DNA of 46,857 nt from an uncultured bacterium (GTDB lineage Bacteria; Muiribacteriota; Ozemobacteria; Ozemobacterales; Ozemobacteraceae). The number at the start of each line of letters is the position of its first letter. Positions within the stretch are counted from its first letter, which is position 1. The notes beneath the pieces were generated by a model that was given only the letters and a program-made list of their open reading frames with translations, ran no database searches and was not told where the DNA came from. Where the stretch lies: contig CAZFUG010000003.1 in assembly GCA_964522035.1 (NCBI GenBank), forward strand, positions 1-46,857. The letters are read 5' to 3'. The translations under genes were made by a program, and so were the position numbers. Of this stretch, positions 1 to 46,857 are shown one piece after another.

Positions 1-1
1 C

Positions 2-115
2 GAAAAGTGCGGCCAGGCCCCGAACGTGATGATCGGCGACCAGCTGATCAGCAAGTGCACCTTCGACAAGGCCCGCGAAGCGCTCAACGCCGAACTGAAG
101 AAGAAGACCTCGTAA
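2..115 (+). CDS. 3' end of a thioredoxin-like [2Fe-2S] ferredoxin / NuoE-HndA-type subunit (partial, start lies outside the window)
   Basis: Frame 2 reads ...EKCGQAPNVMIGDQLISKCTFDKAREALNAELKKKTS then TAA (113-115). The C-G-x-A-P-x-M-x-I block near the C-terminus is typical of NuoE-like 2Fe-2S proteins. A GC hairpin follows. Confidence 0.5.
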   Translation, partial: EKCGQAPNVMIGDQLISKCTFDKAREALNAELKKKTS

Positions 116-126
116 TTATGTTTATC

Positions 127-145
127 GGGGCGGCGGCCCCGTTTT
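127..145 (+). terminator. Intrinsic terminator-like hairpin after the partial ferredoxin gene
   Basis: GGGGC-GGCG-GCCCC (127-140) is followed by GTTTT. A longer alternative stem, ATCGGG/GCGGCGG ... CCGCCGC/CCCGAT, spans 124-171. Confidence 0.55.
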
Positions 146-172
146 GTGGGTGCCGCCGCCCGGTTCCCGATT

Positions 173-196
173 CTTGAATCTCTCTATTTTGCCCGC
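173..196. repeat. 24-nt element CTTGAATCTCTcTATTTTGCCCGC (copy 1 of 2)
   Basis: It recurs at 40760-40783 with one mismatch. Both copies sit next to a GC-rich hairpin in non-coding DNA. Confidence 0.8.
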
Positions 197-531
197 ACCG
201 GCGACACAACCTGCCGCCCGTGCGGACTTTTTTTCTCCGGCAGAATCCAGTTCCGCTGCAACCGTGAATTTAAATTTCCGACCTGGCCGGGATTCTGCCT
301 TCCGCGGTCATCTGGAATACGGATATCATTCAAATACGACTGCTTGTAAATGGTAATATAAATTCCCTGCGAAGTCGGAAAGTGGCCGGATTAAATCAGA
401 ACGACCGGCCCGAATTTTCAAGAATACGCAGCAGGTCACCCCTGCAGGCTGAATGGTGACGCTGGGGGGCAGCTTTTTGGCTGATCTTGCAGGCAATTCT
501 TTTTCTATTGCAGCTTCAGGTTTCAGAACAA

Positions 532-1788
532 TCAGATCAGCCAGGCAGGGACAGCCCAGTTTTTTGTGTCGATGGGCAGGAGGTCGCTGGCCATGCAAAT
601 GACGACGCCTTCGCCAATTGCAACTTTCATCTGTTCGAGTTCTCCAGATTTTTCTGGTTCCAGGACCGGTTTGAGAACATCGAAGTTTTTTATGGCAGCT
701 TTGCCAGGCGAAGCGGTTTTTTTGATCTCGATCGGGTAGAGAGTTCCATTCAGGTAGATCATCAGGTCGATTTCTTTTTTGTCCCGATCGCGGTAGTAAA
801 AAAGAGGCGGCTCTTTCCCTTCGTTCAAGAAGCTTTTGTAGATTTCAGAAAACACATAACTCTCAAAAAATGCCCCAGACATGGCACCTTTTTCTAATAT
901 CTCGGCGTTGCTCCATTTGAGGAGGTATGCACACAGGCCAGTATCTAAAAAGTGCATCTGGGGCTGTTTGATTACCCTTTTTAAGACATTGTTGTGATAA
1001 GGCTGAACCAGGGCAACTATATGGGATGAGACCAGAATAGAGAGCCATTTTTTTGCGGTTGGTGCACTGATACCTGATTCTTTTGCGATTTCATCGTAAT
1101 TGACTGGTTTTGAAGTTCTGGCGGCCACAACTGTCATGAAGTTATAAAAAGACATTTCGTCTGCAACCTGGGTTAAGTCTTTGATGTCACGTTGCAGATA
1201 AGTGTTCATGTATGACTGATAATAGGTGCTCAGATCAATTTCAGGATTTACATACAATGCGGGCATGGAGCCTTTGAAAATTCTCTCATAAATCTCTTTC
1301 AACCCCAGCTTTGGCACTTGCTTCATGCGATTCAGCAACTTGTCGGGATCAGTTGAAAAAGCGATGGATGGCGAAGCTTGAATTTCGCTTGTTGACAGGC
1401 CAAGCAGATTTACAACACCCACACGACCAGCAAGCGATTCGCTGACATTTTTCATCAAATGAAACATCTGTGACCCGGTCAACCAGAATTCACCGCTTTT
1501 TCTAGACTTATCAACAGCCATTTTTATATAGGGCAATAACTCGGTGGCATATTGAATTTCATCGATCAGAACCGGTGGTTTATACCTTTGCATAAACAAT
1601 GCCGTGTCATGCCTGGCAAGATAACGTATCTCAGGATCATCTAATGTGACGTATTGTCGCCCTTCCTCTGCCAATTTTTGCAGAAGCGTCGTTTTTCCAA
1701 CTTGTCTTGGGCCGGTGACCAAAAGGACAGGAAAAGTTTTAGAAACCTTGCATACAGCAGTCTCTATGGCGCGTTTGATATACTGCAT
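532..1788 (-). CDS. AAA+ ATPase with C-terminal DUF4143 domain (COG1373-type)
   Basis: 418 aa with Walker A LLVTGPRQVGKTTLL near the N-terminus. The C-terminal ...YYRDRDKKEIDLMI...IEIK block is typical of the DUF4143 nuclease-like fold. SD GAGGTG lies 5 nt before the ATG. Confidence 0.85.
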   Translation of the reverse strand: MQYIKRAIETAVCKVSKTFPVLLVTGPRQVGKTTLLQKLAEEGRQYVTLDDPEIRYLARHDTALFMQRYKPPVLIDEIQYATELLPYIKMAVDKSRKSGEFWLTGSQMFHLMKNVSESLAGRVGVVNLLGLSTSEIQASPSIAFSTDPDKLLNRMKQVPKLGLKEIYERIFKGSMPALYVNPEIDLSTYYQSYMNTYLQRDIKDLTQVADEMSFYNFMTVVAARTSKPVNYDEIAKESGISAPTAKKWLSILVSSHIVALVQPYHNNVLKRVIKQPQMHFLDTGLCAYLLKWSNAEILEKGAMSGAFFESYVFSEIYKSFLNEGKEPPLFYYRDRDKKEIDLMIYLNGTLYPIEIKKTASPGKAAIKNFDVLKPVLEPEKSGELEQMKVAIGEGVVICMASDLLPIDTKNWAVPAWLI

Positions 1789-1803
1789 TGATCACCTCAA
1801 ACC

Positions 1804-1852
1804 TTTGACATGCCGTCAAAACAAGTCAAAATCCATTAAATTCCGTCAAAAC
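1804..1852. promoter_or_regulatory. Repeated TTTTGAC(G/T) motif cluster upstream of the ATPase gene (candidate operator)
   Basis: CCGTCAAAAC occurs at 1813-1822 and 1843-1852. AGTCAAAAT lies between them. An inverted pair TTTGAC-N5-GTCAAA spans 1804-1820. All lie 16-64 nt upstream of the ATG at 1788. Confidence 0.4.
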
Positions 1853-1897
1853 TAAAATATAAATTTAGATTAGCCGGAAAAGAGGCGGCGCGTCAAA

Positions 1898-2143
1898 TTA
1901 AATTTGGCTGCGATTAAAACCAGCATTTCTAAGGGATTCTTCTATGTTATGAAATCTTGAACGACCAGAAGCATTAACAATCAGATCAACATCCCGGGTT
2001 GTTCTGATGCCGCTGAAAGCCTCATCGGTAACAAGAAGAGAGACAACAGAGCCACCCAGAAAAACAACCTGATCTTTTAATTCTGCCGGCAAGCTGCTGG
2101 CAACGGTAAGCAGCATTTGTTCATTTGTAGAAAGTGGTATCAA
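1898..2143 (-). CDS. Short nucleotidyltransferase-like protein, probably a truncated N-terminal fragment (AbiEii/MNT-like)
   Basis: 81 aa carrying a G-G-S ... R-D-V-D-L-I-V pattern (GS-x(n)-DxD minimal NTase signature). Family members are normally 2-3 times longer. The start overlaps the upstream stop (ATGA). Confidence 0.4.
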   Translation of the reverse strand: MIPLSTNEQMLLTVASSLPAELKDQVVFLGGSVVSLLVTDEAFSGIRTTRDVDLIVNASGRSRFHNIEESLRNAGFNRSQI

Positions 2144-2655
2144 TGAACCCCCAACTGCTTTTGCAACTCTTTGGCTGCCAAATCTCGTTCGCGGGCTTGT
2201 CCGCCTCTTATGGCGTCAACCAGAGATAAAAGCTCATATAGCCTCGGATCGGCTTCAGCTGCTTTTGGAGCAGATTTGTATAATGGAAGAAAAGCCTGGC
2301 CGCGAACTTTCCCGTTTGGGTGTGGCCATACTGGCGGGATGCTGCCATCATCAAGCAAGTGTTTTTTTAACGGGTCGGCAGCATGGGCCGTGGGAATACC
2401 TCTGGTTAATTCGCCTCTTTCTGGCGGAAAAACGTAGCGTAAGCCATGTATGATGAACTCATATAATGCACTGGTATTGGGTTGTCTGGTATGCGGGTTG
2501 ATTAAAGAGGATTTAACTGCTCTCTGAAAGCCGGCATGAACCTCAGAGGAACTCATGTATAGCTCTTTTGCAAGAGAAGCAAAGTTCCAGGGCAGGCCAG
2601 CCGAATTTTTTGCGGCCAGTTTGAGAGCGATGACAACATCTTGTGGTTTCAGCAT
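2140..2655 (-). CDS. Conserved hypothetical, wHTH-like N-terminus; upstream partner of the NTase fragment
   Basis: 171 aa. The N-terminal ...ASLAKELYMSSSEVHAGFQRAVKSSLI resembles a helix-turn-helix. It is translationally coupled (ATGA) to the downstream NTase-like ORF, a TA-like two-gene layout. Confidence 0.45.
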   Translation of the reverse strand: MLKPQDVVIALKLAAKNSAGLPWNFASLAKELYMSSSEVHAGFQRAVKSSLINPHTRQPNTSALYEFIIHGLRYVFPPERGELTRGIPTAHAADPLKKHLLDDGSIPPVWPHPNGKVRGQAFLPLYKSAPKAAEADPRLYELLSLVDAIRGGQARERDLAAKELQKQLGVH

Positions 2656-2743
2656 ACTAATATTATATTCGCTATTCGCGAATAGCGCAAAAAATTTTCA
2701 TTATTGATTTTACGGGAGGCCCTGGGGAGCCGGGGGAGGTAGT

Positions 2744-3106
2744 TTATATAAGCGGTGGCTCGATTGCCTGGTCTTGCTCTGGTTCGAGATCTTTGTAATT
2801 GCCGTGCCACAGGTCGAATTTTTCGCCGATTTTCCAGCTCTCGACGTCGGTTCTGCTTTGCAGCCAGGAAATTATTCTCTGCAGTCGTTCTTCGCAATGC
2901 TCCTGCAGACCCAGTTCGACGGCGATATCAAGCATGTTTTTGCTGCCACCGCCACCGCAGTAGCAGTCATTCGCTTCGACTGCTTCCTCTATGAAAGCAT
3001 CAAGAAATTTATCAAAATTATCGCTGCAGTTGCGGTAAATGAGGATCTGGCGCCCCCATTCCGTGAATTCTCCAACATGCTTCTTTTTGCGCATTCTCTT
3101 TTTCAT
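2744..3106 (-). CDS. yggL: YggL family protein (DUF469, 50S ribosome-binding)
   Basis: 120 aa. It is colinear with E. coli YggL: RMRKKKHVGEFTEWG vs RLRKKMHIDEFQELG, and the C-terminal ...FDLWH vs ...FDVWW. Confidence 0.8.
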   Translation of the reverse strand: MKKRMRKKKHVGEFTEWGRQILIYRNCSDNFDKFLDAFIEEAVEANDCYCGGGGSKNMLDIAVELGLQEHCEERLQRIISWLQSRTDVESWKIGEKFDLWHGNYKDLEPEQDQAIEPPLI

Positions 3107-3142
3107 ATAAGCTTTCAGAGAAGATTCGACGAGCCGTTTGAA

Positions 3143-3553
3143 TCAAGATAAAGCCAGTTCAAACTTCTTCTTGTTTTTGATTCGGTAGATCGTGAAATCA
3201 CGGTCTATCGTTGCGATCCTGGTGACATTCAATTCTTCGGCCAGATAAACAAGACAAGCGTCAGCAAAATCCATGGGAAGATCTTTGTATTTGATCGTAA
3301 GATCTCTAAGTCGATTAAATGCAGGCACTTCTATGTTATGGACTTCGACAGCACCCTTGCTGATCCAATCCAGGAAATCGATTTGTGCATTGCGGTTAAA
3401 ATCTAACAGATGAAGCGTTTCTGTTATTGATGCCAGGGTTGTGCTAAGAGGAAATTTGTTTTCCCTGATAAAGGTGACCGCTTTTTTATGGTGTTTGTCA
3501 CTGGCATCAAATAAAGCGATTAACGGGCCTGAATCAATCAGAATTCTTTGCAT
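3143..3553 (-). CDS. vapC: PIN-domain toxin (VapC family)
   Basis: 136 aa. It has the N-terminal ILIDSGPLIALFD motif, the later DFADACLV motif and the TIDRDF acidic motifs of PIN nucleases. It overlaps the upstream antitoxin ORF. Confidence 0.85.
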   Translation of the reverse strand: MQRILIDSGPLIALFDASDKHHKKAVTFIRENKFPLSTTLASITETLHLLDFNRNAQIDFLDWISKGAVEVHNIEVPAFNRLRDLTIKYKDLPMDFADACLVYLAEELNVTRIATIDRDFTIYRIKNKKKFELALS

Positions 3554-3791
3554 TTCTTCTGTCCCGGAGCTTTTGCTTTAAGATTGATTTGCGATTTTCA
3601 GACAGATCAGCCTGCCCGCTGGAATACCTGCCAAAAAGTTCTTTGCCGGAATTCCAGGCATTGTTTTTTTCCAGGTCTTTGAAATATGCCTTTAAGCTTT
3701 TTCGCACAATCTCAGATTTTGGAATGCCAAGCAATTCAGCCAGGTGATTCAGCTTTTCTTCCATGTCTGAGCTTAATCTTAGAGTTAACAT
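3534..3791 (-). CDS. vapB: Ribbon-helix-helix antitoxin (VapB-like)
   Basis: I prefer the start at the internal ATG (MLTLRLSSDMEEKLNHLAELLGIPKSEIVRKSL, an RHH pattern) because SD GAGGTG lies 6 nt upstream. The track ORF begins earlier, at 3842. Confidence 0.8.
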   Translation of the reverse strand: MLTLRLSSDMEEKLNHLAELLGIPKSEIVRKSLKAYFKDLEKNNAWNSGKELFGRYSSGQADLSENRKSILKQKLRDRRNAKNSD

Positions 3792-3802
3792 TTTCACACC
3801 TC

Positions 3803-3825
3803 TTGTATTACAAATTGTAATACAA
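3803..3825. promoter_or_regulatory. Perfect palindromic operator upstream of vapBC
   Basis: TTGTATTACAA-A-TTGTAATACAA has 11-bp perfect arms and lies 12 nt upstream of the vapB start. This fits the classical autoregulation site of a type II TA operon. Confidence 0.65.
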
Positions 3826-3838
3826 TTTATCATTTCTT

Positions 3839-3864
3839 GCAAGCTACACTACGAGCTTGCTTTT
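3839..3864 (+). terminator. Terminator-like hairpin, oriented on the plus strand
   Basis: GCAAGCT-ACACTACG-AGCTTGC is followed by TTTT. No plus-strand gene lies upstream, so its role is unclear (antisense or insulator). Confidence 0.3.
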
Positions 3865-4075
3865 CTGAGGCTGGATTCATCTTTTTTTGCAGGTTAGCAG
3901 GTAGCCGTCGACCATATTATGGAAGATAGGAATAATCTCTGTTTGACAATGTCAGTTAACGAAACTGCTCCTATGCTTAACGGCAGGCCTCTTTTTACGC
4001 CATTTTCGAAATGAGGCCTGTGAATGTATGAGATACTGCAATGATCGCAAGGAATCCGATGTAACTGGAAGACGA

Positions 4076-4735
4076 TTATCGGGATTTTGTGATTTTGAGA
4101 ACGGGTGAAGATTTCTCAGAGTCGGAAAGGTCAATCGCAGCTTCGTGACCACCCGGCAGCATGACCTTTGCAACTGGCTCGGCACGGGTGAGTCGAATGT
4201 CGAAAGGCGCTGTCATGCGTTCTATGATGTTATTGAGATGTTCGGCGTTATTGAATTTCGCACCTGTCTTTTCGGCATGGCCATTTCGGGTAACAGTTAT
4301 CTGGTCATGGCTCAACACACAGATTTCTGAAACATCGCCAGCATCGAGAAATTTCTGGAGAGGGCCAAAACCAAGCATTTCATCGATCAACGCGCTCTGC
4401 ATTGCATCTTTTTCATTTCCGGAAAGTGATAAACCTTCCTTTTCAGCCTGCTCGTCGATCAGTTCGCTTAGACGCCTGTTCAAACAATTCCGCATTTCCA
4501 TATGATCATTTGTATATGCCATTTCACGTGAAATATCTTCAATGGCCGCAGCATGCAGCATGGTTTCAATGGTCTTAAGATCTTTGCTGTCGGCGACCCT
4601 TGCCGGTTTTATATCTGCCATTGGTGAAACCTGCTGATCATTTCTGTCAGAGCTGGTTTCACCGGACGAGTTGCCAATATTCATAAGCGCGAGAACAAGT
4701 ATGATTGCAAAAATCACAATCAATGCCATTACCAT
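4076..4735 (-). CDS. Orphan CpaF/TadA-type (VirB11-like) secretion ATPase N-terminal domain with an added N-terminal TM helix; the ATPase core is absent
   Basis: 219 aa. ...LIDEMLGFGPLQKFLDAGDVSEICV...ITVTRNGH...FNNAEHLNNIIERM...VMLPGG... matches the CpaF N-domain. The ORF stops where the Walker A domain should begin. SD GGAGGA precedes the ATG. Confidence 0.6.
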   Translation of the reverse strand: MVMALIVIFAIILVLALMNIGNSSGETSSDRNDQQVSPMADIKPARVADSKDLKTIETMLHAAAIEDISREMAYTNDHMEMRNCLNRRLSELIDEQAEKEGLSLSGNEKDAMQSALIDEMLGFGPLQKFLDAGDVSEICVLSHDQITVTRNGHAEKTGAKFNNAEHLNNIIERMTAPFDIRLTRAEPVAKVMLPGGHEAAIDLSDSEKSSPVLKITKSR

Positions 4736-4898
4736 TGAGCATTTCCTCCCCTTTTTTGTCCTTCAGATTCTGTATTTTGTCGACAACTCTTATTTCGTGA
4801 AGTCTCTATAAAATACCATACTAATCCTTTGCCACACTAGAATTGCATGGTTTTCCGTTATTCCGGCGAAGGTGGGAATCTTATCGTTAAGAGCTTAG

Positions 4899-4918
4899 AT
4901 CCCTGCTTCCGCAGGGAT
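4899..4918. repeat. REP-like GC hairpin
   Basis: ATCCCTGC-TTCC-GCAGGGAT is a perfect 8-bp stem. It is preceded by a related imperfect hairpin, ATTCCGGCGAAGGTGGGAAT. This sequence type occurs as an intergenic repeat in many bacteria. Confidence 0.4.
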
Positions 4919-4988
4919 GACGCAAAAACTGACGACCCTTGAATTCAAATAGGGCGGAACTGTATTTGCGACTCCAGAGAATCTGGCA

Positions 4989-5110
4989 TAGACGCAAGCT
5001 GATGCCGCCAGAACCTTTTTAAAGGCGGCCCGCAAAGTTTTTAAAGCATTTTTTCCCTTTTTTGCTTTTCAGTTGATTTACCTGCGAGACATGCCCACAA
5101 CCCAAAAAGG
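4989..5110. repeat. ~120-bp direct repeat, copy A (upstream of higBA)
   Basis: It aligns end to end with 5982-6106, including the identical run ATTTTTTCCCTTTTTTGCTTTTCAGTTGATTTACCTG. Confidence 0.85.
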
Positions 5111-5207
5111 AAGGAATTAGCCTGCTCTGTAAAACCGCAGGCATAAATGCTTCAAAAAGATCTCTGCAAACCATATTTTCGTGGGCGAAGAAGGTGTTAT
5201 TTGGACC

Positions 5208-5236
5208 TTGACCTTTTGTAGCTCACAGACTACAAT
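5208..5236 (+). promoter_or_regulatory. Sigma70-type promoter with embedded inverted repeat for higBA
   Basis: TTGACC (5208-5213), a 17-nt spacer, then TACAAT (5231-5236). The inverted repeat TTGTAG-N8-CTACAA (5216-5235) overlaps the spacer and -10. Confidence 0.6.
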
Positions 5237-5252
5237 TATTAGTGAGGGATGA

Positions 5253-5597
5253 ATGAATCAAATCGTTCAAAACTATGTCTTACCAGATGGAACCGAGCCA
5301 ATTGTTGAATGGATTGAAGCCTTAAAAGACATTAAAAGCCGCGCAAGAATTCGTGCGAGAATAAACCGGATAAGAACCGGGAATCCGGGAAAATTCAACG
5401 TAGTTGCACCCGGGATCATGGAAATGAAAATTGATTTCGGACCAGGTTACCGGGTTTATTATGCCCGGGTTGGCAATAAGGTTATTCTGCTTCTTTGCGG
5501 TGGTGATAAACAAACACAACGCGCCGATATCAAGAAGGCCGCTGAGTTTTTAAGCGATTATAAAAGGAGAATGCAGGAATATGACCAAGACAGTTAA
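5253..5597 (+). CDS. higB: RelE/ParE-superfamily toxin, HigB-like (addiction module killer protein)
   Basis: 114 aa. ...EWIEALKD...RARIRARINRI..GNPG......GIMEMKIDFGPGYRVYYARVGNKVILLLCGGDKQTQRADIKKA matches the killer-protein family. The toxin gene precedes the antitoxin, as in hig loci. Confidence 0.85.
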   Translation: MNQIVQNYVLPDGTEPIVEWIEALKDIKSRARIRARINRIRTGNPGKFNVVAPGIMEMKIDFGPGYRVYYARVGNKVILLLCGGDKQTQRADIKKAAEFLSDYKRRMQEYDQDS

Positions 5598-5895
5598 ACC
5601 AGCCAGGGCATACGAAGAAAGCCTGCTGAAGGCTCTTAAAATTCCTGAAGAAGCGGCAGAATATCTTAATGCCTCCCTGGAAGAAGCCATAGAAAGCGAC
5701 AATATCCAGATTTTTCTGCTGGCTCTGAAAGATATCGCCAAAGCCAGGGGAATGACCCGCGTTGCCGGTCTGGCAAAACTTAACAGAGAAAGCATGTATA
5801 AAATGCTTTCAGTTAAAGGGAATCCCGAATTCGGTAGCCTGTGGAACCTATTAGGCTCATTCGGTCTCAAATTTTCCATAGAGGTCAAGAACTGA
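5581..5895 (+). CDS. higA: HigA-family antitoxin (addiction module antidote, HTH)
   Basis: 104 aa. ...YLNASLEE..SDNIQIFLLALKDIAKARGMTRVAGLAKLNRESMYKMLSVKGNPEFGSLWNLLGSFGLKF is the typical antidote-protein signature. It overlaps higB by 17 nt. Confidence 0.85.
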   Translation: MTKTVKPARAYEESLLKALKIPEEAAEYLNASLEEAIESDNIQIFLLALKDIAKARGMTRVAGLAKLNRESMYKMLSVKGNPEFGSLWNLLGSFGLKFSIEVKN

Positions 5896-5981
5896 AATAA
5901 AAGCTTGATCGAGCTAAGAAAAGTTGCCGGGGCTTCTGTTTCCGGCAATTTTTTTCATTTAGGACCCATGTAAACCTGACT

Positions 5982-6106
5982 TAGACGCAATCAAATGCCG
6001 CCAGAACCTTTTCAAAAGTGGCCCGGCAAAATTTTTTAAAATTTTTTCCCTTTTTTGCTTTTCAGTTGATTTACCTGTGACACATGCCCACGGGCAAAAA
6101 ACTGGA
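5982..6106. repeat. ~120-bp direct repeat, copy B (downstream of higBA, immediately upstream of the 6115 gene)
   Basis: See copy A. This copy runs into the SD GGAGGG and ATG of the 6115 ORF. Confidence 0.85.
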
Positions 6107-6114
6107 GGGAAAAA

Positions 6115-6999
6115 ATGTTCAGAGTTAAATTTTTCGGCTTTCTCGCTGCGTTTCTTTTGATTGGTATGATCTGTTCGGCAGCAGACAAGAGTTCTGAAGG
6201 CAGATTTCTGCAGATCATCAGTGGCGAATACAGATTCAGACTGCAGGTGCTCGGTACGAGTCCGATAGCCGAGATTCAAAATGCCACCGCCACTATCTCG
6301 ATCTATAAAAATGAAGCCTCGATCAAGGTGTCGGCTCCTGGATACAACTCCAATTACCGCTCCATTGAGCTGAAAGAAGGTGTCTATTACTATGAAAGTG
6401 TGGTTTACCTGCCTGACCCAACCACTTTCACCTTTCTGCGCGATCATACTCTGAAGCAGATTAAAAACGGAGCTGCCTACCAGGAATGGGAACCCTGCAA
6501 CAAATGCTGGTATGACGAGATCTGTGTTGCCGGCGAGTTTCCCAAAGCGGGTTTTGAAAATCTTTCCGTCAACGACTTTCATGTTCACATCAATTGGACA
6601 CATGATTATGCCTGGCCGCCGCGCGTGTTTATTTTCGACCGCGAAGACAAGTGGGGATTCGAAATCATGGTCGATCGAACCACCATGAAATCCAACAAAA
6701 CTAATAAAATCGATGTCATCATCACCCGCAACGGCGAACACAACCAGCCGCAGACAAAATACCTGCAGCATCTGGCCGCAGCATACGGAGCCGGTCTCGA
6801 AAAGCTAAGCACCGCTGCAGATGAAGCTGACTTTTTGCGCCGGCAGGAACGTCTGGCAGCGACAGCCTCAGAACTGACACGCAATTTTGCGAATCTGAAC
6901 CCGGAAACACAAAACGGGATTCTCGCTCAATTATCAGATGAATGGCCTTTAACCAGAGATCTCAAAAGCATCGCCGCCTTCGCCAATCTTCACAATTAA
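6115..6999 (+). CDS. Secreted hypothetical protein
   Basis: 294 aa with N-terminal signal peptide MFRVKFFGFLAAFLLIGMICSAAD and SD GGAGGG. I recognise no family. Confidence 0.6.
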   Translation: MFRVKFFGFLAAFLLIGMICSAADKSSEGRFLQIISGEYRFRLQVLGTSPIAEIQNATATISIYKNEASIKVSAPGYNSNYRSIELKEGVYYYESVVYLPDPTTFTFLRDHTLKQIKNGAAYQEWEPCNKCWYDEICVAGEFPKAGFENLSVNDFHVHINWTHDYAWPPRVFIFDREDKWGFEIMVDRTTMKSNKTNKIDVIITRNGEHNQPQTKYLQHLAAAYGAGLEKLSTAADEADFLRRQERLAATASELTRNFANLNPETQNGILAQLSDEWPLTRDLKSIAAFANLHN

Positions 7000-7012
7000 C
7001 CCGACCGGTTTA

Positions 7013-8602
7013 TTAAATGGCGTCTTTGAGCTGCAGGATGGTTCTGACGAGAACTTCGCGGAAAGCGGTGCGCAGCTGTTCGTTGAGAACCTTGAAGCCG
7101 ATCAGTTCTACCGGTGCCAGGTCGTCAGTAAGAATCAGATCTGACTTTTCGGCGTCCTTGAGGCCGGGAAAAGCCCGCTGAGTGAGCTTGAACAACGGGT
7201 GATCGATCGGCAGGGCATCGAAATTGGCTTTGAAATTGTCAAAAATCTGACCGTCGCGTGAAACGAAAAACACGCGGTTATAGTAATCAGGGTGCGTGCA
7301 GAGCATCACCTTCGGAAACAGGCCCTGCAGAGTACCGGTCAGATAACTGACGAGATCGGGTTTTATCTGCGACCGCATGTTGACGTTGATAACCAGAACC
7401 CCGTCGTCGGAGAGATTGCGCATCAACTGCTGAAAGAACTCTCTGGTAGCCATGTGAAACGGGTAGGTTACGTCCTGAAAGGCGTCGAGAAAGATAATGC
7501 GGTATTTTTTGTCGGTCTTCGTCAGAAAGGCCCGCCCATCATCGACGAATACTCTGGCATCGTCATCGGTCAGCGCAAAGTATTTGCGGCCGGCCTCGAC
7601 GATACCGGGGTCTATTTCGACGCCGTCGATCTGACTGTCAGGAAAGTATTTGCGGCAGAGCTTGGCAAAGGTGCCGGTGGCAAAACCAAGCACCAGAACC
7701 GGCACCTTCTCAGACTTTTCGGCCGGCTTGAGAAAATAATGCGACAGCAGTGCCAGATCATAACAGAGATCGGTGAGGCCCATGTCAGGCGCATACATCG
7801 ACTGCACACCGAGAAAAACGTGCGTTGACAGGGTGGTCACATCATCTTTGCGGTTGATCAGCAGATAGTTATAGATCGACTCGGCTTCGCACAGCGGCTT
7901 TTCCCAGAAGGCGAACGACGGCGAAGATGGCGTTACAGCCAGAATAAAAATAAGCAGCAGAGCAACCCCTGGCTTCGCGCCGCCAAGACGGGTGCGCAGC
8001 GCATTCAGCACAGCAAGCAGCGCCAGAACGCCGGCGAAGAGAAAGAAGGTGCGATTGGTGCCAAGGGTCGGGATTGTCAGAAAAGTCGGCAGAAACGTGC
8101 CGAAAATACTGCCAAGCGTCGAGAGAGCATAGATTTCGCCGGCAATCTGGCCGTTATTATCGAGGTTGCGGGTTGCCACCTTGATCATGCATGGCGAAGT
8201 GGCGCCGAGAATGACGCACGGCACCGCAAACAGCACGGCACAGGCGAGAAAACTGCCAACCAGGATCGGATTTTCCGGAAAAAGAACGATAGCGGCACCC
8301 GAAATCGCCACGATAATATGCTTGCCGACAACCGGAATCAGGGCCACCCAGATCGAAGCCCAGAGAATCAGCTGGTAAAGACGGCTCTCAGGGTTCTGGT
8401 GATCGGCCATACGGCCGCCAATGAAATTGCCAAGGCTGATGGCGACGAGAATGACGCCGATGATGATTGTCCAGGTGATCATCGACGAACCGAAATACGG
8501 CGCCATAAAGCGGCTCGAAGCGATCTCGACGCCCATTATCGACGCCCCGCACATGAATGTAGTCAAATAAAGAAAAGCGTTTCTTTTCATAAAAATTGCC
8601 AT
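7013..8602 (-). CDS. Fused membrane (MFS-like) / spermidine-synthase-like methyltransferase-fold protein
   Basis: 529 aa. The N-terminal ~220 aa are polytopic membrane helices. The C-terminal half has the spermidine-synthase-type SAM-fold motifs (VLVLGFATGT ... DGVEIDP ... IIFLDAF). Confidence 0.75.
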   Translation of the reverse strand: MAIFMKRNAFLYLTTFMCGASIMGVEIASSRFMAPYFGSSMITWTIIIGVILVAISLGNFIGGRMADHQNPESRLYQLILWASIWVALIPVVGKHIIVAISGAAIVLFPENPILVGSFLACAVLFAVPCVILGATSPCMIKVATRNLDNNGQIAGEIYALSTLGSIFGTFLPTFLTIPTLGTNRTFFLFAGVLALLAVLNALRTRLGGAKPGVALLLIFILAVTPSSPSFAFWEKPLCEAESIYNYLLINRKDDVTTLSTHVFLGVQSMYAPDMGLTDLCYDLALLSHYFLKPAEKSEKVPVLVLGFATGTFAKLCRKYFPDSQIDGVEIDPGIVEAGRKYFALTDDDARVFVDDGRAFLTKTDKKYRIIFLDAFQDVTYPFHMATREFFQQLMRNLSDDGVLVINVNMRSQIKPDLVSYLTGTLQGLFPKVMLCTHPDYYNRVFFVSRDGQIFDNFKANFDALPIDHPLFKLTQRAFPGLKDAEKSDLILTDDLAPVELIGFKVLNEQLRTAFREVLVRTILQLKDAI

Positions 8603-8735
8603 AATCCTTAGATATTACAGTACAGCCATGGGGCCATAACAAATCAGACTCTCGAAGAGTTGCCGGCAGACAATAAACTTTTGAATATAATACGCATTAA
8701 ATCAATCTGAAGCCACAATCATGATAAAAAAGCCA

Positions 8736-8765
8736 AAAGCCGGGGCTGCAAGCAACCCCGGCTTT
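8736..8765 (-). terminator. Intrinsic terminator closing the tpsA-tpsB-ybjN-like operon
   Basis: AAAGCCGGGG-N10-CCCCGGCTTT is a perfect 10-bp stem, 18 nt after the stop at 8783. On the minus strand it is followed by TTGGCTTTTTT. Confidence 0.7.
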
Positions 8766-8782
8766 CAAAAATCAGCTTAATT

Positions 8783-9238
8783 TCAGGCTTCGGCAGTTTT
8801 AGCGGCTGAATTACCCCATACAATCTGCATCAGAGGGCGATAGTTTTCTTCAAGATTTTTAACGCTCAGGTCAATGAGAGCTCTGATCATGTTGGGTTCG
8901 AACTGTTCACTGGTAGTGGGCAGACAGATATCCATCACGATTTCGCCGGCTTCGGTCACGAAATACTTGAAGGTTTTATAGCTGCTGTTGAGAGTGTTCA
9001 GAAACTTGAGGGTTTCGAGGCGATTCGCATCGGTGAGGCATTTGCCGGCCACAAGAGTGCGGCAGATTACATAAATGCTGTCGTCGATTATTACAACCAG
9101 CGGCAGGCGCTGCCCTTCGATTTCCATTGAAGATCTGAAAAGAACCGTATTCAGTTCATCTTTGACTTCTTCTGGGGAAAAACAGTTGATGCCGTTATCA
9201 GTCAGCATTTTCGCGAATTTTTCGGCCTTGGTGTTCAT
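8783..9238 (-). CDS. YbjN-like / type III secretion chaperone-fold protein (tentative)
   Basis: 151 aa, acidic, with no signal peptide. The alternating beta/alpha pattern (...LPLVVIIDDSIYVICRTLV..., ...YFVTEAGEIVMDICLP...) resembles YbjN-family proteins. SD AGGAG. It lies 19 nt downstream of tpsB. Confidence 0.45.
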   Translation of the reverse strand: MNTKAEKFAKMLTDNGINCFSPEEVKDELNTVLFRSSMEIEGQRLPLVVIIDDSIYVICRTLVAGKCLTDANRLETLKFLNTLNSSYKTFKYFVTEAGEIVMDICLPTTSEQFEPNMIRALIDLSVKNLEENYRPLMQIVWGNSAAKTAEA

Positions 9239-9257
9239 TGTCTGCTCCTATTTTTTA

Positions 9258-10904
9258 TTAAAAAGAAATACTCATCGAAAGTTCGACCTTCTGACCATCC
9301 ACCTGCTGGTTGTTCAATTCTTTGGCGAGCGGATAACCAACGCTCAGAACGACCTGAGAATCATTGGCAAATGAATGGCTGAAACCGAAACCAAGCGAAT
9401 GAATCATTCTGTCTGTTACAAAACTCTTACCATATATTTTACCCCAGTCGTAGAAGGTAAACATCTTTGTTGTTTTCATGCCCTTCAGAGGGAAAAAGTA
9501 ATCAAGTTTGAGGTTCATGCCGCCGTCGCCACCAATAACGCTTTCTTCATAACCCCTGACACTATACATACCGCCCAGAAAAAACTGGTCAGCCGAGGGC
9601 ATGAATTCATCTTTGGCTTTCTGAGCGCTGAGGCGCAGATTGAGCTGCTGATTACCGCGCAAAACCTTCTGCCACATGGCATCTATCTGATATTTCTGCA
9701 CTTTTTTATCTTCGCCCAGACCATCATAGTCACAGAAAGTGATCAGCGGCTTGCAGTAAAGCGCCTGGCCGGGGGAGAGTCTTAAAAATGACGAACCGAT
9801 TGAAAAACGCTTTTCGCTGTCATCAACGAAGGTAATGCCAAACACACGGTTTTCAGAGTTCTGGCGCTGGGCATCGAAGATCAGTTCGCTTTTAAGCCTG
9901 GCCGTTACCTGCAGAGGGTGAGTGATCGAGAAACCGCTTGCCTGAGAACGGCCGCGAATTTCAAGACCGGCATTGTCAATCAGAAGGTTATTGAAGCTGT
10001 GGTAAAGCGACACTCTGGTACCGCGCCGGCTTATCGGCACGTTGTAGCCAAGCATTGCCGCTTTTGATGAATTTGACATCAGCGAAGTCATGGTAAAGGC
10101 ATCACGATTACCGATAACGCTGGAATCAGAGAAGGTCAGGCCCGTACGAGTCTCGCCGGTGCTTTTGTTGCCGGCCGTATCGACAAACAGAACGGCAGTC
10201 TTGTCTAATGGCTCATAAGCCAGAAGAAAACAGTCGGTAGTGCCTGGCTTCTCTCCGGCCTGCAGCTTGATGCGAACTTTCATGTCGTTTGTGCCGTTAA
10301 ACCATGCAAGATCACGATCAAGCGCTCTGATATCGAGAAGTTCACCCTGCGGCACATCGATGCGCCCTCTGATGTAGCCTGAGCGGGTATTGGCATTGCC
10401 CTGAACCAGAACATTGCCGATTTTACCTTCAATCAGAAGGACCTTCAGTTTGCCATCCTTGATTTCCTGGGGGGGTAGAACCGCCATAGCCGTAATATAG
10501 CCATGACTGCGGTACCATTTATTGATATTGCCGATAAATTCTTTAAGTTCGGCAATACCTATTTCACGATTCACATATTTTGCAGCCATTTCCTGCAGCA
10601 TTTCCTGAGGCAAAACCGAAGACTCCGAGAACTCGACGGCTTTAAGATTCACTCTGGTTTCAGGAACCGATGGCTCAGGAATTGGAGCGGCATTTGCAGG
10701 TTTTTCATCCTTTTCCTGGCTTTCCATTTCCTTTTTAAGTTCGCGTTCCATTCGGGTTTTCTGCAGATTGTCGAGAATCCTGTTCAGATCGGCACCAGAA
10801 GTTCTTGCCGGCTCGATAGCCGGCGCAGGCGGGTTGGCAAAAGAACAGGTCAAAGAGGCACAAACAAAAAGAGTTGTCAGCAAAGAGCTTCTATTTTTCA
10901 GCAT
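9258..10904 (-). CDS. tpsB: TpsB outer-membrane transporter (ShlB/FhaC/HecB family, POTRA + beta-barrel)
   Basis: 548 aa with a signal peptide. POTRA-like ...VEFSESSVLPQEMLQEMAAKYVNREIGIAELKEFIGNINKWYRSHGYITAMAVLPPQEIKDGKLKVLLIEGKIG. A beta-barrel follows, ending in ...ELSMSISF (C-terminal Phe). Its ATG shares one nt with the tpsA TGA. Confidence 0.9.
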   Translation of the reverse strand: MLKNRSSLLTTLFVCASLTCSFANPPAPAIEPARTSGADLNRILDNLQKTRMERELKKEMESQEKDEKPANAAPIPEPSVPETRVNLKAVEFSESSVLPQEMLQEMAAKYVNREIGIAELKEFIGNINKWYRSHGYITAMAVLPPQEIKDGKLKVLLIEGKIGNVLVQGNANTRSGYIRGRIDVPQGELLDIRALDRDLAWFNGTNDMKVRIKLQAGEKPGTTDCFLLAYEPLDKTAVLFVDTAGNKSTGETRTGLTFSDSSVIGNRDAFTMTSLMSNSSKAAMLGYNVPISRRGTRVSLYHSFNNLLIDNAGLEIRGRSQASGFSITHPLQVTARLKSELIFDAQRQNSENRVFGITFVDDSEKRFSIGSSFLRLSPGQALYCKPLITFCDYDGLGEDKKVQKYQIDAMWQKVLRGNQQLNLRLSAQKAKDEFMPSADQFFLGGMYSVRGYEESVIGGDGGMNLKLDYFFPLKGMKTTKMFTFYDWGKIYGKSFVTDRMIHSLGFGFSHSFANDSQVVLSVGYPLAKELNNQQVDGQKVELSMSISF

Positions 10905-13900
10905 CAGTCTTTGATTTCCGTTTCTGAGGTTTCATTTTCAACATCTGCAGACATTTCGCGTTCTTCTTCATCTGAATCGGTCAGAAATACCCTGTTTCCA
11001 TGGCTTGCGAGTTTTCCTGAAACGGCATTATCACTGCTGACAGCAGAATAATCGATCATATCTTCAGAACTGCCTGCACCCTCCAGTCCAGCATTGTCAC
11101 GGGCTTTTACATCTTTTCCCATACCCGCGAAATTGCTGCTGAAAATGCCTGCGACTCTGTCGGTCAGGCTCATTTCACTGCGCTGTTTTGCGCGGCGGGT
11201 GACACTTACGCCAGAGCCTGCGAATTTTATTTCAGAAGAGCTGTTTTCGCTGCCGGTAACGACAACTGAAGTCTGATTGTTGGCAAATTGCCCGAGTCCG
11301 AGAAGATCAACGCTGTTGAGCTGTAAATTATCACAGTCTGCGTTGATTCTGGCAGTAATACTGTCAAGATTATCTACCTGAACACCTTTGCCCGACGTAA
11401 TCTTATCAATTGTCACGTCATTCATGTATCTGCCATTGGACCCGGTAAATCCAAGCTTCAGATTATCACCGGTTTCTGTATGCTCAAGCAGACCGCCTTT
11501 GAATTCTCCGGCGGTGACATTCATAGATTCACCAAGCGCGGCCTGGTCGACGTTCACCCTGCCCTGATCGTTGTTGATAATGAGCGTTACCCTTTTTCCG
11601 CCAATATTGGCCAGCATGATATCTCCATTTTCGGTTAAACCGTAAACATCTTCTTCTGCGAGAAGATCATGCACATTGATGCCGCCGGATTCAGCAATCT
11701 GATTGACAGCACTGCCTGAAACTCTGCTGTCTGTTGCGGCTTCAGCATCTTCAAGGTGCAATCTCAGGTTCAGATCAGACTTGCCGGCCAGGTTCAGAGC
11801 CAGTGAGCTCTGAGCCACACCGGAAGTAAGTTTTACATTTCTTGCCCTGACGGTGCGGGCAGTAATGTTGCCTGTGGCGTTAACAGTGAGGTCGTTCGCA
11901 GCAGTCAGTCTGTAATTTGAATTTAATGAGCCGATTAGATTTATCGTAACCATTCTGGCTTCGATATCTCCGAGAGCGGTTATATTGCCGTTATTCCCTA
12001 TGGTAAGGCTGTCACCGCCTCTGACATACTTCAGCTGCAAAGCGGTCTTGTTTTTGAGCACCGTATCGCCACGCCGGTTTTCGATGCCGGCGGTAAGAAT
12101 CTCATTGTTCAGACTGTCGAGAGACATGCCTTCTCTGGTCATTACCTGCAAAGTTCCAGCTTTGATTGCAGATGACGATTCGTTCTGGGTTATCGTGTCA
12201 GCATTGACCTCAAGATAGCCAGAAGAAACATTGCCGGCAAATTCAAGATTGCCGATCTGTTGAATTCTGTCTCTTTCCCTTTCGGTGTTTGCAACACTGC
12301 TGAAACCGGCCAGCTTCAGGCTAACCGAATTGCCAAATTCAATTCTGCCGGTCGATGAGTTGCTTAATGATGCCTGTTTGATCTGGTTATCAATATTGCT
12401 TAACAGCATGCCGTTCTGGGTTACCGCACTGAGATTGTCGGTTATGATCCTGCTGCCACGGTTCTGAGTTAAAGCCAGTGCCTTGAGGTCAATGTTCAGA
12501 GCATTCAGTTCTCTTTCAATCATCAGGCCAGCAGCACAATTCACGAGCATCTTGTCTGATACAGAGGTGGATTTGTTAACTGCCGACAAAATCAGATCGG
12601 TTTTATTCTTCAGTTCCACATTTCCCTTCGTTGCGTTGGCAAGATCAGCACGGCCGATCTCATTATTTGTGCTGTCGATCGAAATACCGTTCACAGCGCT
12701 GACCAGGAGATCAGCAGCCTTAACCACGCTCGACGCTTCGTCCTGCGTAATTGAATCAGCCTTGAGATCGATTCTTTTACCGATCACATTCCCGTTAAGG
12801 CTGATGCTTCCGGTATTTTCGATGACCACTGCACCTGAATCGGCAGAATTATTTTCTGCCAGCAACAGCTTAAGAGTCGGCTTATTTCTGAACAGGATAC
12901 CGCCGGTAGTTTTATTTCTCAGAGAAGCGGCCGAGATATTGTTGAGCTGGCTGTCTATCGACATTCCATCTGTGGTTTCAACCGAAAGCTGCGTCGCGGA
13001 AATTTTGCTGGCGGCCTCATCCTGAGCGACAGACCTGGCCTTAACGAATACATTCAGGGCATTCACTGCGGCACCAAATGTTACGTCTGAAGTGCTGCCG
13101 ATGAAAAACCTAGAATTTGCGGCGGTTGATAAATTATCAATACCCATCAGTTTCAATGAAACGCTGTTTCCAAGCTCAATATCACCGGTCGAAGTATTCT
13201 TCAGGGTTGCCTGGGCAATCTGATTTGTGCCGTTGTTAAGAGACAGGCCGTTAACAGTCGTCACATTCAGGTCTGGAGTGATAACACTTCCATATCTGCC
13301 CTGGGAGATTGAAGTGGCTGAAAAATCTACCTTCGGACCTCTCACGGTACCGTTAACCGCAAGAGACCCGGTATTGACGATCTGCACCTTGTCTGCGGCG
13401 TTCACGGAATTATTATCTACCATTAAAAGTTCGAGATTAACCTTGTTTTTCAGATAGATACTGCCGCTTGTTTTATTAGCGATTGCAGCTTTGGCAATCT
13501 GGTTATTGGCACTGTCGAGCGAAAAACCCTTTTCGGCTCCGGCTTCAAGTTTATCGGTAACTATACTGCTGGTTTTCTCATTCTGAGAAACCGAAAGAGC
13601 CTTGACCGAAACGTTCTTTGCGTTAACTGCCCCGGCAAAATCTACAGCCGCAGTGCTGTTTACCGAAAACATCGATGAAGTTGAGGTCGAAGAGTTGGTA
13701 ATGCCGGCAAGGGTAAGAGCGATCTTATTGCCGAGCGAGATGTTGCCATTCTTCGAATTGCTCAGCGTTGCTTTTTTGATCTGGTTTTCCAGGCTCTGCA
13801 GATTCATGCCGTCACTGGTGGCAACATTCAGATTGTCGGTTTTTATGCTGCTGACAGAATCCTGACTGACAGCTGTTGCGGCAATTTCGATATTTTTGGC

Positions 13901-16900
13901 ATCGACAGCCCCGCCAAACGTCAGATTAGCTGTATTGTTAACTATCAGCTTATCAGTAGACGCCGTTGAAGAATTGGTTATGCCCAGAAGTTTGAGAGCA
14001 GATTTGTTTTTCAGCAGAATACTGCCTGAATTATTGCTGATCGCGGCATTCGATATCTGGTTGTTCAGACTGTCGAGAGCAAAACCGGCTGTGGTTACGG
14101 AATTCAGGGTTCCGGCCTTGATGCTGCTCTTCGCTTCATCCTGCGAGACCAAAGTGGTGTTTACATCCATGGTACCGGCTTCAACCGCATCGCTGAAGTT
14201 AACTGCGGCAGTATCGCTGACAACCTTGAACGCGCCTGTCGAAGCGGTTTTCACTTTACCGATATTCAGTGCCGGCTTACTCGAAGCATTCGTCAAGCCT
14301 TTGATAAAAATGCTGCCGCCAGCAGTTGCATCAACAGAATCAAGGTTGTCTGTAAGCAGTCTGATGCCCTTACCGTCTTCGCCGATGTTTCCTGAATCAG
14401 AAACCAGCGTCAGCTTGCCAAGAGCATTGACATAGCCTGAATCGTCGAAGGTTATACCGGTATTGACGCTGCCCATATTTTTGAAAGAGCGGATTTTAAC
14501 ATCTCCGCCGCCGTAAAGAGCCGAAATATTCAGAGTATTCGCACTGTTCTGGAAGATATTGATATAACCTTCGGCTCTGGCGGTAAGTTTGCCGCTCAAA
14601 TCGGTCACGATTGCCTTGTCTGTTGTCCCAATAGCGCTGGTTGTGCCGACCGCGCCGCCTTCGATTATGAGATCTTTTCCTTTTACGTTAACGGAAGCGG
14701 CATTCGAGTTCAGGTTGAAAATACCGTCTTTGCCGAGAAGGCGTATGTCGCTGCTGCCGGCATTGACGTTCTTCAGATAGATCGGGTCTTCGGTAGCAGC
14801 GGCAATATAGATATTGTTTTTGGCAGTGGCGGTAAGACCGCCGGTTGCATCTATCATTTCGATGCCAATAGCGGTTTTGTTGTTGATGATCGCCTTGCCT
14901 TCGGCCTCTTTCCAGGTAATATCGGAAGCTTCGGCTCCCGCCAGTTTTTTGAGCACGTCGAGATTACTGCTGAGATTGGCGATGCTCAATTCTTCCGGGG
15001 TGCCATCTTTGCCGATTCCGCCGTTTACAGCGGTAAGAGTTATGTTTTTGCCCTTGACGTTGGCCGGGCGGTTAATAGAACCTGTCGAGCCGGAAGTCGG
15101 ATTCATGATCGATTTCTGCAGGGCATAGAGAAGGTTGTCTTTTGTCCAGCCGTAAGTATTATTGGCAATCTTGTAATAATCGCTCGACGCATCTGCTTTT
15201 TTAGCGGTCAGATAGGCGGCGGCAGAAGAATACGAGCCATATTTTTTCAGCAGTTCATTATAGGATGCGGTTTTTGTAACCGTCGGGTTAGCGGCATAGA
15301 AAGTCTTCTGGGCAGAGAAAGAGGCAAACTCACTCTTAACCGAATTTTCGTAATCAGCAAGCACACGCGTCTTGACCGCCGCGCTGTTATCGGTTCCATC
15401 TGCGTTGATCAAGCCCATGGAAATCCATTTTTCGACCAGATCATCGCCCTTTCGATCGTTTGAATTGTCGACAACCGGCAGAACATTGTCGAAACTGCCA
15501 TTGGTAACTTTCAGTTCGACATCGCCAGTTTCTGATTCAATGCGGCCAAGTCTCATGTCTCCAGAGGTCTGTTCGAGATAAATACCGTTGCGGGCTTTGG
15601 CATTAATGCTGGCAGACATGGTGTCGCCGGAGGCTGCCGGAGTCTGCCCGGCCTGAATCCAGAGTGCTGACCCGGTTTTACCGATACTGCCATTGTTGCT
15701 GACCAGGTCGATGCGGCGACCCTTAACAAGGGCATCAGCAGCTGAAGATCTTGAAATAGATCCATCCACAGTCAGCTTAACATCGCCGCCAGTCGTGACT
15801 TTACCGAGTTCAAGATTTCCCTGCTTACCAGACGAAGCTTTGGAAACAATATTGATATTGCCGGTTGTTGAAACCGCCGACAAAGAACCATTATCACTGA
15901 CGCCAAGATGCTTTATGGCGCCATCTGAGCCAATACCGCTCTTTGCGGTAAGATTGAGGTGGTCGCCGATCAGACGGCCGCCAGTCTGCTGGATTGAACC
16001 ATTCGTGGCCGAGATTGTCATGCTCGTTCCGGCATGACCAGCAATATCGCCTGTCATATTCACGTTCCCGGCAGAAGAAACATTCACTTTGCCGCCGCTC
16101 GTAGAACCGATGAAACCGATGTTTATATTGTGGTCAGCTTTTATGGAATGCTGGAAAGTCAGAATCTTGCCGACTGTCGAGCCCCATTTGTAATGTTCCG
16201 AACCACGTGACTTGATGGCATTGCTGTAGGTAATCCATTTATCGAAGTAGCTTGAATAGTAATCAACGTCGTTGTCATAATTGATTACATATTCACTGGT
16301 GCCGGATTTTGGCAGAGTTCCGATATAGGTTCCGGGAAGCCTGTTCTGCTCGCCAGAGCTTGAGCTGAGCAGGTTTTCTTCGCTTTCATACTCATGAATG
16401 GTGGTTTCATTTTTTGTATAGCCGCCCCAGAGCCTGAAATCGACCTTTTTATAGTAGTTTTCAACCGCCGCAACGGTTTTTCCTGTCGTCCAGTTGTAGT
16501 ATTGCCCGGTCTTTGGCGTGTAAACAGCCGAGGGCCCTGAAATGGTCGAAGTTGTCGCTCCTATCGTTCTGGTCGATGTCGAATCACGTCTGAATTCGGT
16601 AATGTTGTTCTTTTCGAGGTCAGTAATACTGATCAGACCGGCTTCCTTGCCGAGGTTGATTTTGCCAAGGGTTATCGGGCGGCTGGTCTGATTTACCAGA
16701 TTAATTTCAGAAGAACCGTCGAACGCCAGGATTTTACCGTTCCCGGTGCTGGCAATACGACCGGTCAGATATACCCGACCGCCCTTCGGATCGATATCTT
16801 CAAGAATGACCTGTTTTGTCTGCGGGTTATAATAAGCCTGAACTTCAAAATACCATTTGCCGGCAGAATCTTTTTTAACTCCGCCGGTGTTGAGTTTGTA

Positions 16901-19900
16901 TGCCTGAAGCATATCCGGAGTTATGTTCTGACCCGTGTAGTTTTTATCGAAAAGATTGATTTTATTCTGGGCATCAGTGCTCAAAGTCATCTTGTATTCG
17001 CTGTAACCGCTCTGAATCAGACCGTTAACGTTGATATTCGTGGCGCTCAGATATACGCTGCCGCCGGCGATCCACGTTCCCTGCTGCCGGCTTTCATCGA
17101 TAGAATTGCTGACAGAGGTTTTGCTGACAGACGTGCTTTCGTTGCCGTTGATGAGCGTTTCCTGGACTGTTGCAAAATCTTTGTAGATTTCTTCGGGGGT
17201 GCCGCCGATGTTGAGGATTCCATCGCTGAATCCCTGAGAAATTGCGCCCTCGGAAGCTTTCATTTCTATTTCGCCGGCAGTGATGGTTGCGCCGGTCTCT
17301 GCAGTCGCTCCCTGCATGACGATATCGCCGCTTCGGTTATCGATAACGACCTTACCCTGAGGATTGCTGATATTACCGTTGAGCTCGATGTTGGTAATCG
17401 GAGTCAGGGTTTTGTTGACGCCGTCTTCGACAACATTCAGAGTGCCGTTCCAGTTTTCATTGATCGCAATCCTGGCAGACGAAGAATCGCTGGTCTGAAC
17501 CTTGCTCAGGGTCGTAAACACTGTTTTCGCGGTATTTCCAAGCGAAAGCGAATTGTATATCAGCTCGCCACCGTAATCGATGATGCTCAGGTCGTTCACT
17601 TTCATGTAAAGGTTTGAATCGTTGTTAATGACGATCTGAGGAGCACCCTTGGCATCAATACTACCGGTACCGGCAACCTTGTCGGCATCGATCGACACAT
17701 TGCCGCCAGAGCAGACCATATCAGGCAGAGACAGATACTGAATATACAGGCCGCCAATAACCGTTTCGGTCGCCGGGTCGTAAAGACCGTATTTTTCCAT
17801 TTCGGCAAGAAGTCTGGTTTTTTCGGCAAGATAGCCTGCTCCGGCGACCGTTCCAGCGTATTCAGCGATCAAGCCGCAGATTTCCTGATATCTTGTGAAC
17901 AGTTCGTTGCCGTAGTCCATGATACCGGTGGTTACGCCGGCGGCATACTGAGAAACCGTCGAAGTCACGGTCGGACTGGTGGTCGAGCCGGTTACCAGGC
18001 CGAGCAGATCGACCAGACCAGTGATTTTCAGTTCCACATAATTATTGATACCAGAGACAAGGCTGCCATTAACGGTAACGGTGTTGCCGGTAACAAGATT
18101 TTTGCTGCGAAGTCCTGAAGCGGTGCTGGTATAGCCACCGGTGGTCGAGCTCGAATACCAGGTATATTCGCTGGCAGTCTCGGTCATGGCCATTTTGCCG
18201 GTGCCTGAATGCAGAGCGATATGCCTGATCGTGTTGATATCTGCGCCGCTGTTGATGTTGATTTTGTTGTTCTGATTCGTGGTGCTGTCGAGGGTGGCTT
18301 TGGCGACGGCAACGGCTGAATGCTTGTTATATGCATCAGCGGTAGCGGTCAGGGTATAAACTGCAGTTTTGCCCCGGGCGTCTGCATCTGTATACAGCCT
18401 GGCATCATTGGCGCTGTAAATATCGCCGGAGATATCGACAGTATTATTTCTGGAAATATCGGCGCTGGTTTTTGCTTCTGAATAGCCGCCCAGCCCGCCC
18501 TGCATGTCTGAATCAGCGGTAAGCACCGCAGTCAGATTGTCAGAAGCGGCAAGGTTAATGTTTTTACCCGGTTTAACCGTCTTGAGAACAGAATTGGTGC
18601 CGGTTAAAAGTTTATTGTTGAAAGAAACGGTGTTGTAACTGTGGGCCAGAGGATTGGCGACCATACCAGCGCCCTCAGTGAGAACCCTGTTATGAATTTC
18701 CGCATCGGTGAGAGCTTCGCCATAAATATCGCCGTTGGTTACAAGACTGGCATTTTTGCCAATCTTTGCCTCGGTAGTAGAAGTGATGCTGCTGTCAGAA
18801 TAAGCCCCGTTAACCACAATACCGCCATATCCGCCGCCAGATGCTGAATTTGCACCATCATCATTACAGTCGATCGTGTTTTTCGCCTGGAATTCAATAT
18901 TGCCATTGGCATCGACTGCAGAATTGTCAGCAATTGCGACTTTCGTGGTCGAGTTGATGGTATTTTCGGCTTTTGTGCCGCTGTAACCAATCAACGCGGC
19001 ACGCATGGAATCGGCACTCATGTTGACGGTATCATTTTGAGCCGCAAAGAGATTCAATTTATCAGTAATTTTCCATTTACCGCTGATTACAGCCTCTGCC
19101 AGGGTCGTCATTTTGTTTATGGCATAGGCAGAAAGGCCATCGACGGAAATCAGACCACCACCGTTGCCATCAGCAGCGATATCATGAATAGAAGAACTGT
19201 CGGCCTTGATGTCGATTGAACCGACTTCGCGGGCGCTGGTAGAATTGCCGGTCAGTTCGACTTTCGTGGAGGTATTGGATTCAGCTTTGGCCTTGTTATT
19301 GCCAGACGCAACAATACCACCGATATTCAGACCTCTAGTCTCAACATTCTGGGTGACGATGTTCGTACCATTCAGAGCCAGTTTTGTAGCCTTATTGATG
19401 AAAGTGCTGTCACCGATCAGCACTTTGACAATTGAATTGTTCTGAGCATCGCTGAGGTTGTAACCAAAGCTGGTTAAAAACCCACCGCTCAGACCTTCGG
19501 CCAGCAGAGTGTTTTTACCACTGTTGGTCGAACTGAACGCCACTTCAGGTGCATTGAATGAGTTTGTTCCGGAAACACTCACTTCGGTCGTGCCCGAAAG
19601 TTCTGACTTCGCAACCGATACCCCGGCCGAGACAAGGCCGCTGATCGCGGCACTTTTAGCCTCAGAAACAGCTGTCGGTTTACTGGTGGCATCGAAGGAA
19701 ATTTTGCTTTTGCCGGTGTAAGTCCCGCCGGTAGAAGTCACAGTGGCACTGCCAGCGTCTTTTATCGTTGAGCCAATACCGGTGCCGGCTGCGAAAAGAC
19801 CTGCCGCTCCGCCAAGCGATTTTGCGGTCAGAGTGCCGGCTCTTTCGGCTTTAATGTTTACCTGGCTGGCCGACCCGCCGGAACTGATTGTGTTGCCGGT

Positions 19901-22900
19901 CAAGGTAACGGCGGCAGAGGTGTCGTTATCGATCTGGGTGATCAAGGCACCGGCAGCGATCATGCCTGCAGTCAGGCCATAGGATTCTGCAGTAGCCGAA
20001 GTTGTATCATCGGCACTTATCAGAATGTTTCCGGTCGATGTCAGACTGCTGTTTGTAAGCTCTGTAAAGACCTTGCCGCCGGTACCGATTCGCCCGTATG
20101 CGGCTGTGCCAGCACCAAGATAGCCTATGGAGCCCTGATACATGTCGAGATCGCTTGAACCGGTTATTTTAGCATTTACATCAGTAGTTTTACCGGAAAC
20201 CAGCGTTGCATTGGTCAGTTTTGCAGCGACATTCCTGTTTACATCGATAAAGCATGCCGAACCGCCTGCAGCAACCATGCCAACGGCCCCTGAGCCACCG
20301 ATTACTGAAAAGTTGGAATCCTCAACGGCTTTAACATTTATCGTTCCCTGCGAATCGAGAGTCGACCCGACAGTGGCGTCGATTTTTCCGACAGCCACAG
20401 CAGTTGCCGCTCTGCCTGCTTCTGAAGAGGTCAGTTTGCCGCCGTCGGCATTCAGCGAAAGCTTTTCGGCATCGGTCAGCGCACCATTGCTTTCGCTGAT
20501 ATTGCCAGAATTAACCTTTTCTGCAGAAGAAACAGCATCTCTGACGTTTGACGCACCATCTTCATCTGTATTGATGAGAAGATTGCCTGAGGAAATATAT
20601 ATGACATTGCCGGCAAAACCACCGATTCCGGCGGCGGCGGTGAAGGCGTTCTGAGTGACATTGCGAACTTCTCTGGCCGTGATATCGATTGAATTGACCG
20701 CTAAAAGTTTGCTGCCGTCGACAATCGCCCTGGTTTTTCCGTCAAGAACGCTTACCCCTGCAGAAACGCCGGCACCAACCGCTCCGACAGCGACAGTGCC
20801 CAGATTGGCATCGAGGGTCAGGCTGTCATCGGCTTTAACCGTCACATCTGTTGCGCGATTGGTCATATTGCTGTTCTTCACATTTGCCAGAACATCGGTT
20901 TCGATGATATTAAGCCCGACATTGCCGGCAAGACCTGCCATGCCACCCGCAACTGCGGCACCAATCGTTTTCAAAGTCATCTGATTGATTGCCTGAACTT
21001 CGAATTTTCCGGAACCGTTCGCCTTCATGGCAACGTTACTCGAAGTCACTTCGGCCTTAACTTTATCTCTGATGTCATTGATTCCGACTGCACCGCCAAC
21101 TCCGACATACCCGCCGACAGAAGCCGTTCCGTCAACGATGCTGGTTCTTGCCCAGTGGTTTGCTTTTACCAGCAGACTGTTAACAGTAAGGTTGGAGTTA
21201 TTAACAACAGCCTCGGTATTGCTCTTCAGCACATTGACCGAAACTGTGCCGGCTACCGAATTCAAGCCGCTCAGGCTGATGCCGGCGTCGATTGCAGAAA
21301 TACCGGTTTTGGCTTCGGAAGTGACAGCAACATCCTTTGCTGTCGACCCGGTGATGGTTCCATCCATTTTGGCTGAAGTCGTACGGTTAACAATACCTGA
21401 ATCCGAGGTCATGCCGACTCCAGAGCCGCCGGAAATTCCTACCGACCCGACAAAGCCGGAGAGATTGGCATAATCACCCGAATTTATGCTGACATCGCCA
21501 CCGGTTACACCATTGTTGATTCTGGTATTTGAAACTCTGGCACTGGTTTCGCCGGCAATACGGCTCACATTTACGGTGCCGGTAACTGCAATACCGCCCC
21601 CGGCGGCATTGGCAACAAAAGATTTAAGAGTGTGGGTTGCTGAACTGTCGACAACCAGGCCCTTTTTCGTCGATGCCGCTCTCTGCTTTTCGAGAGTATA
21701 TTTTACATTCAGGGTCGAATCATCGATAAACCCGCTGTTCATGCTGGTATCAGAAATACCATTATTTAGAGATACCGAGCCGGCCAGGCCCTTTGCCTGA
21801 ACCGTGGCATTTTCGACATATGCTCTGGTGTTACCCTGAATGTCGTTGACACTCAGCGCGGCACCGACGCCGGCGACGCCACCGGCAACCACTCCTGAAT
21901 AATTAAGCAGGGTTTCGTCGCTCTGCGCCACGACCCCGATATTGTCTTCGGCGACAATATTTGCATTACCATCAATAAAGGAACTGACATTATTCTTGAT
22001 GACATTGACCGCGACCGAACCGGAAACTCCGGCATAAGCGCCACCGGCTCCGGCAACACCTATGGTTCTTATGGTCTGGGTTGCCTTTGACCGTATATCA
22101 AGATCTTTTATGGCCAGAACGCCGCCAGTAAGCGAAGAAGTGACGTCATCACTCATTCTGTTAACAACGACACCGGCGCCAACACCGACGCTCTTGCCGA
22201 TCGAAACGACGGTGGCATTGCTGTTGATTTCGCCGGTGCTTTCAGCAACAACATCAATGCTCGAATCGTTTTTGGTTTCGGATACGTTGTTCATCCCTGC
22301 CGAAATGGTTCTCGAAATTTCGCTGGTTGCAGCCGCACCCTGAACGGCGACTTCGCCGGCACCACCACAGCCGGAGGCGAGAGTCCAGATGTCGGCATCG
22401 TTAGTGCTCTTGACCGTAACATTTTTGCCGCCGACAGTGACGTTGTTGACAGCGGCAGCGGTTTTGCCGTTAATTTCGTTATAAGCAACCGCGCCACCGA
22501 TAGAGGCCTCACCGCCGAAACCCAAGGTGCCGGAAATAGACTTGATATCGGAACTTTCGGCAGCAATCGTCGAGAAATTTTCAAAGTTGCTGTCAGAAAT
22601 ACCTGAAACAGTCTTTGTGACCCCGGCATCGTCAACATAGCGGTTATCTACCAGAGCCCCGGTATTGTTATCGATATCGTTTATCGCAACCGAACCGCCG
22701 ATACCGACCTGATTGCTCACGGGCACAGAAAGTGCAAGATTCATGATCTCGCCGTTGTTGATGGCGTTGACCAGGAACTGTGAGCCGACAACGCTGTAAC
22801 CCGGGCCAGTAACCTTTGTTGCCAGACAGAAAGCGTTCGAATTGTTAACGATTTTGTTGTAGGTAAAAGCGAGGCCGATTGCCGGCCCTTTGCCTGCCGA

Positions 22901-25900
22901 AACCTGACCGGCTATGCCAATAATTCTTGAATCATTGCCAGCCTTGCTCAGGTAATTGCCAGTTGTAATAACCGAATTAACGGTGCCAGAATTAACTTTA
23001 GAGCTGATATCGTTCCAGATTACAGAGCCGCCGGCAGCAGCGTTCTTTTTGCTTACGGCAACGCCACCGGCAGCACTGACCATGAACGTATCCGACTTCG
23101 CATTGGTTTCGACCGTGCCGACACCAGCATTGATCGTGCTGTTTTTAATTTCAGCAGAAAAATTGTTGTCGATATCATTGATCGAAAGACCGGCACCGAC
23201 TGCTGTATCGGCAACACTGATTGCCATTGCTCCCGAAACGATGAGAGAGCCTTTTTTAATCTGGTCTTTCAGTGACGTATCAAGTTCTCCGTCGGCTTCA
23301 TTTGAAGCATCGACATCGTAATAGTCGCCGCCATCGGTATCAACGAATGAACTGACACCAGAATCAGCGCGGTCAAGTATCTGCCCGAAACCGGTCTCAT
23401 TTTCACCGAGAAAATAATCCCTGGCGTTGACAGAAACTTTTCCTGAGGCAGTTATGTTTGCCTCATTGATTTCTGCCTTGAGATTATTGTTGGTTTCGTT
23501 ATAGATCATGGCACCCATAAGAGAGACAGTGCCGTCTGTACCCGTTACTATGCCGGCAGTGACAGCACCGTTGATCTGAGCGATTGCCTGCAATGCCGCA
23601 ACAGCAACGTCGTTGACCATATTGAAAGTGCCGCCGGTAATTTTTGCCGACACATTGTTGTCAATTTTTGAAACGTTCACAGCGGCGCCAAACGCGCCCT
23701 TCTGCTGCCCCACCGTAACCTGGACTCCGCCGGTAATCTGCAGATCGCTTTCGTATGCTGCGACTTTGACGTCTGTTTTCAGGCTGCTTTTTCCGGTGAC
23801 ATTGGTGTTATTGAGTTCGGCATTCACGGTATTATCAATGTTGTTGAGAGAAACCGAACCGCCCATGGTAAAAGCACCGGCGGCGTTGCCCGAGTTTTTA
23901 GAAACCTGAAGACCAAGGGCTGCAGCGACATCGGTGCCGCCATTGACTGCAAAAACATTGAGGTCGTCGGCGTTGTTAACGGTGCTGTTCTTGATAACAG
24001 CTTCGGTTTTATTCTTGAGCATATTCAAACCAACCGCACCAGCGATGCCAACGCTTTTGCCTGAAGTATCCTTCGTAGCGGTCTGATACATTATGCCTGC
24101 AGTACCTGCAAAGGCCATTACATCGGTGTTGTTGACGGCAATGGCATTCAGATTCGAACCGGCAACACCACCGAGATCGAGGGTCATACCGCTTATATCG
24201 ACCACGGTGTTTGTGTCGATAAAATTCAGACCGCCGCTGCCGGCAACCGAAAGGCTGACACTCGGGTTTGTATGTGTTCCAGTGCTGCTGGTTTTGGTTT
24301 TATTAGAAAGCTCAGAGGTTATATTCGAGAACTTGCCCGAAATTGAATTGATGGTGCCGACCACCTTGCTTTCGGCATCGTTGGCTTTTCCAGATATTTT
24401 GTCGGTAATACCGGGCGCGCCGCTGTCGTCATTTTTGGTAATGCCACCGGCAACGCCGGCGGCAATGAAACCGCCTTTACTTTTGGCCTGGGCATCGATC
24501 TGGCCGGTCACAGCAATTTTGGCATCGGTTCTGCTTCTGGCACTGTCGGCCGTGGTGGCTTTATCGATTCCGGCCTTTTCATCGAGATAGTCCTGGTATT
24601 TTTTATCGATGTCGCCAATCAGCACGATGCTGTCTTTGACGAAGTCATTGATGGCAAAACCGGCAGCAACACCGACTGAACTCGAAATCATCACCGATCC
24701 GGCAAAATTGATGATTCTGGTATTGTTCAGAGCATTAAGTTTGAGGTTTTTTGTCGATGCGACGCTGGCCTCGTTGTCAAAGTTAACAGAGGCATCACTG
24801 ACACCGGTCAGATGAGTAAACATGCCCTGTATGCCGGCTCCGGCCATGGCGGCTGCAAAACCGCCAACGACAGCTTTTGCATCGCTGGTGGCAGAAATCG
24901 AAATGTCTTTGCTGCCGCCGATCAGGTTTACTCCCTCCGGCACCATGACTTTTGCAGAAGAATTGAAATCCTGAGAGAAGTAGGTTCCGCCCATGGCTTT
25001 TGAACCAGAACTCGGGATCAGATAACCGGCGGCACTGATCATGTCTATATCAGTATTAGCAGCGACTTTTATTGAATCAGAGACTGAGGTCGCGGGATTT
25101 ACAGACTGAATGGTGACATTGCGGCCAATCAGAACATTGCTGTTGGCCTTGAAATCTGTGAGACCGACAGCCCCGGCAAAACCGATATCCGTTGTATTTT
25201 CTTCATTTGCACCTTTAACGGCACTCGAAACCGCAGTGTTGAGGAAATTATTGTAGAAAGCAAAGTCGGCGGCAGAAGTGACGATTTTTGCCGCCTCGGC
25301 CACGATGCGATTTTCCCCGGTAATAAGGTTATTGAGGGCTGTGGTCATGGTGCTCAGCGAAGTAAGAGCGTCAATGAAACCGGTGATGTTTTCTGCTTTG
25401 CTCAAGCCTTCGGAACCAACAGCCGAAAATTTATTTTTGATGGTCTGGTAGGCAGTTTCGACCGAGTTGATCATGGACAGCTGAGTTGAGTCGGAAACCG
25501 AGATTTTGAGCGTGGCGATCGCATCTTCGATCGCGGCGATCATGCGCTTAACCCGGTTATATTCTACTTTAACTTCGCTGCTGATATCGACAGTCTTACC
25601 GGTAAGAACGGTGCCATTGCCGGTTGTTGCATTGTAAGAGGCATCGGCAACCTTTACAGTTGAGTCCTGAGAAATGTCTGAATAAATAATACCGGCACTG
25701 ACAGAGGCCTTTGCGCCGTCGGCGGTATTCATTTTCGATCTGGCAACGCTGTCGGCCTGAATAAACAGATCCTGGACCACGGAAGAAGACTTGAGTATCA
25801 GATCGTTGCCTGAAGTCAGCTTGACGTCGCTGCCAATTGTCAGACCGGCATCATGACTGCCCCGGTTTACTACAATCGCGCCGGCAGCCCTGAATTTGGT

Positions 25901-27946
25901 CGACTGGTCCTTGATCGGCCCGGTAAATTTTGAGGTGAGCTTGCTCAGGCTGAAAATGCACGAAACTATGCTCGACTGAAGGTTTGCCACCGCCTGCGAA
26001 ATTTTTGTGTGGCCCACCGTGCCTTTTGCGGTCGAGCGATTCTGCAGCACAAGGTTATAAGCAGAAAGGTCGATATTGCCCGGAGCATTGATGCTGCTGT
26101 TGACGCTGACTTTTGCCGAAGAGTCGAAATCGGTAAAATTGATTGCAACCCCGGCATAGCTGTCATCACCGGTTTCGACTATGGCCGTAGTGGCCACATC
26201 GCTGCGGTTGGTTGCCTTGCCCTTAACTGCCCGTTTAGCATTCACTGATGCGGAATTGTTAACCTTGATGTCTGAGCGGTTGGTAACCTTGCCGATAACG
26301 ATGCCCGTGGAAATTGCGGCCTTGTCATTTGCAGTTTTCGAAGCGGCCGTGGCATCGAGAGAATTGTCTGAAAGAGCGTTGATCGTTATGTCGCCCGCAG
26401 TTGCATCGCCGGTGGTGCCGGCATTGAGGCTGCCGTCGATGACAACATTGGCGTCGCTGCTTACTTCGGCAAAGACAACCCCGGCGGCAACTCCGCCTGA
26501 AGTCTGTTTGATCTTGGCTATTGAGGTACTCGCACCGACAATGACGTCTGTTTCACTCGACGCTTTGATGTCGATGTTCTTTTTGGAGGTAACAATCGCA
26601 CCCTGTTTGACTTTAACCTCAGCCTTACTGCTTACGACTGCCGTTTGTGCCGAGATGTTTACCGGCGATACCATGCCGACGATCATTATACCCAGATCAG
26701 TCGGGCTTGTTGAGCTTTTATAAACATTGGTCGCAAAAGCCCGCATGTTGATATCATTGTCAGCATTGATTCTTGCAGTTGTATCCACTTCAACAGTGGC
26801 ATTCACCGAAGAAATCGAGTCGGCACCGACAAAGGTTTTAACTTCTTTGTTTTCGCCATATTGAACGATGGTTTCTTTGCCCGAAAGCGTGCCGTTGACG
26901 GCGACGGCCTCGAAACTGGCGTTACGTTTTGCGTTTACCGTGCCCTTAACGGTCACTTTCGCATCCGAGGTGGCTTTAATATATGAACTGAAGCCGTCTG
27001 ACCCCTTTGAGGTCGAAGAGATTCTGCCGACATTGTCAGCAACAGCTACCAGTTCGACGTTTCCGTCTTCGTTCGTGGTCATCGCCAGGCCGGAAACATT
27101 TACGTCGACAAGATCTGTCTGTGAGAAGAATGAGCCGTTCTCGTCCTGTTTCCAGATGTTGCTGGTATTAACCAGGGCGGAAAAATCGGTAACTCCGGTG
27201 TCGATTCTGGCGCCGCTTTCGAGGGTCACATTGCCGGCATGGGCGCTGACGTTGTCAACAGCATTGATTCGGCCGCCAATCACGATCGAGCCATCTGAGT
27301 TGAGCGGAACTCCGTCACCGGAAACAACACCGTTATGATTGACGAATTTACGTGAGGTGATCTGTGCAATCTCGGCAGCGTTGCCATCGATATTGAGACT
27401 GTAATCGCCGCCGACGAATTTATCCATAAATTCGCTGGTCGGGGTCATGGCATAAAACGCGCCGCAGTTAACAACCCCTGAACTACCGAGAACAAGTCCC
27501 TGAGAACTCAGAAAAAAGAGATTTCCGCCGATTTTATGGTCTTTAATGGCATTTACGGTACCATCGATCTCGATTCTCGATTTAACGAAATTGATCAGAT
27601 TGGCAGTGCCATTGGGAAGGTAAAAATTCGCCGTGTCGTTGGTTGCAAGATTGAAGCTGCTGAAAGAGTTGAAAGCATTGGTGCCGGAAATTTTCTGTGA
27701 AACGATGTGATAGTTGTAGTTACCGCTGTTGCCCGGATCGTAATAGACTGTTGTATTACCGGCATCATGAGCCTGGATATCAGTATAAGCAACCTGTCCG
27801 GCAGCAAAGTTGGATGTGGCGAGAAAACCCAGACCGGCAATGCCGGTCGCAATTTTTTTCAAGGTTTTGTCGAAGACACCTGGAGTTGAATTTTTTCTGG
27901 CAAACGATCTTAAAATACGCCTTTTCCAGGTTTTCAGCAGACTCAT
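10904..27946 (-). CDS. tpsA: Giant two-partner-secretion exoprotein (TpsA; filamentous haemagglutinin / LktA-like beta-helical adhesin), 5,680 aa
   Basis: A single 17,043-nt ORF with SD AGGAGA. It starts with an extended signal peptide (~50 aa). A TPS domain follows (...NAFNSFSSFNL..ANFYLPNGTANLINFV...IDGTVNA...GNLFFLSSQGLVLG), which carries the degenerate NPNL/NPNG blocks. After that come thousands of residues of G/A/S/T/N/V-rich beta-helix repeats such as GGSVAINDIDNNTGALVDN. Confidence 0.9.
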   Translation of the reverse strand: MSLLKTWKRRILRSFARKNSTPGVFDKTLKKIATGIAGLGFLATSNFAAGQVAYTDIQAHDAGNTTVYYDPGNSGNYNYHIVSQKISGTNAFNSFSSFNLATNDTANFYLPNGTANLINFVKSRIEIDGTVNAIKDHKIGGNLFFLSSQGLVLGSSGVVNCGAFYAMTPTSEFMDKFVGGDYSLNIDGNAAEIAQITSRKFVNHNGVVSGDGVPLNSDGSIVIGGRINAVDNVSAHAGNVTLESGARIDTGVTDFSALVNTSNIWKQDENGSFFSQTDLVDVNVSGLAMTTNEDGNVELVAVADNVGRISSTSKGSDGFSSYIKATSDAKVTVKGTVNAKRNASFEAVAVNGTLSGKETIVQYGENKEVKTFVGADSISSVNATVEVDTTARINADNDINMRAFATNVYKSSTSPTDLGIMIVGMVSPVNISAQTAVVSSKAEVKVKQGAIVTSKKNIDIKASSETDVIVGASTSIAKIKQTSGGVAAGVVFAEVSSDANVVIDGSLNAGTTGDATAGDITINALSDNSLDATAASKTANDKAAISTGIVIGKVTNRSDIKVNNSASVNAKRAVKGKATNRSDVATTAIVETGDDSYAGVAINFTDFDSSAKVSVNSSINAPGNIDLSAYNLVLQNRSTAKGTVGHTKISQAVANLQSSIVSCIFSLSKLTSKFTGPIKDQSTKFRAAGAIVVNRGSHDAGLTIGSDVKLTSGNDLILKSSSVVQDLFIQADSVARSKMNTADGAKASVSAGIIYSDISQDSTVKVADASYNATTGNGTVLTGKTVDISSEVKVEYNRVKRMIAAIEDAIATLKISVSDSTQLSMINSVETAYQTIKNKFSAVGSEGLSKAENITGFIDALTSLSTMTTALNNLITGENRIVAEAAKIVTSAADFAFYNNFLNTAVSSAVKGANEENTTDIGFAGAVGLTDFKANSNVLIGRNVTIQSVNPATSVSDSIKVAANTDIDMISAAGYLIPSSGSKAMGGTYFSQDFNSSAKVMVPEGVNLIGGSKDISISATSDAKAVVGGFAAAMAGAGIQGMFTHLTGVSDASVNFDNEASVASTKNLKLNALNNTRIINFAGSVMISSSVGVAAGFAINDFVKDSIVLIGDIDKKYQDYLDEKAGIDKATTADSARSRTDAKIAVTGQIDAQAKSKGGFIAAGVAGGITKNDDSGAPGITDKISGKANDAESKVVGTINSISGKFSNITSELSNKTKTSSTGTHTNPSVSLSVAGSGGLNFIDTNTVVDISGMTLDLGGVAGSNLNAIAVNNTDVMAFAGTAGIMYQTATKDTSGKSVGIAGAVGLNMLKNKTEAVIKNSTVNNADDLNVFAVNGGTDVAAALGLQVSKNSGNAAGAFTMGGSVSLNNIDNTVNAELNNTNVTGKSSLKTDVKVAAYESDLQITGGVQVTVGQQKGAFGAAVNVSKIDNNVSAKITGGTFNMVNDVAVAALQAIAQINGAVTAGIVTGTDGTVSLMGAMIYNETNNNLKAEINEANITASGKVSVNARDYFLGENETGFGQILDRADSGVSSFVDTDGGDYYDVDASNEADGELDTSLKDQIKKGSLIVSGAMAISVADTAVGAGLSINDIDNNFSAEIKNSTINAGVGTVETNAKSDTFMVSAAGGVAVSKKNAAAGGSVIWNDISSKVNSGTVNSVITTGNYLSKAGNDSRIIGIAGQVSAGKGPAIGLAFTYNKIVNNSNAFCLATKVTGPGYSVVGSQFLVNAINNGEIMNLALSVPVSNQVGIGGSVAINDIDNNTGALVDNRYVDDAGVTKTVSGISDSNFENFSTIAAESSDIKSISGTLGFGGEASIGGAVAYNEINGKTAAAVNNVTVGGKNVTVKSTNDADIWTLASGCGGAGEVAVQGAAATSEISRTISAGMNNVSETKNDSSIDVVAESTGEINSNATVVSIGKSVGVGAGVVVNRMSDDVTSSLTGGVLAIKDLDIRSKATQTIRTIGVAGAGGAYAGVSGSVAVNVIKNNVSSFIDGNANIVAEDNIGVVAQSDETLLNYSGVVAGGVAGVGAALSVNDIQGNTRAYVENATVQAKGLAGSVSLNNGISDTSMNSGFIDDSTLNVKYTLEKQRAASTKKGLVVDSSATHTLKSFVANAAGGGIAVTGTVNVSRIAGETSARVSNTRINNGVTGGDVSINSGDYANLSGFVGSVGISGGSGVGMTSDSGIVNRTTSAKMDGTITGSTAKDVAVTSEAKTGISAIDAGISLSGLNSVAGTVSVNVLKSNTEAVVNNSNLTVNSLLVKANHWARTSIVDGTASVGGYVGVGGAVGINDIRDKVKAEVTSSNVAMKANGSGKFEVQAINQMTLKTIGAAVAGGMAGLAGNVGLNIIETDVLANVKNSNMTNRATDVTVKADDSLTLDANLGTVAVGAVGAGVSAGVSVLDGKTRAIVDGSKLLAVNSIDITAREVRNVTQNAFTAAAGIGGFAGNVIYISSGNLLINTDEDGASNVRDAVSSAEKVNSGNISESNGALTDAEKLSLNADGGKLTSSEAGRAATAVAVGKIDATVGSTLDSQGTINVKAVEDSNFSVIGGSGAVGMVAAGGSACFIDVNRNVAAKLTNATLVSGKTTDVNAKITGSSDLDMYQGSIGYLGAGTAAYGRIGTGGKVFTELTNSSLTSTGNILISADDTTSATAESYGLTAGMIAAGALITQIDNDTSAAVTLTGNTISSGGSASQVNIKAERAGTLTAKSLGGAAGLFAAGTGIGSTIKDAGSATVTSTGGTYTGKSKISFDATSKPTAVSEAKSAAISGLVSAGVSVAKSELSGTTEVSVSGTNSFNAPEVAFSSTNSGKNTLLAEGLSGGFLTSFGYNLSDAQNNSIVKVLIGDSTFINKATKLALNGTNIVTQNVETRGLNIGGIVASGNNKAKAESNTSTKVELTGNSTSAREVGSIDIKADSSSIHDIAADGNGGGLISVDGLSAYAINKMTTLAEAVISGKWKITDKLNLFAAQNDTVNMSADSMRAALIGYSGTKAENTINSTTKVAIADNSAVDANGNIEFQAKNTIDCNDDGANSASGGGYGGIVVNGAYSDSSITSTTEAKIGKNASLVTNGDIYGEALTDAEIHNRVLTEGAGMVANPLAHSYNTVSFNNKLLTGTNSVLKTVKPGKNINLAASDNLTAVLTADSDMQGGLGGYSEAKTSADISRNNTVDISGDIYSANDARLYTDADARGKTAVYTLTATADAYNKHSAVAVAKATLDSTTNQNNKININSGADINTIRHIALHSGTGKMAMTETASEYTWYSSSTTGGYTSTASGLRSKNLVTGNTVTVNGSLVSGINNYVELKITGLVDLLGLVTGSTTSPTVTSTVSQYAAGVTTGIMDYGNELFTRYQEICGLIAEYAGTVAGAGYLAEKTRLLAEMEKYGLYDPATETVIGGLYIQYLSLPDMVCSGGNVSIDADKVAGTGSIDAKGAPQIVINNDSNLYMKVNDLSIIDYGGELIYNSLSLGNTAKTVFTTLSKVQTSDSSSARIAINENWNGTLNVVEDGVNKTLTPITNIELNGNISNPQGKVVIDNRSGDIVMQGATAETGATITAGEIEMKASEGAISQGFSDGILNIGGTPEEIYKDFATVQETLINGNESTSVSKTSVSNSIDESRQQGTWIAGGSVYLSATNINVNGLIQSGYSEYKMTLSTDAQNKINLFDKNYTGQNITPDMLQAYKLNTGGVKKDSAGKWYFEVQAYYNPQTKQVILEDIDPKGGRVYLTGRIASTGNGKILAFDGSSEINLVNQTSRPITLGKINLGKEAGLISITDLEKNNITEFRRDSTSTRTIGATTSTISGPSAVYTPKTGQYYNWTTGKTVAAVENYYKKVDFRLWGGYTKNETTIHEYESEENLLSSSSGEQNRLPGTYIGTLPKSGTSEYVINYDNDVDYYSSYFDKWITYSNAIKSRGSEHYKWGSTVGKILTFQHSIKADHNINIGFIGSTSGGKVNVSSAGNVNMTGDIAGHAGTSMTISATNGSIQQTGGRLIGDHLNLTAKSGIGSDGAIKHLGVSDNGSLSAVSTTGNINIVSKASSGKQGNLELGKVTTGGDVKLTVDGSISRSSAADALVKGRRIDLVSNNGSIGKTGSALWIQAGQTPAASGDTMSASINAKARNGIYLEQTSGDMRLGRIESETGDVELKVTNGSFDNVLPVVDNSNDRKGDDLVEKWISMGLINADGTDNSAAVKTRVLADYENSVKSEFASFSAQKTFYAANPTVTKTASYNELLKKYGSYSSAAAYLTAKKADASSDYYKIANNTYGWTKDNLLYALQKSIMNPTSGSTGSINRPANVKGKNITLTAVNGGIGKDGTPEELSIANLSSNLDVLKKLAGAEASDITWKEAEGKAIINNKTAIGIEMIDATGGLTATAKNNIYIAAATEDPIYLKNVNAGSSDIRLLGKDGIFNLNSNAASVNVKGKDLIIEGGAVGTTSAIGTTDKAIVTDLSGKLTARAEGYINIFQNSANTLNISALYGGGDVKIRSFKNMGSVNTGITFDDSGYVNALGKLTLVSDSGNIGEDGKGIRLLTDNLDSVDATAGGSIFIKGLTNASSKPALNIGKVKTASTGAFKVVSDTAAVNFSDAVEAGTMDVNTTLVSQDEAKSSIKAGTLNSVTTAGFALDSLNNQISNAAISNNSGSILLKNKSALKLLGITNSSTASTDKLIVNNTANLTFGGAVDAKNIEIAATAVSQDSVSSIKTDNLNVATSDGMNLQSLENQIKKATLSNSKNGNISLGNKIALTLAGITNSSTSTSSMFSVNSTAAVDFAGAVNAKNVSVKALSVSQNEKTSSIVTDKLEAGAEKGFSLDSANNQIAKAAIANKTSGSIYLKNKVNLELLMVDNNSVNAADKVQIVNTGSLAVNGTVRGPKVDFSATSISQGRYGSVITPDLNVTTVNGLSLNNGTNQIAQATLKNTSTGDIELGNSVSLKLMGIDNLSTAANSRFFIGSTSDVTFGAAVNALNVFVKARSVAQDEAASKISATQLSVETTDGMSIDSQLNNISAASLRNKTTGGILFRNKPTLKLLLAENNSADSGAVVIENTGSISLNGNVIGKRIDLKADSITQDEASSVVKAADLLVSAVNGISIDSTNNEIGRADLANATKGNVELKNKTDLILSAVNKSTSVSDKMLVNCAAGLMIERELNALNIDLKALALTQNRGSRIITDNLSAVTQNGMLLSNIDNQIKQASLSNSSTGRIEFGNSVSLKLAGFSSVANTERERDRIQQIGNLEFAGNVSSGYLEVNADTITQNESSSAIKAGTLQVMTREGMSLDSLNNEILTAGIENRRGDTVLKNKTALQLKYVRGGDSLTIGNNGNITALGDIEARMVTINLIGSLNSNYRLTAANDLTVNATGNITARTVRARNVKLTSGVAQSSLALNLAGKSDLNLRLHLEDAEAATDSRVSGSAVNQIAESGGINVHDLLAEEDVYGLTENGDIMLANIGGKRVTLIINNDQGRVNVDQAALGESMNVTAGEFKGGLLEHTETGDNLKLGFTGSNGRYMNDVTIDKITSGKGVQVDNLDSITARINADCDNLQLNSVDLLGLGQFANNQTSVVVTGSENSSSEIKFAGSGVSVTRRAKQRSEMSLTDRVAGIFSSNFAGMGKDVKARDNAGLEGAGSSEDMIDYSAVSSDNAVSGKLASHGNRVFLTDSDEEEREMSADVENETSETEIKD
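12020..14200 (-). repeat. Coding tandem array of about 7.5 diverged ~92-aa repeats in the TpsA C-terminal quarter
   Basis: The unit (L/I)DSxNNQIxxAxLxNxxxGxIxLxNKxxLxLxG...V..A..V.Q(D/N)E.SSI....L......G recurs head to tail. Copies are diverged at both protein and DNA level. Confidence 0.8.
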
Positions 27947-28094
27947 GACAGTTCTCCTTGAGGGTTCAACTTAAATACAACCACACCTGGCAATTTCGGT
28001 TATGAAATTACTGAGTAGACAAAAGCAGGCATCAGAATTCAGATAATCCTGAAAACCCAAATACAAGCGTAATTTTTTTGGTGGCAGACTGGTT

Positions 28095-28110
28095 AGAGGG
28101 ATTTCCCTCT
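28095..28110. promoter_or_regulatory. Perfect palindrome between the response regulator gene and tpsA (candidate regulator site)
   Basis: AGAGGGA-TT-TCCCTCT lies ~150 nt upstream of the tpsA ATG. No U-tract follows it on the transcribed (minus) strand. Confidence 0.35.
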
Positions 28111-28237
28111 CATTTTTCAGATACGCAGCAGTCATCGTCAGCGAAAAGCATATCTGGCATTAGTTCGCCCCTGTTAAAGAAAATTGATTTTCAGCCGGGA
28201 ATTTTTGGCAATCGCAGTCTGCAGCGCTTAAAAAAAC

Positions 28238-28876
28238 TCAACTGGTGCCGTCTTTGTCGAACATATCATTTTTGTATGCAAGAATGGCCTTCTGGCGCAA
28301 CTGTTTGATGCCAGTGACATTAAGCTTATTCATTATTCTCACACAATATGATTCCAGTGTACGAACACTGATGCCGAGCTCACTGGCAATACTGCTGTTG
28401 CTCAGACCACGGCCGAGCAGGCTGTAAATCTGCTTTTGCTGGGCGCTGAGTTCATCTATCGGGTCTGAGTCCGACAATATTTCGACAACCTGCGGGCTGC
28501 GATAGATTTTACCGGCAAGAACGCAATTTATGGCTTCAACCAGAATGGCCGGGGTCTCCCTTTTGGTCACATAGCCGGCGGCGCCGGCCTGAAAAGACTG
28601 GCGAACGACGCTTGCTGTTTCATGCATCGAATAAACGAGCGTCAGGCGGCCCGCTTCCTGCAACCTGCTGATCAGAGCAAGACCACTGCTATCTCCGAGC
28701 GAAAGATCGATAATGAAAAGCCTGAAGCTGTCGAAGTCGGAGTGTGAAAATACGCCGACAGGGTCGGCTGCCTGACCGGCAACTCTGAAGCCGGCAGCGG
28801 TGAGCAGATGCTGCAGACCATCGCGCACCAGAGGATGATCGTCGACAATCATGATTGCAGCATCTTTTGTCTTCAT
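28238..28876 (-). CDS. NarL/FixJ-family response regulator (REC + LuxR-type HTH)
   Basis: 212 aa with IMIVDDHPLVRDGL, the phospho-acceptor context FIIDLSLGD, and the C-terminal LSAQQKQIYSLLGRGLSNSSIASELGISVRTLESYCVRIMNKL. Confidence 0.9.
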   Translation of the reverse strand: MKTKDAAIMIVDDHPLVRDGLQHLLTAAGFRVAGQAADPVGVFSHSDFDSFRLFIIDLSLGDSSGLALISRLQEAGRLTLVYSMHETASVVRQSFQAGAAGYVTKRETPAILVEAINCVLAGKIYRSPQVVEILSDSDPIDELSAQQKQIYSLLGRGLSNSSIASELGISVRTLESYCVRIMNKLNVTGIKQLRQKAILAYKNDMFDKDGTS

Positions 28877-30219
28877 TCAGTATTCTCCATTGCCGGCAAA
28901 CGGCAAACCACCCTGGTGCCGCCCGTCTGACTGCTGTTGATTTCAAGAACGCCGCCAATCAGGCCAGCGCGGTATTTCATGATGTTCAATCCCATTCCCC
29001 GTGAAAAGTCGGCATTATCTGGCATTCCTTTGCCGTTGTCTGCAATTTCGAGCACCAGATCGGCCTTATCTATACAGAGCTTCACAAAAATCTCGGAACA
29101 TCCGGAATGTTTCACTGCGTTTGTCAGCGATTCGCTGGCGATGCGATAAAGATGCATACTTATTGCCGGCGTTGCAACATTAATTTCGTGGTCGGCCTGC
29201 AGTTTACAACCGATGCCATTTCGTTGCCTGACTGCGCGACACAGGTCATGCAATGCCGGAACCAGAGCATCAGCTTCAATATTCACCGGGCAAAGGCCGC
29301 GGGCAACTTCGTAGGCCATTCCGATCGATTTTTCAACGGCACCGCGGATTTTTTCAACCGACCCGAGGTCGGGGGCGGCGGTCGCTTTCATCTGGTATTC
29401 AAGAGCACTGCAGTTAAGAAGGGTTGCCGTCAGATGCTGGCAGAGGCCGTCATGCAGTTCTGCCCCGAGTTTTCGACGTTCCTCTTCACCAATTCTGTTC
29501 AATTCAGCCTCAAGAAGTCTGTTTCTGGTGGTTTCTGCCTCGATGCGGTCACGGGCTGCACGAACCGCATCTACCGTTCTGTCCTGGAGACGGAGAAAAT
29601 GACCGATAAGATAAAGCTGAGGAAATATATTTCCTACCCAGACAGCCACCTGAAACAGCCAGTATCCGGCAGCAATGTTTTCGACATGCATCGACAATGG
29701 AGCGATAACACCTGAAGTTACAAGATAAGTGATTGAACCGAGAATAGAAAAACACAACAGCAGAATATGTCCGGCAAAGCGGTTTCCTCCGATAATCAGA
29801 GCGGTTACCGGCAGAAAAGCGAGAGTGAGGCGCCCGCTTCCAATCAGTTGGGTTGTAAGGAACTGAATTGCCCCGATAACTGCTTTGGCACTGAAAAGAA
29901 TGTAAATTCTGCTGGTAAGAGATATGCCTTTTACCAGCGAAAAGATAACGCACGGCAGATAAATAAAAAGAACAAGGTTGCCTGCCCATTGTGGAATCAG
30001 TTCAAATTGGCCTCTGAAGGCCGCCAGAGTAACCGGCAGGTTGGCGATCAGAGAAGCAAACACAACGATAATCAGCGCTCTTTCGCGCCATGAATGCATT
30101 ACCTCTGATGGATTTTCAACCAGAGCGCTTTCGTTGAATTCAGGAAACAGATTGAACATCGAGAGCAGCGTGTCCAGAAAACTCTGTTTCTGCGAATAGA
30201 CTGGTATTTTTTCTTTCAT
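28873..30219 (-). CDS. Membrane sensor histidine kinase (HisKA_3 / NarX-LiaS type)
   Basis: 448 aa with ~6 N-terminal TM helices and no large periplasmic domain. It has the H-box EERRKLGAELHDGLCQHL and HATPase N/G boxes (...LTNAVKHSG..., ...DNGKGMP..., ..GMGLNIM..). ATGA overlap with the regulator gene. Confidence 0.9.
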   Translation of the reverse strand: MKEKIPVYSQKQSFLDTLLSMFNLFPEFNESALVENPSEVMHSWRERALIIVVFASLIANLPVTLAAFRGQFELIPQWAGNLVLFIYLPCVIFSLVKGISLTSRIYILFSAKAVIGAIQFLTTQLIGSGRLTLAFLPVTALIIGGNRFAGHILLLCFSILGSITYLVTSGVIAPLSMHVENIAAGYWLFQVAVWVGNIFPQLYLIGHFLRLQDRTVDAVRAARDRIEAETTRNRLLEAELNRIGEEERRKLGAELHDGLCQHLTATLLNCSALEYQMKATAAPDLGSVEKIRGAVEKSIGMAYEVARGLCPVNIEADALVPALHDLCRAVRQRNGIGCKLQADHEINVATPAISMHLYRIASESLTNAVKHSGCSEIFVKLCIDKADLVLEIADNGKGMPDNADFSRGMGLNIMKYRAGLIGGVLEINSSQTGGTRVVCRLPAMENTE

Positions 30220-30485
30220 GTCATTTTTGCCGTGCAGACCGGGCCATTAATTTATCCAACTGTATAACACAACAGCTGTGGATGAATAGAATAACTTTGT
30301 TCAAAAAAGCAAACCTGTCTTTTATTGATAACTGTAAATCAATGTAGAATTGCGTATAAGACAAGGTACAGGAAAAAGTCGAGATTTTCACACCAGGATG
30401 GCGGTTATGGCACGGCACAGCAGGAAAGTGCGCGCCATGGCCTTTTTCGTAAGCTTGTTCTGCACAGGATGTGTTTATGCTGGAA

Positions 30486-33383
30486 TCAATAATCCGGGCG
30501 GCGGCTGAGAATCATGAGGCTGTAGTCATCCTGCGGTGGCTGATTCTGGCGCCACAGGCAGTTGGCGGCCATTATCCGCTCATAGAACTGCTGGCTGCCA
30601 GTGCAGTGGTTTTCGCGCAGCAGGTTTTTAAACTTTTCATATCCGAGCTCTTCGCCATGATCATTTCGCGATTCGACCAAGCCATCGGTATAAAGAACGA
30701 TTGCATCGCCGGGCTCAAGATTTACCTCGCACTGACTGAACTTCGCATTTTTGAACGAGCCAAGAGCAGCACCGGGAACGGTAAGTTCTTCAACGGTTCT
30801 GCCTTGCATTCTGACGATATAAGGGTTACAGCCACCGGCGTTTGAGAAAACGACCTTGTGTTCGCGGGTGTCGACCATAACATACTGAAAGGTCATGATT
30901 TTTTTCTGCTTCTTGCTTTTGGTGCGATAGATCAGATCATGCAGACGGTTGAGAAGTTCGGCCGGCCGATCGAGAAGTTCGGTGGAATTAAGCATCGCAG
31001 ACTTGGCCATCGCCATAATCATGGCGGCTCCGACCCCATGCCCGGCGACATCGCCAAGCACCGTCACGAACTTTTCATCGTTGAGCTGAAAAGTGTCGAG
31101 ATAATCGCCACCAAGGTCGGCCATGGTGAGGGTCCTGCAAAAAAGGTCATAATGGCCGGTTTCGACCTGCTGCTTCGGAAAAAGCTGCTGCTGAACATCG
31201 CGAGCCAGACTCATTTCCTGAAGATCGGCGAGAGCGCTGTTGAATACGCGGGCCATTCTGCCGAATTCATCTTTGCCAGACCACGGAATTCTGAAGGCGA
31301 AGTTGCGGCTTCTGATCGCTTCGGTGCCGGTCTGAAGCAGATTGACAGGTCTGATGAGTGTCTGCACAAAAATCAGCGTGATCCCGGCTACGAGAAGGAT
31401 GTTTATCAGCATGATGCCGAAAAGCTGTCGCTTTTCAATACTGAGAAGTCTTTCAATTTCATCGACAGGAGACAGCGCAATCAAACTGTTATCGCCAATG
31501 ACATTGCTGACAAACCCGGCAGATACCCAGGTCTGACCGTCGAGCTCAATCAGTTCAGCCTGCGGTTGCGGAAATGAAGTTAACCTGGCAAACAGTTCCC
31601 TTAATTTCAGCCTTTCGGTAAATGGCGCTATTTCTAGATTTTTGAGGTTCTGCCCTTGAGAATAAACAACTTTGATACCGTGGGTATTTCTTTGAAAAAC
31701 AGAATGCATGCTGGTCATATAATTTCTGGCATGAGCACCCTGATTGAAATGAAACATAAACAGGTAATCAGCCAGATTTTCAGGATTGAAAGAGAGAAAA
31801 TGCATAAAGGTCGGGTGTTTTTCTGTTCCCATGCCGATGTGCTCAACATTTTCGAGAAGCCTGAGAAACTTATGAAAAGTCGCATGCAACTTCGACTGGA
31901 AAATAGCCTCGATAATAAGTTCAACTTCGGTAAGCACCTGCTCTGCGAGGCTGCTGCCGTTATAAAAAGCAATAAAGGCAGACCCGCACTTGCACATGGT
32001 CTGATTGAGTTTAACCCGGTCTAGTTGGCTTTTATCAGCCGTTTCAACAAACTCTAGTGATAATTCACTAGATGGAACTAGAGCTTCGATGGCAAAAGCC
32101 TTATCTTTACCCATGAACACGACATCACTGATTGAAGGGTATGTAGTGCTCGCCACAATCATAAATTTACCTTCAACCCTGGCTATGCTCTTTCTGAAAT
32201 CAAGGGTATTTTCAGGCGACAGGGGCTCATGGCGAATTATTTCGCCCAATTGGTCTATCTGCTGAATAGCAAAGTTCTTGATTTTGTGGGTCGCGGCAAT
32301 GAATTCACCCTCGATCTGCCGCAAAAACTTCACGGATTCGCCGCGGCGCTCATCGATGAGTATCTGGCGCTTCTGTTCGATGTATTGCTGCCCAAGAATA
32401 CCCATGATAAGCAGCGGAAAAACATTCGAACAGGTGATGATAGCAATGACGACATATCTTATACTGATACCGACATGCAGCTTTTCATGCAGAATGCGGT
32501 TAAAGACCAGGGTCCAGAAAAAAGCCAGAACCACCGAAAAAAGCAGAGTATTGCGGCCGGAAGAATCTTTATCGGTTGCTTTGAAAAGACAAAAAAACAG
32601 GTCTTTGTCGACAAATCTACCTGTGTAAATACCCACGGCGTCCTTTAAAACCTCAGGAGCCTTAAGTGAAAAAGAATTTCTCAGCTGCAGAAGCTTGTCG
32701 GAGGTCTGCTCAGGCATATTCGAAAAGAAGAAATCATCTTTGCCAATAACAACGCCGCTGCCTTGCAGATCGAAGTTGTTGAGAAACTCTTTTATTCCGT
32801 GATTTTTCTTTTCTATTCCCGGCGGAAAAAGAACTAGCGCACCCGATTTTTCGTTGAAGTCAGCCCAGAAACTGCCGGCCGGGCGAAAAAATGAAAGACG
32901 GTTGAGAGACGGGTTATTTCTGAACGTTGCCCGACCAAAGGTTTTTGTCTGAAGATGTTCTCCGAGAACCGAGCGAACAAAGCTGTCGTCAGATTTATCC
33001 AGATCAAAAAACCAGGCTTTTGATGCCTCTCTAAGAATCTTTCCAACCCTGTGCCAGTTTTTATAAGAATATTGACTATCGATTTTTTTGGCAACAACCT
33101 GGCTGTCAGCATTCCATAAAACCCAGCGAATATTTTCGCGGTGCTTTTCTGCAAGCATTTTCAGGCTGGCGGCAAATTTATCAATGCTTTCCGCTGAGGC
33201 AAAATGGCGGTTCAGCTCGTGACACCAGAATTCAGAATTTTCAGAATATGATTCAAGTTGCTGAGCTGCACTGTCTACGAGATTGCCGAATGCCCGCAGT
33301 TCGACCTCCGCATTCTGTTCGGCAAAAAATGCATTTATCAGCCAAAAAGCCATTACCGGCATCAAAAACCCGATAAAGATCAT
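30486..33383 (-). CDS. Membrane sensor PP2C phosphatase (double extracytoplasmic domain - HAMP - SpoIIE/RsbU-type PP2C), 965 aa
   Basis: Four predicted TM segments and a HAMP-like linker after LFGIMLINILLVAGITLIFVQTLI. PP2C motifs are GGDYLD, LGDVAGHGVGAAM, FSNAGGCNPY and LYTDGLVE. Confidence 0.85.
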   Translation of the reverse strand: MIFIGFLMPVMAFWLINAFFAEQNAEVELRAFGNLVDSAAQQLESYSENSEFWCHELNRHFASAESIDKFAASLKMLAEKHRENIRWVLWNADSQVVAKKIDSQYSYKNWHRVGKILREASKAWFFDLDKSDDSFVRSVLGEHLQTKTFGRATFRNNPSLNRLSFFRPAGSFWADFNEKSGALVLFPPGIEKKNHGIKEFLNNFDLQGSGVVIGKDDFFFSNMPEQTSDKLLQLRNSFSLKAPEVLKDAVGIYTGRFVDKDLFFCLFKATDKDSSGRNTLLFSVVLAFFWTLVFNRILHEKLHVGISIRYVVIAIITCSNVFPLLIMGILGQQYIEQKRQILIDERRGESVKFLRQIEGEFIAATHKIKNFAIQQIDQLGEIIRHEPLSPENTLDFRKSIARVEGKFMIVASTTYPSISDVVFMGKDKAFAIEALVPSSELSLEFVETADKSQLDRVKLNQTMCKCGSAFIAFYNGSSLAEQVLTEVELIIEAIFQSKLHATFHKFLRLLENVEHIGMGTEKHPTFMHFLSFNPENLADYLFMFHFNQGAHARNYMTSMHSVFQRNTHGIKVVYSQGQNLKNLEIAPFTERLKLRELFARLTSFPQPQAELIELDGQTWVSAGFVSNVIGDNSLIALSPVDEIERLLSIEKRQLFGIMLINILLVAGITLIFVQTLIRPVNLLQTGTEAIRSRNFAFRIPWSGKDEFGRMARVFNSALADLQEMSLARDVQQQLFPKQQVETGHYDLFCRTLTMADLGGDYLDTFQLNDEKFVTVLGDVAGHGVGAAMIMAMAKSAMLNSTELLDRPAELLNRLHDLIYRTKSKKQKKIMTFQYVMVDTREHKVVFSNAGGCNPYIVRMQGRTVEELTVPGAALGSFKNAKFSQCEVNLEPGDAIVLYTDGLVESRNDHGEELGYEKFKNLLRENHCTGSQQFYERIMAANCLWRQNQPPQDDYSLMILSRRPDY

Positions 33384-33421
33384 CGAGCTGATGAATCGGT
33401 ATGATGAATTGTGATTTTTAT

Positions 33422-35587
33422 TTATGAGCTTTTTCCGTGTCTGATAAGAACAAAGCTGATGTCATCCTGCTGCGAAGCAGCCCAGCTGTCGAACGCTCTG
33501 AAAAGGTTTTCAAGAAAAACTTCAGGGTTCTCGCTCCATGCCTTCATGGCAGCATGCTTGAAGCCATCCATACCGAGTATCTCGCGGTTGGCATTGACGC
33601 ACTCAAGAATCCCATCAGAATAGAGAAGTATGGTTTCGCCCGGCTGCAGTGCCACGGACATGCCGGCAAACTTTCGCTTTGCCGAAAATCCATACGGCAA
33701 AGATTGAAATTCAAGCAACCTTGTTGTGTTGCCACCTTCAGAGATGATAAGAGGCGGGCAATGCCCGGCATTGAAAAAGCTGACCGCATGTTCATGGTTA
33801 ATATGAACGACCTGCCCGGTCATCATGGTACTGATTTCGGCTTTTCTCAGCGTGCAGAAAGTCCGGTTCAGCCCTTCCATAAGCTTTTCAGGTTCGAGCC
33901 TGGACGCATTGTTCAACAGCAAAACACTCTTGGCCATAGCCATCAAAAGGCCGGCCTGGACTCCATGCCCGGCCACATCAGCCATCAGAACCGTCAAATT
34001 GTTTTCGGCATCGACGACAAAGTCGAAGTAATCACCGCCAAGCGTTGTCATTATGCGGGTTTTGGCAACAATAGAGAATGGACCGAAAGCAAGCGATTGC
34101 TGCGGAAGCAGGCTTTCCTGAACAGTTCTGGCAATTTCGAGTTCCTGCAGGTTTTCGAGAGAACTATCTATCGATTTGCCAAGTTGCCCAAACTCGTTGT
34201 CGAAAGGCATATCGATGCGATATGAATAGTTTCTCTGTTTAACCATCTCAACCCCTTCTGCCAGGGCATTTATCGGTAAAATCAGGTAATAACCGAGAAC
34301 CTGAAAAAGGCTTAATGTCATCAGCAGGCTCAAACCAGCCATGACCCAGAGATTCTTTCTGAAGCGCCCGATCTCATGGTTCAGAATTTCGCTGTCGACA
34401 ACGACTGCCATGATGGCTGAATTAACATTGGTACCGCCCTGACCGAATACCAGATAGGTTCTGCCATCCTGGCCTGTGAGCTTCTGCTGCGACGGGCCAT
34501 GCTGCAAAACCTTCTCAAAAAATGGCCTTAACCCGGGCAAATTGCCAGACTCCGGAAAAGTTTTTCCCATATCCGGCATTGCGAAAAAGAACTGCTTTTG
34601 CTTTGCTGCGCTCGAAGCAGCAATCACACTGTTGAGATATTCACAATGCATCTGCTTCTCAGGCCAGAAAAGCTGCATAAGATATGCATATTCACCCGTT
34701 CCGGATTTTCTCAGGGTATTCAGATATGACAGATAGGTCGTATTCGCCAGAGTGAAAGGCATCAGTTTCTGATGATTCTCTGAAAAGCTTCGGGCAAAGC
34801 CATTTGCAATACCATCATCAGGGTTATACTGGTTTTTGGCATTGCAGTTGAGATAGGTCAGCAGCTCACGGGCCGCGGTTTTTCTCAAAAAGTCATCTTT
34901 GATCGTCTTTGCATAGGCGGCTTTTAGCAGATCCCCGCCGGAAGCGTCAGAAAAAACGAAGGTATCGGGTTTGAATCTGGCATTAACAGAGGCTGCAGTT
35001 GCTGCGAGAGAAGCAGCTGCAAAACTTTCAGCCCCTCGAGGGAAAAGGCCGGCGAAAGTCTGGTTCAGTTGACGGGCTTTCACGTGCAAAAAGCCTCTGA
35101 ACTGATTATCGATAGAAGTCAGATACTGAAATGCCTCGACCGATTTTTCGGTAACGACCTGCTTTTCTTTCTGCTTCAGGTAATCAAAGCTGACGACCGT
35201 AAAAACCAGAGCCGGAATAAAAGCAATATAGGCAAAAATGGCTATGAGCCTTGATTTAACCGAGTGCAGCGGGTTCGCATGCACCATAAAATAGCAGTAG
35301 AGAATGAACGTAACCAGCGCAAAGCATGCCAAAATTCTGGCCATGAAACGACCGGTCGTCGCTGAAACACTTGCGAAAAGGCCGCGCTGCAGCACCGCTG
35401 CAACCCACCATCTCTGGTTGAGTTTCTGATAGTTGAAGTAATCGCCTGCAGATTCAAGCTGTTCAGGCGGCACCAGCCGGCGAAACTTGCCGAAATTCAG
35501 AAAAACCCGGCTGTTCAGAGGTGCAGTCTGCGGCGGAACCAGATTTTGCTTCTGTTCATCGATGAGAATAAAGTCGATACCCGGCAT
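33422..35587 (-). CDS. Membrane HAMP-PP2C (SpoIIE-type) phosphatase; C-terminal 721-aa part of a paralog split by an in-frame TAG
   Basis: PP2C motifs GGDYFD, MADVAGHGVQAGL, FFNAGHCPP and LYSDGILE. It is colinear with residues ~205-965 of the 965-aa neighbour. Confidence 0.85.
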   Translation of the reverse strand: MPGIDFILIDEQKQNLVPPQTAPLNSRVFLNFGKFRRLVPPEQLESAGDYFNYQKLNQRWWVAAVLQRGLFASVSATTGRFMARILACFALVTFILYCYFMVHANPLHSVKSRLIAIFAYIAFIPALVFTVVSFDYLKQKEKQVVTEKSVEAFQYLTSIDNQFRGFLHVKARQLNQTFAGLFPRGAESFAAASLAATAASVNARFKPDTFVFSDASGGDLLKAAYAKTIKDDFLRKTAARELLTYLNCNAKNQYNPDDGIANGFARSFSENHQKLMPFTLANTTYLSYLNTLRKSGTGEYAYLMQLFWPEKQMHCEYLNSVIAASSAAKQKQFFFAMPDMGKTFPESGNLPGLRPFFEKVLQHGPSQQKLTGQDGRTYLVFGQGGTNVNSAIMAVVVDSEILNHEIGRFRKNLWVMAGLSLLMTLSLFQVLGYYLILPINALAEGVEMVKQRNYSYRIDMPFDNEFGQLGKSIDSSLENLQELEIARTVQESLLPQQSLAFGPFSIVAKTRIMTTLGGDYFDFVVDAENNLTVLMADVAGHGVQAGLLMAMAKSVLLLNNASRLEPEKLMEGLNRTFCTLRKAEISTMMTGQVVHINHEHAVSFFNAGHCPPLIISEGGNTTRLLEFQSLPYGFSAKRKFAGMSVALQPGETILLYSDGILECVNANREILGMDGFKHAAMKAWSENPEVFLENLFRAFDSWAASQQDDISFVLIRHGKSS

Positions 35588-35599
35588 TCTGCCCTTCAG

Positions 35600-36331
35600 C
35601 TATTTCTGCAGAAAATCGGGGCCGCTAAGTCGACCTCTGATCTTATCCGAAATATAAACAAGAACCGAGAAGTCATCGCAAGCTGAATACCAGCCAAGAA
35701 CTCTGTCGCCACGGGCATGCAGTTGAAAACAGCCGGCAGAGGCATCATTGACAAAAGGTTTAACCAGAACCTCCGGGGTGGCAAACGGCCCCAGAAACTG
35801 CCTGAGCAGGCGCATATCACCGGCAAATTTTTCGTTGAAACCGTCTTCGATATACGCACCGGCGATGGTTTCGCGCCTGATGGTTCCGAGAAAAACATTC
35901 AACTTTTTTGCAAGAAAGCTGAAACGCGTGTCATCAGAAGCTGAGGTCATCAGATTGCCGCTTTTATCCCAGAAAATGAATGTAAAGGTCTCGGGAAAAA
36001 GCTTTTTAAGCATCTGTGACCGCCCGGCAACCCAGGATTCCGTGTCTTTCCGGGTCGCTTCGGCGGCAAAACTTTTCTGCAGCAGCAGATGGAAAAATCT
36101 CGCATCATCTGCATATTCGCTGAATCTGAGCAGCTGCCGGCCGGTTTTGTCAAAAATTTCGCTGCGCCGGTCAGCAATTTCGAGTGCGAAAAACCTTTCC
36201 ATTTCAACATAAAGAATGATGAATGGAAAGATAATCAGACAAACATAAAGCACAACCCTCGTTATCGAGTATTCTGTGCTGTCGACAGACTTTGCACAAA
36301 CAGACATGCCCTGAGTATAAACAAAGCCCAC
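35600..36331 (-). CDS. N-terminal TM + extracytoplasmic sensor-domain fragment of the split PP2C paralog (243 aa)
   Basis: It is colinear with residues ~1-205 of the 965-aa paralog (FFALEIAD/FFAEQNAE, FTFIFWDKSGNLMTS/IRWVLWNADSQVVAK). It ends at TAG 35600-35602, in frame with the ATG at 35587. The start is uncertain: GTG 36331 or ATG 36307. Confidence 0.6.
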   Translation of the reverse strand: MGFVYTQGMSVCAKSVDSTEYSITRVVLYVCLIIFPFIILYVEMERFFALEIADRRSEIFDKTGRQLLRFSEYADDARFFHLLLQKSFAAEATRKDTESWVAGRSQMLKKLFPETFTFIFWDKSGNLMTSASDDTRFSFLAKKLNVFLGTIRRETIAGAYIEDGFNEKFAGDMRLLRQFLGPFATPEVLVKPFVNDASAGCFQLHARGDRVLGWYSACDDFSVLVYISDKIRGRLSGPDFLQK

Positions 36332-36567
36332 GGCAATCTCAAAACAATTTTCGGCCGGCAGAAAATTTCTGCAATGCTGAATTTCCGCAAAACAATCGCA
36401 CTTATTGATTACTGCATAAACAAAATTAAATCGGTTCGTCGGCCCAGTCTATCAGTCGGACCTATTTTTAAAGACGATTCTGCTTTTTATTTGCAGTTGC
36501 TAATAAATGCAGTGTCCACTATCCAGACAAGATGCCCATCTGTAATCCTTCCGGACACAAATGCTGG

Positions 36568-36583
36568 AGTGAAAAAATTCACA
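36568..36583. promoter_or_regulatory. CRP/FNR-family-type site AGTGAAAAAATTCACA (= TGTGAATTTTTTCACT on the other strand)
   Basis: TGTGA-N6-TCAC architecture. It is an exact reverse complement of the 16-mer at 42806-42821. It lies in the divergent region between the PP2C operon and the 36727 gene. Confidence 0.5.
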
Positions 36584-36726
36584 TGTATTATTCAGGCTTC
36601 AGAACCTGAATACAGAGTGTTAATGCGATTCCCCTGGCAATATCTGTGAATACTTTTTCATGTCGGGGCAGGTATGTTAAACTCAAACCTGTCTGTTGCT
36701 ATTATTTTCGCCTGCGAGGCAGAAAA

Positions 36727-37404
36727 ATGTCTGAAAAAAAAGCGTTCAACAACGCCGGTTTCATAAAAATCGGTCTGCTTCTGATACTGGCCGTGATTGT
36801 CGTAACCGTTTTCGTCGCGGTGCGTGGGCTGCAGACTTTCAGATGGGGCATGGCAGAATGTCTGCGCTGGCAAGGCGAAAGCCTCTCTGAGCGTTTTTTT
36901 GTCACTGACGAAGCCAGCAGGCAGCTTGTAGCCATGACCGGCGAGTTCGCCCGGCAGATCGAATCGGGCGCGGTTTCGCCACTGAAAGGCTTTACAGTTC
37001 TGCGAGCCTTTTACAACGGGCCACTGCTGCTGACTCTTTTACACACAAGCCTTACCCAAAGCCTGCATGCAACTGAAATGCCCGACGGCACCAACACCGA
37101 AGAGCTAGCCAACACCTCTCTGCGATTTTTCTTCGCCGCAAAGCAGGGAAAAATAGCATTGCCGGCGCAGAAAGAAATTATCGACATGCTGATGGAAAAA
37201 CGCGTCGTCGAAACCCCCTCTGCGCTCGGGCTTGCAATTCCTGAGCAGACCGAGTCTTTCAGAAAAAGGCTCAGTCAGAGCACCATGCTCAGCTGTCTCA
37301 AACGCATGGGCGAAATCAGCAGTGACACTGCCGCGCTTTCCCCCGACGCCATTCTCGACCCGGCGGTTGAACTCAAGCAAATCCTGGCAGCAACGCTGCT
37401 TTGA
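36727..37404 (+). CDS. Membrane-anchored hypothetical protein
   Basis: I prefer the start at ATG 36727 (MSEKKAFNNAGFIKIGLLLILAVIVVTVFVAV, one TM) with GAGG upstream. The track ORF starts at 36646. I recognise no family. Confidence 0.55.
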   Translation: MSEKKAFNNAGFIKIGLLLILAVIVVTVFVAVRGLQTFRWGMAECLRWQGESLSERFFVTDEASRQLVAMTGEFARQIESGAVSPLKGFTVLRAFYNGPLLLTLLHTSLTQSLHATEMPDGTNTEELANTSLRFFFAAKQGKIALPAQKEIIDMLMEKRVVETPSALGLAIPEQTESFRKRLSQSTMLSCLKRMGEISSDTAALSPDAILDPAVELKQILAATLL

Positions 37405-37417
37405 GCCAATAGAAACC

Positions 37418-38137
37418 ATGCGCAAAAATCACCTTATCGCAGCTGTAATTGCCATAACAGTTTTGTTGTCAGGCATCTGGCAATTGTCGAAAATGCGCGA
37501 TTTTCAGCTGTTCGGGAAACTGCTGACGCGGGTCGACTGCCCTGCCAAAGTTGTTGCCCTCACCTTCGACGACGGCCCAACCCGCGAATATACCGACACT
37601 GTTCTGGCGACTCTCGCAAAGCATGCGGTAAAAGCCACTTTTTTCGTAACCGGCGGTGAAGTTGAAAAAAACCTGGCAGAAGCCGGGCGTATTGCGTCAG
37701 CCGGGCACGAACTCGGCAATCATTCATACTCGCATGCACGCATGATTTTCAAGCTGCCTTCAACTGTAAAAGACGAAATTGAAAAAACCGATGCTGCCAT
37801 TCGAAAAGCCGGTTACAGCGGGCAGATACATTTTCGCCCGCCCTACGGCAAGAAGCTGCTGATTCTGCCATGGTATCTTCAGAAAGCCGGAAAAACCACA
37901 ATCATGTGGGATATCGAACCGGACACTTTTGCTGAAACAGCAGTTTCGGCCGAAGCGATTTCCGATCACATCATGCAGCGGGTGCGCCCCGGGTCGATAA
38001 TTCTGCTGCACGTTATGTATGCAAGCCGCGAAGAATCAAGAAAAGCTCTGGAACTTGTCATTCCCAGGCTGAAAAAGGAAGGTTTCGCGTTTGCAACGGT
38101 TTCAGAACTGATAAAGCACACCGAAGCTCTGAATTAA
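37418..38137 (+). CDS. Polysaccharide deacetylase (NodB-homology / CE4) with N-terminal membrane anchor
   Basis: NodB motifs VALTFDDGP, HELGNHSYSH, FRPPYG and IILLH. I prefer the start at ATG 37418 (MRKNHLIAAVIAITVLL), because the track ORF start at 37232 overlaps the previous gene. Confidence 0.85.
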   Translation: MRKNHLIAAVIAITVLLSGIWQLSKMRDFQLFGKLLTRVDCPAKVVALTFDDGPTREYTDTVLATLAKHAVKATFFVTGGEVEKNLAEAGRIASAGHELGNHSYSHARMIFKLPSTVKDEIEKTDAAIRKAGYSGQIHFRPPYGKKLLILPWYLQKAGKTTIMWDIEPDTFAETAVSAEAISDHIMQRVRPGSIILLHVMYASREESRKALELVIPRLKKEGFAFATVSELIKHTEALN

Positions 38138-38226
38138 CATTTCTTAATTTTTCCGGCTTAAACTTTTCAGGCGAATCTTCCGTTGATTAACTCAGCACAA
38201 GTTTTATCTGCACGGGAAAAGAGCCT

Positions 38227-38958
38227 ATGAAAAAAAACAGCCGAAGACTCTCCGCCCTGGTTGGGATTGTTACTTTAAAAGTGTTCTGCGCCGGCCTCGC
38301 ATTCGCAAACGGTCAGCTGCCCTGGTTAAGATTGTCGCCACGGCCAGTTAACGATATCTGGATAAATGGATCGCCATTCACTTTTTACCCGGTTTCGCCA
38401 CCGGCCTGGAGCAAGGCTTTGAACCCAGACGCGGGCCTGCAGACAGCAGAAAAGCCCGACACGCCCAGAAACGATAATGGTGGAATGCCTCGCCCGATGC
38501 AGCTTGCGCAGAGAATTCCCTACGTGCGGTCAATCATGGAAAGCAAGGATAGGTATCTGCACAGTCTTGACGAAAAACTGGATAACCCGGATGGCAGGCT
38601 GTTTTTTCCGATCATGAAAGGTTCTGAAGACCAGATGAACCGGCCGGCGCAAAGAGCGGCGGAAAACGAGAAAAATGACAAGCCCGATTCCACAGGCCAG
38701 AAATCAGAACGTGAAACCCAGGAAAGGTATTTCATCGGCTACCGCCTGAATCAACCCAGGAAGTCAGCCGACGAGAACTGGTATCTTGGCTTCGGCTGGA
38801 AAAGCGGCGAGGGCGGCAGAAAAGGTAAAATGTCCGGAAACAGGCGGGAAAAACAGACTGTTCTGAACCAGCCGGCGGAATCGGCTGATTCAGAAACAGG
38901 CAGTGCAGTAAAAACCGGCTACAATGGCCCGGTCATTGCCGTTGTCGGACAATTCTGA
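38227..38958 (+). CDS. Secreted hypothetical protein, low complexity, ending in ...VVGQF
   Basis: 243 aa with a signal peptide and a charged, low-complexity middle. The aromatic C-terminal residue is reminiscent of outer-membrane proteins. Confidence 0.45.
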   Translation: MKKNSRRLSALVGIVTLKVFCAGLAFANGQLPWLRLSPRPVNDIWINGSPFTFYPVSPPAWSKALNPDAGLQTAEKPDTPRNDNGGMPRPMQLAQRIPYVRSIMESKDRYLHSLDEKLDNPDGRLFFPIMKGSEDQMNRPAQRAAENEKNDKPDSTGQKSERETQERYFIGYRLNQPRKSADENWYLGFGWKSGEGGRKGKMSGNRREKQTVLNQPAESADSETGSAVKTGYNGPVIAVVGQF

Positions 38959-38987
38959 AAACGAAGTCCGCAGAAAAGTCAGGGCTA

Positions 38988-39953
38988 TCAGACCGGTGTC
39001 TGAAAAAGCACCCAGGTATAGACCGCATAGGAAGCCAGAAGGATTATTCCCTCGACTCTGGTAATTTTCAGACCGGTGCGCATGATCGGCAGACAGCCCA
39101 GGCAGACGATGAACATCACCGGGCAGTCGATATTGCCCATGTGTTCAGAAACCTGAAGCGGCAGAACCATGCCTGCGAGGCCAAGAATGCCGAGGATATT
39201 GAAGATATTCGAACCGACAACATTGCCAATGGCAATATCTGATTTGCCACGCATGGCTGCAACAACCGAGGTTGCCAGTTCGGGCAGCGAAGTTCCGGCC
39301 GCAATAAGGGTCAGACCGATCACTTCGTCAGAGATACCGGCAACCTTGGCTATGGCGACTGAACCGTGCAGCAGCAGTTTTGAGCCGGCAATCATTGCTA
39401 CAAGGCCGAAAAAAATCAGCCGTATTTCTGCAAAAAGAGTGGTTGGCTCGTCACCATCACTGCCTTCTTCGGCAGAGGGCTCAGTTCTCGCCTTGTAATA
39501 GCTGTAAACTGTGTAAACAATCAACAGAGAGAACAGAAGAGCCGCTTCAGGGCGAGAGATCATGCGGTCGAGCGACATGTACCACATCATGCCGGCCACG
39601 CCGATCATGACCGGCACATCGCGTCTGATAACCGACCGGCTGCACGAAATCGGCTGAATCAGCGCAGCAATACCGAGTATCAGGGCTATATTGAAAATAT
39701 TCGAGCCAACAACGTTACCGACCGCGATACCGGGGTTATTGTTTAAACTGGCGTCAACGCTGACGACGAATTCTGGCATCGAGGTGCCGAAAGCGACAAC
39801 CGTGAGGCCAATTACCAGAGATGAAACTCCCAGACGCTTCGCCAGATTCGAAGCGCCGCTTACCAGCCAGTCGGCAGCGACCGTGAGAAGGTAAAGCCCG
39901 GCACCGATCATGGCGGCAATTTCAAAATATCCGAGTTCGAGTTTGAAAAGCAT
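38988..39953 (-). CDS. Ca2+/Na+ antiporter (CaCA family, YrbG-like)
   Basis: 321 aa, polytopic. It has duplicated alpha-repeat motifs GLTVVAFGTSMPEF and GLTLIAAGTSLPEL plus two GNVVGSNIFNI blocks. SD AAGGAAA. Confidence 0.9.
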   Translation of the reverse strand: MLFKLELGYFEIAAMIGAGLYLLTVAADWLVSGASNLAKRLGVSSLVIGLTVVAFGTSMPEFVVSVDASLNNNPGIAVGNVVGSNIFNIALILGIAALIQPISCSRSVIRRDVPVMIGVAGMMWYMSLDRMISRPEAALLFSLLIVYTVYSYYKARTEPSAEEGSDGDEPTTLFAEIRLIFFGLVAMIAGSKLLLHGSVAIAKVAGISDEVIGLTLIAAGTSLPELATSVVAAMRGKSDIAIGNVVGSNIFNILGILGLAGMVLPLQVSEHMGNIDCPVMFIVCLGCLPIMRTGLKITRVEGIILLASYAVYTWVLFQTPV

Positions 39954-40042
39954 GCTGTTTCCTTTTTCTTTGATTCATGCGGTTAATGGCGGGCGAGCTG
40001 CAAAATTCAGCCCACCCGCCGGGCGCAACAAGCAGATTGGGT

Positions 40043-40177
40043 CTAAATCAGGCCGAAATACATGACCAGCCAGCCGACCACGCAGGTAACAACGGTGGTA
40101 ATGACGATCTTTTTGAAGAGATCGACAGGAGATTCGCCGGTTTCGAGCTGATTGAGATCGTTTTTATGATTATCCAT
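40043..40177 (-). CDS. Possible 44-aa tail-anchored membrane peptide
   Basis: MDNHKNDLNQLETGESPVDLFKKIVITTVVTCVVGWLVMYFGLI, with SD AAGGAA 7 nt upstream. It is below the ORF-track size cut-off and I read it by hand. TAG stop. Confidence 0.35.
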   Translation of the reverse strand: MDNHKNDLNQLETGESPVDLFKKIVITTVVTCVVGWLVMYFGLI

Positions 40178-40269
40178 AGATGGTTTCCTTTCAGATTACA
40201 GTCGTAACCGCCCATATACAGGGCAGTCAGTAAAAGTTGGAAAGTTGTGACTGTGACCGGAAAGGAAAG

Positions 40270-40623
40270 TCAGCCGTCGCTGCGCGGCAGGCATAAAACC
40301 GTCAGGCCCCACTCATCGGGGTGACGTGCCTGGTCGGATCGACGGTTCTGGCCTGGAGCAGAAGCATCCCAGGCTATTGAAGGAGCAGGCAGCGGGTCGA
40401 TTTCCTGACTGGCAATAAAATTGAACTGCTGCCGGTTCCCCGCGAGAAAGACCGAGACATCTCTGCTGGTTCTGGGGGCGCCAAGAGTCGCACCTGTGTG
40501 CGAAGCCTCACCAATAGAGATTTCTCCCACGCCGAGGCGGCAGAGAAACATTTCGCCATCAGCGTGCCAGAAACCCTGGCAAAGGCCAAGAATTAAAAAA
40601 ATTACCAGCAGAATACGTTTCAT
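40270..40623 (-). CDS. Secreted hypothetical protein (117 aa)
   Basis: Signal peptide MKRILLVIFLILGLCQG. There is no SD. A promoter -10 abuts the ATG (see next feature). Confidence 0.5.
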   Translation of the reverse strand: MKRILLVIFLILGLCQGFWHADGEMFLCRLGVGEISIGEASHTGATLGAPRTSRDVSVFLAGNRQQFNFIASQEIDPLPAPSIAWDASAPGQNRRSDQARHPDEWGLTVLCLPRSDG

Positions 40624-40629
40624 AGGTTG

Positions 40630-40638
40630 ATTATAACA
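40630..40638 (-). promoter_or_regulatory. Extended -10 promoter (TGTTATAAT) placed for a leaderless transcript of the 40270-40623 gene
   Basis: The minus strand reads TGT-TATAAT-CAACCT-ATG. Only 6 nt separate the -10 from the start codon, and there is no SD. Confidence 0.4.
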
Positions 40639-40720
40639 TAGTTTCTACATTTTCAGACGTTCACAGGCAACGTCTGACAGTTTTGCAAACTTCGCAGAAA
40701 ACAGAGTTGAAGTAATAAGG

Positions 40721-40747
40721 AAAAACGGCTTCAAAATGAAGCCGTTT
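40721..40747 (-). terminator. Intrinsic terminator-like hairpin, better on the minus strand
   Basis: The minus strand reads AAACGGCTTCA-TTT-TGAAGCCGTTT followed by TTCC, giving a run of 5 T. It lies between divergent genes, so the transcript it would end is not annotated. Confidence 0.45.
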
Positions 40748-40759
40748 CAACAAAAAGGT

Positions 40760-40783
40760 CTTGAATCTCTATATTTTGCCCGC
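40760..40783. repeat. 24-nt element CTTGAATCTCTaTATTTTGCCCGC (copy 2 of 2)
   Basis: It matches 173-196 at 23 of 24 positions and lies 13 nt from the hairpin at 40721-40747. Confidence 0.8.
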
Positions 40784-40927
40784 TATTTCAGGAGGGCTGA
40801 ATTAAATATAACACAAACAAATCAGACAAACCATTGCAGTTAAGTTGCCAAAAAATAGTGAGGCTGTTTTTCTGTTTACAATATCTGGTTGCACATCGAC
40901 AGAATTTGCAGTTAAGCTGGGCAAATC

Positions 40928-41794
40928 ATGAAAAAATCACCCGCATTAACGATTTACATTCTTGTGCTCGGGCTTTCCGGCAACTGTCTGCAGGCAGCTG
41001 TAACAGGGCAGAACAGGCGACAGGCGCAACCGGCATCGGTTACAGCCCGGCACATCGATGATTATTACAGGCAGCCAATTCGGCTTTCAGATCTGCAGGC
41101 AGCGAGAATCGGCAAACTTATCTGGCAGAACGAATCGGGCGGAAAATATGAAGGCCTGACCGCCTGGAACGAGGGCGAAGATTTTGCCTCACTCGGAATC
41201 GGCCATTTTATCTGGTACCCGGCCGGTGAAACCGGCCCATTTGTCGAAACATTTCCGGAACTGCTGCGTTTCATCAGGCAGCAGGGTGTCAAACTGCCGG
41301 GCTTTCTCGCCAGGACGAACGGGTGCCCGTGGTCTGACCGCAAGACCTTCATGCGGGCATTCTCAGGGGCGATGATGACTGAGCTGCGACGTTTTCTCGC
41401 CCAAACGATAAATCATCAGGTGCGTTTTGCCGCCCTCAGACTCGAGAAGGCGCTGCCACAGATGCTTTTGCAATGTTCCGACAATGAACGCCGGCTGATA
41501 ATTAAAAACTTTTACCGGGTCGCCGAACAGCCAGACGGGTTTTACGCGCTGATGGACTACGTGAACTTCAAAGGCGAAGGCACCTCACCCGCCGAAAGAT
41601 ACAACGGGCATGGCTGGGGCCTGCTGCAGGTTCTGCAGGAAATGGGCAACGGCAGCCCTCTTGAAGAATTCTCGCGTGCGGCGGTCAGAGTTTTAACGCG
41701 GCGGGTTGCCAACAGCCCGACCGAACGAAATGAAAAACGCTGGCTCGCCGGCTGGTCTCACAGGTGTCAGACCTACTCACAGCCTCAGTATTAA
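40928..41794 (+). CDS. Secreted hypothetical protein, possibly a lysozyme/transglycosylase-like fold
   Basis: 288 aa with a signal peptide. ...LIWQNESGGKYEGLTAWNEGEDFASLGIGHFIW loosely resembles the E-S catalytic motif region of SLT-type enzymes. The functional call is weak. Confidence 0.3.
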   Translation: MKKSPALTIYILVLGLSGNCLQAAVTGQNRRQAQPASVTARHIDDYYRQPIRLSDLQAARIGKLIWQNESGGKYEGLTAWNEGEDFASLGIGHFIWYPAGETGPFVETFPELLRFIRQQGVKLPGFLARTNGCPWSDRKTFMRAFSGAMMTELRRFLAQTINHQVRFAALRLEKALPQMLLQCSDNERRLIIKNFYRVAEQPDGFYALMDYVNFKGEGTSPAERYNGHGWGLLQVLQEMGNGSPLEEFSRAAVRVLTRRVANSPTERNEKRWLAGWSHRCQTYSQPQY

Positions 41795-42018
41795 GTATAA
41801 AAAGCCGAGTGCAAAGCTTCTGGCCTGGTTGAATCAAGTTTAAGTATTTATTGACGAGCGCCGAGAACGGCACAGGAAAATTTTGGCTGCGAACTTTGTT
41901 TCGGCAGTAATTCAAGACAAGCAGAACCCTGCTCCTTTGTCACAAATCAGTCCAAAAACAGACAGCCATTACATCATCCTGCTCTTGTGCCAAGAGTAAA
42001 GTTTCAAGCGGCCTCAGA

Positions 42019-42672
42019 TCACAGACCGCTGTCGCGGTGCAGCTCATTGAAACGCTGCTTCAAGGCAGCGTCTTCGGCCGTATTCACATAGACCAGCAGG
42101 TGGTCTTTCGGGTCATCGAGAACCGCCCGGTCGATCAACAGGCGCGCCCGGTAAAAATCTTCGAACAGGCTGATATCGCACGAAAGCTGAATTGGCCAGC
42201 CGTAACCAGGCTGATTAACCTTGACGTTGCCGGCATTCGGATGCGGCCAGGTTTTGACCGGCAGCATGAGATTGATGGCGTAAAGATGCGCAGGCGTGCC
42301 GCCCTGAAAACGGTCGATATAGGCAGAAACAATCGGCTTATAGTTGTAATCGAGAATATCGATGCGCTTTTCGCGGTCGACAAGGCGAACGGCGGCAAAA
42401 TACGAACTGGTGCCGGGCACCGTGCGAATCTCTTTTATCTGAGGCACATAGCCAGGCGCACTTGCAGAAACCCTGATGTTCTGCCCTGACAGACTGCACT
42501 TTACCAGTGCGTGCGGGACCATCAGATAAATCGAATTGCGAACTTCGACATTGACCAGATAGGGCCCAGCCTGGCACTGTACCGCCAGAAGCGGCCGGGA
42601 AAAAGCCAGCAGAGCAAGAAGTATAACCAGCAGGGCAAGACTGCCCAGGCTTTTAGCTATTCGGTTCTTCAA
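42019..42672 (-). CDS. Secreted hypothetical protein (217 aa)
   Basis: TTG start preceded by the strong SD GGAGGAG. Signal peptide ...LALLVILLALLAFSRPLLA. I recognise no family. Confidence 0.5.
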   Translation of the reverse strand: MKNRIAKSLGSLALLVILLALLAFSRPLLAVQCQAGPYLVNVEVRNSIYLMVPHALVKCSLSGQNIRVSASAPGYVPQIKEIRTVPGTSSYFAAVRLVDREKRIDILDYNYKPIVSAYIDRFQGGTPAHLYAINLMLPVKTWPHPNAGNVKVNQPGYGWPIQLSCDISLFEDFYRARLLIDRAVLDDPKDHLLVYVNTAEDAALKQRFNELHRDSGL

Positions 42673-42762
42673 AGTGACTCCTCCATCTGCTCTACCCGAT
42701 CTACGTCAAATTCTACCATAAGCATGATTTTCGCTGCATAAAAATTAAAGCCAGATAATGGT

Positions 42763-42778
42763 TGTGATTTTTTTCACT
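42763..42778. promoter_or_regulatory. CRP/FNR-family-type site TGTGATTTTTTTCACT
   Basis: TGTGA-N6-TCACT, part of the 20-nt repeat GTTGTGA(T/A)TTTTTTCACTTT. It lies in the divergent region between the 42672 gene and the hydS operon. TATAAT at 42785-42790 lies between the two sites. Confidence 0.5.
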
Positions 42779-42805
42779 TTCATATATAATTATTTACAGA
42801 AGCGT

Positions 42806-42821
42806 TGTGAATTTTTTCACT
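42806..42821. promoter_or_regulatory. CRP/FNR-family-type site TGTGAATTTTTTCACT
   Basis: Second copy, 43 bp from the first centre to centre. It is identical to the reverse complement of 36568-36583. Confidence 0.5.
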
Positions 42822-43081
42822 TTAGCCGCTGGGCAAAATTTTCTGTTGTGACTAGTTAATTCAAGCGGTTGTAATTCGATCGGTGGCCTTAAAAGTCTTG
42901 GCAAAAGGGTTTTTATGAATGCAGAAGCGGCACTGGCTCTGGCTTACACTTTAATCAGCAAACTTTCGTTCTCTGTGTTTACGGCGCCGCTGACGAAAAT
43001 CCCGCAGACAAAGGCTAGCTACTGATCGGTAATCAGATTCAGGCGAAAAAATCATTTCGAAATGGGTTGCAGGAGACAGAT

Positions 43082-43375
43082 ATGAATAAAACCGGCAGCG
43101 ATGAACGCAAAGGTCACGAAATTATCATGTGCATGGGAAGTGCCTGTTTTACCCGCGGCAACAACCGCAGCGTCGAAATCGTCAAGGATTACCTCGAAAA
43201 GAACGACCTGACCGCAGAAACCACTTTTCGCGGCTGTCTCTGTTCAAACCGCTGCAAAGCTGCGCCAGTCATCATCATCGACGGGCAGCCATTCGAAAAG
43301 GTTGTGCCGCAGGCGGTGAGCGAAGTTCTCGATCACGTCTTCAAAGAAGGCGGCAAAGAAAATGAATCAGCTTAA
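43082..43375 (+). CDS. Small thioredoxin-like [2Fe-2S] ferredoxin
   Basis: I prefer the start at ATG 43082, 5 nt after SD AGGAGA; the track start at 43067 is a TTG. Cys pattern CMGSAC ... CLCSNRC...AP is typical of NuoE-like 2Fe-2S domains. Confidence 0.75.
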   Translation: MNKTGSDERKGHEIIMCMGSACFTRGNNRSVEIVKDYLEKNDLTAETTFRGCLCSNRCKAAPVIIIDGQPFEKVVPQAVSEVLDHVFKEGGKENESA

Positions 43376-45104
43376 ACCAGTCTTTACACGCAAGGCCGAC
43401 TGCCGCGACTGCTACAAATGCGTTCGCGAGTGCCCGGTCAAGGCGATCAAAATCGAAGACAACAGCGCCGGCATCGTCGACGAACTCTGTATTCACTGCG
43501 GGCGCTGCGTTGAAGTGTGCCCGGTTGGCGCCAAAAAAGTGCGCAACGATGTGCCGGCAGTCAGACAACAGATCGACCTCGGCAAAAAAGTCGTTCTTTC
43601 AATAGCACCTTCATGGCGTGCAGAATTCAAGAATCTGCACATCTCACAGTTGATAGCAGCCCTGCGCCAGCTTGGCTTCAGTCAGATATCGGAAACCGCC
43701 ATCGGCGCCCAGATGGTTTCGCAGGCGGTTGCAGAGCTGATCGACCATTCTGCCCAGCAATTGTTTCTTTCGACCGCCTGCCCCACCGTTGTCGATTTGA
43801 TCTGCAAATATTACCCCGACTATGTCAGGCATCTCACCCCGGTAGTTTCGCCGCTCATGGCACACGCCCGCTATCTCAAATCGACAGCCGGTGAAAATAT
43901 CAGCGTTGCCTTCGCCGGCCCCTGTATCGCTAAAAAAGTTGAGTCAGAACGTTACCAGGAAACGATTGCCGGCGCCCTTACTTTTGAAAATCTTCATGAA
44001 TGGCTGACAGACGCCGGTATTGATCCTTACAAAATTACAATTGATAACAACTCGACGTTTTTTCCGCACCCGGCGTGCGAGGGCGGCCTCTACCCCATAG
44101 ATGGCGGCATGATCAGCGGCATCAGAACCAGACTGCAGAAATCCAACGTCGAATTCATGTGTTTTTCAGGTATCGATGCCATAACTTCGGCAATGCGCGA
44201 GCTTGACCAGCTCCCGCCCGGCCGGCAGATTTTCATCGAACTTCTCGCCTGCGGCGGCGGCTGTGTCAATGGCCCGGTTATGAAAAGGCGCGAAGCTACC
44301 ATCATCAAACGCGACAGCATTTTCAGCCACGTTGACCAGTCTTTTCACCGCGGCGACCAGATCGGAACCCTTGATATCTCGGCAAAATTCAGCACCAGCC
44401 CGATTCAGATCAGACAACACCCAGAAAACGTTGTCAGAGCAGCACTGCAGCGTGTCGGCAAAACGAGTTCACGCGATGAACTGAACTGCGGCAGCTGTGG
44501 TTACGATTCATGCCGGGATTTTGCCGAAGCCCTGCTCGACGGCAAAGCCATGGAGAACATGTGCGTCTCATACATGCGCAAACTCGCCAGCAAAAAGGCC
44601 AACGCCCTGATCAAGGCCATGCCGGCCGGCGTGGTAATTGCCGATGCCGGGCTGCGCATCATCGAATGCAACCGCCGTTTTGCCAGCATTTTCGGGTCTG
44701 ACATGGAAATGGTCTTCGACGCCTCACCCGGCATGGAAGGCGCTCAGCTAAGCAAGATCGTGCCTTTCCACAAGGTTTTCAGAAATGTTCTGGTGACCGG
44801 CGAAGACTGGGTTGACCACGATATCGCCTACCGCGATCATCAGCTCAATATTTCGGTCTTTTCAATCGAAAAGGGACAGGTCATCGGCGCGGTGATTCAG
44901 GACATACGGGTACCGCACGTTCGCCGGGATCAGGTCGTGAAAAGGGTTGAAGAGGTCATCAGACTCAACCTCGAAACAGTTCAGAAAATTGCCTATCTGC
45001 TCGGCGAAAACGCCTCAGAAACAGAATTGCGGCTCAACAACGTGCTAGAAGCTTTCGGCAGCGAACCGGAGGAAATCAATGGAATTTCCGAAAATTACGA
45101 ATAA
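43362..45104 (+). CDS. hydS: Sensory [FeFe]-hydrogenase-like protein (HydS / HfsB type): 2x[4Fe-4S] ferredoxin domain, H-cluster domain, Cx2Cx4Cx16C motif and PAS domain
   Basis: Two CxxCxxCxxxCP motifs at the N-terminus. H-domain motifs are LSTACP, GPCIAKKVE and ELLACGGGCVNGP. Then comes CGSCGYDSCRDFAEALLDGKAMENMC, followed by a PAS-like segment (...MPAGVVIADAGLRIIECNRRFASIFG...). Confidence 0.85.
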   Translation: MNQLKPVFTRKADCRDCYKCVRECPVKAIKIEDNSAGIVDELCIHCGRCVEVCPVGAKKVRNDVPAVRQQIDLGKKVVLSIAPSWRAEFKNLHISQLIAALRQLGFSQISETAIGAQMVSQAVAELIDHSAQQLFLSTACPTVVDLICKYYPDYVRHLTPVVSPLMAHARYLKSTAGENISVAFAGPCIAKKVESERYQETIAGALTFENLHEWLTDAGIDPYKITIDNNSTFFPHPACEGGLYPIDGGMISGIRTRLQKSNVEFMCFSGIDAITSAMRELDQLPPGRQIFIELLACGGGCVNGPVMKRREATIIKRDSIFSHVDQSFHRGDQIGTLDISAKFSTSPIQIRQHPENVVRAALQRVGKTSSRDELNCGSCGYDSCRDFAEALLDGKAMENMCVSYMRKLASKKANALIKAMPAGVVIADAGLRIIECNRRFASIFGSDMEMVFDASPGMEGAQLSKIVPFHKVFRNVLVTGEDWVDHDIAYRDHQLNISVFSIEKGQVIGAVIQDIRVPHVRRDQVVKRVEEVIRLNLETVQKIAYLLGENASETELRLNNVLEAFGSEPEEINGISENYE

Positions 45105-46278
45105 CTGCTGCGTTGAAGTTGACTTCAGGCAGAAAAACTGTGGCCGACAGCGCACTGGCGGCGACGTTTTTTTGTCACGCAAGCTCAAGGAACAGCAACG
45201 GGTTATTTCGGTTCTGTCAGATGGCCTTGGCAGTGGTATCAAAGCTGGAGTTCTCGCCACTCTGACTTCAGTTATGGGCCTCAACTACATGAGCAGCTTT
45301 CGTGACCCGGCCAAAGCGGCACGCAGCATCATGGACACTCTGCCGGTCTGCTCTGAGCGCCACATCAGCTACAGCACATTTTCGCTCGTCGACGTCGACT
45401 TCGAAAATGAAGTCAAGATCGTTGAATACGACAACCCGCCGGTGCTGGTTGCCCGTGGTTCAGAGATTATCAGACTTGAACGTTCTCAGGTTCAGGTTAC
45501 GAGAACCGACCGCGAACCGGTGGCGATTTCGGTTGCCGATTTTCAGGCCCAGCCGGGCGACCGCATCATCATGCTCTCTGACGGCGTAAGCCAGAGCGGC
45601 ATTGGCAGCCAGCCGCTGCCATTCGGTTGGGGCATAGAAAAAACCGGCAATTTCATCAGGGAGCAGATTGAAAAGAAGTCAGATATTTCGGCCTGCGAGC
45701 TGGCAACAGCCATTGTCGACAAGGCCTGGCTGAACAACGGCGGGCATGCGCTCGACGATATTACCTGCGGCGTCATTTACTTTCGTCAGCCGAGGCAGCT
45801 GCTGATCATGACCGGTCCGCCCTACGATCAGAAGAAAGACCGTTTGCTTGCCGAGCTGGTCGGTAATTTTCCCGGCAGAAAAATTATCTGCGGCGGCACC
45901 ACCGCCAACATTGTCGCCCGCGAGACCGGGCGCGAAGTGCATGTCATGCTTGGCAAAATCGACCCTGACCTGCCCCCGGATTCGATAATGGAAGGCGTCG
46001 ACCTGATCACCGAGGGCATTCTCACGGTCGGGCGCGTTGCCAGATATTTAGAAGACCGGCGTAACCCCGAAACCCTTAATCTCAACCCGGCCACAAAAAT
46101 TGTCCGTATGCTGCTCAACAGCGATATAATTAATTTTGTGGTCGGAACCCGGGTTAACGAGTTTCACCAGGATCCGAACATGCCGGTCGAACTGGAAATC
46201 AGGCGCAACGTCATCAAAAAGATCGCGGCGCTTCTTGAAAACCAGTATCTCAAGGAAACCAGCATTCAATACATCTAA
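45079..46278 (+). CDS. PP2C/SpoIIE-type phosphatase of the hydS module (HfsC-like)
   Basis: 399 aa with GGDVF, VLSDGLGSGIKAGVLA, MLSDGVSQSG and DDITCGVIYF motifs, plus a ~150-aa C-terminal extension. It overlaps the hydS 3' end by 26 nt. Confidence 0.8.
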   Translation: MEFPKITNNCCVEVDFRQKNCGRQRTGGDVFLSRKLKEQQRVISVLSDGLGSGIKAGVLATLTSVMGLNYMSSFRDPAKAARSIMDTLPVCSERHISYSTFSLVDVDFENEVKIVEYDNPPVLVARGSEIIRLERSQVQVTRTDREPVAISVADFQAQPGDRIIMLSDGVSQSGIGSQPLPFGWGIEKTGNFIREQIEKKSDISACELATAIVDKAWLNNGGHALDDITCGVIYFRQPRQLLIMTGPPYDQKKDRLLAELVGNFPGRKIICGGTTANIVARETGREVHVMLGKIDPDLPPDSIMEGVDLITEGILTVGRVARYLEDRRNPETLNLNPATKIVRMLLNSDIINFVVGTRVNEFHQDPNMPVELEIRRNVIKKIAALLENQYLKETSIQYI

Positions 46279-46290
46279 CGGAGTCATGAA

Positions 46291-46539
46291 ATGAGCAAGA
46301 AGTTCAAAATCACCATCTGTTCGGGAACAGCCTGCTATGTGCTGGGTGGTGCCCAGCTGATGATGCTGGAAGATCTGATACCGGCCGAGTTCAAAGACCA
46401 GGTCGAAATCGTCGGTTCAGCCTGTCTGCAGGCCTGTCGGCAGGGCGGCAATGCCCAGCCACCGTTTGTAAAAATCAATGATTACCTGATGGAATCAGCG
46501 TCAATCGCCAAAATCGTGGATTACTTACGCAAGCACTGA
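46291..46539 (+). CDS. Small thioredoxin-like [2Fe-2S] ferredoxin (second copy)
   Basis: 82 aa with Cys pattern CSGTAC ... CLQAC, the same fold signature as 43082-43375. Confidence 0.75.
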   Translation: MSKKFKITICSGTACYVLGGAQLMMLEDLIPAEFKDQVEIVGSACLQACRQGGNAQPPFVKINDYLMESASIAKIVDYLRKH

Positions 46540-46559
46540 ACCAGGCAAAGGAAACTCGT

Positions 46560-46857
46560 ATGACATACATCAACAATGCGGCCCTGATCAAGCGCCAGCT
46601 CATGGTGAGACTGGCAAGAATGATGTTTGCCGGCAACCTCGGCACCCAGGTTGACTATATTCCGCTGCAGCAGGCCCCACGCGAGTCTGCATCAGTGCGC
46701 TGCTGTATTCATCATGACCGCGCCGTGCTGCGCTATCGCCTGATGGCTCTGCTTGGCTTCGCAGTCGAGAATGAGAAACCAGAAGACGAGATTCGCACAC
46801 TCGCCAGCTATGTTGCTGAAGCTGAACAGAAAGGCGCTGAACGCCTCGACGACAAGA
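46560..46857 (+). CDS. 5' part of an Fe-S / [FeFe]-hydrogenase-family protein (partial, continues beyond the window)
   Basis: ATG 46560 follows SD AAGGAA, and the frame stays open to the window end. MTYINNAALIKRQLMVRLARMMFAG...VRCCIHHDRAVLRYRLMALLGF resembles the N-terminal leader of monomeric group-B-like [FeFe] hydrogenases. This is recalled from memory, not searched. Confidence 0.45.
   Translation, partial: MTYINNAALIKRQLMVRLARMMFAGNLGTQVDYIPLQQAPRESASVRCCIHHDRAVLRYRLMALLGFAVENEKPEDEIRTLASYVAEAEQKGAERLDDK

Follow-up and report, generated by a model that had tools for sequence, protein, structure and literature searches.

LktA, the leukotoxin of Fusobacterium necrophorum, has been assigned to the type Vb secretion systems (T5bSS; bioRxiv 10.1101/534297), and in this species it is encoded within the operon lktB-lktA-lktC, where LktC carries a 'sensory transduction regulator' domain (PMC11350119). 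The family named after this veterinary leukotoxin includes filamentous adhesins as well as leukotoxins. In this paper, we have analysed a stretch of 46,857 nucleotides (hereafter the window) from an uncultured member of the Riflebacteria (Rifleibacteriota), a candidate phylum, whose minus strand carries a giant tpsA ORF (10904..27946) that runs from ATG to TGA over 5,680 codons and encodes a product of 5,680 aa and 583 kDa; an earlier reading of these letters, made without database searches (the sequence-only reading), had described a single unbroken 17-kb ORF, and indeed no internal stop was found. The product is very probably an exoprotein of the LktA family that is secreted by the type Vb, i.e. 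two-partner, route. By the models NF012204 and NF012206, it shares with F. necrophorum LktA a predicted TPS domain of the FxxPxG type at the N-terminus and tandem repeats of 53 aa, and both loci include a TpsB partner and a small YbjN-type third gene (lktC in F. necrophorum), whereas the gene order is A-B-C in the Riflebacteria locus and B-A-C in F. necrophorum. The published F. necrophorum LktA, at about 3,200 aa, is far shorter than the giant protein, which also differs from it in its lineage-specific 93-aa repeat array and in its environmental host from a candidate phylum. The LktA prototype is a cytotoxin, but cytotoxicity is not thereby implied for the Riflebacteria giant.

The product begins with a Sec-type leader of ~50 aa (aa 1-50; 27797..27946, minus strand), read from the sequence and its hydropathy profile, in which a basic, extended n-region with 10 K/R in residues 1-31 precedes a hydrophobic h-region (IATGIAGLGFLATSNFAAG), and whose end, the putative cleavage region, reads ...FAA/GQ. 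The extended signal peptide of the sequence-only reading is thus present as a leader of this length, with no match to the Pfam ESPR model in the N-terminus of the giant protein; among 15 family members, three have a canonical ESPR by Pfam. The leader is followed by a predicted TPS domain (aa ~73-266; 27149..27730, minus strand). NF012204 (adhes_FxxPxG, LktA-family filamentous adhesin), whose cut-off is 60 bits, gives the 350-aa N-terminus a score of 152 bits, as well as 140 bits on a 3,000-aa tile and 145.9 bits in a six-frame search of the genome. The generic TPS models, of which PF05860 had been proposed as a check, came close: on the isolated N-terminus PF05860 reached 30.7-32.5 bits (E 1e-7 to 4e-7) and TIGR01901 26.6 bits, just below their curated cut-offs of 33.5 and 29.1, respectively. 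This weak match was obtained from the isolated N-terminus only, Pfam searches with 3,000-aa tiles giving none. PF05860 was matched at E<=0.01 in 8 of 15 family N-termini, and a profile of 15 TPS-region sequences matched no solved TPS domain in the PDB. The domain had been called recognisable but degenerate; it is recognisable, if sub-threshold, with PF05860, but because NF012204 scores 152 bits we assign it by this profile match to a distinct LktA-type 'FxxPxG' subfamily, which is not a degenerate version of the generic one. The family motif FYLPNG lies within the domain at aa 108-113, and the proposal that NSFSSFNL is the canonical NPNL block was not confirmed. Judged by position from FHA-type TPS domains, the LPNG of FYLPNG is presumably the NPNL equivalent and NSFSSFNL presumably answers to the upstream 'NxFxxFNV' block; LSSQGL is a plausible equivalent of NPNGI. 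With FHA (FhaB/FhaC) and HMW1, the Riflebacteria system has in common the logic of two-partner secretion, a long leader and a fibre that is predicted to be beta-helical, and tpsA precedes tpsB in those systems too. Unlike FHA and HMW1, the giant protein stays sub-threshold with the generic TPS models, has no sequence match to a solved TPS domain, and lacks the repeats of an FHA-type filamentous haemagglutinin: the repeat models suggested earlier, Fil_haemagg and Fil_haemagg_2, found no match by Pfam in either protein half (E<=0.01) or in seven tiles of aa 2900-5680 (E<=10).

Adjoining the giant ORF is tpsB (9258..10904, minus strand), which encodes an Omp85-family transporter of 548 aa that has a signal peptide and matches to PF08479 (POTRA_2, 73.7 bits) and PF03865 (ShlB, 74.2 bits), both of which exceed the Pfam cut-offs. 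Its orthologues, with 52-75% identity, adjoin the giant gene in relatives, and the earlier pairing of a TpsA exoprotein with a TpsB holds. At the junction (...AAAGAC TGA TG CTG...) the tpsA stop and the tpsB ATG overlap by 1 nt at base 10904, exactly as the sequence-only reading had it (TGATG); since this overlap is kept in four related Riflebacteria loci, the two genes would appear to be translationally coupled. A third cistron (8783..9238, minus strand), 19 nt past tpsB, encodes an acidic YbjN-like protein of 151 aa (pI 4.85) without a signal peptide, the equivalent of LktC, whose match to PF10722 (YbjN) at 23.4 bits is barely over the cut-off of 22. Copies with 72-90% identity stand beside the system in three relatives, and of 37 informative loci across phyla, 17, among them Fusobacterium loci, have a homologue (E 1e-26 to 1e-41) directly behind the giant gene. 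A strong putative intrinsic terminator with a 16-bp stem containing 8 GC pairs and a following T-run (8733..8768, minus strand) ends the operon. This gene arrangement makes the unit an operon of three genes, tpsA-tpsB-ybjN/lktC-like, and not the two-gene unit supposed before; in other words, the lktBAC-type gene set is present with its order permuted.

Self-comparison of the giant protein distinguishes divergent, 53-aa and 93-aa repeats, in agreement with the earlier claim of several repeat types. The divergent, G/S/A/V/T-rich repeats at aa ~300-1250 (24197..27049, minus strand), detected by composition and weak self-similarity (24-30%), are presumed to form a beta-helical stalk, and 73 of 88 long relatives have a homologous 'pre' segment. 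They are succeeded at aa ~1250-2950 (19097..24199, minus strand) by LktA-type tandem repeats of ~53 aa, which form a self-BLAST ladder at this spacing and which NF012206 (LktA_tand_53) matches in 17 stretches with 173.5 bits (cut-off 50), substantiating the resemblance to LktA that had been noticed in the central repeat. Eight to nine tandem repeats of ~93 aa occupy aa ~4527-5380 (11807..14368, minus strand), with 27-49% identity among copies and a 93-aa spacing in self-BLAST; among the 88 long relatives this array was seen only in the close ones, i.e. it is specific to the Riflebacteria subfamily, and the orthologue P0006 has fewer copies. In the AF2 models, which cover parts of the protein beyond aa 3250, aa 5000-5375 form a beta-solenoid (pLDDT >90), and the central module is predominantly beta, as expected of a beta-helical passenger. 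The array is followed by a C-terminal domain (aa ~5400-5600; 11147..11749, minus strand) that is conserved in five full-length orthologues, with 56-72% identity over aa 5401-5500 and 45-71% over aa 5501-5600, is weakly detectable in 29 of the 88 long relatives and is modelled by AF2 with low to moderate confidence. The divergent acidic tail (aa 5601-5680; 10907..11146, minus strand), with 19 D/E in 80 aa, is predicted to be disordered and ends in ...ENETSETEIKD, an ...ENSETE... ending being common to the orthologues; the last 500 aa have no Pfam match at E<=10.

Between the 53-aa and the 93-aa repeats lies a non-repetitive central module of ~1,400 aa (aa ~3100-4520; 14387..18649, minus strand). 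It is rich in Tyr, Trp and Pro and contains the motifs INVNGxIQSGY, YYNPxT..EDIxPxGGxVYLTGRISSTGxG, GLIxITD and YxPxxGLRYNWTxG. By phmmer it recurs at equivalent positions in at least 590 cluster representatives at E<=1e-3 (191 at E<=1e-30), most of them proteins of 5,000-6,700 aa; it is present in all 88 long relatives at about the same coordinates, and in 209 genome loci of Negativicutes, Fusobacteria, Sutterellaceae, Oxalobacter and Riflebacteria. In the AF2 model of the module (pLDDT 80.5), beta structure predominates, interspersed with helical inserts, and long beta-hairpins occur. The C-terminal half of the protein, including the module, has no match in Pfam (E<=10 in seven tiles, noise only) or NCBIfam, neither protein half matches a PDB sequence by phmmer, and for neither AF2 model did Foldseek return a PDB row at E<=0.001. 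The best Foldseek rows, i.e. beta-helix, aerolysin and secretin proteins, are not significant and are not evidence of relationship.

The relatives were counted by hmmsearch with --max, since the default filters missed most true relatives because of compositional bias. The same TPS type was found in 79 of the 88 long representatives, and the orthologues from Riflebacteria MAGs are collinear with the giant protein and alignable end to end at 5,709-5,727 aa, the Riflebacteria members forming one clade in the tree (SH-aLRT 97). The sequence-only reading had taken the size and domain mix to be unusual. They proved to be typical of the LktA family, as the central module recurs at the same position in those at least 590 clusters of mostly very large proteins. 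The giants of Negativicutes (Phascolarctobacterium, Selenomonas, Megasphaera, Succiniclasticum), Sutterellaceae and Oxalobacter resemble the Riflebacteria protein in length (5,000-6,900 aa), in TPS type, in the central module at ~aa 3100-4500 (30-46% identity) and in their TpsB and YbjN-like neighbours; they form a separate clade without the 93-aa array, their C-terminal domain is weakly similar or absent, and their gene orders are A-C-B or A-C, as opposed to A-B-C. Fusobacterium loci have the same central module with a YbjN-like gene directly downstream. What is new is thus a member from a new phylum, the kind itself being known and barely characterised. The Riflebacteria are added to the carriers of LktA-type two-partner secretion, among hundreds of giants of ~5,000 aa or more that keep one fixed architecture and are abundant in gut and rumen Negativicutes, Fusobacteria and Sutterellaceae.

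A working model for the system would be as follows. The long Sec leader would carry the unfolded giant chain across the inner membrane, the LktA-type TPS domain would bind the POTRA domains of its co-expressed partner TpsB, and the chain would then thread through the TpsB barrel and fold outside as a very long beta-solenoid fibre. The fibre would consist of successive repeat types embedding the conserved 1,400-aa non-repetitive module, followed by the lineage-specific 93-aa stalk and the C-terminal domain. A conserved third component is the small YbjN-like cytoplasmic protein equivalent to LktC; most plausibly it would serve the giant substrate as chaperone or as regulator. We regard the central module as the functional core, for binding, of the LktA-family giants, and together with the YbjN/LktC-type partner it offers concrete handles on the role of very large surface proteins, handles that extend to the leukotoxin itself. 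A tentative and rather doubtful extension is that the module, which hundreds of LktA-family giants of 5-7 kaa have in diderms from gut, rumen and the environment, is a functional unit of a new kind, namely a 'head' midway on the fibre that binds a receptor or engages a membrane and may have a CdiA-like hairpin topology, and that the YbjN-like protein is its dedicated pre-export chaperone; if so, the TPS systems of the LktA family would be machines of three components, and the central module would offer a way to test how the F. necrophorum leukotoxin acts.

The family name and the architecture make adhesion or cell-cell contact the likeliest role of the protein in this organism of sludge and groundwater; Pfam found no toxin domain in the protein. 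Membership in the family of the leukotoxin prototype, together with the long beta-hairpin sheets of the AF2 central module and the presence of aerolysin-type pore formers and secretin barrels among the best Foldseek rows (E 0.09-1.2, none significant), could point instead to a cytolysin or membrane-damaging toxin like F. necrophorum LktA, with the central module as a membrane-inserting or target-binding unit used against other microbes or protists. We consider this improbable, as Foldseek gave no row at E<=0.001 and TM-scores of 0.03-0.18, the NCBI family name is that of an adhesin, the long hairpins as read from the sequence are aromatic-rich and not amphipathic and Ser/Thr-rich, the organism is environmental, and processing or activation genes are not in evidence. 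The adhesin reading is even less challenged by contact-dependent inhibition, in which a CdiA-like protein delivers a C-terminal toxin. As in CdiA/CdiB, a giant TpsA is paired with a TpsB and has a distinct non-repetitive central region between two repeat types, the Tyr/Pro-richness of this region may loosely recall the CdiA RBD/YP region, and the repeats on its C-terminal side are of a distinct type; unlike CdiA/CdiB, the locus lacks a VENN/pretoxin motif, a polymorphic toxin at the C-terminus and an immunity gene, PT-VENN, FHA-1/FHA-2, DUF637 and toxin domains being absent by Pfam even at E<=10, the C-terminal domain being conserved among orthologues, and the downstream genes being tpsB and a ybjN-like gene conserved across phyla, so that this reading is already largely refuted and has hardly any probability left.

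An assembly artefact (repeat collapse, expansion or chimera) is just as improbable an origin of the 17-kb ORF: the contig derives from a short-read metagenome bin of 547 contigs, read depth is low (3-9x in all runs), one contig in run X4 skips 187 nt at 22978-23166 and a few joints are chimeric, but TRF found no tandem DNA repeat in the giant gene, its longest direct DNA repeats extend over <=68 nt with <=81% identity, it is tiled collinearly and with zero gaps by contigs from three other samples, five orthologues from other MAGs (5,038-5,727 aa) align end to end, and the architecture agrees with the 88 long relatives. Differences between strains in the independent assemblies fall mostly at third codon positions, with 0 indels, and parts of the gene are covered by assembled cDNA contigs, from libraries that may contain DNA.

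Immediately upstream of tpsA, on the same strand, lie the genes of a two-component system identified by Pfam and NCBIfam matches, i.e. a NarL/LuxR-type response regulator (28238..28876, minus strand) and a HisKA_3 histidine kinase (28873..30219, minus strand), and the order HK-RR-tpsA is kept in two relatives (G009 and G005). This adjacent NarL-type system probably controls the expression of tpsA through a conserved 7-2-7 palindrome, AGAGGGA-NN-TCCCTCT (28095..28110), a candidate operator ~150 nt upstream of the tpsA ATG. The palindrome sits in the sole block of the regulator-tpsA intergenic region that is conserved among three species, and in one of them both of its arms carry a compensatory change.

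The window is complete contig C3 of a 5.1-Mb bin (547 contigs, 88.7% complete), and in its ORF list tpsA is one frame at 10904..27946 on the minus strand, comprising 5,680 codons from ATG to TGA with no internal stop in its translation and encoding a protein of 583 kDa with a pI of 5.1. At the 3' end of the gene the sequence reads AAA GAC TGA TG CTG, such that base 10904 both ends the stop codon of tpsA and begins the ATG of the ORF that follows (9258..10904); the TGATG junction is identical in four related loci (L019, L020, L024 and L025). The 548-aa product of 9258..10904 matches POTRA_2 (73.7 bits) and ShlB (74.2 bits) well over the Pfam cut-offs, and is, judged by these domains, a bona fide TpsB, the outer-membrane transporter partner in two-partner secretion (TPS). 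The observations of the sequence-only reading, namely a single uninterrupted 17-kb ORF of 5,680 aa whose stop overlaps the start of an adjacent tpsB, are all borne out, whereas its interpretation held only in part (see below). In one relative, MAG SRP304446_co1_153, two giant orthologues stop ~1.6-2.2 kb short of tpsB without overlap (L021, frame end 13249 and tpsB at 14874; L023, frame end 14261 and tpsB at 16501), which points to premature stops, frameshifts or misassembly in these copies.

That the 17-kb frame is an assembly artefact is excluded for practical purposes. Tandem Repeats Finder reported nothing over the 17 kb of tpsA, and the longest direct DNA repeats in it are 25-68 nt at 63-81% identity; the repeats of the protein are old and diverged, so that an assembler would find nothing to collapse. 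Four DNA runs from metagenomes of sludge, aquaculture and groundwater, one of them probably the source sample, yielded Logan contigs that tile the coding region with zero gaps, and the substitutions listed for the three divergent samples fall overwhelmingly at coordinate mod 3 = 2, the third codon position of the minus-strand frame. Furthermore, other assemblies contain five orthologues (5,038-5,727 aa) that align with the giant protein along its whole length, at 55-68% identity; going by tiling and orthologues, no assembly error breaks the ORF within its repeats. Pieces of tpsA are also covered by assembled cDNA contigs from three wastewater/biofilm RNA libraries, which is weak evidence of its transcription, DNA carry-over being possible. 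In X4, an independent run from groundwater, one contig leaves out 187 nt at 22978-23166, within the 53-aa repeat region; this may be a strain-level indel, a divergent segment or a contig chimera.

By its model matches, the giant protein belongs to the LktA family, because it matches both NCBIfam NF012204 ('adhes_FxxPxG, leukotoxin LktA family filamentous adhesin'; 152 bits, cut-off 60, aa 80-245) and, with its first-half repeats, NF012206 ('LktA_tand_53'; 173.5 bits over 17 stretches). The resemblance to LktA noted earlier for the central repeat can thus be upgraded to membership: the protein is a new representative, from a candidate phylum, of a family that is known but has hardly been characterised. 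The eponymous FxxPxG motif reads FYLPNG (aa 108-113). No Pfam family was matched when the giant protein was searched in 3,000-aa tiles; on the isolated N-terminus, PF05860 (TPS) gave an E of 3.7e-7 and 30.7 bits, just under its gathering score of 33.5, and TIGR01901 gave 26.6 bits against 29.1. The TPS domain described as recognisable but degenerate is just under the cut-offs of these two models, and matched strongly by NF012204. Among 15 diverse LktA-family N-termini, eight match Pfam TPS (best E 3.5e-9) and three carry a canonical ESPR leader. The window's own leader has no Pfam ESPR match; it is long (~50 aa) and basic, with 10 K/R among the first 31 residues, in agreement with the proposed extended signal peptide. 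By analogy with FHA-type TPS domains, we take NSFSSFNL to be the 'NxFxxFNV' block, LPNG within FYLPNG to be the NPNL equivalent, and SSQG, 37 residues past FYLPNG, to be the NPNGI equivalent; on this basis the earlier equation of LSSQGL with NPNGI is probably right, and that of NSFSSFNL with NPNL probably wrong.

The leader (aa 1-50) and predicted TPS domain (aa ~73-266) are followed by several repeat types, as had been described: divergent G/S/A/V/T-rich repeats (aa ~300-1250), 53-aa LktA repeats (aa ~1250-2950) and, beyond a non-repetitive, Tyr/Trp/Pro-enriched central module (aa ~3100-4520), eight to nine ~93-aa repeats of 27-49% mutual identity (aa ~4527-5380). The C-terminal domain (aa ~5400-5600) shows 56-72% (aa 5401-5500) and 45-71% (aa 5501-5600) identity to five full-length orthologues, and precedes a divergent acidic tail (aa 5601-5680; 19 D/E in 80 aa). 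From composition and family, aa 1-3250 are inferred to be beta-helical. AlphaFold2 predicted a regular beta-solenoid within aa 5000-5680 (pLDDT >90 to about aa 5375, from 6 sequences only), with low confidence at aa 5379-5494, moderate confidence at ~5500-5590 and a disordered tail. Modelled from 24 sequences of four phyla, aa 3250-4449 (mean pLDDT 80.5, pTM 0.69) are predicted to form a body that is mainly beta, with a helical insert (aa ~3345-3385), very long beta-hairpins coinciding with the aromatic-rich stretch (aa ~3815-3936) and a helical bundle (aa ~4160-4281). Foldseek found no PDB match at E<=0.001 for either model; the sub-threshold lists, which are hints only, contain beta-helix passengers (EspP, Hap, EtpA, TPS domains) and, for the central module, secretin and aerolysin-type sheets.

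A third gene, at 8783-9238, lies 19 nt past tpsB and is directly followed by a terminator with a 16-bp stem. Its acidic 151-aa product lacks a signal peptide and matches Pfam YbjN at 23.4 bits (cut-off 22). In three relatives the system likewise comes with a copy of this gene (72-90% identity), the order being tpsA-tpsB-ybjN (A-B-C) in two and B-C-A in one; some Riflebacteria homologues are labelled 'histidine kinase' by NCBI, which is a mislabel. Of 80 fetched loci, 37 hold the 3' end of the giant gene and at least 800 nt beyond, and directly downstream of it 17 encode a ybjN-like homologue (E 1e-26 to 1e-41; including two Fusobacterium/Fusobacteriaceae) and 10 a TpsB; in Phascolarctobacterium the order is A-C-B. 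The F. necrophorum operon is described as lktB-lktA-lktC, with a 'sensory transduction regulator' domain in LktC (PMC11350119). Together with this operon, the ybjN-like neighbours across loci indicate a conserved three-gene set, permuted in order (A-B-C, A-C-B, A-C, B-C-A), in at least four phyla. The YbjN-like cytoplasmic protein, of a type III chaperone-like family, appears to be the equivalent of lktC and might act as a chaperone or regulator. Just past the operon terminator, in the same orientation, is a fused MFS/spermidine-synthase-like gene (7013-8602; NF037959, 237 bits) with no evident tie to the TPS system.

Upstream of tpsA, on the same strand, are a HisKA_3 kinase and a NarL/LuxR response regulator, an arrangement also found in two relatives. 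A simple scan found no sigma-70-like promoter. The regulator-tpsA intergenic regions of three Riflebacteria species are unalignable except for a single conserved block, AAAAATGAGnGnGnAATCnCTCTnA, which contains the palindrome AGAGGGA-NN-TCCCTCT (28095-28110; also at ~9720 in L011 and, on the reverse strand, ~480 in L013). One species has a matching, compensatory change on both arms (AGAGTGA..TCACTCT). The palindrome is a good candidate operator and a candidate site for the adjacent NarL-type regulator.

Classical type Vb secretion of a giant fibre is the best-supported account; if beta-helical throughout, the fibre would by our estimate have a length of the order of 100 nm. The central module would most likely be the functional core and the lineage-specific 93-aa array, which has a different number of repeats in the orthologue of Ca. 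R. amylolyticum, a variable spacer. Given that the organism lives in sludge and groundwater, the most economical role would be adhesion, or contact between cells, in flocs and biofilms; less probably, the protein may be membrane-active like the leukotoxin that gave the family its name. Toxin delivery as by CdiA is contradicted, since the giant protein, unlike CdiA, lacks a VENN/pretoxin motif, a toxin domain and an immunity gene, and has a conserved, non-polymorphic C-terminus.

The size and domain mix, previously called unusual, are instead the norm of the LktA family. Among 1.84 billion cluster representatives, phmmer found 590 matches to aa 3100-4299 at E<=1e-3, including 191 at <=1e-30, most of the 590 being 5,000-6,700 aa long and matching at about equal coordinates. 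Among the 88 representatives no shorter than 4,500 aa, searched with HMMER filters off, the three main segments of the central module are present in all 88, its fourth segment and the TPS type in 79 each, the aa 300-900 segment in 73, the C-terminal domain, weakly detectable, in 29, and the 93-aa repeat in eight (close Riflebacteria orthologues and one weak match). The default bias/composition filters lose most true relatives (TPS in 16/88, against 79/88 with --max); this bias correction is probably why LktA giants look sparse in routine searches, and such G/S/A/N-rich proteins are probably under-called by routine annotation pipelines. Three points exceed routine annotation here, namely an unannotated 1,400-aa module shared across the family, the conservation of a third gene of YbjN/LktC type, and a candidate operator; they do not make the window's locus exceptional.

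The motif N[VIL][ND]Gx[IV]QSG[YF], used to scan the species genomes of GTDB, gave 209 confirmed loci, in Riflebacteria (Ca. Rifleibacterium amylolyticum, HGW-Riflebacteria-1 and others), many Negativicutes (Phascolarctobacterium, Selenomonas, Megasphaera, Mitsuokella, Succiniclasticum, Dialister, Anaerovibrio, Acidaminococcus), Fusobacterium, Oxalobacter, and Parasutterella and other Sutterellaceae. In a quick maximum-likelihood tree of the central module, Riflebacteria form one clade apart from the others (SH-aLRT 97). Of 41 related genomes within the window's phylum, 8 have the giant gene (five are of the same genus, and two have two copies), a patchiness that fits an accessory surface protein. 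Two loci binned as Bacteroides sp. CAG:545 (L076) and Escherichia coli (L091) are nearly identical on the tree to those of Phascolarctobacterium succinatutens, and almost certainly stem from Phascolarctobacterium contigs that were mis-binned in these public assemblies rather than from transfers.

Follow-up and report, generated by a model that had tools for sequence, protein, structure and literature searches.

A probable young nonsense allele in one of two tandem HAMP-PP2C sensor phosphatase genes of an uncultured Ozemobacteraceae bacterium

Two neighboring open reading frames (ORFs) in a 46,857-nucleotide stretch of DNA from an uncultured Ozemobacteraceae bacterium (the window, meaning the whole stretch that was analyzed) raise the question of whether they encode two proteins or represent one interrupted gene. 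Both lie on the minus strand, as do all features described below, and an earlier note on this DNA had placed ORFs of 243 and 721 aa in one frame, parted by TAG and four codons. Sequence inspection and a frame check confirmed this layout, in which an N-terminal ORF is followed by TAG, four codons, and a 721-aa HAMP-PP2C ORF. The junction reads CCC GAT TTT CTG CAG AAA TAG CTG AAG GGC AGA ATG CCG GGT ATC GAC TTT, which translates as PDFLQK-stop-LKGRMPGIDF. The amber codon occupies 35602..35600 and corresponds to a CAG (Gln) codon altered by one C-to-T transition. It is followed by the LKGR codons and the ATG of the 721-aa ORF (35585..35599), a possible but unselected restart site, and the 721-aa ORF itself extends over 33422..35587. 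Within this junction, GAAGGG (35597..35592) and the ATG (35587..35585) are separated by the spacer CAGA, which on re-reading is 4 nt long rather than the 5 nt previously given. The mechanical ORF call for the N-terminal fragment (35600..36331) yields 243 aa from a GTG at 36331. Conservation places the start at the ATG at 36307 (MSVCAK...), which is common to the orthologs and in one of them, L008, directly follows a stop codon; the fragment that begins there covers 35603..36307 and comprises 235 aa. Counted from this start, the read-through product is 961 aa, compared with 962 aa in the orthologs, and not 969 aa as first proposed. A consensus scan (10/12 matches) placed a promoter-like site, TTGAGA-17-TATACT, at 36314..36342. 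Its end lies 6 nt short of the start codon at 36307, in a stretch conserved in relatives including L008. Across the 2.9 kb of the split gene, the TAG is the only lesion.

The protein that would result from reading through the stop has a recognizable architecture. Four hydrophobic segments (residues 18–36, 325–343, 354–372, and about 653–679, numbered from MSVCAK) define the order TM1, extracytoplasmic domain 1, TM2-TM3, extracytoplasmic domain 2, TM4, HAMP, and PP2C/SpoIIE. The TAG replaces residue 236, within the extracytoplasmic region 37–324, so the break does fall in the first extracytoplasmic domain, as had been claimed. The 235-aa fragment thus holds TM1 and the first ~200 residues of domain 1, and a Pfam search of this fragment returned no match. 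The 721-aa ORF holds the remaining ~85 aa of domain 1 and everything beyond it, including a SpoIIE-type PP2C domain (PF07228, E 2.5e-35, 122.6 bits) and a HAMP match directly after a hydrophobic segment (residues 431–482, 26.4 bits, with a cut-off of 25). Membership of the SpoIIE domain was judged by the Pfam gathering score, for which the cut-off is 25; the paralog scores 145.7 bits. That paralog, an intact 965-aa gene of the same architecture, lies directly downstream of the split gene at 30486..33383. The colinearity of the two genes described in the earlier note is correct, with HAMP and SpoIIE/PP2C domains common to both. Over the C-terminal 373 aa, the two are clearly paralogous (33% identity, E 3e-52); over TM2-TM3 the signal is weak, and BLASTP of the N-terminal fragment against the paralog detected no similarity.

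The window protein contains the acidic motifs GGDYFD, DVAGHG, YSDG, and QQDDIS. The columns of D761, D900, and D951 in the family member P0020 are invariant across 76 family members, and GGDYFD, YSDG, and QQDDIS occupy the corresponding places in the window protein. These are the conserved metal-binding aspartates of the PPM fold in what is a predicted phosphatase domain. P0020, with 58% identity to the window's N-terminal fragment, served as the basis for a structure model of the family. In this model, the TAG position marks the C-terminal end of a helix (P0020 H231–240), with four more strands and one helix still to come, and the family alignment shows small indels just after it. The N-terminal fragment alone was modeled by AF2 with a pLDDT of 93.9 and a pTM of 0.82. 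Foldseek returned no PDB match for this model at E <= 0.001; its weak top matches were roadblock/profilin-like alpha/beta folds and sensor domains. Foldseek results for the full-length model come mostly from the PP2C domain, with weak matches to dCache chemoreceptor models over ~410 columns. The order of secondary structures in P0020 is compatible with two alpha/beta lobes in each extracytoplasmic domain, and a break placed exactly between two PDC-like lobes is one conceivable reading. A search of 10 family members for Pfam Cache domains gave no match with E values up to 1.

Orthologs recovered from contig collections allow the ancestral state to be reconstructed. Intact single-ORF orthologs of 962 aa occur in several Riflebacteria/Ozemobacteraceae metagenome-assembled genomes (MAGs). 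Internal stops are absent from L007 and L015 (86% aa identity), L008 (76%), L011 (52%), and L012 (54%), and the L009 ortholog is uninterrupted up to the end of its contig. The codon aligned to the TAG is CAG in all close relatives (L004, L005, L006, L007, L008, and L001/L002). At the protein level, L007, L008, L009, L012, L015, and L016 have Gln at this position and L011 has Ser, and none of the orthologs examined has a stop there. A family census gave 96 representatives at 50% clustering, 76 of which are 900–1010 aa long, and homology to the N-terminal fragment covers residues ~15–235 of family members. None of the relatives carries the gene as two ORFs with independent starts. Word-indexed protein searches, with a junction-spanning query and with a nine-sequence profile, retrieved only P0001 (a truncated copy discussed below), the window's 721-aa protein, and a partial ACD_39C protein. 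The alignment shows that the ancestral state was one uninterrupted gene. Because the intact orthologs carry CAG where the window has TAG, it likewise identifies the amber codon as a derived C-to-T nonsense mutation, unique to the window's lineage. An in-frame stop thus stands where orthologs are uninterrupted, one substitution away from the ancestral sense codon, which is one mark of a nonsense pseudogene.

The apparent restart signal can be assessed in the same alignment. In L004 and L008, the restart Met is replaced by Ile (ATC/ATT), which could suggest that the downstream ATG arose in compensation for the stop. This origin was rejected because the peptide QLKGRMPGIDF, with both ATG and GAAGGG in its DNA, is present in the intact ortholog of L007, and the intact ortholog of L015 encodes the same peptide. 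These elements therefore did not evolve after the split and, on the evidence of the alignment, are ordinary coding sequence rather than an evolved restart signal. An ATG in such a position is also unremarkable, as 13% of codons in the split gene are followed by an in-frame ATG within the next five codons.

The lesion is a young one. The dN/dS ratio is 0.12 for both the window–L007 and the window–L004 comparisons, the same as for pairs of intact genes. The terminal branch of the window carries 69 synonymous and 29 non-synonymous changes, compared with 126 and 56 on the branch of the intact L007. By these measures, neither relaxed selection nor further decay after the TAG is detectable in either piece, and the neutral period is bounded to at most about 4.5–9% of the window's branch. 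Thus, the substitution counts show a lesion that is young relative to the divergence of the lineage, in a species sampled as one genome plus one further assembly. The lack of relaxed selection fits a very young lesion and would also fit a split gene that is still functional.

Taken together, the sequence evidence supports, with a probability of roughly 75%, a Riflebacteria (Ozemobacteraceae-like) genome with a conserved tandem pair of ~962-aa membrane sensor phosphatases, the upstream copy of which has been broken by a single CAG-to-TAG change at Gln codon 236. The earlier note had listed four explanations with no preference among them. One of these, a recent nonsense mutation, is supported by CAG in the intact 962-aa orthologs, a single lesion, and no detectable relaxation of selection. 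Translation would end at the TAG and leave a 235-aa membrane-anchored N-terminal piece without an output domain. The phosphatase-bearing remainder would either not be made or arise at a low level when ribosomes happen to restart at the ATG 12 nt further on. Because TM1 and the first two thirds of sensor domain 1 would be missing from anything restarted there, the sensor would most probably be non-functional. Given the intact downstream paralog and the independent frameshifts in sister lineages that are described below, loss of the upstream sensor may be tolerated or even favored.

Several alternatives were weighed against this reading. The two pieces could form a functional two-part sensor, in which ribosomes restart at the ATG 12 nt past the TAG with the aid of AAGGG/GAAGGG and the products reassemble or act separately. 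Restart at 35587 is mechanistically possible, and a Shine-Dalgarno (SD)-like motif with an ATG does stand directly after the stop. The position of the stop also suits this idea, at the end of a helix and ahead of a stretch of small family indels, as do the high-confidence model of the N-terminal fragment alone, the absence of relaxed selection in either half, and the N-terminal module copy in L001/L002 that ends 1–2 codons from the same spot. Nevertheless, the motif and the ATG were already present in intact orthologs, such an ATG is commonplace, and the youth of the lesion explains the absence of relaxed selection equally well. In sister lineages the lesions lie elsewhere in the gene, at codons ~110 and ~496, a pattern more in keeping with inactivation than with one particular split point. 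The 721-aa product would moreover begin with ~85 normally extracytoplasmic residues (10 K/R and 6 D/E) without a leader, and the topological objection raised at the outset on this account is correct. As an ancestral or conserved state, a genuinely split sensor finds no backing, in view of the full-length representatives (76/96) and the lack of any relative with two genes divided at the TAG position; as a new arrangement in this lineage, we consider it improbable. An artefact, or a minority variant in a population that really carries CAG, would account for a single-base difference within a metagenome-assembled genome. However, the TAG site is not a homopolymer, and the Logan assembly of run SRR12133403 (L003), which may hold the same reads as the MAG, matches the window with 100% identity across 3106 bp, TAG included, with a gene call of 235 aa plus 721 aa. 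This identity makes the sequencing or assembly error once proposed unlikely, and we allow this explanation only a very slim chance.

A leaky or suppressed amber codon, at which tRNA-Gln or a suppressor inserts Gln, would yield a reduced amount of the ancestral protein and make the gene an attenuated allele or a case of regulated read-through. The ancestral residue is Gln, which is the residue placed at UAG by supE-type or near-cognate decoding. The base after the TAG is C, and a C after the stop is reported to be a weak termination context in E. coli. TAG is also rare as a stop in the window: the 27 non-overlapping ORFs of at least 100 aa end in 13 TGA, 13 TAA, and 1 TAG. The rarity noted earlier holds in this count, where the sole TAG is the split itself; the 44-aa ORF then cited as the only other user of TAG falls outside it. 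Against this, no other in-frame TAG interrupts the long ORFs of the window, which total about 14,000 codons and include one of 5680 codons, and in relatives TAG serves as the stop of real genes, such as the paralog in L012 and a 992-aa ORF in L013. Neither the window nor 18 related loci contained tRNA genes, no Rfam element matched in the window, and RNA structure around the stop was no better than in shuffled sequences (fold z-score 0.32). A terminator-like hairpin at 35635..35620, just upstream of the TAG, was dismissed since 11 such sites were found versus 7.5 expected and its fold resembles shuffles. The stop, furthermore, is conserved in no ortholog. Regulated amber read-through is thus unsupported by these searches, and a leaky stop of any kind has a slim chance.

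With a broken upstream gene as the preferred reading, the relatives provide further context, as the same gene carries independent lesions in them. L004 and L006 share a +1 frameshift (CC to CCC) at codon ~496, and L005, L010, and L017 share a -1 frameshift (TTTT to TTT) at codon ~110. Two or three separate assemblies contain each allele, which becomes a clean full-length ORF after correction of one base. The two alleles belong to one sister species and differ by a dS of 0.008. Over the 14 kb that L004 and L005 have in common, no other coding indel breaks a frame. Random assembly error was rejected on the basis of this recurrence across assemblies and the uniqueness of the indels in 14 kb, and phase variation because the tracts are only TTTT and CC. 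In another lineage, L001/L002 carry an independently truncated copy of the gene (P0001), the only other short N-terminal copy. It ends within two codons of the TAG position and is followed by unrelated DNA rather than by the rest of the gene. Insertion of an IS element was considered for this truncation, and no terminal repeats were found; a search for the post-break sequence in viral contigs also gave no match. Nine related loci cover the 965-aa paralog, and it is intact in every one of them. The two frameshifts in the sister species, together with this intact paralog, point to repeated loss of a sensor that may be dispensable or redundant. A bolder proposal is that adaptive inactivation or attenuation has repeatedly struck this sensor phosphatase in Ozemobacteraceae populations, with the amber possibly a tuned allele rather than a null. 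It draws on three independent single-hit alleles (amber, +1, and -1) under otherwise strong purifying selection and on a tandem paralog that is never hit. Tuning, in turn, is suggested by the helix-end stop, the ATG and SD-like motif next to it, and the prospect that misreading of UAG as Gln would restore the wild type. We regard this proposal as speculative and rather unlikely.

Comparison with known systems places the locus among familiar kinds. The PP2C domain of the family model superposes on that of the membrane-bound sensor phosphatase SiaA from Pseudomonas aeruginosa (PDB 6k4e; Foldseek E 4e-11, TMt 0.82, rmsd 3.0), which likewise has a HAMP linker between its last TM helix and a SpoIIE-type PP2C domain. 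Unlike SiaA, proteins of the window's family possess four TM helices plus two large extracytoplasmic domains without a Pfam match, and they occur as a tandem paralog pair with no siaB/siaC-like partners found adjoining. The SpoIIE match, along with Foldseek matches to RssB, the RsbU domain of Rv1364c, and SpoIIE, also relates the protein to partner-switching phosphatases of the RsbU/RsbP/SpoIIE/RssB type; however, its input domains differ from theirs, and the window showed neither STAS nor anti-sigma genes. The CAG/TAG polymorphism at codon 33 of rpoS in E. coli K-12 is a natural amber allele of a regulatory gene, with possible downstream restart and possible insertion of Gln by suppression, and loss-of-function alleles of rpoS recur in populations. 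The present case resembles it as a single CAG-to-TAG change in a regulator, where restart and suppression are possibilities drawn from the sequence of one genome of the species. Ordinary young pseudogenes share with it one disabling mutation, intact sister orthologs, a sense codon one step away, and a redundant neighboring paralog. Unlike them, relaxed selection is not yet visible here, and three independent hits on one gene in close lineages exceed what is usual for simple drift.

The amber split would therefore be an ordinary young pseudogene or broken gene. In annotation, the two ORFs are best treated as a single disrupted gene, either a pseudogene or a nonsense allele, rather than as two proteins, and nothing in the split gene points to an unusual genetic code for this candidate phylum. 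Independent knock-out of the upstream tandem member, at least three times among close relatives, suggests redundancy with the paralog or selection against its input in the sampled habitats. The literature on Riflebacteria and Ozemobacter yielded only general metagenomic papers. The proteins themselves, about 960 aa long with four TM helices, two sensor domains without any Pfam model, and a HAMP-PP2C output, form a small, uncharacterized family, which at 50% identity comprises roughly 100 clusters among 1.8 billion representatives.

The TAG codon (35602..35600, minus strand) that interrupts the upstream member of the tandem sensor phosphatase pair is an amber nonsense mutation that is both derived and young, and the two resulting ORFs are best annotated as one disrupted gene. 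The coordinates and reading frame given in an earlier note were borne out by the minus-strand sequence around the stop (...TTT CTG CAG AAA TAG CTG AAG GGC AGA ATG CCG GGT ATC GAC TTT...) and by translation of 33422-36400, which yields one frame with a sole internal stop (...GPDFLQK-stop-LKGRMPGIDFILIDEQ...). Mechanical calling gives an N-terminal ORF of 243 aa with a GTG start (35600..36331, minus strand) and a C-terminal ORF of 721 aa (33422..35587, minus strand). Since the orthologs start at the Met of MSVCAK (ATG at 36307 in the window) and the intact ortholog L008 has a stop directly upstream of that Met, lengths of 235 aa for the N-terminal piece and 961 aa for the read-through product are more likely. 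Of the product sizes proposed earlier, 721 aa stands, whereas 243 and 969 aa are better replaced by 235 and 961 aa (relatives, 962 aa). A promoter-like TTGAGA-17-TATACT is located at 36314-36342 (minus strand) and is kept even in the 78%-identical L008; its end lies 6 nt before the conserved ATG, a closeness suggesting that the sensor gene mRNA may be leaderless or nearly so. Farther upstream, approximately 99 bp at ~36405-36503 are absent from L004, L007, and the other relatives. This stretch, which interrupts BLAST alignments with relatives at 36404/36504 and contains the end of the Logan contig L003 (at 36464), may be a small insertion or repeat.

HAMP and SpoIIE (PP2C) domains were identified by Pfam in the 721-aa ORF and in the intact 965-aa paralog immediately downstream (30486..33383, minus strand); the N-terminal piece has no Pfam match. 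Hydropathy analysis revealed four hydrophobic segments in the read-through protein (18-36, 325-343, 354-372, and ~653-679, numbered from MSVCAK), a pattern matched by the paralog. These positions place the stop, residue 236, within the first extracytoplasmic region, as the earlier note had argued. The split gene and the paralog share 33% identity over the C-terminal 373 residues (E 3e-52) and weak similarity across TM2-TM3, and no paralogy is detectable by BLASTP for the N-terminal piece.

Related loci comprised contigs encoding relatives of the read-through N-terminus, obtained from genome and metagenome collections, and further contigs bearing close relatives of the 965-aa paralog; to assess ortholog integrity, the loci were searched by tblastn with the read-through protein and then translated. 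The source MAGs are titled Candidatus Riflebacteria or Ozemobacteraceae, and, among the named members of the 90%-identity cluster that contains the paralog, the annotations are to MAG proteins of Candidatus Ozemobacteraceae or Rifleibacterium. Uninterrupted orthologs without internal stops are 962-963 aa long in L007, L015, L008, and L011 and 954 aa long in L012, and that of L009 is uninterrupted as far as the contig end. At the position aligned to the TAG, L007, L008, L009, L012, L015, and L016 encode Gln and L011 encodes Ser. Because all close relatives carry CAG at this codon, the window TAG is a derived C-to-T transition, and these intact orthologs support the recent nonsense mutation that had been one of several options. 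An exhaustive HMMER search of 1.84 billion proteins retrieved 96 cluster representatives matching the 235-aa fragment, 76 of which have lengths of 900-1010 aa and match it at their residues ~15-235; the short representatives mostly look like contig-end or frameshifted fragments. For instance, P0026 (138 aa) follows the 962-aa family member P0020 over its first ~100 residues and then continues into an out-of-frame tail, and looks like either a further frameshifted allele of this gene, from a more remote lineage, or a product of misassembly. One long protein is the canonical state of this family.

The alternatives raised earlier were sequencing error, a genuinely split sensor with re-initiation, and regulated amber read-through. 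Error is countered by L003 (run SRR12133403, 3106 bp), which matches the window along its full length at 100% identity, with gene calls of 235 and 721 aa, and by the location of the TAG outside any homopolymer. L003 represents independent assembly but not necessarily independent sampling, as the run may be the MAG's own read set. Restart after termination at the TAG is mechanistically plausible, with GAAGGG and an ATG following it; nevertheless, a split sensor is unsupported, as the orthologs are single ORFs and the ATG pre-dates the split. Intact L007 and L015 read ...FLQKQLKGRMPGIDF..., the same as the window except for the stop, and the L007 DNA carries the same GAAGGG and ATG, which rules these out as an adaptive restart signal. 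In L004 and L008, Ile occupies the position of the restart Met. An in-frame ATG occurs within the next five codons for 13% of the split gene's codons, and many window genes have a Shine-Dalgarno sequence no better than GAAGGG; these comparisons gave no sign of selection for a restart signal.

Regulated read-through likewise found no support. No tRNA genes were detected in the window or in 18 related loci, no Rfam family matched, the RNA fold around the stop (121 nt) was no better than that of shuffled sequence (z 0.32), and no other long window ORF, including one of 5680 codons, is interrupted by TAG. In relatives, TAG terminates real genes, such as the L012 paralog and a 992-aa ORF in L013. 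Among 27 non-overlapping window ORFs of at least 100 aa, the stops are TGA in 13, TAA in 13, and TAG only in the split itself, which agrees with the rarity of TAG noted earlier; its absence from the other 26 is compatible with ordinary low usage. Comparative evidence for a conserved split or programmed read-through was not found, and residual function could arise through chance restart or low-level Gln misreading of what we regard as a nonsense mutation.

Pairwise dN/dS is 0.118 for window-L007 and 0.125 for window-L004 (frameshift-corrected); these values agree with those of intact-intact pairs (0.124 for L007-L008) and are much alike before and after the stop. Lineage-unique changes number 69 synonymous and 29 non-synonymous in the window and 126 and 56 in intact L007. 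Against a neutral expectation of N/S = 3.41, neutral evolution can account for no more than about 4.5-9% of the terminal branch leading to the window; therefore, either the lesion is young or both pieces are still constrained, and the data do not separate the two.

The same gene is broken in other lineages. A +1 frameshift (CC to CCC) near codon ~496 is present in L004 (ortholog at 3076-5962, NCBI MAG) and L006 (ortholog at 3118-6004, JGI metagenome), and a -1 frameshift (TTTT to TTT) near codon ~110 in L005 (ortholog at 3078-5962, ENA), L010 (NCBI MAG), and L017 (JGI). A one-base correction restores a clean 961-codon ORF in each. The dS between these sister-species alleles is only 0.008, several independent assemblies carry each of them, and they are the only frame-breaking coding indels over the 14 kb common to L004 and L005. 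No intact full-length allele was seen in the sister species, L016 being intact only to codon 322, its contig end; the nine loci that extend across the downstream paralog all have it intact. The upstream gene has thus been disrupted at least three times, each time independently and by a single hit, in close lineages where it is otherwise conserved. This recurrence is consistent with a sensor that is dispensable, probably redundant, or counter-selected, and it argues against a designed split at the point where the window gene is broken. Events of this kind are ordinary; mild interest attaches only to the uncharacterised double-sensor family and to the repeated inactivation of this one gene in sister lineages.

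The position of the break was also considered. The 255-aa ORF P0001 (L001 2709-3563; L002 858-1894), present on one Logan and two ENA contigs, is a stand-alone N-terminal module whose DNA is 92.6% identical to the intact L008 ortholog; an rve-family transposase and a small Cys-rich ORF adjoin this copy. Homology to the intact ortholog stops 4 nt past the CAG equivalent to the window TAG and gives way to unrelated DNA, in which a stop comes 12 codons on and the contigs end 70-280 nt further, and neither IS termini nor other matches were found in this downstream DNA. Two independent endpoints lie within two codons, which chance would rarely produce (roughly 0.5%, judged post hoc) and which is the best argument for the N-terminal module as a separable unit, albeit a single case. 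In an AlphaFold2 model of P0020 (76-sequence alignment; 58% identity to the window N-fragment; mean pLDDT 88.6), the stop aligns to residue 239, the C-terminal end of helix 231-240, followed by strands 247-253 and 258-260, helix 265-279, strands 292-298 and 303-310, and TM2. Small indels occur just past this position in the family alignment, and the break may fall where two alpha/beta lobes meet. The order of elements is the same in the second extracytoplasmic domain as in the first. Modeled alone, the window 235-aa fragment reaches a pLDDT of 93.9 and a pTM of 0.82, with no significant PDB fold match; neither sensor domain matches Cache or another Pfam model. The PP2C domain of the family model matches SiaA, RssB, RsbU, and SpoIIE structures.

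Elsewhere in the window, 8783-30219 (minus strand) looks like an island relative to L004, L005, and L006, where the 965-aa paralog is directly followed by a spermine-synthase-like gene (window homolog 7013..8602). The island encodes, all on the minus strand, a HisKA_3 kinase (28873..30219), a LuxR-type response regulator (28238..28876), a 5680-aa ORF (10904..27946) that gave no Pfam match when divided into four pieces, a ShlB/FhaC-type POTRA transporter (9258..10904), and a YbjN-like ORF (8783..9238), and resembles a two-partner secretion pair whose cargo is giant and domain-less. Approximately 1.6 kb at 37362-38987, containing a 243-aa ORF (38227..38958) without a Pfam match, is common to L007 and absent from L004, L005, L006, L010, L015, L016, and L017. 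At 43362-46278 (plus strand), a 580-aa sensory-type [FeFe] hydrogenase-like protein (Fe_hyd_lg_C, Fe-S clusters, PAS) overlaps a 399-aa SpoIIE/PP2C phosphatase, the third PP2C gene in the window.
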